Positions 1 to 64,000 of a stretch of 64,000 nt of DNA are shown here, in pieces (the stretch's first letter is position 1; every line of letters starts with the position of its first letter). The translations under genes were made by a program, and so were the position numbers. Origin of the DNA: Nitrospirota bacterium (GTDB lineage Bacteria > Nitrospirota > Thermodesulfovibrionia > Thermodesulfovibrionales > Dissulfurispiraceae); contig JBFLWF010000007.1 of assembly GCA_040758355.1 (NCBI GenBank), positions 38,573 through 102,572 on the forward strand, read 5' to 3'. Below the pieces are notes generated by a model that made no database searches, was not told the DNA's origin, and was given only the letters and a program-made list of their open reading frames with translations.

Positions 1-5
1 GATGG

Positions 6-1772
6 GTGAGGGTAGGCTTTTCGAAATCCACCATGAAAGAGACCGAGAACAGGATTGTTCTCAGGGGGCTCATGCTTGCGCTGATTTTTGCGGCAGGCAG
101 CAGTGTTGTCGTCTACTTCCTGATTACCATAGCCACACGTCCTCTTGCAGTGCTCTCCGGTGCAGTAAAGAGGATCGGGGAAGGAGAATATCCTGAAATA
201 AAGATAGAGCCCACAGGTGACGAGATCGGTGAACTCGCCCATGAGTTTAACAGGATGACCACTGCAATAAAGGATAGAGAGTCGAAAATAATGGAGTCCG
301 AAAAGAAGATAAGGGATCTCTTCGAAAGGGTCGAACATGCCATTTTCAGACTCGATAAAGACGGCAATATAATCGAGACAAACAGGAAGTTCGATGAGCT
401 CTGCGGCGGCGCAAATAGATTCTGCGGATTGTTCACATCTGACATGGAAGGACTTAGATTGCAAAAGGTCATATCTGCCGGTGGTTTGAAAAACGCAGAG
501 GAAAGGCTTATGGGAAAAGACGGCAATGAGCTTGTTGCTATTATGAGCGTATATCCTGAGTTTGACGAACAGGGCGCTGTCACAGGCTTTGACGGCTATT
601 TCGTTGACATAACAGAAAAGAAGAGACTGGAAGAGACTCTTGTCCAGACCCAGAAGCTGGACAGCCTCGGAATGCTTGCAGGCGGAATCGCCCATGACTT
701 CAATAATATCCTGACAGGCGTTCTGGGGTACGCATCGTTATTGAAGACCGTGGTGCCGGAGACGGACAAGATGTATAAGTATATCGATATCATAGAAAAA
801 TCCGCATCGAGGGCGGCAAACCTCGCACAGCAGCTCCTGGGCTTTGCGAGAAAAGGCAAATACGTTATGACGAAATTATCGATCAACGACCTTGTGAAGG
901 AAATGTCTTCATTCTTAAAGGAGACCTTTGACAGGAGCATAACGATCGTTGTGGATACCGAAGAAAATCTTCCGCCTGTGGAAGGGGACAGCAACCAGCT
1001 CTATCAGGCGCTCATGAATCTCTGCATAAATGCACGGGACGCAATGCCGGAAGGTGGCAGGCTTTATATAAAGACCGAATTCTATCTGCTTCATGACGAA
1101 AAGGTTGTCGACTATTTCCAGATTCCTCCGGGCGAGTATGTCCGTGTGAGCGTCACGGATACCGGTGTCGGCATGCCTCCAGATGTGAAGAAGAAGATAT
1201 TCGAGCCTTTCTATACAACAAAGGGTATTGGCAAAGGGACGGGTCTCGGTCTTGCCATGGTTTACGGGATAATAAAAAACCACGGGGGATACATCACAGT
1301 CTATTCGGAGATAGGACTGGGCACCACTGTGCGTTTATATCTGCCAAAGGGAGACGGGGCCGTGGAGGAAAAAAGGAGGGACAAAGTTATGAACGAAAGA
1401 CCTAAAAAGGGTACGATCCTTCTTATCGATGACGAGGAGGTGGTAAGGGAACTCGGGAAAGATATCCTTGAGGCGTACGATTATGAAGTGATTCTTGCTA
1501 TCCACGGAAACGAAGGAGTGCGCATGTTCAACGAATATAAAGACAGGATTGACCTCGTCATCCTCGATATGGTAATGCCTGAAAAGGGCGGCAGACAGAC
1601 ATTTAAGGAGATAAGGTCGTTAAAGCCGGATGCAAGGGTGCTGATATGCAGCGGATATGGCGAAGAGCAGTATTTTTATGAGTTGTTCGAGGCCGGGGCA
1701 GCAGGCTTCCTTCAGAAGCCGTTTCAACATACAGAACTGCTGAGCAAGGTTGAGGAGGCAATGGCAAGATGA
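6..1772 (+). CDS. Hybrid sensor histidine kinase (HAMP-PAS-HisKA-HATPase-REC), 5' end probably outside window
   Basis: H-box LAGGIAHDFNNIL, N-box NLCINARDAM, G-boxes DTGVGM/GKGTGLGL, receiver LLIDDE..DMVMP..FLQKPF. Confidence 0.92.
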   Translation: MRVGFSKSTMKETENRIVLRGLMLALIFAAGSSVVVYFLITIATRPLAVLSGAVKRIGEGEYPEIKIEPTGDEIGELAHEFNRMTTAIKDRESKIMESEKKIRDLFERVEHAIFRLDKDGNIIETNRKFDELCGGANRFCGLFTSDMEGLRLQKVISAGGLKNAEERLMGKDGNELVAIMSVYPEFDEQGAVTGFDGYFVDITEKKRLEETLVQTQKLDSLGMLAGGIAHDFNNILTGVLGYASLLKTVVPETDKMYKYIDIIEKSASRAANLAQQLLGFARKGKYVMTKLSINDLVKEMSSFLKETFDRSITIVVDTEENLPPVEGDSNQLYQALMNLCINARDAMPEGGRLYIKTEFYLLHDEKVVDYFQIPPGEYVRVSVTDTGVGMPPDVKKKIFEPFYTTKGIGKGTGLGLAMVYGIIKNHGGYITVYSEIGLGTTVRLYLPKGDGAVEEKRRDKVMNERPKKGTILLIDDEEVVRELGKDILEAYDYEVILAIHGNEGVRMFNEYKDRIDLVILDMVMPEKGGRQTFKEIRSLKPDARVLICSGYGEEQYFYELFEAGAAGFLQKPFQHTELLSKVEEAMAR

Positions 1773-1775
1773 GCT

Positions 1776-2621
1776 ATGAGCTATGAGCCAATAATTACCC
1801 CTCATATTTTCAGTGGGTTTCCTGTAAAGGCCTTTTTCACAACAAAGACATTGGACAGTTTGGAGTTTGGAGTTGAGAGTGCGGAGTTAAAGGGAAAGGT
1901 TTCCAAATTGTTGAACATATCGCCAAAGAATATCTACCTTCCTATCCAGAAACACACAGACAAGGTCTTAATCGTGGATTATGACGTTGAGCCCAAAATA
2001 GCAGACGCTGTTATTACTAACAGGGAAGACATCTTGATTGGAGTTCAGGTTGCAGACTGTGTGCCTATTCTTTTATATGATATGCAAAAGAATGTTGTTG
2101 GAGCCGTCCATGCAGGATGGCGGGGGACTGCAGAAGAGATTCTGAAGAAGACTATAAAGGCAATGATGGATAGATTTTGCTCAATACCGTCTGATATAGT
2201 GATTGCTATAGGTCCCGGCATAAGGTGGTGCTGTTACGGGGTTGGTTACGAAGTAATAGAGGCAGTTGAGAAAGTGACGAGTTATGGGGACTGTCCCAGA
2301 TTTACGGACGCCGACAGGCGTCCCCTCACCTGTCATTGCGAGGGACGAAGTTCCGAAGCAATCTCGTCCGTTCGGGGCAGGCTCCGAATCGGGACTGTCC
2401 CCGCTCCAAAGTCAAAAAACTACATAATTAAAAAGGGTGAGAAATACTGTCTTGATTTACCGACTGCAAATAAATATCAGGCACTTTCTTTAGGTGTCCC
2501 ATTAGAAAATATATGGATGTCTGATGAATGCACATTCTGCCTCCCTGAAAAATATTATTCATACAGGTATGCAAAGGGAACAACCGGGAGGCAGTGCGGA
2601 TTTATAGGGATTGTAACATGA
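1776..2621 (+). CDS. pgeF: YfiH/PgeF family protein (laccase-like purine nucleoside phosphorylase) with in-frame repeat inserts
   Basis: QKHTD, ADAVIT, VADCVPILL, HAGWRG, IGPGI..CCY, YYSYR motifs. Confidence 0.88.
   Translation: MSYEPIITPHIFSGFPVKAFFTTKTLDSLEFGVESAELKGKVSKLLNISPKNIYLPIQKHTDKVLIVDYDVEPKIADAVITNREDILIGVQVADCVPILLYDMQKNVVGAVHAGWRGTAEEILKKTIKAMMDRFCSIPSDIVIAIGPGIRWCCYGVGYEVIEAVEKVTSYGDCPRFTDADRRPLTCHCEGRSSEAISSVRGRLRIGTVPAPKSKNYIIKKGEKYCLDLPTANKYQALSLGVPLENIWMSDECTFCLPEKYYSYRYAKGTTGRQCGFIGIVT
2286..2402. repeat. Nested palindromic (REP/RPE-like) insert in pgeF
   Basis: Bounded by GGGGACTGTCCC (2286-2297) and GGGACTGTCCCC (2391-2402); 117 bp, frame preserving; internal hairpins. 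Confidence 0.8.
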
Positions 2622-3051
2622 TTACACAGATTAAAATAGATTACACAGATTATGGAAAATAGGGACCCTCTTACAGAGCAGATAATAGCATGTTGTTACA
2701 GGGTTCACTCAGATTTAGGTCCTGGATTTAATGAGAGGATATATCATGCTGCTCTTAAAGTAGATTTTGAACAGCAGGGATTAAAATACGAAACGGAAAA
2801 GCGATTCGAAGTTTATTATCAAGGCAAAAAAGCAGGTAATTTTGTTGCAGACTTAGTTGTTGAGGATAAAATTATAGTTGAAATTAAGGCAGTATCTGGA
2901 AATATTCCAGATATTTTTAAATACCAGGTGCTTTCTTATCTAAAGGCATCTAATCTAAAGGTTGGCTTATTAGTTAATTTTGGGAATAAGAGTTGTCAAA
3001 TCAAAAGATTTGTGTTTTAATCTGTGTAATCTGATAAAATCTGTGTAATCA
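2619..3051. mobile_element. Inverted-repeat-bounded GxxExxY cassette
   Basis: GATTACACAGATT twice upstream (2620, 2639) and AATCTGTGTAATC twice downstream (3019, 3038), 19-bp period on both sides. Confidence 0.65.
2652..3020 (+). CDS. GxxExxY family protein (PD-(D/E)xK-like nuclease fold)
   Basis: GPGFNERIY contains GxxExxY; ADLVVEDKIIVEIK; C-terminal GLLVNFG; 122 aa. Confidence 0.92.
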   Translation: MENRDPLTEQIIACCYRVHSDLGPGFNERIYHAALKVDFEQQGLKYETEKRFEVYYQGKKAGNFVADLVVEDKIIVEIKAVSGNIPDIFKYQVLSYLKASNLKVGLLVNFGNKSCQIKRFVF

Positions 3052-3070
3052 AGATTAAAAAGGAGATACT

Positions 3071-3520
3071 ATGCTAAAAGCAAAAGACATAATGACGCGC
3101 GATGTTATAACAGTCAAACCAACCACCACCATAGAAGAGATGGCACGGATATTTATAGAAAAGAAAGTCAGCGGTGCGCCTGTGGTGGATGACAATGGTG
3201 ATGTAATAGGCATTGTTACCGAAAATGATCTCATAAGCCAGAATAAAAGGCTGCATATTCCGACTGTTGTGCGGCTGTTTGACGCCTTTATAATGCTCGA
3301 GAGCCCGAGCAAGATAGAAAAGGAAATCAAAAAGATGGCTGCGGTTACAGTGTCCGATATATGCGTCAGGGATGTCATAACAGTTGCGGAAGACACCGCC
3401 GTGGAAGACATAGCCACGATAATGTCTGAGAAGAAGGTGCATCTTATTCCTGTTGTTGAGGGCAAAAAGGTTCGCGGAATAATCGGCAAGATGGATATAA
3501 TCAAAGGGATGGTGAGATAG
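3071..3520 (+). CDS. CBS-domain pair protein
   Basis: KAKDIMTRDVITV..GAPVVD..GIVTENDL; second CBS repeat; SD AGGAG. Confidence 0.9.
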   Translation: MLKAKDIMTRDVITVKPTTTIEEMARIFIEKKVSGAPVVDDNGDVIGIVTENDLISQNKRLHIPTVVRLFDAFIMLESPSKIEKEIKKMAAVTVSDICVRDVITVAEDTAVEDIATIMSEKKVHLIPVVEGKKVRGIIGKMDIIKGMVR

Positions 3521-3585
3521 CTGATAGCTGATAGCTGATAGCTGATAGCAAAAGACTATGAGCTATGAGCTATGAGCCATGAGCT
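3516..3585. repeat. Paired near-inverted heptamer arrays (GATAGCT)x5 / (ATGAGCT)x4
   Basis: Direct reading; overlaps CBS stop and tsaE start. Confidence 0.9.
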
Positions 3586-4027
3586 GCGGATTATTACTAA
3601 ATCGCCGTCAGAGACCGAGGGTGTTGGTTTTAGACTCGGGATGTTTTTAAAAATGCAAAGAGGCGCAACGGTATGCCTCTATGGAGACCTTGGTGCAGGC
3701 AAAACTACATTAATCAAAGGGATTGCATCGGCTTTCGGCATTCCTGAAAGGGATATCGGCAGCGCAAGCTTTGTCATAGTAGCAGAATACGAGACCACTC
3801 CCCCTTTTTATCACATAGACCTTTACAGGGTTGAGCGGGAAAATGATATCGATGATCTGGGCATATGGGAATATATAGGATCGGGTGGAATTGCCGTAGT
3901 CGAGTGGGCCGAAAGGCTTTCCGAACTTCCTGAAGACGCAATTAAAGTAAGGATGAATTATGTTGACGAAAATTCGAGAGAGGTAATTATAGAAGGGATA
4001 AATGAAAAAGATTGGCATAATATGTAA
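3572..4027 (+). CDS. tsaE: tRNA t6A biosynthesis ATPase TsaE
   Basis: GDLGAGKTT Walker A, YHIDLYR, VVEWAE. Confidence 0.92.
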   Translation: MSHELRIITKSPSETEGVGFRLGMFLKMQRGATVCLYGDLGAGKTTLIKGIASAFGIPERDIGSASFVIVAEYETTPPFYHIDLYRVERENDIDDLGIWEYIGSGGIAVVEWAERLSELPEDAIKVRMNYVDENSREVIIEGINEKDWHNM

Positions 4028-4853
4028 GATCGGAAGACCCGAGCCGGTCGAGATATTGAAGGAGTTTCTCCCGTGGCTGAGGAATAAGGGCTATGAAGTG
4101 TTTCTGGACATAGAAACAGCAGGGCTCCTTAATATGGAGGGCTATTCGAGGTCACAGATACCCTCGATGGCAGATGTGATTATAGTCCTCGGCGGTGACG
4201 GGACAATGCTGGGTGTTGCGCGCCTTGTCGGCGATAGAGGGGTTCCAATACTCGGCGTCAACCTCGGAGGGCTCGGTTTTATCACAGAGGTGAACAGGGA
4301 CGAGATATTCGAGGCTGTGGAAAAGGCGCTTGCAGGCAGATGCTCCATAGAAGAGCGGATAATGCTGACCGCTGCTGTACATCGTCATGGAGAAAGGATT
4401 GCCGATTTTGTAGTCTTAAACGATGTCGTCATCAATAAAGGGGCGCTTGCACGGATTATAGACCTCGAAACGTACATCAACAATTCCTATGTTACAACCT
4501 TTAAGGCTGACGGTCTGATCATTTCGACACCAACTGGATCAACGGCGTATTCCCTGTCAGCCGGCGGTCCTATACTGTATCCTACATTGAACAGCATTGT
4601 CCTTACGCCTATATGCCCGCATACCCTTACGAACAGGCCCATTGTCCTTCCCGATGATTTCACCGTCGAGATCATGATGAGATCGGAAAGCGAAGACGTC
4701 TTTCTTACTCTTGACGGGCAGGTTGGGTTTTCACTGAGGAAGAACGACGCCATCGAGGTGAAAAAATCGGAATTCACGACAAAGCTCCTCATGCCATGCG
4801 AGCGTGATTATTTTCAGGTCTTAAGAACAAAGCTCAAATGGGGTGAGAGATAA
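4002..4853 (+). CDS. nadK: NAD kinase
   Basis: LGGDGTML, GVNLGGLGF, NDVVI, TPTGSTAYSLSAGGP. Confidence 0.95.
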   Translation: MKKIGIICKIGRPEPVEILKEFLPWLRNKGYEVFLDIETAGLLNMEGYSRSQIPSMADVIIVLGGDGTMLGVARLVGDRGVPILGVNLGGLGFITEVNRDEIFEAVEKALAGRCSIEERIMLTAAVHRHGERIADFVVLNDVVINKGALARIIDLETYINNSYVTTFKADGLIISTPTGSTAYSLSAGGPILYPTLNSIVLTPICPHTLTNRPIVLPDDFTVEIMMRSESEDVFLTLDGQVGFSLRKNDAIEVKKSEFTTKLLMPCERDYFQVLRTKLKWGER

Positions 4854-7164
4854 TATCAGAAGTATAATGGATTGCATTAAGACTTATATCAAAAAAGCAT
4901 TTATCTATACGCTTTCTCTTTCGGTGGCAGTGTTTTGTCTGTGCCGCACTGCCGCAGCAGAATACGCTATCAACCAGACAATCTTTCAGAAAATACGGTA
5001 CATTGACGGCAAACAGGAACAGATCATCAAAGCTGTGTATACGATAACGGAAGTTAAAGAGACAAAATCCGTAGGAGAAGGGGTATTTGCAAAGAGAGCC
5101 GATGGAAAGTTCATCATCGTGAGATTTAAGGTCCATAATAAAAGCAGTAACCAGATCCCTTCAGATATATTAACAGACCTCATGCTCATCGACAATAAAA
5201 AGAGACGTTGGGATCAGTCCCTTGGCGCTACAGGTTCCATGAGGCTCGGCACCGAGAGCTTCGGGCGCATGGAAATAAGTGCCGATAAGGGAATAGAAGA
5301 TGTCATAGTATTCGACGTGCCTGAAGATGTCCGTGATTATCTGATTCTCCTCCCTGGAGGTGCAAGGGTTGCGCCTGTTGCTCAGAAGAAAACAGCAAGA
5401 CCCGAAGGAGAATTAAAAAGGGAAGTAGGTGAGATCAAGCCTTCGAAGGCAGGAAAACCTCTGGAGGAAAAGCAAGAAAAGGCTGCTGAAGATAAGATTA
5501 AACAAGAGCCTGAAAAGAAGCCGATAATCGAAAAAATAGGCGACAGTACAAAGAAAGATAAGGCTGCAAAAACCGTTATAGTCAATGTGCATACTGCAAA
5601 TCTGAGACGTAAACCGTCCCTTGATTCCGACCCTGCTGCCTCGGTTAATAAAGGTGCAGTCCTCGAAGTTGCAGGAGAATTCAAGGAGGACAACGGCAGG
5701 AAATGGTATAAAGTAAGAAAAGATGGCAAGGAGTACTGGATTATTGAAAAGATTGTAAAGATTGTAAAGGTTAAGGAAAATGGTGTCGGGGGGAAATCGG
5801 TTAAAAAATCCCTTCCAGATCTGCTTGACGAGGCAAATGCCTTTTACAGGGAAGGCAAGTGTGAAGACTTTATAAATGTCAATGAGAAGGCCATTGAAAT
5901 AGCCTCGAAGCAAAATAATCTGCCTGTTCAAGGGCGGCTGCATTACAATGTGGCAGAGTGCTACACAAGGTTGAACAAATATGATGATGCACAAAGGCAT
6001 CTTGGCAATGCTATAAATATTGGAGCAAGGATAAAAGACCTTGAACTGGAAATCCTCGCACTGATAGACAGGAGCAGGGTGCTTATTGCCAAAGGCGACA
6101 AAAAGGGCTCTGCTGAAGTTTTTCGGGTGGTCTCGGACAGGGCGAATAAGGAAATATTTCTGAATATCGCAGCAAAAGACCATATAAAGGCGCTGGTTTC
6201 CATGCAGATGGCCGGTGTTTTGTTGGACACGGGAGACAAAGAGAGGGCAAAAGAAAGGCTGGAATATGCATTGATGGTGAATAATGATTTCAAGCTTGAG
6301 GAAAATATTATAAACATCTTGAGGTCAGCAGGGCTTAAGGCGCACACGGAGTTATCAGGCATAAATGATGTGTTCGATGAGGCATGGACATTTTACGAGA
6401 AGGGCGATTATAAGGGCATGGAAAGGGTTTCGAGGATTGCCGTGGAAAAGGCAAAAAAACTGGGTTATAAAAGAGGTGTATTCGGCGGTAATTATTATAT
6501 TGCGATGTCTCTCATAAGCATGGATGAACATGATAAGGCAATAGACCATGCGCTCCTTGCCCAGGAGCTATCCGAAAAAGGCAATGACGAGGCAAGGCTC
6601 GGCATGGTTTATAACCTCATCGGCAACATCTTCAAGCAGAAGAAGTCATACGAAAAGGCCATGTATTATTACAATAAATACTTTGACAGCGTGAAGAGGA
6701 CAGGGAACAGGGAAGGGGAGGCAGTGGCATTAAGCAATATGGGCAATGTCTTGATGGATAAGGGTGAATACAGGGATGCCCTTAAATATTATGAAGACTC
6801 GTTAAAGGTCAGCCTCGAGATAGGGACCGTCAGGCACATAATTGCCCAGGCATACATGAGCATCGGGCGTGTTTTGAAAAAGCTCGGCGATTATAAAAAT
6901 GCGGAAAAGAGCATAGTCATTGCCATTAATATCTTCAGGGAATTGGGGAATGAAGGAGGCGAGGTTGTCGGTCTGTGGGAGATGGCGGACAACTATGCAT
7001 TGCAGTTAGAATACCCGTCGGCCATAAAACTCCTTGAGGATAATCTCAATCGTGCGGAGAAGTTCGGGATGAAGAATAATTTCATAGATGATCTTATCAA
7101 CAATGCTGAAAAGAATAAAGACTACTTAAGGGTTGAGAAATATAAGGATATGAAAGTCAATTAA
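4843..7164 (+). CDS. Exported protein with DUF4352-like, SH3-like and TPR regions
   Basis: Hydrophobic leader; FIIVRFKVHN..VFDVP; ANLRRKPS..WYKV (bacterial SH3); TPR-like ALSNMGNV..YRDALKYYEDSL; exact start uncertain. Confidence 0.7.
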   Translation: MRDNIRSIMDCIKTYIKKAFIYTLSLSVAVFCLCRTAAAEYAINQTIFQKIRYIDGKQEQIIKAVYTITEVKETKSVGEGVFAKRADGKFIIVRFKVHNKSSNQIPSDILTDLMLIDNKKRRWDQSLGATGSMRLGTESFGRMEISADKGIEDVIVFDVPEDVRDYLILLPGGARVAPVAQKKTARPEGELKREVGEIKPSKAGKPLEEKQEKAAEDKIKQEPEKKPIIEKIGDSTKKDKAAKTVIVNVHTANLRRKPSLDSDPAASVNKGAVLEVAGEFKEDNGRKWYKVRKDGKEYWIIEKIVKIVKVKENGVGGKSVKKSLPDLLDEANAFYREGKCEDFINVNEKAIEIASKQNNLPVQGRLHYNVAECYTRLNKYDDAQRHLGNAINIGARIKDLELEILALIDRSRVLIAKGDKKGSAEVFRVVSDRANKEIFLNIAAKDHIKALVSMQMAGVLLDTGDKERAKERLEYALMVNNDFKLEENIINILRSAGLKAHTELSGINDVFDEAWTFYEKGDYKGMERVSRIAVEKAKKLGYKRGVFGGNYYIAMSLISMDEHDKAIDHALLAQELSEKGNDEARLGMVYNLIGNIFKQKKSYEKAMYYYNKYFDSVKRTGNREGEAVALSNMGNVLMDKGEYRDALKYYEDSLKVSLEIGTVRHIIAQAYMSIGRVLKKLGDYKNAEKSIVIAINIFRELGNEGGEVVGLWEMADNYALQLEYPSAIKLLEDNLNRAEKFGMKNNFIDDLINNAEKNKDYLRVEKYKDMKVN

Positions 7165-7167
7165 ATT

Positions 7168-7920
7168 ATGAACAAGATTGACAGCTTGAAAATAGTTCTT
7201 GAGTTTTATAAAGAACTCGGCTTTGAGAGACTGCCGCTTAATTACAGCGGTCAGCAGTCAGCAGTCAGCAATCAGGGCGTTAAACGAGCTGAACCTTTTG
7301 AACGAATTACTACTGTAGGCGGTTCAAGCCGTTCAAGAAGTTCAAATAGTCACAAAGAGGCTTTACTCAAGGTGATTCGCGATGAAATCGGCGACTGCCA
7401 GAGGTGCAAGCTTTCCATAGGAAGGACGCATATCGTCTTTGGCGAGGGCAATGCGAATGCAAAAATAATGTTTATCGGAGAGGGCCCTGGAAGGGAAGAA
7501 GACCTGCAGGCACGGCCTTTTGTAGGCGATGCAGGACAGCTTTTGACAAGACTCATTGAGAGGATGGGCTTTAAGAGGGAGGACGTGTATATTGCGAATA
7601 TCGTAAAATGCAGACCGCCCATGAACAGGGATCCGCAGGATGACGAGATATCTACATGTTTCCCTTTTCTTGATAAGCAGATCGATATAATATCTCCAGA
7701 AGTGATAGTGTCCCTCGGGAAGATATCCGCATACATGCTCATGGGAGTTAAAGGCCCTATAAGCAAATTCTCCATTACAAAGGTCCGTGGAAGATTTTAT
7801 GAATATAAGGGAATTCCTGTGATGCCCACATTCCATCCGGCGTATCTTTTAAGAAATCCAAAGGATAAGTGGCTTACATGGGAGGATGCGCAGGCAGTGC
7901 TTAAGAAGTTAAGTAAATGA
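7168..7920 (+). CDS. Uracil-DNA glycosylase family 4 (Fe-S)
   Basis: CQRCKL, FIGEGPG, NIVKCRPP, TFHPAYLLR. Confidence 0.93.
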   Translation: MNKIDSLKIVLEFYKELGFERLPLNYSGQQSAVSNQGVKRAEPFERITTVGGSSRSRSSNSHKEALLKVIRDEIGDCQRCKLSIGRTHIVFGEGNANAKIMFIGEGPGREEDLQARPFVGDAGQLLTRLIERMGFKREDVYIANIVKCRPPMNRDPQDDEISTCFPFLDKQIDIISPEVIVSLGKISAYMLMGVKGPISKFSITKVRGRFYEYKGIPVMPTFHPAYLLRNPKDKWLTWEDAQAVLKKLSK

Positions 7921-7977
7921 AGTAAATAAGTAAATAAGTGAATGAGGTGTCAATGACTTAATAACTCAATAACTTAT
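7911..7977. repeat. Paired inverted octamer arrays (AAGTAAAT-like / AATAACTC-like)
   Basis: Direct reading; overlaps udg stop. Confidence 0.8.
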
Positions 7978-7993
7978 TTGCTCTGGAGGTTGC

Positions 7994-8488
7994 ATGAAAA
8001 CTATTTGGGCGCCGTGGAGGATGGAGTATATACTTTCAGAAAAGGATAAGGAGTGTCTTTTCTGCGTAAAACATAAGGAGAATAATGACAGGGATAACCT
8101 TATTCTTCACAGGTCAGAACATGTCTATGTGATCATGAATAAGTATCCTTATAACAACGGTCACCTCATGGTCGTTCCCTATTTCCATACATCCTCATTT
8201 GACGGACTTCCTGATACTGCTCTTTCAGAGCTTATGAAGATTACAAAGTATTCTGTGGAGTGTCTTGGAAAAGCCTTTAATCCTGAAGGCTTTAATATAG
8301 GCATTAACTTCGGAGAGGTTGCAGGTGCAGGAATCGAGGAACATATGCATATCCATATTGTCCCACGGTGGGCAGGGGATGCGAGCTTCATGACAGTGCT
8401 CGGCGAAGTGAGGGTTATACCAGAGCATATACTTGAGACCTATGACAAGCTCCATCTTATTTTTAATGCCCTTGAAAATTTACGATAA
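7994..8488 (+). CDS. HIT family hydrolase (Ap4A phosphorylase-like)
   Basis: WAPWRMEY, CLFC, NKYPYNNGH, HMHIHIVPRW. Confidence 0.9.
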   Translation: MKTIWAPWRMEYILSEKDKECLFCVKHKENNDRDNLILHRSEHVYVIMNKYPYNNGHLMVVPYFHTSSFDGLPDTALSELMKITKYSVECLGKAFNPEGFNIGINFGEVAGAGIEEHMHIHIVPRWAGDASFMTVLGEVRVIPEHILETYDKLHLIFNALENLR

Positions 8489-8541
8489 ATTTACGTTAGC
8501 TCTCCTTGACTATGGAGTTTTACCTTTAGTAGACTAATCGC

Positions 8542-9126
8542 ATGGAAAGAAAGATAATCAAGGCATTTGAAGACAGCATAAACATAAAGGGGAAATTCGT
8601 TAAGGAAAACGCATCGCTTATCGCAGAGGTATCAAAACTGATAGCCGATGCATTTAATGACGGCAAAAAAGTTCTCCTTTTCGGCAACGGCGGAAGCGCC
8701 TGCGATGCATCCCACATTGCAGCAGAGTTTGTTAACCGCTTTAAAAAGGACAGGCCCGGCTTGCCTGCTATTGCATTGAATACGGACATGGCGGTGCTCA
8801 CATCCATATCAAATGATTATGACTACTCGGAAATCTTTGCGCGACAGGTCAAGACATTATCAGAGCCCGGAGATATTGTCATAGCCATAAGCACAAGCGG
8901 GAGCTCAAAGAATATCCTTAAGGCAGTTGATGTGGCAAAGAAAAAGGGCTTAAAGACCATTGCCTTTACCGGGTTAAAAGGCGATAAGTTCGCTTCCAAA
9001 AGTGATTATGCCTTTGTTGTGCCTTCCGATGATACCCCGCGCATTCAGGAGACCCATATAACGCTCGGGCATGTCTTATGCCAGATGGTGGAAGAGATAC
9101 TCTTTGAAGCACCGAGAAAAAGATGA
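8542..9126 (+). CDS. gmhA: Sedoheptulose-7-phosphate isomerase
   Basis: FGNGGSACDASH, SNDY, ISTSGSS, RIQETHI. Confidence 0.93.
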   Translation: MERKIIKAFEDSINIKGKFVKENASLIAEVSKLIADAFNDGKKVLLFGNGGSACDASHIAAEFVNRFKKDRPGLPAIALNTDMAVLTSISNDYDYSEIFARQVKTLSEPGDIVIAISTSGSSKNILKAVDVAKKKGLKTIAFTGLKGDKFASKSDYAFVVPSDDTPRIQETHITLGHVLCQMVEEILFEAPRKR

Positions 9127-9130
9127 AGGA

Positions 9131-9688
9131 ATGAAAATCCTCGGAATCGATCCCGGAAGTATAAACTGTGGGTATGGACTAATAACAAAAATTAGAAAAA
9201 TTAGGGACACATCCCATATTTATGGAAGTATAAGCCGAAAGGTGGATACAAATATGGGATGTGTCCCTAATTTTTCTAAGCTCCAGTATCTTTCCTCCGG
9301 CAGAATTGTTCTTCCTGCCAAAAAACCCCTTTATGTGAGACTCAGAGAACTCTACACATCCCTTGCGGATGTGATTGCTGAATATAAGCCCGATGAAATA
9401 GTGATCGAAAAGATATTTTTTGCAAAAGGCACTAAGGCTGCCCTCAGCCTCGGGCATACAAGGGGAGTGGTGCTTCTTGCTGCTTCCTTAACCGGCCTTT
9501 CTATTTATGAGTACAGCGCCCTTGAGGTGAAGAAGGCAGTAGTGGGTTACGGCAGGGCTGATAAGAATCAGGTGCAGAAGATGGTAAGGGAAATATTAAA
9601 CATTAAGCATTCATTATCTCCGGACAGCGCAGATGCGCTCGCATTAGCAATCTGCCATGCAAATACGAGACAGTTTGATTTGCGATAA
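9131..9688 (+). CDS. ruvC: Holliday junction resolvase RuvC with in-frame palindromic insert
   Basis: MKILGIDPG, EKIFF, LGHTRG, VKKAVVGYGRADK, DSADALALAICH; start set to ATG 9131. Confidence 0.93.
   Translation: MKILGIDPGSINCGYGLITKIRKIRDTSHIYGSISRKVDTNMGCVPNFSKLQYLSSGRIVLPAKKPLYVRLRELYTSLADVIAEYKPDEIVIEKIFFAKGTKAALSLGHTRGVVLLAASLTGLSIYEYSALEVKKAVVGYGRADKNQVQKMVREILNIKHSLSPDSADALALAICHANTRQFDLR
9192..9279. repeat. Perfect 30-bp inverted repeat (MITE/REP-like) inside ruvC
   Basis: TTAGAAAAATTAGGGACACATCCCATATTT (9192-9221) and exact reverse complement (9250-9279), 28-nt loop. Confidence 0.95.
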
Positions 9689-9893
9689 GCATAACTGACT
9701 TGAGCGAATTGTTATTTTTCGTTAACAGTTCTTAGCGAAATGGAGCGTCAGGCAATGGTATAATCTTGGAGCGACCATACCATTGCCTGACAGCCGCAAC
9801 TGTCTGAGCGAAGCGAGTTTTGCGGCTGTAGCGGAATGAGCTTAGAACTGTAGAAAAGTAGCACCTGAAGCGAAAGTCAGTTATGCTTATCGC
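9682..9893. repeat. 212-bp multi-branched palindromic element
   Basis: 20-bp terminal IR (9682-9701 / 9874-9893); internal stems 9747-9761/9777-9791, 9791-9799/9820-9828, 9725-9732/9844-9851. Confidence 0.85.
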
Positions 9894-9950
9894 CATTATT
9901 ACTGTTATTAAATGCTGACTACTGGCTGCTGTTTGCTGTATACTAATGTT

Positions 9951-10520
9951 GTGATTGCATCGCTGCGTGGAAAACTGATTTCAAAAAGGCCGGAGAGCCT
10001 GACAGTAGATGTGGGAGGCGTCGGTTACAGTGTTCAGGTGCCTTTAACGCTGCTTTCATCCCTTCCTGAAGAAAACAGAGATGTCTTTCTGTACATATAC
10101 ACACATGTGAGAGAGGATGCCATACAGCTCTATGGCTTTCAGGCAGAGGATGAGAAAAGGATATTCACCACGCTCATAGGCATATCAGGAATAGGGCCGA
10201 AGGTAGCATTAAATATACTCTCAACTATTCCGCCGGATAATTTTCACAATGCAATAAATTCCGAGGATGTGGACGTCCTCTGCAGGGTGCCTGGACTCGG
10301 CAAGAAGACAGCCCACAGGTTAATCCTTGAGCTGAAGGGAAAGCTTCCATCCATTAAAGAAAAGAAAGACACTATTTATGACGACACCCTGTCCGCACTC
10401 GTAAACCTCGGCTATAAAAAGAACATTGCCCAGGATGCCCTTGAAAAGGCATACAATAACGGCTACAGGGATATTGAAAGTTTACTCAGGGAGTCATTAA
10501 AATACCTTACAAAAGAGTGA
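9951..10520 (+). CDS. ruvA: Holliday junction DNA helicase subunit RuvA
   Basis: (M)IASLRGKL..GGVGY..HVREDA..GIGPK..ALVNLGY; start set to GTG 9951. Confidence 0.93.
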   Translation: MIASLRGKLISKRPESLTVDVGGVGYSVQVPLTLLSSLPEENRDVFLYIYTHVREDAIQLYGFQAEDEKRIFTTLIGISGIGPKVALNILSTIPPDNFHNAINSEDVDVLCRVPGLGKKTAHRLILELKGKLPSIKEKKDTIYDDTLSALVNLGYKKNIAQDALEKAYNNGYRDIESLLRESLKYLTKE

Positions 10521-10557
10521 CTGAATGGAGTATTGGAGTGATGGAGTAATGGAATAG

Positions 10558-11580
10558 ATGAGAATAGAGGACAACGAACTAAGTCCGCTTTCTCCTGAAG
10601 TAAGCCAGGAGGAACTGACATACGAGATAAACCTCAGACCCCGCTCCCTCGATGAATTTATAGGGCAGGAGCGGATCAAGGAAAACCTTAAGGTATTCAT
10701 TGCCGCAGCACGCCTCAGAAAGGAACCCCTCGACCACGTGCTTTTCTGCGGCCCTCCCGGGCTTGGAAAGACTACCCTTGCCACAATAATAGCCAATGAA
10801 CTTATGGTGAACATAAAGACCACATCAGGCCCTGTTCTTGAAAGACCGGGTGACCTGGCTGCCATACTCACCAATCTCTCTGACAGGGATATCCTGTTTA
10901 TAGATGAAATCCACAGATTGCCCCGAATTGTGGAAGAGGTGCTGTATCCGGCAATGGAGGATTATAAGCTCGACATAATCATCGGGCAGGGGCCAAATGC
11001 AAGGACGCTGAAATTAAATCTCCCGAGATTTACCCTTATAGGCGCAACAACGAGGACAGGACTTCTGACATCGCCATTGAGGGACAGGTTCGGAGTCATA
11101 TGCAGGCTTGAGTTTTATAATCCTGAAGAGTTGAAGGAGATAGTAAACCGCTCTGCCCATCTGCTCGAGATAGAGATAAGGGGTGACGCTGCTATAGAGA
11201 TCGCAAAGAGGTCCCGCGGCACACCAAGGATTGCAAACAGACTTTTAAAACGGGTGAGGGATTTTGCACAGGTAAAGGGCGACGGAATCATCGATATGAA
11301 GATAACAAAGGATGCCCTTCATGCCTTAAATGTGGATGTCCTAGGCCTCGACGAGATAGACAGGAAGCTCATTCTCACAATAATAGAAAAATTCAGCGGA
11401 GGACCTGCCGGAATAGATGCCATTGCTGCATCTTTAAGGGAAGACAGGGAGACGATAGAGGATGTGTATGAGCCTTATCTCTTGCAGGAAGGCTTAATCG
11501 AAAGGACCTCAAGGGGGAGGCTTGCCACAAGGCTGGCTTATGAGCATTTGGGGAAGAGTCTGCCGCAGGGATTGTTTTAG
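10558..11580 (+). CDS. ruvB: Holliday junction branch migration ATPase RuvB
   Basis: [40 protein letters not shown]. Confidence 0.97.
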
Positions 11581-11582
11581 AA

Positions 11583-12110
11583 GTGAAACTGCTGATGCAT
11601 ATATGTTGTGCCAATTGTGCTCTATATCCTTTGACTGTTATCAAGCAGAGGGGTATCGATGTGAAAGGCCTCTGGTTTAATCCGAATATCCATCCATTAA
11701 CAGAATACAAAAGCAGACTGGATGCCTTAAAAAAACTTGAAACCCTGTGGAATCTAAATGTGGAATATACCGATTACTACGGATTGAAGGAATATCTCAG
11801 GAATGTGGTCGGCAATGAAGATAATCGATGCGAATATTGCTACACGGTCAGATTGGAGGAGACTGCTAAAAAGGCCAGAGATATTAATGCCGATGCCTTT
11901 ACTACATCTTTATTGGTGAGCCCTTACCAAAAATTTGATATGATTATAGATATAGGCAGGATGATGCAGGAGCGGTATTCCGTGGAGTTTTTTATCGAGG
12001 ACTTCAGGAATGGGTTCAATGAGGGCAGGAGGATGTCGAAGGAACTGGAACTTTACCGCCAGAAATACTGCGGCTGTATATATTCTGAAATGGAGAGGTA
12101 TGGAAGATAG
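11583..12110 (+). CDS. queH: Epoxyqueuosine reductase QueH (DUF208)
   Basis: HICCANC, FNPNIHP, RCEYCY, YRQKYCGCIYS; near queA. Confidence 0.88.
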   Translation: MKLLMHICCANCALYPLTVIKQRGIDVKGLWFNPNIHPLTEYKSRLDALKKLETLWNLNVEYTDYYGLKEYLRNVVGNEDNRCEYCYTVRLEETAKKARDINADAFTTSLLVSPYQKFDMIIDIGRMMQERYSVEFFIEDFRNGFNEGRRMSKELELYRQKYCGCIYSEMERYGR

Positions 12111-12125
12111 GGAGGAGATGAGACG

Positions 12126-13127
12126 ATGAGAATATGGAGTATTCGTGTTGCTGTCTTTGTGCTGTTTATTGCCTATTGCCTATTGCCTATTGCCTCATTC
12201 GCCGAGACCACCATAAGGGTATTGCTTGTTGACGGCAAGAATGCAAAGCTTCCCAAAAAGGACGAAAAGATTGAGAGGTTCGGCAATGCAAAGGGAGAAG
12301 TGCTTTTGAGCGGACTGAAGTATTCAGGTTCTATAGAGGTGTGGAAAGGGGACAACGGTCTTTACATTGTAAATGAAATACCCATTGAGGATTATATAAA
12401 GGGCGTTGTCGCCGGAGAGGTGGGAAATAGCTGGGATATAGAGGCGCTGAAGGCACAGGCTGTTGTGGCGAGGACTTATGCCCTTTATCAAAAGCTGAAT
12501 AGCAGTAAAATGCCTTATCATCTGACATCGTCCGTTCTTCATCAGGTCTATAAGGGCGGCAATATACCCGAGAATATAGCAAAGGCAGTGAATGATACGA
12601 GGGGCGAAATATTGACATATGAAGGCAAGCCGATAATCGCATACTATCATTCCACAAGCGGCGGCATGACAGAAGACCCTGCCGAGGTGTTTGGAAAGAG
12701 CTATCCATATTTGAAGCCAGTGGAGACGAGCTGCGAACTATCTCCTTATTTTATGTGGGAGAAACGCATACCTGTGTCCGAAATTGAGCGGGCATCAAAT
12801 GTGACAGGCGTAAAAGAGATTATGATAGATGATCTGACGGTTTCCAACCGTGCGAGGGATTTTAGGATTATTACAGAGAACGGTGAACATAAAATTCCCG
12901 CCAAGGAATTAAGGAAGAGCCTCGGCTGGGACAGACTGCCGAGCACCATGATAACAAATATCGCAAAGGACGAGGATTTCTACATATTCGAGGGCAGGGG
13001 CTACGGACATGGTGTCGGGATGTGCCAGTGGAGTGCCCTCGATATGGCAAAGAAGGGAACGAGTTACAGGGATATATTGTCTAAGTTTTATCCGGGGACT
13101 GTCATAGAGTTACATGAGAACCGCTGA
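12126..13127 (+). CDS. SpoIID/LytB family lytic transglycosylase
   Basis: EDYIKGVVAGE, EALKAQAVVARTY, GRGYGHGVGMCQW, FYPG. Confidence 0.9.
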   Translation: MRIWSIRVAVFVLFIAYCLLPIASFAETTIRVLLVDGKNAKLPKKDEKIERFGNAKGEVLLSGLKYSGSIEVWKGDNGLYIVNEIPIEDYIKGVVAGEVGNSWDIEALKAQAVVARTYALYQKLNSSKMPYHLTSSVLHQVYKGGNIPENIAKAVNDTRGEILTYEGKPIIAYYHSTSGGMTEDPAEVFGKSYPYLKPVETSCELSPYFMWEKRIPVSEIERASNVTGVKEIMIDDLTVSNRARDFRIITENGEHKIPAKELRKSLGWDRLPSTMITNIAKDEDFYIFEGRGYGHGVGMCQWSALDMAKKGTSYRDILSKFYPGTVIELHENR

Positions 13128-14157
13128 CTTTGATTTTTACCTGCCAAAGGATTTAATTGCATTAAGACCTTCGGAGAAACGGGATAATTCGAAGCTCCTC
13201 GTCCTGCACAGGGATGGAAGCATCGAGCACAGGAGGTTTTTTGATATTGCCGAATACCTGAAGGAAGGGGATATGCTTATGCTTAACAACACAAAGGTAT
13301 TCCCTGCAAGGATTATTGCAACAAAACCTTCAGGCGGGAAGATTGATGTTCTGCTCATTAAAGATACAAATGAGGATAGTACATGGGAGATAATGTGCAG
13401 GGGCAGGTTTAATGGCATGGTAACAATTGGTGATGGGGTTAAGGCAGAGGTGTGGACAGAAGAAGTCAAGAGTCAAGAGTCAAAAAAGTTTTTAAGGTTT
13501 TTGAATATAGAGCCATCAAAGGTTAATGATGTGTTCTGGCAATATGGCCGTATGCCTTTGCCTCCATACATAAACCGCATGCCTGACGATGCAGATAAAC
13601 AGAGATACCAGACCGTTTATGCAGAACATCAGGGGTCGATTGCTGCCCCAACTGCAGGCCTCCATTTTACCGAAGAGCTTCTCAATAAAATAAAAGATAA
13701 AGGTGTATCTGTTGAGGCATTGACACTTCATGTAGGTACTGGTACATTTAGACCTATAAAGACAGAGTACTTAGAAGATCACAGAATGGATTCAGAATAT
13801 TTTGAGATAAAATCATCTCTGGCGAATAAAATACAGAAGACAAAAGAGTCCGGCTGCAGGCTTATAACAGTAGGGACAACAGCAACAAGGGCGTTGGAGG
13901 GTTTTATGAGCGGTCTGTTTCAGAGACTCAGCTCTGTAAATGGTTCTGTGCGTGGATACACGGATATCTTTATATACCCGGGGTATAAATTTAGGGCAGT
14001 GGACAGCCTTATAACCAATTTCCATCTCCCGCGTTCCACTCCGCTGATGCTTGTATCTGCGTTGAGCGATTTCAAGAAAATATTACATGCTTACAAGGAG
14101 GCAATTGCCATGGGTTATAGATTTTTTTCCTATGGTGATGCTATGCTCATTTTATGA
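13114..14157 (+). CDS. queA: S-adenosylmethionine:tRNA ribosyltransferase-isomerase
   Basis: PLPPYI, YQTVYA, AAPTAGLHF, LHVGTGTF, TNFHLPRST, FFSYGDAM. Confidence 0.96.
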   Translation: MRTADFDFYLPKDLIALRPSEKRDNSKLLVLHRDGSIEHRRFFDIAEYLKEGDMLMLNNTKVFPARIIATKPSGGKIDVLLIKDTNEDSTWEIMCRGRFNGMVTIGDGVKAEVWTEEVKSQESKKFLRFLNIEPSKVNDVFWQYGRMPLPPYINRMPDDADKQRYQTVYAEHQGSIAAPTAGLHFTEELLNKIKDKGVSVEALTLHVGTGTFRPIKTEYLEDHRMDSEYFEIKSSLANKIQKTKESGCRLITVGTTATRALEGFMSGLFQRLSSVNGSVRGYTDIFIYPGYKFRAVDSLITNFHLPRSTPLMLVSALSDFKKILHAYKEAIAMGYRFFSYGDAMLIL

Positions 14158-14939
14158 GGGTTAGAGGACCGGAAAGATCGTCCATTTTGCTCCTCGGCAG
14201 AAGCACCGTGATTATCGGCGCCATTGTCATAACTGTCCTGAGTTTTGGCCTTGGATACTTCTGGGGATACAAGGGGAGTGACGTTTCCCAGACAGAGGAC
14301 GAGGTTAAAAAAGATACGGAACAGAAGGTGATTATTCCTCCTGAGGACAAAAGGGTGCTGGAGACTACTTCAACCACTCCAAAGGAGGCTCCTATAGCAC
14401 CTTCTATAAAGCCTCCTGAGTTCCCTCAGGAGACCACGCCTCAAAAATCAGCAGAGCCTGAAAAGGAGTTGCCCAAGGAGCAGAAAACTGCTGAGAGCAA
14501 AGCAGGTAAAAGCCATGGGGTAGAGATCGCAGAGGGCAGGGGTGAGCAGGCAGAGAAGGCAGAGAAGGATTCCTCAGAGGTGAAAGGGCCTGAAGTAAAG
14601 GCCGAAACAAAGGCCAAAACAAAGGAGAATACGCCTGCTGCCAATAAAGAAAAAAATACAGCAAAGAGTGCAGTAAAAAAGAATGCATTTCCAAAAACAT
14701 CAAAGTCCGTAAAACTTTATGCTATACAGTTTGGGGCATTCCCTAATAAAGAAGGGGCTGAGCAGCTCCGGCAAAGCCTGATCTCAAAGGGTATTAAGGC
14801 ATACATTGTCAGCAGGACCGAAAGCGATCCCTACTTCAGGGTAAGGGTAGGAACTTATAAAACCAAGAGAGAGGCTGATCTGGCAGCAGTATCACTGCAG
14901 AAGAGAACAGGAATGCAGAATTTTGTAACGGCTAAGTAG
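14154..14939 (+). CDS. SPOR-domain membrane-anchored protein
   Basis: N-terminal TM, low-complexity linker, YAIQFGAF..FRVRVG. Confidence 0.85.
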   Translation: MRVRGPERSSILLLGRSTVIIGAIVITVLSFGLGYFWGYKGSDVSQTEDEVKKDTEQKVIIPPEDKRVLETTSTTPKEAPIAPSIKPPEFPQETTPQKSAEPEKELPKEQKTAESKAGKSHGVEIAEGRGEQAEKAEKDSSEVKGPEVKAETKAKTKENTPAANKEKNTAKSAVKKNAFPKTSKSVKLYAIQFGAFPNKEGAEQLRQSLISKGIKAYIVSRTESDPYFRVRVGTYKTKREADLAAVSLQKRTGMQNFVTAK

Positions 14940-15017
14940 TAAATGAGTATATGGGTGAATGGGTATATGAGTAAGAAATATTACTCATCAACTCATATGC
15001 TCATCTACGCATTAACT
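14938..15017. repeat. Paired inverted octamer arrays (ATGAGTAA-like / TTACTCAT-like)
   Basis: Direct reading; begins at SPOR gene stop. Confidence 0.88.
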
Positions 15018-15035
15018 TTTAAATAGGAGGCATTT

Positions 15036-16007
15036 ACGAGAACTATAGAGATCGAACTGGACGAAGAAAGGGAATATCCTTTTCTTCACGGCGGAATAGA
15101 CAAGACCCTGAAGGTTATAGAAAATTCCCTCAGGGTTGCTATCAGTGTCAGGGGCAATAAACTCCTCATTCAAGGGGATGACGGAAACGTTGACAGGGCG
15201 GAGAAGGTAATCCAGGAAATACGGGAGGTAAATAAAAACGGATACATTCTAAAGCCCGAAGATATAAGCTATGCCATTAAATCCCTGTCAGAGGGCAAAG
15301 AGGTCTCTGTAAGGGATCTTTTTAAGGGCAATATCCCTGTTTCTTCAAAGAAGAGATTTATAATCCCGAAGACAGAAACACAGAGGCAATATATAGACTC
15401 GATAAACGAGTACGATATAATCTTCGGCATCGGACCTGCCGGCACCGGCAAGACGTACCTTGCAATGGCAATGGCCATCAATGCCTTTCTCACAAAACAG
15501 GTATCGAGGATCGTCCTTGTAAGACCCGCTGTCGAGGCAGGCGAGAAATTAGGTTTCCTGCCGGGCGATATAGCGGAAAAGGTCAGCCCTTATCTCAGGC
15601 CGCTGTATGATGCCCTCTTTGACATGATGGAGATAGACAAGGCATCAAAGCTGATAGAACGGGGCATTATCGAGATAGCACCCCTTGCATTTATGAGGGG
15701 AAGGACATTAAACGATTCCTTTGTGATCCTTGACGAGGCACAGAACACAACGTCGGAACAGATGAAGATGTACCTGACAAGGCTCGGCTTCGGCTCAAAG
15801 ACGGTAATCACAGGCGATATAACACAGATAGACCTTCCAGCCGGCAGGATGTCAGGGCTTGTCGAGGCATTAAAGATACTCAAAGACGTGGAAGATATAA
15901 AGATAGTATACTTTTCCGAAAGAGATGTTGTCAGACACAGGCTCGTCCAGGAGATTGTAAGGGCATACGAAAGGTATGAAAAACGGGACCCAGAAGAGCA
16001 GCAGTAA
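15036..16007 (+). CDS. phoH: PhoH/YbeZ family ATPase, probable non-canonical start (ACG 15036)
   Basis: Frame open from 15027; Walker A GPAGTGKT lies upstream of the first ATG (15465); RPAVEAGE, RGRTL, DEAQN. Confidence 0.85.
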   Translation, partial: TRTIEIELDEEREYPFLHGGIDKTLKVIENSLRVAISVRGNKLLIQGDDGNVDRAEKVIQEIREVNKNGYILKPEDISYAIKSLSEGKEVSVRDLFKGNIPVSSKKRFIIPKTETQRQYIDSINEYDIIFGIGPAGTGKTYLAMAMAINAFLTKQVSRIVLVRPAVEAGEKLGFLPGDIAEKVSPYLRPLYDALFDMMEIDKASKLIERGIIEIAPLAFMRGRTLNDSFVILDEAQNTTSEQMKMYLTRLGFGSKTVITGDITQIDLPAGRMSGLVEALKILKDVEDIKIVYFSERDVVRHRLVQEIVRAYERYEKRDPEEQQ

Positions 16008-17646
16008 GGGCCTCCAGAAAGCCTTTGAAGCAAAGGATATCTGGAGCAGGCTCAAGGAATACATGGGAAGGCATAGGGACGATATATACAAGATTATTGT
16101 CCTGATAGCCCTCGGTCTTATCGCTGCCCTGATAATTCAGGAAAAGATAGGTATCGATCGCTTTGCCGGCAGCTTCCTTATAGCAGCAGTAATCCTGTTC
16201 ATCTTCTATAAAGACATAAGGCGTTATAAGCCAGGTTACCTGAGGGATTACAAGATGCTGCTCCTTTTAGGCCTCCTTGTGACAGGCACGCTCCTGCTTG
16301 GAAGGGTATATGAATACTTGCTGTCAGGACTTCACAGGGGGCTTGCCTTTCCCGATGGCAACGCCTTTATCTACGGCATACCTATCCCCATAGGAGCCAT
16401 GCTCGTAAAACTTATATTTGACTTTCACACATCCATAATATTTTCATTTGCCATAAGCCTTTTGGCAGGAATATGGCTCAACGATCCTCTCTATACGGTT
16501 TATGTTTTTATCGGAAGTTTAACCGCCGCATTCGGGGTGGCGAGGTGCAAAAGGCGCTCGGCCCTTATAAAAGGCGGCATGTATGTAAGTGTTGTAAATG
16601 TTGTTACTGCCGGCATCATCCTGCTCCTCAACGGGAACCTTATCTCCCAGATGTCGCCTTCTGCTTTCCTGTTTGCTGCCCTGTCCGGAATTATGGTCTC
16701 TGCAACGGTCTCCATAATATTGCCTGTTATCGAATATATTTTCGGAATAACAACCGATATAAGCCTTGTGGAGCTGCTCGACCTCGATCAGCCGTTAATG
16801 CGCAATCTTATGATAACTGCTCCAGGAACATATCACCACAGCGTTATTGTCGGAAACCTTGCCGAGGCAGCGGCAGAGGCCGTGGATGCCAATCCCCTCC
16901 TTGCGAGGGTAACGGCCTATTATCACGACATCGGCAAGATAAAGATGCCCGAGTATTTTGTGGAAAACCAGACGAGTACAGCAAGCAAGCATGAGAAGTT
17001 AACGCCCCATATGAGCAGCATGATACTTACTTCCCATGTTAAAGAGGGCGTTGAACTGGCTAAACAGTATAAATTGCCGAGGTTGATTACAGACATCATA
17101 CAGCAGCATCACGGCACAAGTCTCATAACATATTTTTATCAGAAGGCTATAGAGCAGGCCGCAGACGTATCCCATGAGAATTATCGTTATCCCGGACCCA
17201 AACCGCAGACAAGGGTAGCAGCCCTTGTCATGATGGCCGATGCAGTCGAGGCAGCTTCCCGTGCGCTTACAGACCCCACACCTGCAAGGATTTCAGCCCT
17301 TGTGGACAGGATAATAAACAATATCTTCCTTGACGGGCAGATAGATGAGTGCGAGCTTACCTTGAAGGATATCTCGGAAATCAAGAAGCGATTTACCTAT
17401 ATCCTGACCAGCATCTTCCACAGGAGGATAGAATATCCCGAGCTTGATATAAAGGGCCTGCGCAATCCCGAAAAAACAACCTTTGAAGCCGGCATCCACA
17501 AAAACCCTGCAGAAAGGGGTTCTTTTGTGATGTCATTATTACAGAACAATGGAAATAACAATAAGGAACAACCAAAGACTGATAAGGATAAACCAGCGCC
17601 GTATAGAGAGCATCCTGAAAAAAGTCCTGAAACATCTAACCCTTAA
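15976..17646 (+). CDS. Membrane HD-domain phosphohydrolase (PgpH/7TM-HD-like)
   Basis: Multiple TM helices, APGTYHHS, YYHDIGK, HHGT, ADAVEAA; phoH-HD-ybeY context. Confidence 0.88.
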   Translation: MKNGTQKSSSKGLQKAFEAKDIWSRLKEYMGRHRDDIYKIIVLIALGLIAALIIQEKIGIDRFAGSFLIAAVILFIFYKDIRRYKPGYLRDYKMLLLLGLLVTGTLLLGRVYEYLLSGLHRGLAFPDGNAFIYGIPIPIGAMLVKLIFDFHTSIIFSFAISLLAGIWLNDPLYTVYVFIGSLTAAFGVARCKRRSALIKGGMYVSVVNVVTAGIILLLNGNLISQMSPSAFLFAALSGIMVSATVSIILPVIEYIFGITTDISLVELLDLDQPLMRNLMITAPGTYHHSVIVGNLAEAAAEAVDANPLLARVTAYYHDIGKIKMPEYFVENQTSTASKHEKLTPHMSSMILTSHVKEGVELAKQYKLPRLITDIIQQHHGTSLITYFYQKAIEQAADVSHENYRYPGPKPQTRVAALVMMADAVEAASRALTDPTPARISALVDRIINNIFLDGQIDECELTLKDISEIKKRFTYILTSIFHRRIEYPELDIKGLRNPEKTTFEAGIHKNPAERGSFVMSLLQNNGNNNKEQPKTDKDKPAPYREHPEKSPETSNP

Positions 17647-18046
17647 TCACCGCAGATACAGCTTTATCGAGTCTGCCGAGATAAGCGTGCTCTTTGTAAA
17701 TGACAGGAAGATGAGGGAACTGAATCTGCAGTATCGCGGGAAAGATAAAACTACCGATGTCCTGTCGTTCCCACAAATTGAACAGTTCAAACAGTTTAAA
17801 CGGTTTGAACTGTTAACTTCTCTCGGCGATATTGTTATTAACCTTTCCCAGGCAAAAAGGCAGGCGAAGGAACACGGGCTGACCTTTTATAATGAGATCG
17901 CATGGCTTCTAATTCATGGAACCCTCCACCTGCTCGGATATGACCATGAGAAGAATAAATACCAGGCAAGGAAGATGAGGGAGATGGAAAAAGAATTACT
18001 TACACTCCCTCTTAACACCATCAAGGAGGCTTCCTATCTGGTCTGA
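17549..18046 (+). CDS. ybeY: rRNA maturation endoribonuclease YbeY
   Basis: [35 protein letters not shown]. Confidence 0.93.
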
Positions 18047-19894
18047 TATGTTCTCCATTTCTTTGTACAGTCTTTCTGCCTTTGCTTTATCCCCTGCATT
18101 ACATGCAGAGACCGCCTCCTTTGCCATTGCGTGTATCTTTGCATGGGGATCGTCTAATGCCTTAAAATTCGGTAGATTGCCGCACATCTGCATTCCCTCT
18201 CCGAAATACCATTTGCCGAACCTGCAGTTATGATGGTCTGGCAGTTGTGACGGATCAATGGAGGCATCTCCCTTTAAGCAAGCGCCGATTTTGCCCATGA
18301 ATACTCTGTGATCTGTCTTTGCTAAATCCAGTATCATCAACTCGCTTCCCTTTGTCTTAAATCCTGCAGTTGAATTTCTCAATTCCTCAGATATCTTTGT
18401 CAGTGTGTTTACCTGATGCATCACGTCATCGGCCATCTTCTCCATGTTCTTTGATATTGCCGATGTCTTTTCTATATTCTTTGCCACTTCCTCAGATGCA
18501 GCAGACTGCTCGTCAACTGCTGTTGCTATCTGTGTTATCTGGTCTCTGACCTTCTGGACCGCCATGACTATATGATTTAATGAATCTCCCACCTGTCTTA
18601 TGTAGTCCGTTGCCTTTGTGACCTCTCCTGATGCTTCTTCCATCGACTTCATCGTTTGTTCGGACTCTGTCTGTACTGTGCTTATCTTGTCCGTTATCTC
18701 TGTGGTTGCCTTAACTGTTCTTTCTGCAAGTTTTCTTACCTCATCCGCAACTACTGCAAAGCCTCTCCCCTGCTCTCCTGCCCTCGCTGCCTCGATTGCT
18801 GCATTTAGCGCTAAGAGATTTGTCTGGTCTGCTATGTCTTTGATTACTGTTACTATGTCTCCTATCTCCGATGCACGATTATTCAATTTCTCCACCATTG
18901 TGGCAAGTTCTACAGTCGATGCGTAAACCCTGTTTACTGTCTCTACTGCGCCGTCTGCTACATCTTTGCCTTTTCCTGCTGTTTCCATTGCCTCGGATGA
19001 TGACTCTGATGCAACCGATGCATTTTTTGCTATGTCCGTAATTGTCTGGCTCATCTCCTCTGCTGCTGCGGCTATCTGCGATGCCTGACCGGATTGGTTT
19101 CTCGCTCCCTCCGATGTCTTATCCGCTCTCGCCCTTAACACATCCACTGTGGATACCACATTATTAGCAGATGTTAGTATGCTGTTTACCATATTGCCGA
19201 AGGATATAACCATTGTCTCCATTGCGCATGAAAGGGCATTTATCTCATCCCCTTTTGTTCCGCACGTGACATCTACCTTGAGATTGCCCTTTGAAATCTC
19301 TTTTACATCATCTGTGAGCTTCTGAAGGGGCGATGCTATCTTTTTCATGCTCATTATCCATATGCCTGCCAGTATAATGAGGTTTAACGCAAAGATGATC
19401 GTCTGTATTGTCTTGAGTGTTTTTACCTTGCCTTCAGATACTGCTGCAAAGATAGTGGTTGCCTCATCTGCAAGCTTTAAGAAGTTTTCGCTTTCTTCAA
19501 CGAGGGCTTTTAATGCCGATGGGTCGTTTTTTGCCTTCTCGATTGCCTCTTTGTATTTCTGCCAAGAGGCCTCAAGCTCTCTCATCTTTGAAAGAGCCTT
19601 TTCATCCGTTGCCTTTGGCAGCTTCCATTCTGCATCGCCGTTTATCAGGCCTTTTACTATCCTGTCGAGAGTGACTGTGAGTTCTGCTATCTTGCTTTCC
19701 GTATCAATCCCGTGCTGCTTTGCAAATACGTATTTTGCGAGTCTCTGTGATATTGCCCTTTGCCTTCCGGAATAATTGACCACATTGCCGTCATCGGCCA
19801 TCCTGTTCAATTGCAGAAAAACCGATGCCGTACTGATTAGAGAAAAACTCAACAATACTGCAACTACGATTTTAAGACTCGTGCTGATCTTCAT
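17996..19894 (-). CDS. Methyl-accepting chemotaxis protein with PilJ/NarX-like sensor and C-terminal CZB domain
   Basis: [13 protein letters not shown] (P-box-like), [61 protein letters not shown]. Confidence 0.92.
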
Positions 19895-19976
19895 ACGCTG
19901 TTACCCCCTTGTTTTCAAACCTTACCCTTCTTGTCCGAAGGGTGGTAAAAATTATCTTGTTTTTGTATAATTGATT

Positions 19977-20246
19977 ATGGAAGTCATTATAGACACTTTA
20001 AAAATATACGAACGCCTCAAAGCAGCGGATCTGCCTGAAAAGGCATCTAAAGAGATTGCAGAGGTCTTTAGAGAAACCATTGAAGAGCGTCTTGCCACAA
20101 AACAGGACTTAAAAGAACTTGAAAGACATTTAGACCTACGTTTAAAAGAATTAGAATCATCAGTAAAAGCCGACCTCATCAAATGGGTAGCGGGAATGCT
20201 CGTGGCGCAGGCAGTAGTCATTGCAGCCCTTGTGAAACTGCTCTGA
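19977..20246 (+). CDS. DUF1640/CCDC90-like small coiled-coil protein
   Basis: IDTLKIYERLK..LATKQDL..LIKWVAGML; start set to ATG 19977. Confidence 0.75.
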   Translation: MEVIIDTLKIYERLKAADLPEKASKEIAEVFRETIEERLATKQDLKELERHLDLRLKELESSVKADLIKWVAGMLVAQAVVIAALVKLL

Positions 20247-20264
20247 AATATCATAAACGCTCTC

Positions 20265-20705
20265 CTACTGCATTACAAAATCAGTAAAATAAATATTTTT
20301 GACATTGCCTTCTCCCAGTATCCGATTCAATCCGGCAAGCAATTCATCTTTAAGCTGCTGCTTCCCTTCAAACGAAGATATGTCATCAGGGGACTTGCTT
20401 GTAACAAGCATAATGATTGCATCCCTGATGGCTCCTGTTTTTGTTTTTGCCTTTTCTGTTGCAGCCGGTGATGAAAGCTCAAGGTTTATGGACAGTTTTA
20501 AAAATCTGCTGCCCACATTCAGGATGAATGGTTCTAACTGAAACATTGGCGTTTCTGCATCCTTTTTTGAAGATTTGCTGGCGTAACTATCGGTTGTGAA
20601 AGCAGGGCACAGAAGACAGAAAACAGATAACAGACAAATCGAATATAAGAGATTTGTTTTAACTAATTGATTTGTAAGTTTTTTTTTTGGGGGGGGGGGG
20701 TAAAT
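20265..20705 (-). CDS. fliL: Flagellar basal body-associated protein FliL; start uncertain
   Basis: LEPFILN, RFLKLSINLE, IRDAII, GKQQLKDE, IYFTDFVMQ. Confidence 0.85.
   Translation of the reverse strand: MYPPPPKKKLTNQLVKTNLLYSICLLSVFCLLCPAFTTDSYASKSSKKDAETPMFQLEPFILNVGSRFLKLSINLELSSPAATEKAKTKTGAIRDAIIMLVTSKSPDDISSFEGKQQLKDELLAGLNRILGEGNVKNIYFTDFVMQ
20679..20700. repeat. Homopolymer tract T10G12 (C12A10 on the coding strand)
   Basis: Direct reading. Confidence 0.9.
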
Positions 20706-20946
20706 TAGGACATCTCCTATGAGTGACTTTGTTATTACTGCAGATAAGCATTTTTCTGTTTTGTTCAGCATTTTGTCCATATCAAAAATTAAAATAATAT
20801 AGCACACCAGAGGGTAAATTTTTTGTTAATCTCATTTGTTCATTGCGGAATTAATATACAATCCTGCGTTGTATATGTCAAGATTGTTAGGTTTCAGAAT
20901 TTGTTCGCTATCAAGATAATTGCTAACATGCATGATATAATTATTC

Positions 20947-21882
20947 ATGACCATACACCCTATGCTCGCAAAATCATCCCGCCCCTTTGATTCTGAGAAC
21001 CACACCTTTGAATTGAAATGGGATGGCACACGCTGTATTGCATTTGTGGATAGGAACAATATAAGGCTCCAGAACAGGAGACTCCTTGATATAACCTACA
21101 GGTATCCCGAATTTCAACAATTAAAAAAATATCTCAAAGTAAAATCCGCTGTCTTTGATGGAGAGATTGTTGTTTTGAGGGAAGGAATACCGAATTTCGA
21201 AAAACTCCAGCAGAGGGAACACATAGAGAATATGGAGAGGATCGAGATATTGTCGGGGCTTATTCCTGCCACATATGTGGTTTTCGATCTCCTGTATCTG
21301 AATGGAAAGTCAATAATGCATAAACCACTTGCAGAAAGAAGGGATTTGTTAAGAGGCTTGTTCCCAATGTCAGATAATGTCATATTGTCTGAATCCTACA
21401 GCGAAGGGAAAAAGCTATTTAAGATGGCTTTAAAGAAGGGATTCGAAGGCATAATGGCAAAGGAAAAGACAAGTCCCTATCTGCAGGATGAAAGGTCTGG
21501 ATACTGGTTGAAGATTAAGAAATTTTCTGATGTCGATGCTGTTGTGTGCGGTTACCTTGAAGGCGAGGGCAGCAGGAAGGATTATTTTGGATCTCTAATC
21601 CTTGGCGTGTATGATAAAGGCAAGCTAAGACATATCGGCCAGGTAGGAACAGGCTTTGATGAGAAGATGATAAAACGCTTATTCAATATATTGAGCAGTA
21701 TGAAGACAGACATCTCTCCTTTTGATACGGTTCCTGAATTAAAGAGGAGGGCATTCTGGTGCAGGCCGGAAATTGTCGTAAGGGTTGGTTATCATGAATG
21801 GACAAAGGACAATAAATTGGGGGTTCCTGTATTTAAAGGTATAAGGGATGACAAGGGGCCGGAGGAATGCAGGTTGGAGTAA
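20947..21882 (+). CDS. ligD: ATP-dependent DNA ligase (LigD ligase domain only)
   Basis: ELKWDGTR, FDGEIV, VFDLL, EGIMAK, WLKIK, VGTGF; adjacent to Ku. Confidence 0.9.
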   Translation: MTIHPMLAKSSRPFDSENHTFELKWDGTRCIAFVDRNNIRLQNRRLLDITYRYPEFQQLKKYLKVKSAVFDGEIVVLREGIPNFEKLQQREHIENMERIEILSGLIPATYVVFDLLYLNGKSIMHKPLAERRDLLRGLFPMSDNVILSESYSEGKKLFKMALKKGFEGIMAKEKTSPYLQDERSGYWLKIKKFSDVDAVVCGYLEGEGSRKDYFGSLILGVYDKGKLRHIGQVGTGFDEKMIKRLFNILSSMKTDISPFDTVPELKRRAFWCRPEIVVRVGYHEWTKDNKLGVPVFKGIRDDKGPEECRLE

Positions 21883-21934
21883 TGGAGCATTGGAGTATTG
21901 GAAAAGACATTACTCCATCACTCCAATACTCCAT
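21874..21934. repeat. Paired inverted octamer arrays (TTGGAGTA / TACTCCAA-like)
   Basis: Direct reading; between convergent ligD and ku stops. Confidence 0.88.
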
Positions 21935-21935
21935 G

Positions 21936-22709
21936 TTACGCTGTCTTTTTCTTCTTTTCGAGACTCTTTTTCAGGGCATCCATCAGGCTTACAACCTTTT
22001 CCACTTCTTTTTTGGGTGCAACCTTAATCTCCCTGCCAGCTATCTTTGCCTTGATTAATTCCATTAACGAGTCTCTGAATTCATCGTGATAGGCATCGAT
22101 GTTAAATCTTCCTAAGAAGTGCCTTACGAGCTCTGTTGCAAGGGCAAATTCTTTGTTGTCGAGTGTAATTTTTTTAGGGATATTCAGGGCCTCTGTTTTT
22201 GCAATTTCATCTGCATAAAACATGGTATGTAACATCAATACATCGTGGAATACCCTCAGAACAGCTATATGTTCTTTATCCTTGAATGTAATCTTTGATA
22301 GGGCGACTTTTCCTGCCTCCTTCATTGTCTCCCTTAAAAGTGCGTATGCCCTTTCTCCTCCCTCGACAGGTTCGAGGTAATATGATTTGTCGTAATAGAT
22401 GGGATCAATTTCTTTTGCATCTACAAATCGCAAGATGTCTATGCCCTTTGATGTTTTGACAGGGATATGGTCGATCTCCTCATCGGATATAACAACAAAT
22501 TTGCCCTTTTCGTATTCATAACCGTGTGTGGTATCCTCCCATGCCACATCGGTCTTGCATGTAGTGCAGTATCTTTCATAGGTCATAGGAGTTGAGCATT
22601 TTTTATGGAGCAGGTGGAAGTTTATATCCCTTTTGTGTGTTGCACCGTAAAGCTTCACTGGGATATTCACAAGGGCAAAGCTTATATTGCCTTTCCATAA
22701 AGCCTTCAT
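21936..22709 (-). CDS. ku: NHEJ DNA end-binding protein Ku
   Basis: WKGNISFALVNIPVKLY, GYEYEKG, IDPIYYDKSYYL, SLMDALKKSL. Confidence 0.95.
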   Translation of the reverse strand: MKALWKGNISFALVNIPVKLYGATHKRDINFHLLHKKCSTPMTYERYCTTCKTDVAWEDTTHGYEYEKGKFVVISDEEIDHIPVKTSKGIDILRFVDAKEIDPIYYDKSYYLEPVEGGERAYALLRETMKEAGKVALSKITFKDKEHIAVLRVFHDVLMLHTMFYADEIAKTEALNIPKKITLDNKEFALATELVRHFLGRFNIDAYHDEFRDSLMELIKAKIAGREIKVAPKKEVEKVVSLMDALKKSLEKKKKTA

Positions 22710-22795
22710 ATACTAATGATACCATAATCCGTGATTTAGCAATAAGGATAAGTCTCTGACCCATCCTTATTGCTGGATTTAGTTTATAATAATAT

Positions 22796-23494
22796 ATGCC
22801 TTTAAGAAAATGGATAGACAGCGCAAACAATGCCATAGAGGGAATACTGCATGCTGCAAAGACCCAGAGACATCTCAGGTACCATTTTTATTCAGCAGTT
22901 GCAGTCCTTGTTTTAAGCTATATCCTCGGCGTGGCGAGGACTGATTTCCTGATAATCTCCATTGCTGTTATTCTTGTACTGCTTGCAGAAATGATTAATA
23001 CCGCTATCGAATATGTTGTGGATATGATTTCACCCGAACACAGCGAAAAGGCAAGGGTTGCAAAGGATGTGGCTGCCGGAGCGGTTTTAATTACTGCATT
23101 CGGCGCCGCAGTCCTCGGATACATCATACTGTTCCCATATTTCAGCAGGGTATTTGAGCAGGGTATCGATGTTGCAAAACATTCGAAGGAAGAGATCACG
23201 CTCATCACTGTTATCCTCGTCTTGATTCTTGTGGTGGTATTGAAGGCATACTCAGGCAAAGGGCATCCCCTGCGCGGCGGCATGCCAAGCGGTCATTCTG
23301 CGATTGCTTTTGCAGCATGGGTTGCAGTTACATATATCACAGGAAGTTTCATTGCCTCATTGCTTAGCTTTCTGTTGTCCGTTCTTATAGCCCAGAGCAG
23401 GGTAGCAGTAAAGGTTCATTCCCCTTCCGAAGTGATTGCAGGTGCAATATTAGGGGCAGGAATTACCCTTGTCTTGTTCATTATTTTTTATTGA
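22796..23494 (+). CDS. dgkA: Diacylglycerol/undecaprenol kinase fused to PAP2 domain
   Basis: AIEGI, EMINTAIE, AKDVAAGAV; MPSGHS..SRV..H. Confidence 0.88.
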   Translation: MPLRKWIDSANNAIEGILHAAKTQRHLRYHFYSAVAVLVLSYILGVARTDFLIISIAVILVLLAEMINTAIEYVVDMISPEHSEKARVAKDVAAGAVLITAFGAAVLGYIILFPYFSRVFEQGIDVAKHSKEEITLITVILVLILVVVLKAYSGKGHPLRGGMPSGHSAIAFAAWVAVTYITGSFIASLLSFLLSVLIAQSRVAVKVHSPSEVIAGAILGAGITLVLFIIFY

Positions 23495-23541
23495 CAGTTA
23501 ACATGTTTTGTGGTAATTTTTTTATATAAAAAGGATGTGTC

Positions 23542-23626
23542 TCTCCCGATAAGGCCAAACCCTCTGCGAGGAGGGGGCGGAAAACAACGGGTCTTTTATA
23601 GAAGACGGCCGGGTTGCCGAAGGAGA
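23542..23626 (+). ncRNA. c-di-GMP-I (GEMM-I) riboswitch
   Basis: CGATAAGGCCAAACCCTCT-GCGA-GGAGGGGGCGGAAAAC..GGGTCTT..AAGACGGCCGGGTTGCCGAAG follows the GEMM-I consensus; TTGACA(23491)-17-TAATTT promoter upstream. Confidence 0.88.
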
Positions 23627-23654
23627 ATCTTCGGCAAGCTCGGCCTTTTTGTTT
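23607..23654 (+). terminator. Intrinsic terminator overlapping the riboswitch aptamer
   Basis: GGCCGGGTTGCCGAAG / CTTCGGCAAGCTCGGCC followed by TTTTTGTTT. Confidence 0.85.
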
Positions 23655-23689
23655 ATGCTCCAAAGGGGATTGGCCTGAAGGAGGGAAAC

Positions 23690-24109
23690 ATGATGGTAAG
23701 GCAGTTAATGCAGAAGGATCTGGTTACAATCCTGCCCACATCTTCTGTCCATGATGCGGCTACGAAGATGAAAGAGCATCATATCGGCTCGGTTCTCATA
23801 ACGGATGAGGGCTGGAAACTGAAAGGGATATTGACGGACAGGGATATAGCCATGGCAGTGGCTGCAGATGCCAGGGATCCGAAAACAACATGTGTTTGTG
23901 ACATTATGACCCAGGATCCCATAACAATAAATGCTGATGCCGATTTTGATTCTGCCATGAGGATAATGAATAAGGCTAAGATAAGGAGACTTCCGGTTAC
24001 AGAAAACGGGAAGTTAATGGGGCTTATATCCTCAGATGATATAGCTGCTGCCTTTAAGGAACAGTTTGACCAGTTTATAGGCCTTGAAATGGCCTATGCA
24101 AAACATTAA
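23690..24109 (+). CDS. CBS-domain pair protein
   Basis: SD GGAGGG, MMVRQLMQKD..GILTDRDI..IRRLPV; start set downstream of riboswitch. Confidence 0.88.
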   Translation: MMVRQLMQKDLVTILPTSSVHDAATKMKEHHIGSVLITDEGWKLKGILTDRDIAMAVAADARDPKTTCVCDIMTQDPITINADADFDSAMRIMNKAKIRRLPVTENGKLMGLISSDDIAAAFKEQFDQFIGLEMAYAKH

Positions 24110-24220
24110 TAAATTTTAAAAAGGCCAATCCCCTTTTCAAATTAGAAACTCTCGCATGCGGAGAAGTTCTGCAGTATCAACAACTTGAGGCAGGCAGACT
24201 AATACCGCAGGAGGTGTCTT

Positions 24221-24823
24221 ATGTTAAAAAACAGATTTAAAGGTTATGTAGTTGTGGAATACAAGTGGGTATTTTGGGCAAAGTTTATAGCATTATGTTT
24301 TTGTATTGCAGCCGGATATGTTGCGGTGTATGCACTAACGGACTTCTCCAAGCCGGCAAATGCCGTAGAAGACGAAGGTGTAGATGAAGCGAAACTTGTT
24401 GTTATGAATTGGATGAAGGCCAACTCAGAGATGCCTGAACAGGTGCTTTCAGCAATATATGACGAGGCTGTGAAGCATCCTCACACGGATTTGATACTGG
24501 CTATATGTGCGGTGGAATCAAATTTTAATCCCAATGCAAAGAGCGGAAAGGGCGCCATCGGTCTTATGGGGATATTGCCTTCGGTCTGGCTGGATGATTT
24601 AAAGGAGAATGGAATAATCCGCAGCAAAAGGGATTTATACCTGATGTCGAAGAATATAACATCGGGTGTGCATATATTAAAGAAATATCTGTTGAGGTCT
24701 AATAATCTCACGAAGGCATTGGTGGATTATGTAGGCGGCGACCCGAATTATGTCAACAAGGTCTTAAAGGCTATGGGAGAGATTTATCTGGCGAAGATGC
24801 TTAATAGTTCGGCCAGTTCATAG
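24221..24823 (+). CDS. SLT-domain lytic transglycosylase
   Basis: ICAVESNFNPNAKSGKGAIGLMGI; N-terminal TM. Confidence 0.85.
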   Translation: MLKNRFKGYVVVEYKWVFWAKFIALCFCIAAGYVAVYALTDFSKPANAVEDEGVDEAKLVVMNWMKANSEMPEQVLSAIYDEAVKHPHTDLILAICAVESNFNPNAKSGKGAIGLMGILPSVWLDDLKENGIIRSKRDLYLMSKNITSGVHILKKYLLRSNNLTKALVDYVGGDPNYVNKVLKAMGEIYLAKMLNSSASS

Positions 24824-25553
24824 GAAGGAGGGGCTGGCTTTCCATAACATCTTCATATTCGGGTATTACTATTCCCCTTTTGACCATGATGTTATAAATG
24901 ATTTTCGAGCGGTTCTCGACATATCTCGATGTTCCAAGAGGATTGTATTTCCTCGGATTGGGAAGCACCGATGCGAGCCTTGCAGCCTCTTCGGGGCTTA
25001 TGGCCGATGCATGTTTGCCGTAGTAATGGCGTGATGCAGCCTCGATGCCGAATATCCCCTCTCCCCATTCAGCTACATTAAGGTATAGTTCAAGGATTCT
25101 TCTTTTAGGCAGGTTTTTTTCTATGCGCCATGTGAGGATTGCTTCTTTGATTTTTCTTATGGGATTTTTTGAAGGCGATAAATACAGGTTTTTTGCAAGC
25201 TGCTGGCTTATAGTGCTTCCTCCGGCCTTGAACTTTCCTGCCTTGACATTTTTTTCTACAGCCTTTTCTATTGCCTCAAAATCAAACCCTTCATGATGCC
25301 AGAACTTATCGTCTTCTGCAATTAGCACAGCCTTTACAAGATAAGGTGATATATGCGAAATAGAAACCCATACCTGCCTGGTTTTTATTTTCTTGCCTTT
25401 TTTCTTCCATTCCCTTTCGCGATACTCCATGAATGATGTCTTTCTTGGATTTTCTTTTTTGAGCTTCGAGACGTCAGGGAAAATGAAGTAGTAGACAATA
25501 CTCAGGAATATTACAGAAATGAGGGGTATTACGATTATCTTGGGTTTGCACAT
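24801..25553 (-). CDS. mtgA: Monofunctional peptidoglycan glycosyltransferase
   Basis: AEDDKFWHHEGFD, GGSTISQQLAKNL, RILELYLNVAEWG. Confidence 0.92.
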   Translation of the reverse strand: MCKPKIIVIPLISVIFLSIVYYFIFPDVSKLKKENPRKTSFMEYREREWKKKGKKIKTRQVWVSISHISPYLVKAVLIAEDDKFWHHEGFDFEAIEKAVEKNVKAGKFKAGGSTISQQLAKNLYLSPSKNPIRKIKEAILTWRIEKNLPKRRILELYLNVAEWGEGIFGIEAASRHYYGKHASAISPEEAARLASVLPNPRKYNPLGTSRYVENRSKIIYNIMVKRGIVIPEYEDVMESQPLLPMNWPNY

Positions 25554-25567
25554 CTGTATCTGTGATT

Positions 25568-27385
25568 TTAGTTTTTTGCCTTCGGCCTTTTGTTAGCCTC
25601 TAAGACCTTTTTTCTGAGCCTTACGGATTGCGGCGTTACCTCAACAAGCTCATCTTCCTTTATGAACTCCATCGCCTGTTCAAGATTCAATATCCTCGGA
25701 GGTATTAATTGTATGGTATCATCAGCGCTTGCAGCGCGCATGTTTGTGAGCTTCTTTTCCTTTGTGACATTTACATCGAGGTCATTGTCCCTTGAGTTCT
25801 CTCCAATAATCATACCCTCGTAAACAGGCGTATTCTCTTTTATGAAAAGCGTGCCCCTCGGCTGTAGGTGAAAGAGCGCATATGTTGTTGACTTCCCTGT
25901 CCTGTCTGCAACAAGGGCGCCTGTCTGTCTCTTGGACATCTGTCCATGCCATGGCTCGTATCCATCAAATAGATGATTTAAAAGTCCTGTTCCTTTTGTA
26001 TCTGTCAGAAACTGTGACCTGAAGCCGATCAATCCCCTCGATGGAATCCTGAATTCAAGCCTGACCCTTCCGTGAGCCCCAGAGCTATGGTCACTCTGCA
26101 TCTTCTGCATCTTGCCCTTTCTCATTCCGACCTGTTGCGTTACAACTCCGACAAATTCTTCAGGCACGTCTATGACAAGCAATTCCATCGGTTCATGCAG
26201 GACGCCGTTTATTTCCTTTGTTATGGTCTCCGGCATGGATACAGAGAGTTCGTATCCCTCCCTTCTCATCATTTCGATAAGGATTGCAAGCTGCAATTCC
26301 CCACGTCCCATTACCTTAAATGAATCAGTATTATCAAAACCCACTTTAATAGAGACATTGTAGAGGAGTTCCTTCTCAAGTCTTTCCCTTAGATTCCTCG
26401 ATGTCACGAACTTCCCTTCCTTTCCTGAAAAGGGAGATGTATTGACAGAAAAGACCATGGATATTGTAGGCTCATCCACCTTTATTCTCGGAAGAGGCAT
26501 CGGCCTTTCAATATCGGTGATTGTGTCGCCTATATTTATGCCTTCGATCCCTGCAAGGGCAATGATGTCGCCAATAGATGCCTCTTTTGCCTCCATTCTT
26601 TCCAATCCCTGGAATGTGTAAATGGAGGTTATCTTTGTTTTTACTGCATCGCTGTTGCCGTTTATCATGGCCACTGCATCTCCTACCTTTACTGTGCCTG
26701 AAAAGATTCTTCCGATTGCAAGTCTTCCCACATAATCGTTGTAGTCTATATTCGTGACAAGGAGCTGCAAGATGCCATCCCCTTTGCCTTCAGGTGAAGG
26801 AATGGTTTTGAGTATGAGGTCAAAGAGGGGCTTCAAATTTTCTGATTCATCGTTCATATTAAGCGTTGCAATACCCCTTTTGGCATTTGTATAAACAATG
26901 GGGAATTCTAACTGCTCTTCGGATGCGTCAAGGTCTATGAATAAATCATAGACTTCGTTTAAAACTCCCTGAATCCTTGCATCGGGTCTGTCGATCTTAT
27001 TTATTACTAAGATCGGTGGCAATTTTAATTCAAGAGCCTTTTTGAGTACAAACCTTGTTTGCGGCAAAGGGCCTTCTGATGCATCAACGAGCAAAAGCAC
27101 GCCGTCAACCATTTTCAAAGTCCTTTCCACCTCGCCGCCGAAGTCAGCATGACCGGGTGTATCGACAATATTTATCTTTACGCCATTGTATTCAACTGCT
27201 GTGTTCTTTGCCATTATTGTGATCCCGCGCTCACGCTCAAGGTCTATGTTGTCCATGACCCTTTCCTGAACCTGCTGGTTGGAGCGGAATATCCCTGCCT
27301 GTTTCAGCATCCCGTCAACAAGGGTTGTCTTGCCATGGTCGACATGGGCGATAATGGCAATGTTTCTTAAATCCTCTCTCTTCAT
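25568..27385 (-). CDS. typA: Translational GTPase TypA/BipA
   Basis: [37 protein letters not shown]. Confidence 0.97.
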
Positions 27386-27484
27386 AAAACCTCACTTTTA
27401 GTTGTTTGGTAAACGCAGGTGTGCATACGGTAAAAAGCTTTACAGATGCATGATTTTAACTGCGGACGTTTTATTTTAACCTAT

Positions 27485-28270
27485 TTACATATGAAAATAC
27501 CACTTGAGTATCTCGCCGCCAAAAAACAGGGTAATGATTGAGCCGAGAGCCAGAAACGGGCCGAACGGTATCTTCGTCTTTCTTCCCTTTCCCTTAAAGA
27601 CCATGAGAAATATTCCGACTATAGAGCCAACGAGACTTCCTATGAATGTTGTAAGGAAAACAGCCTTCCATCCCATGAATGCGCCCACCATTGCCATCAA
27701 TTTAATATCGCCGCCTCCCATTCCTCCCCGGCTGAGGATTGCAATGAGATAAAATAATCCGCCGCCTATAAACAAGCCTGCAATGGAGTTTTTAAAGCCA
27801 ACGACTGAAAGGCTGAAGGCTGAAGGCTGAAGGCTGAAAGGATCTGGGAGCAAAAAAGATGCTGATAGAAGGCTAATGACAATTCCCGGAAGTGTTATTA
27901 CATCAGGTATTATCTGAAAATCCAGATCGATAAAGGTTATCACAATCATCGCAGACACAAAGACAAAGAGAAATGGCAGATGCCATCCATATCCAAAAAA
28001 ATTGGAAGCTGCCCAGTAGAGGATGCCGTTTAATAATTCAACCATTGGATAGCGTATGGAAATGCTTTCGCCGCATTTCCTGCATTTGCCTTTTAAAAAA
28101 ATATAGCTGAGTACAGGTATATTATCCCACGGCTTAATAGGTGTGTTGCATGCAGGACATGACGATGACGGTCTTATTATTGAGATGTTTCTCGGCAATC
28201 TGTATATGCAGACATTCAGGAACGACCCGACTATGAGGCCTAATAAAAAAATAATTATTATCATCATCAT
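27485..28270 (-). CDS. pilD: Prepilin peptidase
   Basis: GSFLNVCIYRLP, CPAC..CRKC, IDLDFQIIPD, GMGGGDIKL, PFGPFL. Confidence 0.93.
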   Translation of the reverse strand: MMMIIIIFLLGLIVGSFLNVCIYRLPRNISIIRPSSSCPACNTPIKPWDNIPVLSYIFLKGKCRKCGESISIRYPMVELLNGILYWAASNFFGYGWHLPFLFVFVSAMIVITFIDLDFQIIPDVITLPGIVISLLSASFLLPDPFSLQPSAFSLSVVGFKNSIAGLFIGGGLFYLIAILSRGGMGGGDIKLMAMVGAFMGWKAVFLTTFIGSLVGSIVGIFLMVFKGKGRKTKIPFGPFLALGSIITLFFGGEILKWYFHM

Positions 28271-28371
28271 ATAGAAATCTTCCCTGCTCTTTCTCTCAAT
28301 AGTTCAGCAACTATCTATTTAATGCTTTTCCCGCTTCATTCCGCAAAAGCCGAATGTATTTTAAATAAGCG

Positions 28372-29391
28372 CTATTTCAGATACTTCATCCTTTCTATAA
28401 TCTCTTCGGGAGACGGTAGATATTTTTTCAGTTCACGAGGCAGCTTCTCCGTCAACTTGTAAGTAGATACGCCTATCGGCTTTTTTGTATCTTTTAAGGC
28501 ATACTCAACAATCGTCCGGCTTTTGTCCTTGCACAATATAATTCCGATTGAGGGATTCTCATCAGGAAGCTTTGCTATATCGTTCAGGGCAGAGAGATAA
28601 AACTGCATCTTTCCGGCATATTCAGGCTTAAACGCGCCTACTTTCAACTCTATCGCCACAAGGCACCGCAGTTGCCGATGATACAACAGCAAATCAATAA
28701 AAAACTCTTGCTCGTCTATCTCCAGCCGGTATTGGTTGCCCACAAATGCAAAGTAGCCGCCCATCTCTATCAGGAATTTTCTCACATTTTCAAGGAGAGC
28801 CATCTCAAGCTCTTTTTCTGAGTGCTCTTCGCCGAGTTCCAAAAAGTCAAATGAGTATTCATCCTTTACAGCCAGCTTTGCTTGATGACGGTATTTTTCC
28901 GGAACGGATTTATCAAAGTTTGTTTGATTCGCCATATACCGTTCAAATGCTCCTGCTTCAAGCTGGTTTATCAGAACATCTTTTGTCCATCCGAATTTCT
29001 TTGTTGTCTTGATGTAAAACTCGCGCCGGATGTCCTCTTTGCAACGCTCCATGATAATGACATTCTTTGTCCAGCTAATTTCTCGCACCAATGGTGCGAG
29101 TTTTTCATTCAAACGGTATGTGAGATAGAAGTTTCGCATTCTCCAAAGATTTGCACTGGAAAATCCCTGTATCCCCGGAAACTCTTTTTGCAGGTCTTTT
29201 GCGAGTGTCTCCACGATTGCCTTGCCCCAGCCGAGCTTTTCCTGCTTTGCCACTATTGATCTGCCTATGTCCCAATACAGATTTATAAGCTCTTTATTTA
29301 CAGCTTTGAGAGCGTCATATTGAGCTTTGTATATGCGCTCTTTTATCTCTTTAAGAAATGTCTTATATTCGGCGGTCACTACTGATGACAT
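28372..29391 (-). CDS. YhcG/DUF1016 PD-(D/E)xK family protein
   Basis: LYWDIG, WGKAIV..LAKDL, KDEYSFDFL, FIDLLLYHRQLRCLVAIELK, GIILC. Confidence 0.9.
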   Translation of the reverse strand: MSSVVTAEYKTFLKEIKERIYKAQYDALKAVNKELINLYWDIGRSIVAKQEKLGWGKAIVETLAKDLQKEFPGIQGFSSANLWRMRNFYLTYRLNEKLAPLVREISWTKNVIIMERCKEDIRREFYIKTTKKFGWTKDVLINQLEAGAFERYMANQTNFDKSVPEKYRHQAKLAVKDEYSFDFLELGEEHSEKELEMALLENVRKFLIEMGGYFAFVGNQYRLEIDEQEFFIDLLLYHRQLRCLVAIELKVGAFKPEYAGKMQFYLSALNDIAKLPDENPSIGIILCKDKSRTIVEYALKDTKKPIGVSTYKLTEKLPRELKKYLPSPEEIIERMKYLK

Positions 29392-29553
29392 TTAATTACC
29401 TTCCTCCCTCTCTTTACAATTTCAATCCATAGCATTTGAAATATTCATCCCGCTCTAAACGAGCCTTCGGCCAGTTGGACTTGAATTCTACATTTTGCGA
29501 TTCAAGCGATTTTTAAGCCATATTTCCTGCCAGCTAATCTTCATCAGCCTCGC

Positions 29554-29865
29554 TCATGCCACTATCCTGCTTATCTCCGATGCCCTTTCGATTGTCTCTT
29601 TTATTTCAGGCTCGAGGGTCTCAAGCTCCTTTACGGCATCTATGACATCTTTATTGGCATAAATATTTTTTTCTTTCCCCCTCATCGCATAAACCTCTTC
29701 CCCGATCTTTCTCATTAATTCATCCCTGCGTTTTTTCAATTCCTCTGACTTATACAGCAGCTTAAAGACCGTAATCTCAACCCTTATCCTCTCCGAAAGC
29801 AGAGATGAGAACCACTTGATCTTTTCAATAGCCTCATCAAAATCCTTTTTTATCCTGCTGAACAT
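29554..29865 (-). CDS. Hypothetical coiled-coil protein
   Basis: SD GGAGG, 103-aa ORF following recG. Confidence 0.7.
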   Translation of the reverse strand: MFSRIKKDFDEAIEKIKWFSSLLSERIRVEITVFKLLYKSEELKKRRDELMRKIGEEVYAMRGKEKNIYANKDVIDAVKELETLEPEIKETIERASEISRIVA

Positions 29866-29874
29866 AAAACCTCC

Positions 29875-31989
29875 CTATGCTGTTTTAAATATCTCAAGCC
29901 TCTTTCCCCAGAAATCCTCGATGGATTTTCTGAGCTGCGGATAGCCCGTAAGTGCTGAATCCCTTTCTATAAGGGAGAATGCCTCTTTTCGGGCCATTTC
30001 AAGTATTTTAGCATCCCTTAAAAGATTTGCAACCTTTAAGTCAGGCATGCCCGACTGCCTCGTGCCAAAAAATTCTCCGGGGCCTCTGATATTCAAGTCC
30101 TCCTCGGCTATCCTGAAGCCGTCTGTGGTCTTAACCATTACCTCAAGCCTCTTCCTTGCATCCTCGCTTCCGCCGTAACTCAGTAAAATGCAGTATGACT
30201 GGCTGCTTCCCCTTCCGACCCTTCCCCTCAACTGGTGCAACTGGGCAAGGCCGAATCTCTCTGAATGTATTATAACCATCAATGTCGCATTTGGCACATC
30301 TACTCCAACTTCTATTACGGTTGTTGAGACAAGGATGTGTATATTGCCATTTTTGAATTCCTTCATTACTGTTTCCCTTTCGACGGGTTTCATCCTTCCG
30401 TGAATCAGATTCACTTTGAGATGAGGGAATATTTTCTGGAGCCCCTCTGCCCCTGTAATTGCGGATTTAAGGTCTGTTTTTTCCGACTCTTCAATTACAG
30501 GATAGACCACATATGCCTGCCTTCCCTTTCTTGCCTCTTCCTCGATTAAGGAGTATATCTGGTTTTTATTTTTTTCAAAGAAGAGTTTTGTGATAATAGG
30601 ACTCCTGTTTGGAGGAAGCTCGTCGATTACGGAATAATCGAGGTCGCCATAGAGTGTCAGGGCAAGGGTTCTCGGGATCGGGGTTGCCGTCATTATCAAT
30701 GTGTCGGGGATTACCCTTCTTCCTTTTTTCCTTAATGTTGCCCTCTGCATTACACCGAATCTGTGCTGCTCATCTATTACAATAATTCCCAGTTTCTTGA
30801 ACGACACGCCTTCCTGAATCAAGGCATGCGTTCCGATGACAATATCCGCATCTCCGGATGCAACGACTTCGACATCTTTGTTTTTCTTGCTTCCTGTAAG
30901 GAGATGGATATTTAATCCTAAATCTTCAACGAGCCTGTGGATGTTGATATAATGCTGCTCTGCAAGTATCTCTGTGGGCGCCATCAATGCTGATTGGCAG
31001 CCGCATTCCACTGCAGCAAGCATTGACATAAGGGCAACTATGGTCTTCCCTGAACCCACATCTCCCTGTAAGAGCCTGTTCATGGGGGCAGACGACTGCA
31101 TGTCTTTAAGTATGTCTTTGAATACTCTTTCCTGGGCACCGGTGAGTTTAAAAGGCAGTTTGTTAAGCAATCCGTTTATTAGTCTGCCATCAGGAGAAAA
31201 TGCAATGCCCTTTTCAAGCACCTCTCCCTTTTTAACGGCTGCAAGTCCCAGTTGAAGCGTGAAGAGTTCATCAAATGCCAGTCTCTGATGAAAAGGGCTT
31301 GTCCCTCTGTTTAAATCATCTAACGAAGATGTTGGAGAAGGGAAGTGCACATTAGATATGCTTTCCTGTAAATCCGGTAAATTGTATTCCTTGATTATCT
31401 CTGAAGGCATCGGGTCTGATATGGCTGATACCGAACTGTTAAGGACTGAATACATGATGTTTCTCAATTGCTTCTGGCTCAGGCCTTCGGTTGACCGATA
31501 GATGGGCGCTATCCTGCCGGTGTGTATGCCCTGGGCTGAAGGATTGGGCTCATTATCATTTTCATCCAGTATTTCATACTCTGGATTGATTATCTCGAAA
31601 CCAGTTCCCCAGTAATTGTATTTTACTGTCCCGTACAATACTACTTCCTGTCCCGGTTTGAATATCTTTTTAAGATATGTCTGATTAAACCACTTTGCCC
31701 TGAGAAGCCCGCTTCCATCTGATACGGCAAGCTCGAATATCTTTAGTTTCGGCCGTCGAGGATTTGGGATAATGACATCAGCTTTTAAAACCTTGCCTGT
31801 AACGGTATTTATTTCTTCTGGTCTGAGATGTATTATTTTTTTAATGGAGCTTCTGTCTTCGTATCTGTAAGGCAGATAAAAAAGGGCGTCCCTTACTGTC
31901 TTTATTCCAAGGCGGTCAAGCAGCCTTGCCCTCCGGGGACCGACACCCTTTACATACTGAACGGGAGATAATAAATCATTACTGCTCAT
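29875..31989 (-). CDS. recG: ATP-dependent DNA helicase RecG
   Basis: RLLQGDVGSGKT, DEQHRFGV, MTATPIPRTL, QLHQLRGRVGRG. Confidence 0.97.
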   Translation of the reverse strand: MSSNDLLSPVQYVKGVGPRRARLLDRLGIKTVRDALFYLPYRYEDRSSIKKIIHLRPEEINTVTGKVLKADVIIPNPRRPKLKIFELAVSDGSGLLRAKWFNQTYLKKIFKPGQEVVLYGTVKYNYWGTGFEIINPEYEILDENDNEPNPSAQGIHTGRIAPIYRSTEGLSQKQLRNIMYSVLNSSVSAISDPMPSEIIKEYNLPDLQESISNVHFPSPTSSLDDLNRGTSPFHQRLAFDELFTLQLGLAAVKKGEVLEKGIAFSPDGRLINGLLNKLPFKLTGAQERVFKDILKDMQSSAPMNRLLQGDVGSGKTIVALMSMLAAVECGCQSALMAPTEILAEQHYINIHRLVEDLGLNIHLLTGSKKNKDVEVVASGDADIVIGTHALIQEGVSFKKLGIIVIDEQHRFGVMQRATLRKKGRRVIPDTLIMTATPIPRTLALTLYGDLDYSVIDELPPNRSPIITKLFFEKNKNQIYSLIEEEARKGRQAYVVYPVIEESEKTDLKSAITGAEGLQKIFPHLKVNLIHGRMKPVERETVMKEFKNGNIHILVSTTVIEVGVDVPNATLMVIIHSERFGLAQLHQLRGRVGRGSSQSYCILLSYGGSEDARKRLEVMVKTTDGFRIAEEDLNIRGPGEFFGTRQSGMPDLKVANLLRDAKILEMARKEAFSLIERDSALTGYPQLRKSIEDFWGKRLEIFKTA

Positions 31990-33094
31990 TTTTATCAGAT
32001 TTCTCTGATTCTCTCCTTATAGCCTCATCAAGTGATTTGTCTGCTTCTTCCATCTTGATTTTTGAATACTCCGATTCGCTTAATATCTCTATCTCCCAGC
32101 CTGTAAGCTTTGTTGCCAGTTTTATATTCTGTCCGCGCTTCCCTATTGCGAGTGACAACTGCTGGTCATCCGCAATTACCATTGCGGTCTTTTCCTCTTC
32201 ATTTATTCCGACCCTGTCTACAGCTGCAGGTGTAAGCGCCCTTGCAACAAATATGCGGGGGTCATCGCTCCATGGTATTATATCAATCCTTTCTCCGCGC
32301 AGCTCCCTTACAATGGACTGAACTCTCGTTCCCTTCATGCCGACGCAGGCGCCCACTGCATCTATAGCAGTGTCCTTAGAGGACACCGCTATTTTTGTCC
32401 TTTCACCTGGCTCTCTTGCAATGCCTCTTATAATGACAACTCCATCGTGTATTTCCGGAACCTCCATCTTGAAGAGGGCGACAACAAAGTTCGGGTCTGT
32501 CCTTGAGAGCACTATGACAGGGCCTTTTGGCGTCAGTTTTACCTCGGAAAGATATGCCTTAACAATATCCCCTCTTTTCAGGGTTTCATTAGGCAGTGTT
32601 TCCCTCTGGGGAAGACACGCCTCTGTCTTTGCAAGGCTGATGTAATAATTTCCTTTTTCCTTCCTCAGTACGGTGCCGCTGATTATCTGTCCCGTCTTAT
32701 CTTTATATTCCTCGTAGATAATATCCCTTTCAGCCTCTTTTACCTTCTGGAATATGACCTGCTTTGCTGTTTGCGCTGCTATCCTGCCGAAGTCCTGTAA
32801 GGGTATCGGGATTTCAATTGTATCGCCTATTCTCTTGTCGGGGAATAACTCCTTTGCCTTTTCTAACTGGATCTCTTCATCTTTGTTTGTGATCTTTTCC
32901 ACTATCTGCTTAAGCTCGAAGACCTGTATGTTGCATGTTTTCGGCTCTATGCGCAGATCTATGTTGGTCCTGCCGCCGAATTTCTTGCGGACGGCGGAAA
33001 GAAGGGCTGCCTCCAGCACCTTTAATAAGGAATCCCGTGAGATGCCCTTTTCCCTGCTGATCTGGTCTATTACATAACAGAGTTCCTTTGACAT
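31979..33094 (-). CDS. nusA: Transcription factor NusA
   Basis: FGRIAAQTAKQVI, AREPGERTKIAV, GACVGMKGTRV, AIGKRGQN. Confidence 0.96.
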   Translation of the reverse strand: MSKELCYVIDQISREKGISRDSLLKVLEAALLSAVRKKFGGRTNIDLRIEPKTCNIQVFELKQIVEKITNKDEEIQLEKAKELFPDKRIGDTIEIPIPLQDFGRIAAQTAKQVIFQKVKEAERDIIYEEYKDKTGQIISGTVLRKEKGNYYISLAKTEACLPQRETLPNETLKRGDIVKAYLSEVKLTPKGPVIVLSRTDPNFVVALFKMEVPEIHDGVVIIRGIAREPGERTKIAVSSKDTAIDAVGACVGMKGTRVQSIVRELRGERIDIIPWSDDPRIFVARALTPAAVDRVGINEEEKTAMVIADDQQLSLAIGKRGQNIKLATKLTGWEIEILSESEYSKIKMEEADKSLDEAIRRESEKSDKNEQ

Positions 33095-33108
33095 GGTCGA
33101 TACCTCTC

Positions 33109-33570
33109 TTAAAATTCTATTTCAAGCCTTGCCTTAGAAATTTTATCCATAGGGATAAAAATATCCCTCTTATCGAGTTTAAGCCTTATCCAGCCCTCTC
33201 CGACATCGATAATCCTGCCAATGAAGAATGTCTGATTGTCTATTTTCTCGGTTGTGATAATCCGTGCAAGCTTTTCTATGTTCCTTTCGAAATCGGCCTG
33301 TGTTGAAAGCGGCCTGTCAAGCCCTGGAGATGATACCTCCAGCACATAGTGCCCTTTTATCGGATCCTCCACATCCAGCAGTGCCTCAAGGCTTCTGCTT
33401 ATTTTTTCGCAGTCTCCAACTGTTACCCCGCCCTCTTTATCCACAACCACCCTGAGCATTGTTCTTTTGCCTGTGCCCAAAATATCAGCACTGACAAGCT
33501 CCAGGCCTTCGTCCTCGGCAACCCGAGATGCGAGTTCAAAAATTTTCTGTTTTATAGCAATTCTATCCAT
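33109..33570 (-). CDS. rimP: Ribosome maturation factor RimP
   Basis: GVTVGDCEKISR, YVLEVSSPGLDRPL; start set to ATG 33570. Confidence 0.93.
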   Translation of the reverse strand: MDRIAIKQKIFELASRVAEDEGLELVSADILGTGKRTMLRVVVDKEGGVTVGDCEKISRSLEALLDVEDPIKGHYVLEVSSPGLDRPLSTQADFERNIEKLARIITTEKIDNQTFFIGRIIDVGEGWIRLKLDKRDIFIPMDKISKARLEIEF

Positions 33571-33599
33571 ATATCCTGGCCATATGTTCCGGTAAAACA

Positions 33600-33623
33600 A
33601 AAGAGTGGGAAGACCCACTCTTT
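33600..33623 (-). promoter_or_regulatory. rimP leader hairpin
   Basis: AAAGAGTGGG-4nt-CCCACTCTTT followed by U-rich run on minus strand, just upstream of rimP. Confidence 0.7.
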
Positions 33624-33680
33624 GCATTTGTAAATAATAAAAAAGATATTAAAATATAACAGTTTTTGCCCTAAAAAAGC

Positions 33681-33714
33681 AACACCATGAGGGTTTAATT
33701 ACCCCCATGGTGTT
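33681..33714 (-). terminator. Hairpin terminator downstream of small lipoprotein gene
   Basis: AACACCATGAGGGT / ACCCCCATGGTGTT with T runs on both strands. Confidence 0.6.
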
Positions 33715-33724
33715 TTTATTGACA

Positions 33725-33913
33725 CTACTTCTTTGGAGCTTCTGCTGGCTTCTCAGGAGCCGGAGCTGGTGCTGGCTCAGGAGCCGGAGCCGGTGCTGGA
33801 GCTGGTGCTGGCGCCTCAGGAGCCTTTGGCTCTTCAGCCTTCTTGCAGCCAACTGTCAAGGTAAATGCCACCAGGAGCATAAGGGAAAGTATAATAGCTA
33901 ATACCTTCTTCAT
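33725..33913 (-). CDS. Small Pro/Ala-rich lipoprotein
   Basis: SD GGAGGTG; MKK + hydrophobic core + lipobox-like TVGC; AP-rich tail. Confidence 0.8.
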   Translation of the reverse strand: MKKVLAIILSLMLLVAFTLTVGCKKAEEPKAPEAPAPAPAPAPAPEPAPAPAPEKPAEAPKK

Positions 33914-33988
33914 TCTTTAAGTCACCTCCTTCCAAAATTGTGCCAAAAATTGGGGGTAATTTTACCAACTCAATTATTAACATTTACG

Positions 33989-34765
33989 CTATTTCTTGTC
34001 AAGAAATAAATTAGCCTCGATATTTTTAACGAGTCCTTCCACGAGGAATATTATTGATTCCGCATCGAGAAATCTATCCGCTGTTGAGTCGAAAATAACC
34101 TTTGCCTTTGATTCGAACTCGTCTTCCGGCGGCCAGTAAAGGATCATAACCGGCAACTTGGGGAGGAGGTAAAGATGCCATGCATTTTCTGTAGGGAATC
34201 CTTCACGCCTTTCTGCTCCGAGCCTGATTAATATTTTTTCTGTTTGGGCAAAATCCCTTTCGAGGAGTTCTTTAAGCGGCTCTTCGCAGTCCCTAAGAAA
34301 TGACGATGCCTTTACCATGCCGCCTCTGAGTTCGCTGTATGATACCCATTTGCCTGACAATTCGCCTTTGCCGGCTGTCCTGATATAATGCAAGAGCAGT
34401 ATCTTAATCCACGGCGTTATGTGGCCATGAGTTGTTATCTCTCCATCAGGAGATATGCTGAATTCCCTTCCGAGGCATTTCATGATAAGGTTGTCGCCTC
34501 TTAATTCAGCGCCTATGCCTTTTGCAATATCTTTAAAATTGATATTTTGGGCCTCTTCTTTAAGGCTTAAAATCAACTCCTCACGCCAGTCGGATTTTGT
34601 AATGGAACCTTTCAGCGTCTCTATTTCTTCTTGCGTTAGATGAGGACATTCTGACAACTCTGTCTCTCCCTTTATGACAGACAGGGCAAAGGGCATGCAT
34701 GTCTTCTGCCTGCATTTGCCGCAGTTTTTCTTAGGGAGTTTTTTATAGAGTTCGATGGGGTTCAC
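33989..34765 (-). CDS. Fe-S domain plus DUF3786-like protein
   Basis: LPKKNCGKC..TCMPFA..CP; ILLLHY; LPKLPV..YW..DEFES. Confidence 0.75.
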   Translation of the reverse strand: MNPIELYKKLPKKNCGKCRQKTCMPFALSVIKGETELSECPHLTQEEIETLKGSITKSDWREELILSLKEEAQNINFKDIAKGIGAELRGDNLIMKCLGREFSISPDGEITTHGHITPWIKILLLHYIRTAGKGELSGKWVSYSELRGGMVKASSFLRDCEEPLKELLERDFAQTEKILIRLGAERREGFPTENAWHLYLLPKLPVMILYWPPEDEFESKAKVIFDSTADRFLDAESIIFLVEGLVKNIEANLFLDKK

Positions 34766-35532
34766 TATTTTCGCCTTTCAAAGACATTGGCAGCGATTAT
34801 AACAAAAATCAGAGATGATATAACAATCACTGATATATCGAGGCTTAAGGGAAAATCGTGCGTGAGCATTTTCTTTTCAGGAAATACCATATACTTCAAT
34901 GCATCTATTCCGTAGGTTAAGGGATTAATCTTTGTAAAAAAGCTCAATACATGCGGCAGGAGCTTTACGGGATACATCGCGCCGGATAAGAAGAACATCG
35001 GCATGATTATGAAGTTCATTATGACGCTGAAGCTTTCGAGGTTTTCATAAAATGTGGCTATGAGTATGCCGAGGGATGAAAGGCAGAACGACAGAATAAT
35101 GGAAATGCCGAGTATTAAAAATATCTGGATTATGCTGAGTTTCAGTCCGATAACAGGAAAAAGCAGCACTATGATCAACGCCTGAAATGTGGATACCATC
35201 GTGCCGCTCAATGCCTTGCCTATTACTATCGAAAATCTCGATACAGGGGCTACGAGCATTTCTTTCATGAATCCGAATTCCTTATCCCATATTATGGATA
35301 TCGATGAGAATATGGAGCTGAACAGGATTGTCATTCCTATGATGCCTGGGAAGATGAACTGCATGTAAGGCATTCCCATGTCAGGGGATACCATCCTTGA
35401 CATTCCTCCGCCAACCAGAAAGAGCCATAGCAGAGGGCGGGCGAGGGTGGATACGAGCCGCCCCCGCTCACGGACGAATTTTATGAATTCCCTTGCGACA
35501 ATTACATATATGGCGTTCAAATCATACCTCAT
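34765..35532 (-). CDS. ABC-2 type permease
   Basis: WDKEFGFMKEMLVAPVSR, FLSGAMYP, NPLTYGID. Confidence 0.9.
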   Translation of the reverse strand: MRYDLNAIYVIVAREFIKFVRERGRLVSTLARPLLWLFLVGGGMSRMVSPDMGMPYMQFIFPGIIGMTILFSSIFSSISIIWDKEFGFMKEMLVAPVSRFSIVIGKALSGTMVSTFQALIIVLLFPVIGLKLSIIQIFLILGISIILSFCLSSLGILIATFYENLESFSVIMNFIIMPMFFLSGAMYPVKLLPHVLSFFTKINPLTYGIDALKYMVFPEKKMLTHDFPLSLDISVIVISSLIFVIIAANVFERRK

Positions 35533-35585
35533 ACTGAATTTCCTTAATCCTCGCTTCAGAGACCATCCTTATCTCTATCTTTGCA

Positions 35586-36584
35586 TTATCCTCTCTCAAA
35601 CTTTCTCCTGTATGACCTTATAGACTCCTTCAGTTCATCGCCGCCTGATACTGCTTCAGGCCGTATTGCCTTGCCTGTTAATTTTAAAAATACATCGTTC
35701 AATGTCGGCCTCTGCAGTCTTACGGACAGCACCATATCCGCAAGGGTATTTATGAGCTTCGGGATGCATGCATCTCCCTTCGATACGGATATGAATATCT
35801 CTCCATTTTTTTCTTCTGCATCGAGATTCAGATTTTTTTTAATCTCATACATTGCCCATGTATTGTCCTTTGTTTTTAAATATATGACATCCCCTCCAAC
35901 CATTTTCTTCAGATCATCGGGAGATCCCTGGGCGATTAACTTTCCCTTGTCGATTATCGCTATCTTATTACAAATCTCTGCCTCTTCCATGTAATGTGTG
36001 GTCATGAATATGGTCACATCATGCCTTTTAGGAAGCTCGGAGATGAATTCCCACAGGTTTGTCCTGCTCTGTGGATCCAATCCGAGTGTAGGCTCATCGA
36101 GGAATAATATCTTTGGCTGATGGATTATAGACCTTGCCACTTCAAGTCTCCTTTTCATCCCGCCCGAAAATTTTTTCACGGTATCGTCTTTCCTTTCATA
36201 GAGCCCTACAAGATTCAGCGCATCATCTATCCTTCCCTTTCTCTCATTCTTAGGAACATTGTAGAGATAAGAATGGAAAAGCAGGTTTTCGTATGCTGTG
36301 AGTTCCTTGTCGAGGGTATTGTCCTGAAACACAATCCCTATCTCTCTTCTCACCTCCGATGGTTCTTTCATACAGTCATAACCATCGATAGAAGCTTTTC
36401 CGGATGTTGGAGACAGCAGTGTGCAGAGTATGTTGATGGTGGTTGTCTTTCCAGCGCCATTTGGACCAAGAAAACCAAAGATAGTTCCCTTTTCCACCTC
36501 GAAGGATATACTATCAACGGCAGTGATGTTGCCGAATTTTTTTGTCAGGTTTTCTACTGCGATTATGGGCATTACTGATACCAC
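35586..36584 (-). CDS. ABC exporter ATP-binding protein (DrrA-like)
   Basis: GPNGAGKTT, FSGGMKRRL, LFLDEPT, PTLNDVFLKLTG; start may be ATG 36572. Confidence 0.92.
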   Translation of the reverse strand: MVSVMPIIAVENLTKKFGNITAVDSISFEVEKGTIFGFLGPNGAGKTTTINILCTLLSPTSGKASIDGYDCMKEPSEVRREIGIVFQDNTLDKELTAYENLLFHSYLYNVPKNERKGRIDDALNLVGLYERKDDTVKKFSGGMKRRLEVARSIIHQPKILFLDEPTLGLDPQSRTNLWEFISELPKRHDVTIFMTTHYMEEAEICNKIAIIDKGKLIAQGSPDDLKKMVGGDVIYLKTKDNTWAMYEIKKNLNLDAEEKNGEIFISVSKGDACIPKLINTLADMVLSVRLQRPTLNDVFLKLTGKAIRPEAVSGGDELKESIRSYRRKFERG

Positions 36585-36611
36585 TCCATCTTATTCTTCG
36601 GCACATGCCAG

Positions 36612-36686
36612 TGAGTGAGTAAATGAGTAAATGGGTGAATGAGTAAATGAAAATTTTTTACTCATTTACTCATCCACTCATTCACT
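36612..36686. repeat. Paired inverted octamer arrays (ATGAGTAA / TTACTCAT)
   Basis: Direct reading; overlaps secG stop. Confidence 0.88.
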
Positions 36687-37029
36687 ACTTATTGATAGGC
36701 TTTTGAGGTATCTGCTGCGGCTGCTGTGATATCGGCTGCTGCGGCAACTGCGGTATTGCCTTTTGCTGCTCTGCAGGTGCGGTCTGTTTTATAACAGACG
36801 TTGTTTTTGTTGTGACCATTGTCAGTGCAAGGGATGTTAGCATGAAGACAACGGCAGCAACTGTCGTGAGTTTGTTTAAAAATGTTGCTGCACCCCTGCT
36901 TCCGAAAAGGGTCTGGCTTGAGCCTCCGAATGCTGCTCCCATTTCAGCGCCCTTTCCGCTCTGCAATAAAACTACGGCAATCAAAAAGAGCGATGCCAGT
37001 ATATGAATGATTATTATAAAGGTTGCCAT
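36685..37029 (-). CDS. secG: Preprotein translocase subunit SecG
   Basis: VLLQSGKGAEMGAAFGG..FGSRGA; follows tpiA. Confidence 0.93.
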   Translation of the reverse strand: MATFIIIIHILASLFLIAVVLLQSGKGAEMGAAFGGSSQTLFGSRGAATFLNKLTTVAAVVFMLTSLALTMVTTKTTSVIKQTAPAEQQKAIPQLPQQPISQQPQQIPQKPINK

Positions 37030-37044
37030 TACTTCCTCCTCATT

Positions 37045-37788
37045 TTATCTTTTAAACTTTACTATCCTTGCGAAACTGTCAGCCTTCAAACTTGCACCGC
37101 CGACAAGGGCGCCGTCCACATCGGGACAGGCCATTAAGGCGTCTATATTATCTGGCGTTACACTTCCTCCGTAGAGTATCCTGATTTCATTTGCCTTATC
37201 GCCGTAAAGCGAAGCAAGCATCTCGCGAATATATTTGTGGGCCTCCTGTGCCTGCTCTGTAGTTGCTGTCCTTCCTGTGCCTATTGCCCAGATTGGTTCG
37301 TAAGCTACCACAATGCCGTCAGGAGATATATCTTTCAGTCCTTCTTCTATTTCCCTTTTCAGGACATCAAAGGTTTTTCCTGATTCCCTTTCTTGCAGGG
37401 ATTCTCCGATGCAGAAGATTACACCAAGTTCGTGTTTTTTTGCTGCCTTTATCTTTTTGTTTATTATTTCGTCTGTCTCGTGGAAATACTGGCGTCTTTC
37501 GGAATGACCGATTATCACATGCTTGCAGCCGATGTTGGTGAGCATGACAGGCGCTATCTCTCCGGTATAGGCTCCCTTTTCTTCGTAAAATACATCCTGA
37601 GAAGAAAGCTGAATGTTTGTATTTTTAATTATTGATGACGCTGCATGAAGTGATGTAAATGGAGGCGCAATGACGATATCGACATCCTTTGCATCCTTTA
37701 CGAGAGGAAGAAATTCGTTCATGAAAGATTCGGTCTCCCCGATTGTCTTGTTCATCTTCCAGTTTGCTGCTATAAATGGCCTTCTCAT
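37045..37788 (-). CDS. tpiA: Triosephosphate isomerase
   Basis: ANWKMN, GHSERR, AYEPIWAIGTG, YGGSV, LVGGASL. Confidence 0.97.
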   Translation of the reverse strand: MRRPFIAANWKMNKTIGETESFMNEFLPLVKDAKDVDIVIAPPFTSLHAASSIIKNTNIQLSSQDVFYEEKGAYTGEIAPVMLTNIGCKHVIIGHSERRQYFHETDEIINKKIKAAKKHELGVIFCIGESLQERESGKTFDVLKREIEEGLKDISPDGIVVAYEPIWAIGTGRTATTEQAQEAHKYIREMLASLYGDKANEIRILYGGSVTPDNIDALMACPDVDGALVGGASLKADSFARIVKFKR

Positions 37789-38018
37789 AGGTATATAATT
37801 TAGTTTATGGGTTTCTCTTATGTCAAGCCTAATGTGTCTGAGGCCACTCTAATTTATTATTTACGTCCCCGAAATTTATTGACATAAAAATAAGACATAT
37901 GGTATCCATGTATGTGAATTACGCTTTACATTCTTGCTCATGCAGGCACATGTTTTTGTGTTGAATTAATATGACAAGGCGCTTCATAAAATAAGAAGAT
38001 AGAAAGGGGAGGGGTAAA

Positions 38019-39998
38019 ATGGGGCTGAAAGACTGGACAATAAGGAGAAAATTGAATGTTTCTGTCGGTCTGGTTATTTTTATGGTATTGATGGTAATAG
38101 GCTTCTCTGTGTTCGTAATCGGGGAGATGACAGAATTCAAACAGGATGTTATCAATTACAGGACTGTCCAGCATGAAGTGAAAATCGCGAAGGATTTACA
38201 GCTCAGGGTTGCGAATATATGGCAGTTTTTCACTGATGCGTCGCTGACAAAAGATAGAAAGGTTATCGATGAAGAGGCAAAGCCCAATCTGGATCTGGCG
38301 TACAAGGATATTGAAAAGATAATGGAGATAGACAAAGATAAGCCGGAGCATATCAAGAAATTGGAGGCCATGAAGGCTGACCTGTCCAAATTGTGGGAGA
38401 CAGGCAATAAAATGTATGACTCATACGTTGCTGACTGGCAAAAGGGCAATGCGGTTATGGAGGAATACGATAAGATATGCGACAAGGTAATCCAGGGGGC
38501 TGAAGCCTATGTCAGCGGAGAAGATAGGGATGCCGAAGCAGCAGTAGAGGAAATGCTTCAGATGTCTGCGAGGACAATAAGAATAACCACAATCATTGCC
38601 TTTTGGGTGGGACTAACAGCTCTGGCAGTTGTCTCCTTTATGCTGATTTTAAGAAGGATTGCAAGACCTCTTTCGGATTTGACAGAGAAAATGGAACAGA
38701 TTGCCAATGGGGATTTAAGGGCAACCATGGATTGTGCAAACAAGGACGAAATAGGAGCCCTATGCCAGAGTGCCAACAAAATGATTCAGTCCTTCAATAA
38801 TATGATAAACGGCATACTCGCATCATCCAGCAATGTGGTGTCCACAGTAGATGTATTAAGGGTGAGGGCAGAAAAGACCACGGAAGGTGCGCAGAATCAG
38901 TCAAGCCAGGCGCACCAGATAGCAACAGCAGCCTCGGAGATGAGCCAGACAATAACGGACATAGCAAGGAACGCATCCGTGGCTTCAGATACATCAACCA
39001 ATGCTATGGATGTTGCCGAGGGAGGCAAAGAGATTGCAGATAACGCAGTGGAAACAGTAAACAAGGTTTACACATCCACAGTTGAGCTTGCTACAATGGT
39101 GGAAAAACTTAATAACAGGACAGCAGAGATAGGAGATATCGTAACGGTTATTAAAGACATCGCAGACCAGACGAACCTTCTTGCTTTGAATGCTGCGATA
39201 GAGGCTGCCCGCGCAGGAGAGCAGGGAAGGGGTTTTGCAGTAGTTGCCGACGAAGTAAGGAAGCTTGCAGAAAGGACAGTGAAGGCAACAACAGAGATAA
39301 CGGACAAGATAAGCACAGTGCAGTCGGAATCCGAGCAGACAATGAAATCCATGTCAGATGCATCAGGAGAGGTAACAAAGGCAACACAGTATATAAGAAA
39401 TGTGGGCGATGCCCTGCTATCAATAGTGCATGCAGTACAGAAAGTACGTGACCAGATAACACAGATAGCAACGGCAGTTGACGAGCAGTCGGCGGCATCT
39501 GAGGAAGTGGCAAAGAACATAGAAAAGACATCAGCCATATCAAAGGATATGGAGAAGATGGCGGATGACGTTATGCATCAGGTAAACACATTGACAAAGA
39601 TATCGGAGGAACTGAGAAATTCAACAGCAGGATTCAAGACAAAGGGAAGCGAACTGATGATACTCGACATCGCAAAAACAGACCACAGGGTGTTTGTTGG
39701 AAAAATAGCATCGTGTCTGAAAGGAGATTTAACACTCGACCCGTCACAGTTGCCGGATCACCATAACTGCAGGTTCGGCAAATGGTATTTCGGAGAGGGT
39801 ATGCAGATGTGCGGCAGCCTCTCATCATTTAAGGCAGTAGATGACCCCCATGCAAGGATACATGCGCTGGCAAAAGAAGCGGTTTCAGCACACAATTCAG
39901 GAGACAAGCTAAAAGCAGAAAGACTTTATAAAGAGATAGAGAACATATCAGACCAGATAGGAAGCCTCCTTGATGGTGTTAAGAGGGAATGCAAATAA
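38019..39998 (+). CDS. Methyl-accepting chemotaxis protein with C-terminal CZB domain
   Basis: Two TMs, HAMP, MCP hairpin signature, [11 protein letters not shown]. Confidence 0.93.
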
Positions 39999-40154
39999 GA
40001 AAGAAATTGGTTGTCAGAAAGTTTAAGAACATCTAAACTTATTGATTTTAAAGGGATTGATAATTTTTATGAACTAAATTATTATATTTTAAAACAGTCG
40101 AATATAATGTAATTAAATTGCCACTAAGTCAGGGGAGAAAGGGAGGGAGGCGCA

Positions 40155-40892
40155 GTGGTAATTAAGAAATCCTTACCGACCACAGCAGTAATTTCGATTC
40201 TATCGATATTGCTGTTTTCTTTCGAACCTTCTGCAAGTCAGAAGGAAGAACCTATTGCAAAAGCAGTTGCCGACTATCTTGTGGCAGGCAGGGCAGTGGT
40301 AGCTAAAACCCAGCCGCTTATCAATGATCCTTCAAAAGGCTATAAAGGATTTACCCCTGATGCATATGCCGAACAGGTGCGTGAAGTATTTAAGGTCATG
40401 ACAGGAATGGATGTAAAAACCCTTTCACTCTCAGACCCTATGGGAAAGGCCTTAATCGACCTGCACGAATCTGCAAAGGAAGCAGTTGCCGATGCACAAG
40501 TGCAGATCAACGAGCACGGAAAGGCATTCAAAGGCTTTATACCCGCGGTGTTTGGAGAAAGGACTGCCAATATTTTTTACAGAAAAAGCATGATAAGGAT
40601 TAAACAGACCAGTCTCAAGTTCAGGGGAGATTATAATGAACCCGATGAATTTGAAGCTGCAATCCTCAAGAAATTTGAGTCGGGATGGGAAAAAGGGAGA
40701 CCGTATTTTGAAGTAATAACCGTTCGTGATAGACAGGTTGCCCGTTACATGCTGCCTGTTTATATCACAAGGGAATGTCTTTCCTGTCATGGCGAGCCCG
40801 CGGGGGAGCTGGATATCGCCGGCAAAAGGAAAGAGGGGTATAAAGAAGGTGATTTAAGAGGCGCTATAAGTGTTAAGGTGCCGGTAAAGTAA
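40155..40892 (+). CDS. Periplasmic c-type heme protein (DUF3365/Tll0287-like)
   Basis: Signal peptide; NEPDEFE, RYMLPVY..CLSCHG, GYKEGDLRGAISV. Confidence 0.85.
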   Translation: MVIKKSLPTTAVISILSILLFSFEPSASQKEEPIAKAVADYLVAGRAVVAKTQPLINDPSKGYKGFTPDAYAEQVREVFKVMTGMDVKTLSLSDPMGKALIDLHESAKEAVADAQVQINEHGKAFKGFIPAVFGERTANIFYRKSMIRIKQTSLKFRGDYNEPDEFEAAILKKFESGWEKGRPYFEVITVRDRQVARYMLPVYITRECLSCHGEPAGELDIAGKRKEGYKEGDLRGAISVKVPVK

Positions 40893-40993
40893 AAAGGAGG
40901 TGGGCAGAAGGGTATAGTCATAATTCGCCTTTGCTGTTAAAAAATATAACTTGTTACAAATAAGATTTCAGACAAATTTAGAGGGAGGGAGAT

Positions 40994-41920
40994 ATGAGGA
41001 TAAATCTGTTTGTGGTATTCATGTCAATAATATTATTGACAGCTCCAACTTTTGGCGAGGAAGTCCTGATCGCAAAAAAAGTTTCAACCGCACCTGCCAT
41101 TGACGGTAAAATGGATCCTGTCTGGGAGACTGCAAAATCAACTGTTATTAAAGTCAGCAGAGTTCCCGATGCTATCGTTGCCAAAAACAAGGAAATGCAG
41201 AAGGGCAAATATGCCAAAAACTGGGAAAAGTCCGAATGGAGCAATGTGTCAGAAGCAGAGATGAAGGCTGTTTATACAGACACGGATGTTTTCTTCTTCG
41301 TAAAATGGAAGGACAGCACAAAAAACGATACCATGAAAATATACCACTGGGACAAGGAGAAGAAAGAGTATATAGAAGGCAAGGAAAAGGAAGACAGGTT
41401 TACTATTCAATTCCCTATTTCCGGCGACTGGAACTCCTGCATGCTCGGAGGCTCTAATTATGTAACAGACATCTGGTTCTGGAAGGCTGCAAGGACCAAT
41501 CCGGTCGGTATAGCCCACGATAAATATCACATCTATTCATTAACTGAAATAAAAGGTAAATATGCCATTCATTATTCGGTTGACGGCAAGACCCTCTATA
41601 TTGCAAGGCCTAATGACGGCAATGTAGAGCCCTACAAGGAAAAGAAGATCGACCCGTTTACACATCAAGGCGATGATGTGCCGCGTTATGAGCCGTTTAT
41701 TCCCGACAATCCGGATGCCGCTGACATTAAGGCTAAGGGCGTATGGGAAAATGGGATGTGGACTCTTGAAATGGGAAGAAAACTCGATACAGGCAACAAG
41801 GATTCAGATGCAGTAATAGACCCGTCAAAGGGCACTTACTTTACCATCGCTGTCCATGACAACAATGCAGACCATTTCCATAATACATCGGGTACCGTGA
41901 AACTGGTTTTTGAGAAGTAG
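40994..41920 (+). CDS. Periplasmic EB_dh/DOMON-like heme b-binding protein
   Basis: [59 protein letters not shown]. Confidence 0.75.
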
Positions 41921-41921
41921 C

Positions 41922-44075
41922 ATGAAAAGGGTTAAGGGCAGCATATCGAGCAAAATCCAGGGGGGCTATATTATGCTGATAGCCCTCCTCCTCGGGCTTG
42001 GCATTATTTCATCCTTAAGCCTTGAAAAAATGATGATCAGTCTTATGGACATGCGCAAAGGGCTTGAGGCGATCAGTAAGAGTATGAGGCAGTCTATCGA
42101 TCAAATGAAGGCCCTTGAAGGGACTGTAGATGTCCTGAAGAAAAGCGACAAGGACTTTCAGGAACTCAGGGACATGAAAGGCGAGATCGAAAAGAGCAAG
42201 GAGTCCATTCACAAAATAGGGAAAGACCTCGGGATGATCGGCGAGGGGTTCGGCGTAATAAAAAACGATTTGACTGCAATAAGCGGAAACGTGAAGGTGG
42301 TTTCCGATGAACTGGGTGCAATGGCCGGAGATATGAAGGAGTTGATTAAATCTGTCGAGGCTATCAATTCCGAGATGCAGGAATCGTATATAGGGTTTTT
42401 CAACTATCTCAACGAGTACGTAAACAATGTAGACGGAATAATGCAGAATATCGATGCAGTAGAGGCAAATATCAAAAGGTCCTCCGATATCATAGCGAGG
42501 AATAAGCTGGCAGACAGCCAGAAGATCATAGACAGGATGAAGGAAGACCTGAGACGATACAGGCGCTTTGTGAACGACCTCGGAGAGACCACCAGTACCC
42601 AGCAGATAAGCGAGATCAAAAAGCGTCTTGTTGATTACGGCACAAGGATACAGAAGGACGCCAAACAGTTGAGGAACAGCACATGGGCCATGGTGGATGC
42701 CAGATATAAGAATGCCTTGTCCGTAGCTTCCAGGGCCAATACATCAGCGTCAGATGCAATTAACAATAGTGCTAAATTTGTCGGCAAGGTCAAAGAATCG
42801 ACAGATGTTGCCATTAAGTCAAGCAGCTTGCTGGGTAAACTTACAGAGAGATTGACCATGGCAATCACAAATGTCGACAAGAGCCTGGGACAGGTTCCTG
42901 AGGCAATAGGCAAGGCCACAAAATCTATGGATATGGTAAAGGAATCCATGGTAGGAACCGAGACAGCCATGAAATCCACAGAGGGCTCGGTTAAACAAGG
43001 GAGATTTATACGTATTGTTCTTATTGTCGTGTGTCTTATTGCGGTGGCATTTGGAGTATTTGTTGTGTATGGAGTGTATCGCATCATCGTGAACCCCCTT
43101 TCGAGGTTTACTTCAGGCGTCAGGCAGGCATCGGAATACGACCTTACAGTGTCGATAGAAGATAAGGGCACCAGTGGCGAGATAAAGGAGTTGATCGACG
43201 GGTTTAACCGGTTAATGAAGAACATCAGGGAAAGCATCAAGGGAGTACATGGGTTGAGCGCCAGCGTATTTGAGCGCTCGCAGGAGTTCAATTCTCTATC
43301 TTCAAAGATAACCAATGATATGGGCAAGCAAGCTTACGGCACCGGGAGATCTTTGGTTGCCGTTCAGGAGATGTCAGCCACAATTACCGATATTGCCAAA
43401 AATACGGAGAGTGCGGCTTCATCTGCCAATGAGGCAAATGCATCAGCCGAAAAAGGGCTTGCTGTAGTGAATAATACTACCGGAAGCATGCGCGAAATTG
43501 CATCTTCGCTTGATACGGCATTGACCGGCGTTTCCGAGCTCTCTGAAGACTCCAAAAAGATCTCGGAGATTACACAGATAATCAATGAAATAGCAGACCA
43601 GACCAACCTCCTTGCATTAAATGCAGCCATTGAGGCGGCAAGGGCAGGCGAGCAGGGGCGCGGTTTTGCAGTCGTTGCGGACGAGGTCAGGAAGCTTGCT
43701 GAAAGGACAGGCAGTGCCACTCAGGACATTTCCGATATGATCAGGAGGATTCAGGCGAGGATAGAGCATAATGTGAAAGAGATGAATGAGTGCGGCCGCA
43801 AATCAGAAGACGGGGTTAGAAATGCAGCCGAAGCCGGAGAAGCACTGCAGCAGATCAACGAGGCGATCGGTAAGGTGAATGACATGACGAACAGGATTGT
43901 TGCAGCCATAGAGGAGCAGTCTGCCGCATCAAACGAGGTTGCTGAAGGCATCTCCAATATCAACATTATTTCCGAAGAGACAAATAGAAGTGCTGCCGAA
44001 CTTGCAAAACATGCACAGGAACTCCTTCATCTTGCAGAGTCCCTTAGAAAGCAGGTCAGCATTTTCAAGGTTTAA
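41922..44075 (+). CDS. Methyl-accepting chemotaxis protein with long helical periplasmic domain
   Basis: Two TMs about 330 aa apart, HAMP, MCP signature; start set to ATG 41922. Confidence 0.9.
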
Positions 44076-44749
44076 TGCAACTAAGATTGCCATTCGTACT
44101 TAATGAAGACTCACTCAGGGACTATCTCGGGAAGATAACAGGCAAAAGCATTTCCTTAAAGATTACAGACAACTCCACCAGCATGATTTCATTGAAGACA
44201 AAAGGCGGGATTGTGCATGTCAGGCTTCACAGGATTTTTCTTGATGCAGGCAATAATGTTATTTTCGAGATAGCGCAGTTCATAAAAAACAGAAAGGCAA
44301 GGACGCCGCTCATCAGAGATTTCATAAAGCAGAACAGTAATTGCCTGAAGAAGAAGCCTCCCAAAAAATTAAGTATTAATACACAGGGTAAATATTACGA
44401 CCTTCGTGAAATATATGCAAATGTAAACGGTGAATACTTTAACGGAAGGGTTACAGCCTCTATTACATGGGGAATAAAGATCTCCCGTTATGCTGTGAGA
44501 AGGAGGACACTTGGAAGTTACAGCAGCCATACGAATACCATAAGGATCAATCCAATTCTCGATAAAAAATCGGTTCCACGTTATTTTATAGAATTCATTG
44601 TTTACCATGAAATGCTCCATGCCGACATGGATGTTGAGGCCAAAAACGGCAGGCGTTCTGTGCATTCGAGAGAATTCAAAAGGCGAGAGAAATTGTTCAA
44701 ACATTACGAAAGGGTTGTGGCTTGGGAGAAGGGAAAGGCAGTGGAGTGA
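44075..44749 (+). CDS. SprT-like/M48-like zinc metalloprotease
   Basis: RTLGSY..IRINPILD..YHEMLH..HSREFK. Confidence 0.8.
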   Translation: MQLRLPFVLNEDSLRDYLGKITGKSISLKITDNSTSMISLKTKGGIVHVRLHRIFLDAGNNVIFEIAQFIKNRKARTPLIRDFIKQNSNCLKKKPPKKLSINTQGKYYDLREIYANVNGEYFNGRVTASITWGIKISRYAVRRRTLGSYSSHTNTIRINPILDKKSVPRYFIEFIVYHEMLHADMDVEAKNGRRSVHSREFKRREKLFKHYERVVAWEKGKAVE

Positions 44750-44764
44750 TGGAGGAATGGAGCA

Positions 44765-44914
44765 TTGAAAGGGAAAAATAAAATTGGAAAAAAGAAGAGG
44801 GAAGAAAAAACTCCAAAAAGACAGCAGATTTCCATATGTACAAATAAAGACTGCAAATTAAGAAAGGCAGGGTGCAAGGGATTTGAGGCATGTCCCGGCT
44901 ATAAAGGCAGATAG
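44765..44914 (+). CDS. Small basic 4-Cys protein (49 aa, below ORF-track cutoff)
   Basis: GGAGG at 44751, TTG start; MKGKNKIGKKKREEKTPKRQQISICTNKDCKLRKAGCKGFEACPGYKGR. Confidence 0.55.
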   Translation: MKGKNKIGKKKREEKTPKRQQISICTNKDCKLRKAGCKGFEACPGYKGR

Positions 44915-44919
44915 GAATA

Positions 44920-45606
44920 TTAAGAAATATGAAGCTCTATGAGGTTAGGAATTTCTTTTAAAACCTTTAGAAACTCCGTTAATTGTGCGTAATCCTTATA
45001 CCTGAGTGATACCTCTTGTTCGACGATGTTCTGTTCCTTCATAAATTTAATTTTGGCATCTAAAACTTTGATGTTATAGCCATTGATAAATTCCGCTATT
45101 TTTAATTCCTCTGCGCCCTTTATCTTGATTATCAGGATGGAATAACGGTTTTTCGGAAGTATATCCTCGATATTCTTAAGGACTGCAAGGTTTACAAGTA
45201 CGAGAAAAGTTGCAAAGCCGGCTGTAATGTATTCCCCGAATCCCACTGCCATACCGATTGCACTGACCATCCAGAGTGTTGCAGCAGTAGTCAGTCCCCT
45301 TATTGATATCCCATGTCTCAATATTGCACCTGCGCCAAGAAAGCCGATACCAACTACAATCTGTGCTGCAATTCTTCCCGGGTCTGTGTATGCGCCGTAA
45401 ATTTTATAAACATGAACGGAAGCGATAGTAAATAGACATGAACCGAGGCAGACAAGAAGCTGCGTGCGGAAGCCTGCGGTCTGTCCGCCGATCTGCCTTT
45501 CGATCCCTATAAGTCCGCCGAGTGCTGCAGCAATGAGGAGTTTTAAAAAGTTTTCCAATATTGCCTCCAAAACAAATGTTAGGTTAATTATACTATATTT
45601 TTCCAT
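44920..45606 (-). CDS. MgtC/SapB family membrane protein
   Basis: GIERQ..AGFRT, RIAAQIVVGIGFLGAGAI, GLTTAATLW; start may be a downstream TTG. Confidence 0.9.
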   Translation of the reverse strand: MEKYSIINLTFVLEAILENFLKLLIAAALGGLIGIERQIGGQTAGFRTQLLVCLGSCLFTIASVHVYKIYGAYTDPGRIAAQIVVGIGFLGAGAILRHGISIRGLTTAATLWMVSAIGMAVGFGEYITAGFATFLVLVNLAVLKNIEDILPKNRYSILIIKIKGAEELKIAEFINGYNIKVLDAKIKFMKEQNIVEQEVSLRYKDYAQLTEFLKVLKEIPNLIELHIS

Positions 45607-45647
45607 ATGTTGACTTAGCTGAATTTAGGCAAGTATAATCATCAGTT

Positions 45648-47123
45648 ATGGAAGAAACGAATGAACTTATAGAACAGCGTTTTAAAAAGCTCGATGAACT
45701 GCGCAGCCTCGAAATCGATCCGTATGACGGACGTTTTGACCCTGAATCAACCGCTGCAGAACTTCATGCAAAACATGGGGATTCTGATAAAGAGTCCTTA
45801 GAGTCCAATAATATAAATACCTCTGTTGCCGGCAGGATTATTGCCATGAGGGACTTCGGCAAGGCATCATTCGCCCACATTCAGGATGCTACAGGCAAGA
45901 TTCAGATATACCTCAAAAAAGATGTCATCGGGGAGAAATATTCCCTCATTAAAAAGCTCGATATCGGCGACATCATAGGTGTCAGCGGCAGACTGTTCAG
46001 GACAAAGACGGACGATCTCACCATCGAGGTCAATGACTTCATTTTTCTGAGCAAATCCCTGAGGCCATTGCCTGAGAAGTGGCATGGTCTTAAAGATATA
46101 GAACTCAGATACAGGCAGAGATATGTTGACCTTATTGTCAATCCTGAAGTGAAGGATGTATTTGCAAAGAGAAGCGCTATTATGAAGGCTATGAGGGATT
46201 TCTTCGAGTCCCACGGCTTTATCGAGGTCGAGACACCCATGATGCACCCCATTCCAGGAGGAGCTGCTGCAAAGCCGTTCAGGACGCATCACATAGCCCT
46301 CGGTATGGAGTTATACCTCAGGATTGCACCGGAGCTTTATCTCAAGAGACTCCTTGTGGGAGGCTATGAGAGGGTTTTCGAGCTGAACAAGAATTTCAGA
46401 AATGAAGGCATATCCACAAAGCACAACCCTGAATTTACAATGCTTGAATTCTATATGGCTTACAAGGATTATAACTTCCTGATGTCCTTTACGGAAGAGA
46501 TCTTCTCATACATTGCAAATCGTGTTCTCGGTACACTAAAGGTGCCTTATGGAGATACAGTAATAGACCTTACTCCGCCGTGGCCGAGGATTCCGATGCT
46601 CGATGCCCTGAAGCAAAAGGGAGTGCCTGATGATGTGATAACAGACCCTGAAAAGGCGAGGAAATGGGCAGAGTCAAAAAAGATAGATATAGACAAAGGA
46701 GCCTCCCATGCCAAGGTGCTGGATGAGATATTCAAGGAATTTGTGGAGCCGGAATTGGTGCAGCCTGTATTCATAATCGACTATCCTGTTGAGCTTTCTC
46801 CCCTTGCAAAGAGGAAGAGGGATAATCCTGAGCTTGTGGAGAGGTTCGAGTTATTTATAGCATCGAGGGAAATAGCCAATGCATTTTCCGAATTGAACGA
46901 CCCCGTTGATCAGAAGGAGAGGTTTTTAAAGCAGGTGGAGGCAAAGAAAAGGGGAGACGAAGAGGCCCACTGGATGGACGAGGACTTTGTAAAGGCGCTG
47001 GAGTATGGCATGCCGCCTGCCGCCGGCGAGGGAATAGGCATAGACAGGCTGATCATGCTGCTCACCAACTCCCAATCCATAAGGGATGTAATACTTTTCC
47101 CGCAATTAAAACCAGAGCAATAA
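45648..47123 (+). CDS. lysS: Lysyl-tRNA synthetase (class II)
   Basis: RYRQRYVDL, GGAAAKPF, LRIAPELYLKRL, FRNEG, YGMPP..GIGIDRL. Confidence 0.97.
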   Translation: MEETNELIEQRFKKLDELRSLEIDPYDGRFDPESTAAELHAKHGDSDKESLESNNINTSVAGRIIAMRDFGKASFAHIQDATGKIQIYLKKDVIGEKYSLIKKLDIGDIIGVSGRLFRTKTDDLTIEVNDFIFLSKSLRPLPEKWHGLKDIELRYRQRYVDLIVNPEVKDVFAKRSAIMKAMRDFFESHGFIEVETPMMHPIPGGAAAKPFRTHHIALGMELYLRIAPELYLKRLLVGGYERVFELNKNFRNEGISTKHNPEFTMLEFYMAYKDYNFLMSFTEEIFSYIANRVLGTLKVPYGDTVIDLTPPWPRIPMLDALKQKGVPDDVITDPEKARKWAESKKIDIDKGASHAKVLDEIFKEFVEPELVQPVFIIDYPVELSPLAKRKRDNPELVERFELFIASREIANAFSELNDPVDQKERFLKQVEAKKRGDEEAHWMDEDFVKALEYGMPPAAGEGIGIDRLIMLLTNSQSIRDVILFPQLKPEQ

Positions 47124-48344
47124 ATGAATCTACCTTATCAATTATTCATTGCCTTAAGGTATCTGAAGTCGAAAAAAAAGCATAAAGGCATCTCTTTCAA
47201 CACAGTCATATCCATCAGCGGCGTTGCCGTTGGTGTGATGGCGCTCCTTGTTGTGCTTTCTGTTATGAGCGGTTTCCATGAAGACCTGCAGAAAAAGATA
47301 CTTGGAGCCAATGCCCACGCAGTAGTTCTCAGTTACAAAGGCGGGATTGAAGATTACAGTTCAGTGATGGAGAAGCTCAGGAATGAGCCCCATGTTGTTT
47401 CTATGTCCCCCTTTGTCCTCGGACAGGTAATGGTATCTTCGGGAAGAAGGGCGCACGGCGTTTTTCTAAGGGGGATAGAGCCTTCTTCTGAATTAAAGAC
47501 CACGGATATTTTGAGGCATATCAAAGAAGGCAGCATTGAAGAAATAACGGGTCAAGGGTGGATAATCCTTGGCAAAGAGCTTGCTTCGATGGTAGGTGTT
47601 ATTGCAGGGGATACTGTTAATCTGATATCTCCTGTTGGTGAAATAGGGCCGTTGGGAATGCTGCCGAGGGTAAAGCAATTCAGGGTTGCTGCCGTATTTG
47701 AGATGGGCATGTTTGAGTATGACACAAACCTTGCCTTCACAGACATAAAATCCGCACAGGAGTTTTTCGGCTACGGCAGCGCTGTCTCCGGAATTCAATT
47801 GCGCCTTGACGACATTTACAAGGCGGCGTCTGTCCGGGATTCTGTAAATAAAAAGATCGGTTTCCCTTACTATGCGAGGGACTGGATGCAGATGAACAGG
47901 AATTTATTCTCTGCACTGAAATTGGAGAAGTTTGCAATGTTTATCATATTGATACTTATTGTGCTGGTTGCATCTTTCAATATCGTCAGCACCCTGATGA
48001 TGAATGTCATGGAAAAGCAGAAGGAGATAGCCATATTAAAGGCAATGGGTGCGAAAAATCAGGGCATTATGATGGTCTTCATGATTCAGGGATTACTGAT
48101 AGGGATAATCGGCACTGTGATTGGCGTGACAGGAGGGTATGTCCTCGGAAAGATAATAAACAACTATGAGATTATAAAGCTCCCTGCAGATGTGTATTAC
48201 CTGAGCAAACTTCCGGTCAAGATGAAACTCATAGACTTTATTGCTGTATCGTTTTCGGCAATTGCCATAAGCTTTCTTTCAACATTATACCCTTCATACT
48301 ATGCAGCAAAACTAAACCCTGTCGAGCCATTGAGGTATGAATAA
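47124..48344 (+). CDS. Lipoprotein-releasing ABC permease LolC/E
   Basis: ALRYLKSKK, VLSVMSGF, EKFAMFIIL, EIAILKAMGA, NPVEPLRYE. Confidence 0.92.
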   Translation: MNLPYQLFIALRYLKSKKKHKGISFNTVISISGVAVGVMALLVVLSVMSGFHEDLQKKILGANAHAVVLSYKGGIEDYSSVMEKLRNEPHVVSMSPFVLGQVMVSSGRRAHGVFLRGIEPSSELKTTDILRHIKEGSIEEITGQGWIILGKELASMVGVIAGDTVNLISPVGEIGPLGMLPRVKQFRVAAVFEMGMFEYDTNLAFTDIKSAQEFFGYGSAVSGIQLRLDDIYKAASVRDSVNKKIGFPYYARDWMQMNRNLFSALKLEKFAMFIILILIVLVASFNIVSTLMMNVMEKQKEIAILKAMGAKNQGIMMVFMIQGLLIGIIGTVIGVTGGYVLGKIINNYEIIKLPADVYYLSKLPVKMKLIDFIAVSFSAIAISFLSTLYPSYYAAKLNPVEPLRYE

Positions 48345-48369
48345 AGGCAGGCAATAGGCGAGAGGCAAC

Positions 48370-48627
48370 ATGTGTAGGATTATTAAAAAAATTATTTGTA
48401 TAGTAATAATCGCTCTGGCATTGTTCATCGGCATCACTATCTGGGGCAAGGGCGGCGATAAGTTTAGATGGATTGGCGAAAAAACAGGCGGGATAATCAA
48501 GAAGGGTGCGGATAAGCTTGGTGAAAAGGCGGATGAGATTAAAGAGAAGACAGGGACCACAAAAGAGAAGGTAAAGAAGTGGACAGGCAAAGAAGAAGAG
48601 AACACCGGAGATAAAGGGAAGAAATGA
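48370..48627 (+). CDS. Small membrane-anchored hypothetical protein
   Basis: N-terminal TM, charged tail, overlaps lolD start. Confidence 0.65.
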   Translation: MCRIIKKIICIVIIALALFIGITIWGKGGDKFRWIGEKTGGIIKKGADKLGEKADEIKEKTGTTKEKVKKWTGKEEENTGDKGKK

Positions 48628-49316
48628 AAGAGCTTATAAGTGTAGAAGGACTCGAAAAATCATTCTATATGCCTGCTGGAGAGCTGAAGGTCTTAAAAGG
48701 AATAGATGCAGTTTTCAATGAAGGAGAGGTAGTCAGCATTGTTGGCGCCTCTGGAGCTGGAAAGAGCACTTTTTTACATGTCCTTGGAACCCTCGATAAA
48801 CCGACATCTGGAAAAGTAATTTACGAACCTGAAATTAATCCCTTTGATTTAAGCAATGGAGAACTTGCGATTTTTAGAAATAAGGTAATAGGATTCATTT
48901 TCCAATTTCATTATCTCCTTCCTGAATTCAGCGCCATAGAGAATGTGATGATGCCGGGAATGATAGCAGTAAGCCATCAGCCGTCAGCCATCAGCCATAG
49001 AGAACTATACGAAAAGGCGGAAAAACTTCTTGATGAGCTTGGTTTATATGCAAGGAAGGATCACAAGCCCGGAGAATTGTCGGGCGGAGAACAGCAGAGG
49101 GTTGCTGTTGCAAGGGCATTATTGCTTGCTCCGAAGGTTGTTCTTGCAGACGAGCCTACAGGCAACCTCGATGCAAAGACAGGAGAAGAACTCTTCAAGC
49201 TGCTGATGGATATAAATCAAAAGCACGGCATAACTTTCATCATTGTAACCCACAATGAATCCCTATCAAAGAGATGCCACAGGACACTGGAGATGGTTGA
49301 CGGGAAGTTGCGTTGA
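48624..49316 (+). CDS. lolD: Lipoprotein-releasing ABC ATPase LolD
   Basis: GASGAGKST, FQFHYLLPEF, LSGGEQQRVA, DEPTGNLD. Confidence 0.92.
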   Translation: MKELISVEGLEKSFYMPAGELKVLKGIDAVFNEGEVVSIVGASGAGKSTFLHVLGTLDKPTSGKVIYEPEINPFDLSNGELAIFRNKVIGFIFQFHYLLPEFSAIENVMMPGMIAVSHQPSAISHRELYEKAEKLLDELGLYARKDHKPGELSGGEQQRVAVARALLLAPKVVLADEPTGNLDAKTGEELFKLLMDINQKHGITFIIVTHNESLSKRCHRTLEMVDGKLR

Positions 49317-49320
49317 ATGG

Positions 49321-49773
49321 TTATCTGTCCATTGTTTTTTTGTATCTTTCTATAAAACCGACGATTTCGACAATGAACTTTTCAATATCGGAAAGATGAC
49401 CTTTAAGTATTTGGTAAATCTCTTCGGAACTTATCTCATGATAAAGATGCACCATCCTGTTTCTGTATCCGGCCATCTTTATGAGGTTTTTTGAGTATTC
49501 GTTATTAATGACGCCTTTTTCTCCAAGCTCAATGGCGATGTTCTTGTATTCGAGGTCTTTGAAGCCATAGCTCTTTGCAAGTATATGCCTGCCGATATCG
49601 AATACGGCTTCCAGCGAACGCCTTAGATAGCTTTCTGCTGCAGCGGGGTTTCTCCTGTCTGAAAGGAACTCATCTTCCGTCATCAAAGAGAGTCTTTTTA
49701 GCTCGATAAGAAACTCCTGTATAAGGGAAAGGTTTTTTTCTATCTTATCTGTTTGCAATCTCGAAATAACCAT
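49321..49773 (-). CDS. HEPN/DUF86 (HepT-like) RNase toxin
   Basis: RNRMVHLY (RX4HXY); overlaps MNT gene. Confidence 0.88.
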   Translation of the reverse strand: MVISRLQTDKIEKNLSLIQEFLIELKRLSLMTEDEFLSDRRNPAAAESYLRRSLEAVFDIGRHILAKSYGFKDLEYKNIAIELGEKGVINNEYSKNLIKMAGYRNRMVHLYHEISSEEIYQILKGHLSDIEKFIVEIVGFIERYKKTMDR

Positions 49774-50173
49774 CCTTGACCGCCTCCAAAAAGTCTTTCT
49801 CGAACTCGATTTTTTTATAAGAAAGGTCTGCTGCCCGTTTTGTTACCAATTCTTCATAATCGTCAAGAAAAGATTCGTCTTCGCAGTATATAAGAGCGCC
49901 TTTGATTGCCTCGTATTGGAAAAGGGCATCCGTTTCCTGAAGAAAGACAATATCTATATTGAAAGGCCTGAATGAAAGAGAAAGGTCAACATAGAGATCG
50001 CCATATGCCTCGAATTTTTTTTCGGGCAGTTTTTCAAAAACTATTCCTATATCGAGGTCAGAGCCTTTTTCAATATCAACAGATTCTCCTTTTAGGAAAG
50101 CAATACCCCTCTCCTTTTGGGAACCGAAAAGATAAGCGATTTTAACTTTATGTTTTCTGAATAATTCTTCCAA
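49745..50173 (-). CDS. Minimal nucleotidyltransferase (MntA-like) antitoxin
   Basis: YLFGSQ...SDLDIG..IDIV. Confidence 0.85.
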   Translation of the reverse strand: MEELFRKHKVKIAYLFGSQKERGIAFLKGESVDIEKGSDLDIGIVFEKLPEKKFEAYGDLYVDLSLSFRPFNIDIVFLQETDALFQYEAIKGALIYCEDESFLDDYEELVTKRAADLSYKKIEFEKDFLEAVKDGYFEIANR

Positions 50174-50308
50174 TGATATTGCCTCTCGTTGTTTTGAATT
50201 AATTGTATCACAAATGCGAGGTGTGTAACACGTTTTTACAATTTTGAATAATTTAATAACAAAGACCGGAATTATGGGCGAAATGAAGCAAGTATAGTGA
50301 AGTGAAAG

Positions 50309-50557
50309 TTATCTTTTGAATTTAGGTTCGTATCTATGACATTCAAAATTATTTTCTTCTCTTTGACCGACTCGGGTTAAAACACACTGAATTTCATCGA
50401 TACCTCCCCTGTCGTCTTTTTTGCATATTACACACAGGCCTGGTTTTGGAAGCAAGTCTGAATATATCTCGCTTCCATCGTAGTCATAGATTACTGTCGT
50501 GTCGATCTCGATGTCTATTTCGATGCCTATTTGTGAATAAAACCTGAATATAGCCAT
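50309..50557 (-). CDS. Hypothetical Cys-containing protein
   Basis: DGSEI..PKPGLCVIC..C..R..FEC; start uncertain. Confidence 0.55.
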   Translation of the reverse strand: MAIFRFYSQIGIEIDIEIDTTVIYDYDGSEIYSDLLPKPGLCVICKKDDRGGIDEIQCVLTRVGQREENNFECHRYEPKFKR

Positions 50558-50560
50558 CTT

Positions 50561-51202
50561 CTATTTTATCCCCAAAATTTCTCTCAATTTTTTACTGCTC
50601 GTATAATTACTGCCATCAATGGCAATTTTATTTTTTAGGTTCAATACCTGCCCGGTTGGCAGTGAGATTCCACATGGAAAGGCTTCAATTAAAGCCTTAC
50701 CATTGAGCTTGAAGGCAAGCGCAACTTTTACATTTTCTGACCAGTTAATTTTTGGATTTTGTAATTTTGAGAGCAAGTAATCTGAACAGGATTTTACTAG
50801 ATCAAAATATTTTCGATTATTTCTTTTAGTTGTATAGTCCATGGCAAAAGGCAAAGAGTCTATTAAGAGAAAATGTTCTTTTGCTAACTGCTTAAGACAT
50901 TCATCAATATTATTCTTGGGTGGCTGAGATGGGGGAAAAGCATACCAAACACGTCTAACCCAATTGCCATCGAAGGTTTTATAAAAATATCTTATATCTT
51001 TACCTTCTTCCGTCCAAGGAGGCGCTTCGCCAATTAACAGGTATTTAACCTCAGAGTTATGAAAATTTTTGAGGTTACTCTCCCATGCTTCTTCACATGT
51101 TTGGAAAATTTCATTTAACCGATTTGCATTTATATTGTCTCCAAACAAATCTTTCAGGATATTAAATTGCTCAGGAAATCTATGCTGTAATTCTTTTTTC
51201 AT
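50561..51202 (-). CDS. Hypothetical AT-rich protein, possibly UDG-like fold
   Basis: 213-aa ORF; VKYLLIGEAPP resembles UDG-superfamily motif A. Confidence 0.65.
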   Translation of the reverse strand: MKKELQHRFPEQFNILKDLFGDNINANRLNEIFQTCEEAWESNLKNFHNSEVKYLLIGEAPPWTEEGKDIRYFYKTFDGNWVRRVWYAFPPSQPPKNNIDECLKQLAKEHFLLIDSLPFAMDYTTKRNNRKYFDLVKSCSDYLLSKLQNPKINWSENVKVALAFKLNGKALIEAFPCGISLPTGQVLNLKNKIAIDGSNYTSSKKLREILGIK

Positions 51203-51367
51203 TTTCTATGGCTAACATTTATTTTTATGCATATTCTGCAATTAGTAACATTATATCATGCCTGAAATGGAGCAGCAATCGTCGGGTTTGCGGAAGATGG
51301 ACTTCCGGCTATTTATTTTGACGAGTGAGACAGCTGTAATATATCATACATATCACAGGAGGCTGTT

Positions 51368-51607
51368 ATGAGAAGGACTACTATTTTTGCCGACGACGGT
51401 TTGATAAACGAAATAAAAGAGATTTCAAAGGAAGAAAACAGAAGTGTAGCTGAAATCGTAAGAGAGGCCATGCAAAGCTATATTAAACGCAAGAGGCACA
51501 AAAAGAAGAAACTGTCTTTTATAGGCATCGGCGACAGCGGCAGAAAGAATATTGCCGAAAAACACGAGGAACTTCTTTGGAAAAAGGATATAAGATTTGC
51601 AAGATAA
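51368..51607 (+). CDS. CopG/RHH family antitoxin
   Basis: MRRTTIFAD..SVAEIVREAMQSY..FIGIGDSG; SD AGGAGG. Confidence 0.82.
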   Translation: MRRTTIFADDGLINEIKEISKEENRSVAEIVREAMQSYIKRKRHKKKKLSFIGIGDSGRKNIAEKHEELLWKKDIRFAR

Positions 51608-51678
51608 TGACTACAGACAGAAGGCATTTCTCTGTTGTAAGGCCAAAACACTGCGAGGCTTTAATCCTGCTGCCGTAA
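51589..51678 (+). pseudogene. C-terminal remnant of PIN/VapC toxin
   Basis: KIMTTDRRHFSVVRPKHCEALILLP* resembles a PIN toxin C-terminus; N-terminal part absent. Confidence 0.75.
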
Positions 51679-51753
51679 ATTCACATTATAGTAGAAATTT
51701 CAACGATTAATCGGTTATTATACAAGCCGAAAATTTTTCATGGAGGTTTTGTC

Positions 51754-53478
51754 ATTAACAAAGAAGAATTGGAGATTCTCCGCCACAGCACATCCCATGT
51801 AATGGCGCATGCTATAAAGGACTTATTCCCTGACGCAAAGCTTGCCATAGGCCCTGCAACTGAAAACGGCTTTTATTATGATATCGATAGAGATGTTCCT
51901 TTTACTCCCGAAGATCTGGAAAAGATAGAAAAGAGGATGAAGGAGATTATCAAAAAGAACAACCCCTTTGTCCGCAAAGATATCTCAAAAACAGAGGCCA
52001 TAGAACTATTTAAAAAGATGGGCGAGAATTACAAAGTAGAGCTTTTGCAAGAAATACCGGACGAGACGGTATCCATATATGAAGAGGGCGGATTTGTCGA
52101 CCTTTGCAGGGGCCCACATCTTCCAAATACAGGAAAGGTAAAGGCATTCAAGCTTTTAAGCATTGCAGGCGCATACTGGCGTGGGGATGAAAAGAACAAG
52201 ATGCTCCAGAGGATTTACGGAACTGCATTTGACAATAAGGATGACCTGAATGCATATCTGAATTTCCTTGAAGAGGTCAAAAAGAGAGACCATAGAAAGC
52301 TCGGCAAAGAACTGGATCTCTTCAGTCTCAGCGATGAGATAGGTCCCGGACTCATCCTGTGGCATCCCAATGGTGCGATTATAAGAAAGACCATCGAGGA
52401 CTTCTGGAGAAACGAGCATATAAAGGCTGATTATAAGATTCTCTATACGCCGCATATCGCCAAGTTGAATCTATGGCAGAGGAGCGGCCACTGGGATTTC
52501 TACAGGGAAAACATGTATTCACCCATGGAGATAGACGAGGTTGCTTATGAATTAAAGCCGATGAACTGTCCATTCCATATAGACATTTATAAAAGTTCTT
52601 TGAAGAGCTATAGGGAATTGCCAATAAGATATGCTGAGCTCGGCACAGTTTATAGATATGAGCGTTCAGGGGTTTTGCACGGACTTCTCAGGGTAAGGGG
52701 CTTTACACAGGATGATGCACACATATTCTGCAGGGAAGACCAGATAGGGGATGAAATACTGAACATCCTCGATTTTACGCTCTTTATACTCAGGACATTC
52801 GGATTTGACGCATACGATGTTTATCTTTCAACCCGCCCTGAAAAATATGTGGGAACTCTGGAAAACTGGGAAAGTGCAACCAATGCCTTAAAACATGCCC
52901 TTGAGAAAAAGGGTTTGTCTTACCAGATAGACCCCGGGGAGGGTGTATTCTATGGACCCAAGATAGACATAAAGATAAAGGATTCACTGAACAGGTCATG
53001 GCAGTGCAGCACCATACAGGTTGACTTTAATAATCCAGAAAGGTTCGATGTCACATACAGGGGGAGCGACGGCAAAGAGCACAGACCTATAATGATCCAC
53101 AGGGCATTGATGGGCTCACTCGAAAGATTTTTCGGCATTCTTATAGAGCATTATGCAGGAGCGTTCCCTTTGTGGCTTTCACCTGTGCAGGCATCGGTAT
53201 TGACCATAGCAGAAAGACACGATGATTATGCAAAAGAAATATATAAAAAACTTAGAGAATCTGATATAAGAGTTGAGATTGTTCTTGAAAATGAAAAGAT
53301 AGGATACAAAATACGAGAAGCAACCGTGAGAAAAATCCCGTATCTTGTTATAATAGGCGACAAGGAAATTGCTGAAAATAAAATAACGGTCAGGAAGAGA
53401 AACGGCGAAAACATCGGGCCATTTACAATTGAGCAATTTATAGATATAATCAAAGACGAAATAAATACTCGTAAATGA
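51754..53478 (+). CDS. thrS: Threonyl-tRNA synthetase lacking N-terminal TGS domain; start ATT 51754 or TTG 51769
   Basis: [40 protein letters not shown]. Confidence 0.96.
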
Positions 53479-53542
53479 GTAAATAAGTAAATGAGTAATT
53501 GAAAAATAATGACTCAATAACTCAATAACTTAATAACTTAAT
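53471..53542. repeat. Paired inverted octamer arrays
   Basis: (GTAAATGA)-like then (AATAACTC)-like; overlaps thrS stop. Confidence 0.85.
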
Positions 53543-53557
53543 TTCGGAGGTGATAGC

Positions 53558-54061
53558 ATAAGTAAGGACACTGTAAGAGTTAACGAGGGGATAAGGGCAC
53601 GAGAAGTAAGACTCATCGATGATGAAGGCAAACAGCTCGGAGTGGTCTCTGTTCAGGAAGCTATCCGGATAGCACGGGATAGGGGTTATGACCTTGTCGA
53701 GGTTGCCCCCAATGCCACGCCGCCTGTCTGCAGGATAATGGATTACGGCAAGTATAAGTACCAGATGAGTAAAAAGCACGCAGCGCGGAAGACCATCGAT
53801 GTCAAGGAAGTAAAGATAAGGCCCCAGATAACAGACCACGACCTTCAGCTAAAGGTCAAAAATATCAGGAGATTCCTGGATGACGGCGACAAGGCCAAGG
53901 TTACCATGTTTTTCAGAGGGCGTGAGATTGTGAGGCCGGAATTGGGAATGAAGTTATTTGACAGGATACAGGAACTGCTTACCGGAAAGTTTCAGGTAGA
54001 ACAGCCGCCTAAGCTGGAAGGCAAGAGCATTACCATGGTGATAGCGCCATCAAGTAAGTAA
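53558..54061 (+). CDS. infC: Translation initiation factor IF-3, ATA start
   Basis: GGAGGTG then ATA AGT AAG..; VRVNEGIRAREVRLID, DLVEVAP..PPVCRIMDYGK, FRGRE. Confidence 0.95.
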   Translation: MSKDTVRVNEGIRAREVRLIDDEGKQLGVVSVQEAIRIARDRGYDLVEVAPNATPPVCRIMDYGKYKYQMSKKHAARKTIDVKEVKIRPQITDHDLQLKVKNIRRFLDDGDKAKVTMFFRGREIVRPELGMKLFDRIQELLTGKFQVEQPPKLEGKSITMVIAPSSK

Positions 54062-54128
54062 ATAAGTTATTAAGTGAATGAGTAAATGGGTAACCTCAAT
54101 AACTTAATAACTCAATGACTCGATTACT
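54056..54128. repeat. Paired inverted octamer arrays
   Basis: Direct reading; overlaps infC stop. Confidence 0.82.
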
Positions 54129-54153
54129 ATTTGTTTTAGAGAGGAGGATAGAA

Positions 54154-54354
54154 ATGCCGAAGCTTAAGACGCACAGAGGCGCTGCCAAGAGGTTCAAGGT
54201 GACAGGCAGCGGAAAGATAAAGAGATACAGGGCATACAAGAGCCATCTCCTGACAGGCAAGCCTGCCAAGAGGATGAGGAATCTCAGGAAGGGCGGTTTA
54301 GTGCCCGAGGTCCAGCAGGAAAACATCAAGAAATTATTGCCCTACATGTTTTAG
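54154..54354 (+). CDS. rpmI: 50S ribosomal protein L35
   Basis: [24 protein letters not shown]. Confidence 0.96.
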
Positions 54355-54355
54355 G

Positions 54356-54398
54356 ATTAAATAGAGGCGTGCGGCTTGTCCGCACGCCTCTATTTAAT
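54356..54398. terminator. Perfect 19-bp hairpin between rpmI and rplT
   Basis: ATTAAATAGAGGCGTGCGG-CTTGT-CCGCACGCCTCTATTTAAT. Confidence 0.7.
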
Positions 54399-54506
54399 TA
54401 AATCAGACTTGACGCCTGTATGGCTAATCTATTAAACTTTATATTCTTTGGAAAAACTTTTAAAGATTCTGTTCCGAGAAATTCAGGGTAGTAAAAGGAG
54501 GATACA

Positions 54507-54854
54507 ATGCCCAGGGCAAAAGGTGGTTTTAAGACAAGGAGATACCATAAGAAGGTCATGGATATGGCAAAAGGCCAGTACGGTGGAAGGCACCGTGTTT
54601 ACAAGGTCGCTGCCCAGGTCGTTGACAAGGGTCTCCTCGCAGCCTATAAAGATAGAAGGCTTAAAAAGCGTGAATTCAGGGCATTATGGATTGCAAGGAT
54701 CAATGCCGCTGTCAGGTCCCTCGGTATGTCTTACAGCCAGTTTATGAACGGGTTGAAAAAGGCAAACATTACCTTAAACAGAAGGGCCCTTGCCGATCTG
54801 GCATACAACGATCCCAAAGCCTTCAGCGAACTGGCAAATCAAGTAAAAGGTTAA
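54507..54854 (+). CDS. rplT: 50S ribosomal protein L20
   Basis: [37 protein letters not shown]. Confidence 0.96.
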
Positions 54855-54929
54855 TGGGTTAATGGGTGAATGAGTTAATGGGTGAATGAGTTAATGGGTG
54901 AAAACTCATATGCTCATTTACTCATTTAC
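54849..54929. repeat. Paired inverted octamer arrays (TTAATGGG-like / ACTCATTT-like)
   Basis: Direct reading; overlaps rplT stop. Confidence 0.88.
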
Positions 54930-54942
54930 ATTCTAAAGTCCT

Positions 54943-55950
54943 ATGATCGAAGACCTAAAACAGACATTCCTTGAAGAACTGAAGTCCGTAAAAAATCTTG
55001 CCGACTTATCCAGTCTCAGGGTCAAATATCTCGGCAAAAAGGGGATTATAACCTCGGAACTGAAATCCCTTTCGAAAGTCCCTCCAGAAGAGAGGCCGTC
55101 ACACGGCAAAAAGGTAAACGAAATAAAACAATTCATCGAAACAGAACTCGATTTGCAGGAGTCCCGATTAAAGCAAGAAGAATTAAAGAGACAACTGCTT
55201 TCAGAGTCCCTCGATATTACATTGAACGGCAAGTTCATTCCCTTTGGCAAAGAGCATCCAATAAATAAAGTCCTTTCGGAAGTAACGGATATCTTTGTTA
55301 AGATGGGTTTCAGCGTTGAGGAAGGACCGGAGGTTGAACTGGATTACTATAACTTCGAGGCACTGAATATTCCCAAAGACCACCCTGCAAGGGACATGCA
55401 GGATACATTTTACATAAGCGACGACATCGTTCTGAGAACCCATACCTCTCCTGTCCAGGTAAGGGTTATGGAGAAAAGGAAGCCGCCTGTGAGGTTTATC
55501 GCTCCCGGCAAGGTTTACAGGTGCGATGCAGATATAACCCATACACCCATGTTCCATCAGGTGGAAGGCCTGATGGTGGATAAGGGGATAACATTCAGCA
55601 ATCTCAAGGGAGTTCTTAAGGCGTTCCTCCATCAGATGTTCGGCGCAGATACGCCAGTGCGTTTCAGGCCGAGCTTTTTCCCATTCACAGAGCCTTCGGC
55701 AGAGGTTGATATTGGATGCATATTGTGCAATGGTGTTGGATGCAGGGTTTGCAAAGGGTCTGGATGGCTCGAAATCTTAGGTGCAGGAATGGTTAATCCG
55801 AGGGTCTTCGAATATGTGGGATACAATCCGGAAGAGTATTCTGGTTTCGCATTCGGCATGGGAATAGAGAGGATTGCCATGCTCAAGTATTCCATAGACG
55901 ATATAAGATTATTTTTCGAAAATGATATCAGGTTTTTGAGGCAATTTTAA
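54943..55950 (+). CDS. pheS: Phenylalanyl-tRNA synthetase alpha subunit
   Basis: [38 protein letters not shown]. Confidence 0.97.
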
Positions 55951-58050
55951 ATGCGCGTCCCTTTTGAATGGTTAAAAGAATTTATCGACATTAAGGAGTC
56001 GCCTCATGATGTTGCCCACAGGCTTACCATGATAGGTCTTGAGGTAGAGGCTGTCGAGCAGGTGGACAGTGATGTTGTCTTCGAGGTAAATGTCACTCCA
56101 AACAGGCCTGACTGTCTGAGCATTATCGGCATTGCGCGGGAGCTTTCTGCCGCATATAAAACCCCTCTTGTATTTCCTGATCACGATGTCCTTGCAGAAA
56201 CCGGGGAGCTTGATTTTAATGTTGATATTGTTAATGTTGATCTCTGCCACAGGTATGCAGGAAGGGTTGTGAGGAATCTCAAAATAGGCCCTTCACCTGA
56301 GTGGCTGAAGAAAAGGCTCGAAAAGTGCAGTATAAGATCGATCAATAATATTGTGGATGTCACGAACTATGTGCTTCTGGAATTGGGTCATCCCCTCCAT
56401 GCCTTTGACCTTAAAACTATTAAAGGCCGCCGCATTATAGTCGGTACATCTCATAGCATCAAGGGGATAGGGGCAAGGATCAAGTTTAAGACACTGGACG
56501 GTATCGAGCGTGAAATGCCTGATGACTCTTTACTCATATGGGATGCTGAAAGACCGATAGCAATTGCCGGCGTTATGGGCGGCATGGAAACAGAGGTTGC
56601 AGATTCCACTATGGACATATTTATCGAGAGCGCCTATTTCGAGCCGGTGTCTGTGAGAAGGACATCGAAGGCCCTCGGGTTGAAGACAGAATCCTCTTAC
56701 AGGTTCGAAAGGGGAACGGATATAAAGATGCTCAAGAAGGCCCTTGACAGGGCAGCATATCTGATGAAGGAAGTGGCGGGCGGCACTATTTGCGGAAAGA
56801 TAGATATTTATCCAAAGAGATACAAACCTGATGAGATAAATGTCAGATACAATAAGGTCAATGAGACACTCGGATTGAAGCTGACCAAAGAAGAGATTAT
56901 AGATTGTCTCGATGGATTGGGTTTCGAGATGAAAAAGTTGGCAAACAGCCTGAAGATAAAACCTCCGGCATACAGAAGGGATATAAAGAGGGAGATCGAT
57001 GTTATAGAAGAGGTTGCGAGGATTTATGGCTACGACAGGATTCCTGCACAACTGCCCAAGGCAACCATAGGCATAGATAGTCAGCAGTCAGCAGTCAGCA
57101 GTCAGCAGTCAAAGATTAAAAATAATATAAAGGAATCGCTTTTAAAATCAGGCTTTACAGAGGTAATCAACTACAGCTTCACGGGTATGCAGGACATCGA
57201 TCTGCTTGGAATCGGCGAAGACGATGAAAGAAGAAATCTCGTGCAGATAAAGAATCCATTGAAAATAGAAGAGTCATTTATGAGGACAACCCTGATGCCG
57301 GCATTTATAAAAGATCTGATTCACAACGTATCACACGGCAACAGGGAATTGAGATTATTCGAGATAGCAAGGGTGTTTATAAAAAGCAGTCAGGTTGAAG
57401 AGTCCGGTCTCCCGGAAGAGCGTGAACATCTTGCCGCCCTTTATTACAAGGAGAAAAGCAAGGCATTGTACAGGGATGATACGCCGGATTTTTATATCGT
57501 CAAAGGTGTTATCGAAGCTATTCTCAACGACCTCAAGATTTATGACTACTCATTTGTCAGGTCATCGGAGCCCTTTTTGCATCCCGGGCAGTCTGCAGAC
57601 ATATTCATAATGGACACTAAAATAGGATATGTTGGCGCCCTTTCTCCTGCTATTGTGGATTCTCTCGATATAAAGGCACACAAGCCTTCTGTCATTGTGA
57701 TGGAGATAGATATCGACAGCATAATCCCGTATGCAATGCAGGTGGTGAAATACAGACCGCTGCCAAGGTATCCATACATAGAAAGGGATACGGCGATAAT
57801 AGTAGATTCCTTACTTGAAGCAGCGATGCTCATGAAATGGCTAAAATCGTATCCTTCGGACCTTATTGAGGATATTTATGTCTTTGATGTCTATCAGGGG
57901 AAGAATATTCCTGAAGGCAAAAAGAGCATTGCGTTTAATGTGAGGTACAGGGCATCGGACAGGACTCTGAAGGACGATGAGATCGATACCCTGCACAAAT
58001 CACTGGTGGATTATATTCTCGATAAGTCTAAAGGACAACTAAGGCAGTGA
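55951..58050 (+). CDS. pheT: Phenylalanyl-tRNA synthetase beta subunit, short form
   Basis: TPNRPDCLS, SINNIVDVTNY, SSYRFERG, DVIEEVARIYGY, RDTAI. Confidence 0.95.
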   Translation: MRVPFEWLKEFIDIKESPHDVAHRLTMIGLEVEAVEQVDSDVVFEVNVTPNRPDCLSIIGIARELSAAYKTPLVFPDHDVLAETGELDFNVDIVNVDLCHRYAGRVVRNLKIGPSPEWLKKRLEKCSIRSINNIVDVTNYVLLELGHPLHAFDLKTIKGRRIIVGTSHSIKGIGARIKFKTLDGIEREMPDDSLLIWDAERPIAIAGVMGGMETEVADSTMDIFIESAYFEPVSVRRTSKALGLKTESSYRFERGTDIKMLKKALDRAAYLMKEVAGGTICGKIDIYPKRYKPDEINVRYNKVNETLGLKLTKEEIIDCLDGLGFEMKKLANSLKIKPPAYRRDIKREIDVIEEVARIYGYDRIPAQLPKATIGIDSQQSAVSSQQSKIKNNIKESLLKSGFTEVINYSFTGMQDIDLLGIGEDDERRNLVQIKNPLKIEESFMRTTLMPAFIKDLIHNVSHGNRELRLFEIARVFIKSSQVEESGLPEEREHLAALYYKEKSKALYRDDTPDFYIVKGVIEAILNDLKIYDYSFVRSSEPFLHPGQSADIFIMDTKIGYVGALSPAIVDSLDIKAHKPSVIVMEIDIDSIIPYAMQVVKYRPLPRYPYIERDTAIIVDSLLEAAMLMKWLKSYPSDLIEDIYVFDVYQGKNIPEGKKSIAFNVRYRASDRTLKDDEIDTLHKSLVDYILDKSKGQLRQ

Positions 58051-58127
58051 ATAGTCGATAGTGAACAGTGAATAGTTAAAGGAATTCAAATTTTTATTTT
58101 TTACTATATGCTGTTCACTATTCACTA
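58046..58127. repeat. Paired inverted heptamer arrays (AGTGAAT / ATTCACT)
   Basis: Direct reading; supplies stops of convergent pheT and copZ-like genes. Confidence 0.82.
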
Positions 58128-58328
58128 ACTACCGACTTTATATCCTGCTTTTTCGATTGCTGCTGTAATTTCTTCCTTCTTTGTCTTTGATTCATCGAAC
58201 TGAATGGTGGCGCTGCCCACAGCCACATCGGATTTTGTAACACCTGCAACTGCATCGATGGCCTTTTTCACCCTCGTCACGCAGTGCTGGCAGCTCATGC
58301 CATCGATCTTCAAAGTAGTCTCTGCCAT
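58125..58328 (-). CDS. copZ: Heavy-metal (copper) chaperone, HMA domain
   Basis: GMSCQHC, IEKAGY. Confidence 0.88.
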   Translation of the reverse strand: MAETTLKIDGMSCQHCVTRVKKAIDAVAGVTKSDVAVGSATIQFDESKTKKEEITAAIEKAGYKVGS

Positions 58329-58349
58329 TTTATAAGTCCCCTTCCTTTT

Positions 58350-61070
58350 CTATTCCGACAGCGCCTTTTTGATGGCCTGTGCGATTGAATGGCGCGTAAA
58401 CGGTTTTTGCACAAACCCTGCAGCGCCGCTTTTTAGAAGCTTATCTATACCTGCAAAACCTTCATGGCTATAGCCTGAACAGAGTATTATTTTTATATCG
58501 GGCTTTATTGTCTTCAGCGCCTGAAATACCTCGCTGCCCCCCATTTTTGGCATTATCATGTCAACAATCACGAGGGATATCCTGTCTTTCATGGTTCTGA
58601 AGAGGTTTATGCCGTCGCTGCCGCTTCCTGCAAGCATGACTGCGTATCCCAGGGGTTCCAGCATGTCCTTGCATAGTTCCCTGACGTCAGCCTCATCGTC
58701 TATCACGAGTATTGTCCCCGAACCCATTATGTCTTCGGCTTCGCCTGATTCCTCCGCCTCTGCGGTTTTTGTGATGGGCAGGTATATATTGAACCTTGTC
58801 CCTTTGAACGGCTCGCTGTAGAGGTTTACGTATCCTCCGTGATTGCTTACGACCGAATGAACTATGTAGAGCCCGAGCCCTGTGCCTTTTCCTGTCTCCT
58901 TTGTTGTGAAGAAAGGATCGAATATCTTTCTCTGCGTCTCTGTGTCCATGCCTGTGCCTGTATCGGAAACGGATAATTTTATGAACCCGCCTTTGTCAAA
59001 AGGTATGCCGTTGGCAGCACTGTTCTCTGTTCCCACCACAGCCGTCTCTATGATTAACCTTCCTCCATCCTGCATGGCATCGCGGGCATTTACGGCAAGG
59101 TTCATGATCACCTGCTGCATCTGTGAGGGGTCTGCCATTATTTTTGGGACGTCTTCTTTATAAAGGTTTATTACAATCTCTATGTTCTTGGGAATGCTCC
59201 TCTGAAGGAGTTCCATGGAGTTGTGTATTATCTCGTTTATATTGACAGGCTTTGCCTCCATCTTTTCTTTGCGAGTTACCATAAGGATCTTCTTTGCCAG
59301 ATCCGCGCCCTTCTGCGCTGCATTGTTAATGATGGTTGCAGGTCTATGGAACGGCTCTCCCTCTTTTGTCATGCCCAGCATAATCTCTGAATACCCGAGT
59401 ATTGCTGTCAGGAGGTTGTTGAAGTCATGGGCTATCCCGCCTGCAAGTGTACCGATTGCCTCCATCTTCTGCGCCCTTAAAAGCTGTTCATATAGCTTTT
59501 TCTCCTGTGTTACATCCCTCTGGATAGAGGCATAGTGGACATCTCCTTCTGCGTAAATGGGGAAGATGACTGACGATGCATAATATATCTCTCCGTTCTT
59601 TTTCCTGTTTATGAATTCTCCTTTCCATGCATCTCCTGCCTTGATGGTATTCCACAGGTTTTTATAAAAGTCTTCATCGTGGTAGCCGCTCTTCAATATA
59701 TTGGTCTTTTTGCCGATGGTCTCTTCCCCTGAATAGCCCGTAACTGTTTCAAATGCAGGGTTGACGTATGTGATGTATCCATCGGCATCCGTAACTACAA
59801 TTACATCGAAGGCAGAGTCTATGACCTGCTGGAATCTTTGAAGCTGCATCAAGCTTTCGGCCTTATTGAGTGCTATTGCTGCATCCGCGGAAATGGCCTT
59901 GAGGATGCTCTCGTCATCGTCAGTAAACCCTTCGGGTTTATTGCCGAAATATAGAGCGCCGACCGGCCTCCCTTCACCCGAAAATATGGGATATGCCAAC
60001 AGATTCCTTATTACAGGATGTCCTTCTGGAAATGAGCCGCTGAATGCAGGATGCTCCGATACATTGTCTATGCGAACAGGTGTAATGGAAAGACGCATAA
60101 ATGCCAGCAGCCCTTTGCCTTCAGGCAATGCATCTCCGGTTCTTATTGTTGTGCCCCTTGTAATGAGTCTTTTGAATTTCCCCTTGTCGTCATAAAGGGC
60201 AATGGCAGCAAGCTCTGCATTTATCAATTGGCTGGCTCTGTCAATGATTAAATTGAGTATTTCGTCTATCGAGAAATATTCATGTATGGATACGGCAATG
60301 TTGTGAAGTGTCTGGCACTGCGCTGTCTTTTTGTTGAGCCTTTCGAATGCGCTGTTTATGGCAGAACCGACCGTGTCCAGTTCTGTTATGCCTGTTCCAT
60401 TTACCCCTTGACCGTCCTGTATATTGGATATCATAGTTTTTATGGGATTCTGGAGGTTTTTCCGCATGACAAGAAAGGTAACCACGACAATCAGTATACA
60501 GCTTATGGCAATTAAAGGAGCCATGAGTGCGGTTGTAGTGTCTCTGGATAAGAGGTATATAAAGGGGATGAGGGGTTCTTCTATGAAGACCACCTTATAG
60601 TTCCAAAGTGGAATGTTTATTACAGAGCCGCCGATATGTGCGAGTGCCTTGCTAAAATGAAAATCTCCTTCTTCAGGCAGTTGGGGCTGCAGAGATTTCA
60701 TCGATGTGCTGTCGAGGGAGGAATAGACCGTCTTACCGTCAGTGGTCTTTATAAATCCGGCGAGGTTGTTGCTTGACCAGTATGATTTTATCTCGTCGAT
60801 CACCGCTTTTTTCTTTGCATCCACAACCATCTCTTTGCCGAGGAGTTGGGATGTTGTTAGCTCATTAATTGCGGTGTCCACTATTTTTTGAACTTCGGAT
60901 GAATGCCTGGATATGATGAATGTGTGGTATTCCCAGAATACATTTTTCGAGACCTGATAGCCGACAATGAGCAGGGACAGCATTATGACGGTAAGAAAGA
61001 CGAGTAAGGGAGTTATAATTTTGAATCTTATGCTGCTTCTGTCAATCATTATATTTTTTAAATAGTTCAT
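58350..61070 (-). CDS. Hybrid sensor histidine kinase (TM-GAF-PAS-HisKA-HATPase-REC)
   Basis: FPEGHP GAF motif, YVNPAFETVTGY PAS, GGIAHDFNNLL, GKGTGLGL, receiver; start may be about 61049. Confidence 0.92.
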   Translation of the reverse strand: MNYLKNIMIDRSSIRFKIITPLLVFLTVIMLSLLIVGYQVSKNVFWEYHTFIISRHSSEVQKIVDTAINELTTSQLLGKEMVVDAKKKAVIDEIKSYWSSNNLAGFIKTTDGKTVYSSLDSTSMKSLQPQLPEEGDFHFSKALAHIGGSVINIPLWNYKVVFIEEPLIPFIYLLSRDTTTALMAPLIAISCILIVVVTFLVMRKNLQNPIKTMISNIQDGQGVNGTGITELDTVGSAINSAFERLNKKTAQCQTLHNIAVSIHEYFSIDEILNLIIDRASQLINAELAAIALYDDKGKFKRLITRGTTIRTGDALPEGKGLLAFMRLSITPVRIDNVSEHPAFSGSFPEGHPVIRNLLAYPIFSGEGRPVGALYFGNKPEGFTDDDESILKAISADAAIALNKAESLMQLQRFQQVIDSAFDVIVVTDADGYITYVNPAFETVTGYSGEETIGKKTNILKSGYHDEDFYKNLWNTIKAGDAWKGEFINRKKNGEIYYASSVIFPIYAEGDVHYASIQRDVTQEKKLYEQLLRAQKMEAIGTLAGGIAHDFNNLLTAILGYSEIMLGMTKEGEPFHRPATIINNAAQKGADLAKKILMVTRKEKMEAKPVNINEIIHNSMELLQRSIPKNIEIVINLYKEDVPKIMADPSQMQQVIMNLAVNARDAMQDGGRLIIETAVVGTENSAANGIPFDKGGFIKLSVSDTGTGMDTETQRKIFDPFFTTKETGKGTGLGLYIVHSVVSNHGGYVNLYSEPFKGTRFNIYLPITKTAEAEESGEAEDIMGSGTILVIDDEADVRELCKDMLEPLGYAVMLAGSGSDGINLFRTMKDRISLVIVDMIMPKMGGSEVFQALKTIKPDIKIILCSGYSHEGFAGIDKLLKSGAAGFVQKPFTRHSIAQAIKKALSE

Positions 61071-61896
61071 GGAGCTTTAAGATGTTCTGAATATAATCTT
61101 TGGGAGGCAGTGTAAAGCCGTACCGTAATTCGGGGTCCCAGTTCTTCACGATATTTCTATCGGAACCATCGTGCAGCGGTTTTAGTTTCAGGAGTGCATT
61201 CATAAATTTTTTCTCGATGTCAGGATTAATATTGGATGCGGTGCAGAACGAGTGATGGGGGAGCGGTTCGGAAACCTTCAATACCTTGAATTTCAACCCT
61301 CTGAATTTTTCGAATACCGATACTTTGGTAGCGCCTGCCGTAACCTCATTGCTTGCAACCGCATTTATAATCTTTTCATGGCTTTTCAGAAAAACCGGTT
61401 TTATCATGTCCATTGTTATCCCCTCATCCTCAAGCATCTTCCTCGGAACAATACTGGAGGATGTGGAGTCCCTGTCTCCAAAGGCAAAGGATTTGCCTTT
61501 AAGTTCTTTTAGTGAATTGATTTTATGGTTATTGGTGAAGATTATCGATCGGTAAAACGGCTTTCTATCGTCTCCGAGGATTACCACCAAAGGTTTTACC
61601 CTGCATTTTTGGTATGCAAGACCGAAAGGGTTCGGTCCGAGATAGGCTATGGAAACCTCGCCGCTGCATATGCCGTCAATTATTGCATCATAGTTGTGGT
61701 ATAGTTTTAATTCCCATGCAATACCTGTTGTCTTGTTGAGATAATCTATAAATGGCTCGTAAAAATGCCATATTTTATCCGGCGCATAATAAGGAAGGAT
61801 TCCTATGTATACCGTATTCTCCGCTGCATATCCATGAGGGACAGCAGAAAATATCAGGACAAGAAAGGCTATGATTATAAAAAACTTTTTTACCAT
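61042..61896 (-). CDS. PhnD-like phosphate/phosphonate-binding periplasmic protein
   Basis: Signal peptide; LKGKSFAFGDRDSTSS; SHEKII; SEPLP. Confidence 0.8.
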   Translation of the reverse strand: MVKKFFIIIAFLVLIFSAVPHGYAAENTVYIGILPYYAPDKIWHFYEPFIDYLNKTTGIAWELKLYHNYDAIIDGICSGEVSIAYLGPNPFGLAYQKCRVKPLVVILGDDRKPFYRSIIFTNNHKINSLKELKGKSFAFGDRDSTSSSIVPRKMLEDEGITMDMIKPVFLKSHEKIINAVASNEVTAGATKVSVFEKFRGLKFKVLKVSEPLPHHSFCTASNINPDIEKKFMNALLKLKPLHDGSDRNIVKNWDPELRYGFTLPPKDYIQNILKLHELFKKYND

Positions 61897-61937
61897 TTAC
61901 AAAAACTTTACATCAAGGCTGAATAGATTGTCAATCA

Positions 61938-62148
61938 ACCATAATTCGTAATCATGGATAGCAGGTATGCTCTCAAAGCCTTAAATAATGCGATGAAAAC
62001 CGTATTGCCTGTTTTTTTTTGCTGAATGCAAAAGGTGATGCTGAAGTTACCCTTAAACAGCGGGAGGGATCGGCTCTGAGGTATCGCTATTTAAGGTTTT
62101 TCGGCACACCTGCTATCCATATATAGAAAGTTTCATTACGATTATGGT
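61938..62148. other. Long imperfect hairpin (ncRNA or MITE candidate)
   Basis: ATGGATAGCAGGT (61954-61966) / ACCTGCTATCCAT (62108-62120); AAAGCCTTAAATA / TATTTAAGGTTTT; outer ACCATAAT / ATTATGGT. Confidence 0.6.
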
Positions 62149-62198
62149 CAATTTTTGTAGATTTATGTCTTAATTTATGATTTAATTATGAAATCGTT

Positions 62199-63398
62199 AT
62201 GACTAATATCGAGCTTTCATCAATTCTGGCATCGATTCAGGATGCACTGAGATCTATTTCTCCATATATTCATAAAACCCCTCTGGTATATTCCAACTCA
62301 TTCAGCAAAATGTTTGACGCAGAGGTTTATATAAAGGCTGAAAATCTCCAAAAGACTGGCTCTTTTAAGGTGCGGGGGGCATTCAATAAATTAATGAAAT
62401 TCAAGACTGATAAGGTCATTGCAGCATCAATGGGCAACCATGCACAGGGCGTTGCCTTTGCTGCTGCCGGCCTCGGCATAAAGGCAAAGATAGCAATGCC
62501 TTTGACTGCCTCCATCGTCAAACAGGAGGCGACAAAGGGATATGGTGCAGAAGTCGTCTTGCATGGCGAGACCTTTAGCGATGCCCTGAATTATGCAATT
62601 TCCCAGAAGGACTACACATTCATCCATGCATTTGACGATGAAGATATAATCGCAGGTCAGGGAACAATAGGGCTTGAGATTGCAAATGAATTGCAAGACA
62701 TAGATGTAGTACTTGTGCCTGTCGGAGGAGGAGGGCTTATCTCAGGCATATCCATAGCAATTAAGAGCCTATCACCAGATTCAGAAGTTATAGGTGTTCA
62801 AACAGTATCTGCCACATCTGCATATGACTCCTTTCATACAAGGGGAATTGTGGAAAGGATTCCCCGGCCAACACTCGCAGATGGAATAGCTGTTGGAAGG
62901 ATTGGGAATAAAACATTCGAGGTCATGCAGAGATATGTGGATGATATTATCAAGGTCAGCGAAGAATCTATTGCAATGTCGGTGCTTTTATTCCTTGAGA
63001 GGAAAAAGCTTGTCGTTGAAGGGGCAGGGGCTGTCCCGCTTGCTGCATTAATTGAACAAAAAGATAGATTTAAGGATAAAAGGATAGTATTGGTTGTGAG
63101 CGGAGGCAATATCGATTTTACACTTATCGACAGGATAATCCATAAGGGTCTTGTTTCGAGCGGCAGGATAGGGGTGTTCAAGGTCATTGTGGATGATGTG
63201 CCGGGCGGTCTGCATAAGATTACTGGTATTATTGCTGCACAGAGAGGGAATATTCTTAATGTAGTTCATGACAGGCTATCTCAGGATGTGCCCATCGGAA
63301 AGACTATGGTGATATTTACTGTAGAGACAAAGGGGGCTGTTCATCTTGAAGAGATAATATCTGCTATAAGAGAATCGGGTTTTAGAATTCTTCAATAG
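62199..63398 (+). CDS. ilvA: Threonine ammonia-lyase with C-terminal ACT domain
   Basis: KAENLQKTGSFKVRGA, SMGNHAQG, PVGGGGL, SGGNID. Confidence 0.92.
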   Translation: MTNIELSSILASIQDALRSISPYIHKTPLVYSNSFSKMFDAEVYIKAENLQKTGSFKVRGAFNKLMKFKTDKVIAASMGNHAQGVAFAAAGLGIKAKIAMPLTASIVKQEATKGYGAEVVLHGETFSDALNYAISQKDYTFIHAFDDEDIIAGQGTIGLEIANELQDIDVVLVPVGGGGLISGISIAIKSLSPDSEVIGVQTVSATSAYDSFHTRGIVERIPRPTLADGIAVGRIGNKTFEVMQRYVDDIIKVSEESIAMSVLLFLERKKLVVEGAGAVPLAALIEQKDRFKDKRIVLVVSGGNIDFTLIDRIIHKGLVSSGRIGVFKVIVDDVPGGLHKITGIIAAQRGNILNVVHDRLSQDVPIGKTMVIFTVETKGAVHLEEIISAIRESGFRILQ

Positions 63399-63685
63399 CT
63401 CAATTTACAGCACTTTGTCTTCCAGATAATGCATTTATATGGAGGCATGAACAGCTAAAAGTCTTTACAATTCGCAATTTTTTGAAACAATCCAGTATGT
63501 TTGGCGTGGATTTTTTTATTGCATAAGTTGTAACAGTCATCCTCAATAATGTGGCGAGGTAAAGCCTTTTATCTGCCCATGCCTCCATATCTTCGAAGTT
63601 TAATTGCATTTTTCGGTTTTATGAATAATATGGCTTATAAGAAATTTTTCTTGACAACATAATATCATTATAATATTATATCGAC

Positions 63686-64000
63686 ATGATGCAAGATGAA
63701 ATACCGCCATTGCAAAACAAAACAGTGGACAGATTCACCCAGGAAAAGCTCTATATCCAGCTCATGAGGATATTTCTGGAGCTGATAAACTCAGGGAACT
63801 GGCAGCTTGGACAGCAAATCCCCACAGAAGAAGACCTCTGCAAGAAATACAATGTCAGCAAGATAACGATTAGGCAGGCCATAAATAATCTTGTATCAGA
63901 CGGCTATCTTATAAAAATCCAAGGGAAAGGAACTTTTGTTGCCGGTACGCTGCCTGTTGTCGGGCTTGCCATGAAGACCAAGCTCACAGAAGAGATGTTC
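63686..64000 (+). CDS. GntR family transcriptional regulator (3' truncated by window)
   Basis: KLYIQL..IPTEEDLCKKYNVSKITIRQAINNLVSDGYLIKIQGKGTFV; TTGACA-17-TATTAT promoter. Confidence 0.88.
   Translation, partial: MMQDEIPPLQNKTVDRFTQEKLYIQLMRIFLELINSGNWQLGQQIPTEEDLCKKYNVSKITIRQAINNLVSDGYLIKIQGKGTFVAGTLPVVGLAMKTKLTEEMF

Follow-up and report, generated by a model that had tools for sequence, protein, structure and literature searches.

Why should short tandem arrays, each followed by an approximate mirror image of itself, sit on one stop codon after another along a bacterial chromosome? The question is raised by a stretch of 64,000 nucleotides (the window) on contig JBFLWF010000007.1 of a Nitrospirota bacterium, whose genome we call G000; other G numbers denote the genomes with which it was compared. 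The excess of 7-base repeats in bacteria is unexplained, and the gene families PF05635 and GxxExxY, which are found together with such arrays here, are very common and uncharacterized; we know of no activity of PF05635 proteins. An initial annotation of the window had described nine sites with inverted pairs and three further solo arms, nearly every one of them on the stop codon of a flanking gene and the eight clear cases with the G-rich arm 5' and the C-rich arm 3', and had read them as empty sites of cassettes that insert at gene ends or as the product of a repeat-adding activity. All 12 were located, and 11 of the 12 overlap a stop codon, the exception being the solo arm at 10524, which starts 4 nt past the ruvA stop. 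Long hairpins are predicted for 9 of the 9 window pairs (z −2.9 to −6.9 versus dinucleotide shuffles).

The design extends far beyond the window. A genome-wide repeat scan, proposed at the outset as a check, yielded 545 arrays in G000 (370 of period 7, 140 of period 8, and 35 of period 9) versus 5 in an order-5 Markov sequence of equal length (1, 1, and 3, respectively), and TRF gave the identical period peak. These arrays form tens of 7/8/9-mer families whose limited vocabulary of units recurs across sites and genomes; the complement-only control for repeats is a dependent one where units are near-palindromic. Among the 96 close inverted pairs genome-wide, the G-richer arm is 5' in 85 (p 3e-15), which upholds the polarity described for the window, while the remaining 11 include A-rich families that each have a constant arm order of their own (5:0; 2:0). 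The claimed position stood for pairs at co-directional gene junctions, where the pair overlaps the upstream stop in 39/69 cases and begins within 10 nt of it in 59/69, but not for arrays in general, since 284 of the 545 (52%) lie inside open reading frames (ORFs). Stop overlap is in part a survival filter, because the arm units are rich in stops, with selection acting in addition; in-gene arrays are without stops on the coding strand by 195:18.

One and the same junction can be bare, carry another repeat family, or be filled among relatives, and all of these states exist, as the anticipated comparison of filled and empty alleles brought out; for the nine paired window sites, a filled allele occurs in none of the relatives compared. 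The 7-mer GATAGCT family supplies both a solo right-type arm at 1769..1789, on a histidine-kinase stop and the next start (shorter in G002; missing from G001, G003, and G004), and an empty pair at 3516..3585 that runs from the stop of a CBS gene to the tsaE start, where G001 has the same family, G002 and G004 another one, and G003 and G006 none. The 8-mer pair on the uracil-DNA glycosylase stop (7911..7977) lies at a junction without arms in G001, G002, and G004, and contigs of runs X2 and X6 are shorter by 45 nt. Between ruvA and ruvB, a solo 8-mer left arm (10524..10556) is accompanied by three further states, an 8-mer pair in G001 and a 7-mer family in G002 and in G003. An 8-mer pair at 14938..15017, on the stop of a SPOR gene upstream of phoH, is matched by nothing in G001 and by two distinct 7-mer families in G002 and G004, both beginning at the stop. 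The 8-mer TGGAGTA pair between convergent ligD and ku (21874..21934) supplies the ligD stop and is missing from G001 and G002, the 8-mer pair on the secG stop (36612..36686) has the same unit family in G001, G002, and G004, and a solo 8-mer left arm lies on the stop of an SprT-like gene (44741..44768). Further 8-mer pairs occupy thrS-infC (53471..53542; unit copy number varies in G002, G004, and G010, none in G001 and G006), infC-rpmI (54056..54128; a bare spacer of 19–21 nt in G001, G003, and G010, other families in G002, G004, G006, and G030), and rplT-pheS (54849..54929; the same family in G001 and G004, others in G002, G003, G006, G009, and G016, bare in G011). The pheT stop bears a 7-mer AGTGAAT pair (58046..58127), replaced by an 8-mer family in G001 and by none in G003.

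Arms inside reading frames turn over as well, with unrelated units replacing one another between identical flanking codons. On the forward strand, in-frame solo arms were found in a laccase-domain gene (1857..1874; 9 additional codons, missing from G001, G002, and G003 and from X2 and X3 contigs), in the uracil-DNA glycosylase linker (7245..7275; other families at the identical spot in G001 and G006), in queA (13464..13483; 21 nt longer in G002, missing from G001), in the gene of a LolD-like ABC ATPase (48972..48998; other unit families in G001 and G006), and in pheT (57079..57111; the AGTCAAG family in G002, G003, and G006). The same strand has a right-type arm, also solo, where a SpoIID-domain gene begins (12167..12195), a site at which several unit families occur over six genomes, and an in-frame 9-mer arm in ybeY (17781..17814), whose identical loop holds 7/8-mer families in G003 and G006. 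On the reverse strand, the prepilin peptidase gene (27809..27838) has three families between identical flanking codons, one in G000, G003, and G004, one in G002, and one in G001. What the arrays do to genes in this lineage differs from one sister species to the next: C-termini are altered, start and stop codons are provided by the array, and essential enzymes (PheT, LolD, prepilin peptidase, YbeY, QueA, and RecG) gain loops.

The window also contains a filled cassette (2620..3050) that was absent from the initial list. Its 9-mer left arm (2620-2652) is followed by a GxxExxY gene (2652..3020, forward strand) and an inverted 9-mer right arm (3018-3050), and the 122-aa product belongs to the PD-(D/E)xK family (PF13366, 1.4e-36; TIGR04256, 136 bits versus a cut-off of 35) with its D-x9-E-x-K motif intact. 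The cassette is missing from the junction in G001, G003, and G004 and is bypassed by contigs of runs X2, X4, and X6, while another X4 contig has it; G002 retains a remnant made up of the gene's final bases and the right arm only. Elsewhere in the genome, a repeat scan that was blind to genes revealed four widely spaced arm pairs that each enclose a full-length PF05635 four-helix-bundle gene, and the fifth PF05635 match is a 45-codon remnant between arms. When 2437 genes were scored for inverted arms in a search limited to genes of ≤1.5 kb, the top three were the GxxExxY gene and two PF05635 genes.

That short tandem repeats flank genes of these two kinds had been stated in the initial annotation, and the wider survey agrees: inverted arms are present at 45/67 PF05635 loci in the family and at 62/73 GxxExxY loci from many phyla, versus 5/68 in a control. 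GxxExxY is present in just 3/41 family genomes, a PF05635 match is missing from 9/41, several cassettes are broken, and the layouts left-gene-left-right and left-right-gene-right were also seen. PF05635 lies within arms of the window's main 8-mer family in L245 and in 5 of the 19 matches from metagenomes, and a search for the filled 8-mer pattern succeeded in 1/390 genomes; the other 14 metagenome pattern matches gave no match to the PF05635 alignment profile, and a Pfam scan of frames from 11 of these loci returned no PF05635. All cassette copies seen lie in or between protein genes and none in 23S rRNA genes, of which none is assembled in G000 and two of 3037 nt in G003, where the one scanned held no array.

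Empty and filled copies draw on the same units. A match in the same orientation was obtained for 61/94 and in the opposite one for 16 (shuffled mean 31), the figure being 39/94 (shuffle maximum 37) when 8-mer copies from the targeted pattern are excluded and 37/45 versus 23 for 7-mers alone; in well-supported protein clades, units are common to members across genera. The suggested relation between repeat load and four-helix-bundle genes was borne out in samples of one stretch of ≤20 kb per genome, with related genomes not being independent: load is near zero in the nine PF05635-negative genomes (1 array in 171 kb) and amounts to 49 arrays in 551 kb in the 29 positive ones, of which 14 have zero arrays in the sample. 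Counted by eye, 5 of 16 junctions filled in a relative hold an empty pair in G000, and a uniform test on 14 of them (leaving out one that is filled and one inside a gene) gave no significant enrichment (2/14 versus 6%, p 0.2), nor did relaxed cut-offs chosen afterwards (3–4/14 versus 10–17%, p 0.16–0.27). Between bare and occupied alleles, whose flanks are strongly diverged, no consistent target-site duplication, a feature of MITEs, was found by eye. Another genus (G034) has the GxxExxY cassette at the identical junction, and the identity of this copy to that of G000 at four-fold sites is 0.87 compared with 0.37–0.39 in three flanking genes, an excess that points to lateral transfer of the cassette between genera; a second case, G003 versus G034, gave 0.76 versus 0.36 and 0.55. 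Among viral contigs, single-protein queries, which reach close relatives only, yielded 0 relatives of one PF05635 protein and 1 weak partial GxxExxY match.

We think it probable that the arrays are the arms of selfish micro-cassettes, similar to the intervening sequences (IVS) of rRNA genes, and of derivatives left by deletion, with short-homology recombination as the suggested route of spread. The observations behind this reading are the anatomy, the units shared by filled and empty copies, the allele states, the half-deleted copy, the turnover of families, and the two cases of excess similarity across genera. A cassette would comprise a left arm of around 4 degenerate 7-, 8-, or 9-base units, one small gene encoding either a PF05635 four-helix bundle or a GxxExxY nuclease, and an inverted right arm, with every cassette lineage having its own unit and constant arm order; window pairs would be gene-less derivatives, and solos single arms. 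Since true pre-insertion alleles are without arms, empty pairs are more plausibly products of deletion than sites before insertion. The original idea of empty gene-end sites is thus retained as far as the gene-less form of armed cassettes is concerned, but not as to vacant targets or, given the share of arrays within ORFs, gene ends. Judged from sequence comparison, the mirror-image 7- and 8-base arrays look like gene-less leftovers of tiny mobile cassettes that are gained, lost, and exchanged among related species.

Spread by recombination without a transposase is a proposition that we infer and regard as about evenly balanced. Homology of a few bases, either within an existing arm or at the ends of the arms, where the stop codon contained in the units would often serve, would allow a donor to be copied into the site, and a cut hairpin may start this process. 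Slippage would afterwards alter unit number, deletion would take out the gene or one arm, and selection would retain those copies that end a gene near its normal place or that lie within a loop, in frame and free of stops. The small protein may act on its own arms; no catalytic mobilizer was identified with the PF00078 and PF01797 profiles or among arm-bracketed genes of ≤1.5 kb. Several observations speak against this explanation: insertion of a full, stop-rich cassette does not easily account for solo arms in essential genes, none of the nine paired sites is filled in the relatives compared, junctions filled in relatives show no significant enrichment of empty pairs in G000, GxxExxY is rare in the family, 14 PF05635-positive genomes have array-free samples, 14 of the 19 metagenome pattern matches gave no PF05635, and the agreement of units drops when copies from the targeted pattern are excluded. 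A farther-reaching claim would make the cassettes a distinct class of mobile DNA devoid of transposase, integrase, and reverse transcriptase of its own, in which each protein recognizes its own unit, drives re-entry at junctions across genera and phyla, and leaves paired and solo 7/8-mer arrays behind. The rRNA IVS and the arrays of Xanthomonas would then be particular instances of this class, and most of the heptamer excess in bacteria would be its footprint; taken together, we put this forward tentatively and with more doubt than conviction.

The same solo arms favor an alternative in which arms would be made afresh instead of being copied whole, with cassette RNA held by an Avd-like four-helix-bundle pentamer templating a reverse transcriptase or primase-polymerase that acts in trans and writes short unit runs into breaks. 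PF05635 indeed resembles Avd, the RNA-binding partner of the reverse transcriptase of diversity-generating retroelements (PMC10053308; the available part of 10.1101/2023.10.23.563531; 2GSC match), and arms are mixtures of unit variants, with a match to their own partner that does not exceed the match to another copy's partner (44/87). We nevertheless consider such templating unlikely, as the 99%-complete genome has 0 PF00078 reverse transcriptases, a nuclease gene of unrelated fold is packaged alike, and the transcribed strand is not favored in folding (47 versus 36 of 83, p 0.36). The Avd model scores 22 bits versus a cut-off of 80, and a diversity-generating retroelement was rejected on this score and the lack of PF00078 matches. 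Less probable still is a host-retained system akin to Ssn/NTS, whose small protein would bind or cut single-stranded arms and tune DNA uptake or recombination, with the repeats as its sites. The accessible text of PMC11893778 describes ssnA/NTS as another small gene flanked by its own dispersed repeat, the GxxExxY catalytic motif is intact, and the unit tracks the protein clade; against retention by the host, sites differ between sister species, families swap, and both broken cassettes and PF05635-negative family genomes occur.

Polymerase slippage that yields simple sequence repeats, together with selection of inverted partners for the mRNA hairpins they form, makes a very improbable account, even though unit number differs between relatives, in frame-keeping steps within ORFs, and an earlier proposal, cited in the Discussion of PMC4692102, explains the excess of heptamers by slippage. 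The initial annotation had argued from polarity and position that plain slippage does not fit, and slippage as sole cause is already contradicted: a limited vocabulary recurs, each family keeps one arm order, the genes enclosed by arms come from two particular families, and unrelated units swap between the same flanking codons. Least credible of all are terminators or selected mRNA processing or stability elements, for despite the stable hairpins predicted directly after stops and the cutting of a related rRNA IVS stem by RNase III (available text of PMC4990558), U-tracts follow 4/68 pairs on the sense and 8/68 on the antisense strand, which does not fit intrinsic terminators, just 2/75 junction pairs lie between convergent genes, many are in operons and ORFs, pairs are missing from sister species, and folding shows no strand bias.

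Cassettes and their derivatives would offer a testable tie between the abundance of bacterial heptamer arrays, the origin of ORF-bearing rRNA IVS, and the function of PF05635 and GxxExxY; the leftovers would be a testable source of the 7-base repeat excess, and the pairing of unit and protein is a basis for a direct binding test. Cyanobacterial STRR and Rickettsia RPE are grouped with lineage-patchy heptamer arrays near gene ends and in-frame repeats of housekeeping genes. The TAACTGA repeats of Beggiatoaceae share these traits, and the part of PMC4679880 at hand describes no cassette or filled/empty relation for them. REPIN/RAYT systems are alike in their non-autonomous inverted hairpin doublets and rare flanked gene as presumed driver (available sections of PMC3116915), whereas our arms are degenerate tandem arrays without a conserved palindromic REP, half of them in ORFs, and Y1 transposases are not among the genes they flank; two PF01797 matches in G000 have no such arms in the 900 bp around each. 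The Ssn/NTS pair likewise joins a small gene to a flanking repeat dispersed genome-wide but is built on a GIY-YIG nuclease and a 28-nt hairpin, with NTS rarely in genes (PMC11893778, as accessible), in contrast to the PD-(D/E)xK (PF13366/TIGR04256) or four-helix-bundle proteins and tandem arms found here.

In the ORF-bearing 23S rRNA IVS (S23p/PF05635) of Coxiella and Leptospira, a terminal stem closes a loop that contains a PF05635 gene, whose start codon is preceded by a variable number of tandem heptamers (PMC4990558, available text). A PF05635 ORF within a terminal inverted repeat and tandem heptamers in the stem both recur in our cassettes, which differ in being numerous and mostly gene-less, in their location within or between protein genes, and in having GxxExxY as a second cargo. 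At 20609..20634, the fliL reading frame has a solo 7-mer arm towards its 5' end, whose units, compared by eye, resemble the Coxiella heptamer of that paper as far as available. Closest in form are the paired GGGAATC heptamer arrays of Xanthomonas (Rehm et al. 2015, PMC4692102), of which the available text reports 70 convergent inverted pairs in Xcc, with ~4 degenerate 7-base units, near or on stops, between aligned ORFs, and some intragenic. They are presented there as a single G-rich family that is interpreted as G-quadruplex, is stable between two species, and is not tied to mobile elements, whereas this lineage has tens of 7/8/9-mer families, mostly without G-tracts, with fast turnover and filled copies; the commonest units lack G-tracts and differ from the GGGNATC unit that can form a G-quadruplex. 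No published link between paired heptamer arrays and armed cassettes was found in the literature searched, outside which most subscription journals lie, and the accessible parts of PMC5524665 and PMC4060949 hold nothing on it. In the table of PMC4692102, as available, repeat 15 overlaps the start of XCC0516, with no partner arm given, and XCC0516 is the four-helix-bundle protein of structure 2GSC.

All nine inverted pairs and three solo arms that the initial annotation had listed in the window were located as claimed, and its statement that nearly every array overlaps a stop codon holds at 11 of these twelve sites, while the remaining one, the ruvA-ruvB arm, starts 4 nt past a stop codon. On folding, the nine pairs form long imperfect hairpins (z -2.9 to -6.9). 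Across the entire 2.77-Mb assembly of 93 contigs, our own scanner found 370 period-7, 140 period-8, and 35 period-9 arrays; a control sequence from an order-5 Markov model gave 1, 1, and 3, respectively. Periods 5, 10, and 11 were at background level only, and TRF concurred on the array periods. This genome-wide excess, for which the initial annotation had proposed to look, includes 96 close inverted pairs. The G-richer arm comes first in 85 of them, and the polarity claimed to be constant is fixed per arm family, i.e., per set sharing one repeat unit: Ten motifs yielded 60 pairs in one orientation and 1 in the opposite. The arrays are real and not ordinary.

We consider it very probable that these arrays are of cassette nature. 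Missing from the first list was a filled copy at 2620-3050, where 9-mer arms (2620-2652 and 3018-3050) enclose a GxxExxY gene whose 122-aa product has an intact D-x9-E-x-K motif. Elsewhere in this genome (G000), four arm pairs 350-400 nt apart, chosen from repeats alone, each contain a PF05635 four-helix-bundle gene; a fifth PF05635 match, also lying between arms, is reduced to a remnant of 45 codons, and a sixth is a longer form with 9-mer repeats. Inverted periodic flanks were found for 14 of 2437 tested genes, of which the top three are cassette cargo genes (PF05635/GxxExxY). Among 41 genomes of the family, PF05635 has 103 matches in 32, with inverted arms at 45 of 67 loci whose flanks were examined (mostly full-length; fragments and weak matches omitted), and GxxExxY is present in 3. 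Of 80 GxxExxY loci in records titled Omnitrophota, Elusimicrobia, WOR-3, Planctomycetia, Deltaproteobacteria, Nitrospirota, Nitrospinota, Clostridia, and others, 73 were usable, and 62 of these carry inverted arms, compared to 5 of 68 control windows. Among 390 class genomes, the window's commonest 8-mer family encloses PF05635 in 1 (locus L245, with the left arm on the upstream gene's stop); among 19 metagenome matches, it does so in 5.

In 61 of 94 cases, the unit of an empty pair matched, in the same orientation, units of filled copies in other genomes, versus 16 when reversed and 31 when letter-shuffled (maximum 41); without the targeted 8-mer copies, the match was 39 versus 27 shuffled (maximum 37), and for 7-mer units 37 of 45 versus 16 reversed and 23 shuffled. 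In a tree of 67 PF05635 proteins (105 columns, many forks unresolved), several well-supported clades share one unit across genera, and single genomes carry several clades; this agreement shows that the arms travel with the gene but is not a demonstration of co-evolution. Two weak PF05635 matches without arms (L121, L123) are probably true Avd genes, and the sequence downstream of them resembles a DGR template repeat by eye. At L052 and L060, a gene seems to be interrupted by an armed PF05635 cassette; its distant homolog (37-55% identity) is uninterrupted in G000 (contig C2 near 113.5 kb).

Alleles were compared in four congeners and one family member syntenic with the window. A given junction may be bare, carry the same arm family with other copy numbers, or carry another family. 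The infC-rpmI junction is a bare spacer of 19-21 nt in G001, G003, and G010; G002, G004, G006, and G030 have other families there. The rplT-pheS junction occurs with 8-, 7-, and 9-mer arms and, in G011, without any; upstream of phoH, three arm families all begin at one and the same stop codon. Inside genes, three unit families lie between identical flanking codons of prepilin peptidase in sister species, and units turn over at the same loops of uracil-DNA glycosylase, YbeY, LolC, LolD, and, at several loops, PheT. The view that the pairs are gene-less cassette sites stands insofar as filled copies with inverted arms exist and bare, empty, and filled states occur at orthologous junctions, but no filled allele turned up at any of the nine paired sites across the compared genomes. 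In the opposite direction, of 52 filled PF05635 loci in relatives, 20 could be placed on G000, where they correspond to 16 junctions. By eye, 9 of these junctions lack arms (one lies inside a continuous gene, at low identity), 5 have an empty pair that is partly decayed, 1 contains a different PF05635 gene, and 1 is unclear; a uniform test found no enrichment of empty pairs in G000 at such junctions (2/14 versus 6%). G001, G003, and G004 lack the GxxExxY cassette, and G002 retains only the end of the gene and the right arm. Contigs of three sequencing runs skip the cassette, and one of these runs has it in another contig. At the junction matching 2620-3050, an unrelated armless insert about 600 nt long occurs in G004 (L042) and G006 (L047/L050). 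Other small palindromic modules sit within arms or in the same protein loops (L036 and L035 in G003, L043 in G004, L049 in G006); several micro-element families therefore share arm sites.

The proposed correlation of repeat load with four-helix-bundle genes was borne out in part. One stretch of up to 20 kb was sampled from each of 40 family genomes, and the 38 stretches that reached at least 8 kb entered the comparison. The 29 genomes with a PF05635 match held 49 arrays in 551 kb and the 9 without held 1 in 171 kb (Spearman 0.38, p 0.02, from small samples and non-independent kin), but 14 of the 29 had no array within the sampled stretch. Load had no link to GC in these 38 stretches.

In G034, a genome of another genus, a GxxExxY cassette occupies the identical junction with 94% nucleotide identity arm to arm versus 74-80% in the flanks, and 34 of 39 four-fold sites are identical versus fractions of 0.37-0.39 in three neighboring genes. 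A PF05635 cassette common to G003 and G034 follows a weaker pattern (22/29 versus 13/36 and 22/40). From sequence comparison, the G000/G034 similarity points to lateral transfer, with G034 involved in both cases of excess similarity.

Position statistics rest on our own gene calls. Among 75 junction pairs, 69 lie between co-directional genes (expected 55.6 by length, 62.2 by count), 4 between divergent, and 2 between convergent ones. The co-directional pairs overlap the stop in 39 of 69 cases and start within 10 nt of it in 59; where spacers leave at least 40 nt over, 16 of 21 pairs are closer to the stop than to the start (p 0.03). Compared to random placement, the suggested preference for stops is seen in that 14% of 545 arrays touch one (3% at random), but 284 (52%) lie inside ORFs (80% at random). 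Since the gene-proximal half has stops in every reading frame in 45 of 68 junction pairs, an arm in the last codons ends a gene unaided; because in-gene 7/8-mer units have stops on the non-coding strand only in 195 of 264 cases and on the coding strand only in 18, an arm deeper in a gene survives only if stop-free. The stop-codon pattern is therefore partly a survival filter and not proof of targeting.

As the route of movement we favor, with about even confidence, that an incoming or resident donor cassette would be copied into a site by a short-homology, recombination-type event, followed by slippage and deletion, with the small cargo protein presumably acting on its own arms. Some loci are ordered left-gene-left-loop-right or left-loop-right-gene-right, the layouts to be expected from recombination of a cassette into one arm of an empty copy. 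A less likely source of the arms is RNA-templated repeat addition: PF05635 resembles Avd, and a full insertion does not readily account for solo arms in essential genes, but no PF00078 reverse transcriptase was found in G000. Arm fragments could also be captured through end joining; an ATP-dependent ligase gene and a Ku gene lie convergently at 20947-22709 and in the same place in G001 and G002, with no match there in G003, G004, and G006. Short-homology copy-in is preferred because signs of other routes were lacking: The two Y1 transposases of G000 have other ends than the arms, no consistent target duplication was seen by eye, and selection on RNA structure left no sign (of 83 pairs, 47 fold more stably on the transcribed strand). 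An arm fits its own partner better than those of other copies in only 44 of 87 cases. Ordinary terminators are rejected given a U-tract after 4 of 68 pairs, few convergent sites, and arrays that are not conserved.

Among known systems, REPIN/RAYT and Ssn/NTS come nearest as working analogies, yet each differs from the present elements in a defining feature. In Xanthomonas, the text of Rehm and colleagues (PMC4692102) describes the same empty architecture with one heptamer, giving no function and no mobile-element association; in their table, repeat 15 overlaps the start of XCC0516, a four-helix-bundle protein of solved structure, and the passages and Discussion consulted do not make this connection. 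The Coxiella IVS, as outlined in PMC4990558, combines heptamers, a terminal stem, and an S23p ORF. No paper uniting arrays, cassettes, and PF05635/GxxExxY proteins was found in the literature searched.

The window holds further elements. A composite hairpin repeat of about 110 nt (2284-2403) lies in frame within a laccase-domain gene, is absent or different in G001-G004, and is passed over by contigs of run X2. Judged by eye, its core is similar to the NTS/SRM hairpin type outlined in PMC11893778. The ruvC-ruvA junction contains a MITE-like 212-nt element with terminal inverted repeats (9682-9893; up to 18 overlapping genome matches; skipped in run X2), and a dispersed repeat of about 210 nt (61937-62150) has up to 16 overlapping matches in the genome. 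A HepT-like/nucleotidyltransferase gene pair (49321-50173) is a toxin-antitoxin type module. The start codon of phoH would appear to be non-canonical, because its open frame (15020-15465), which is equipped with a ribosome-binding site, offers no ATG, GTG, or TTG before 15465 and congeners are alike. The start regions of infC and tsaE resemble that of phoH, and the right arm at 3572 provides tsaE with an ATG in G000.
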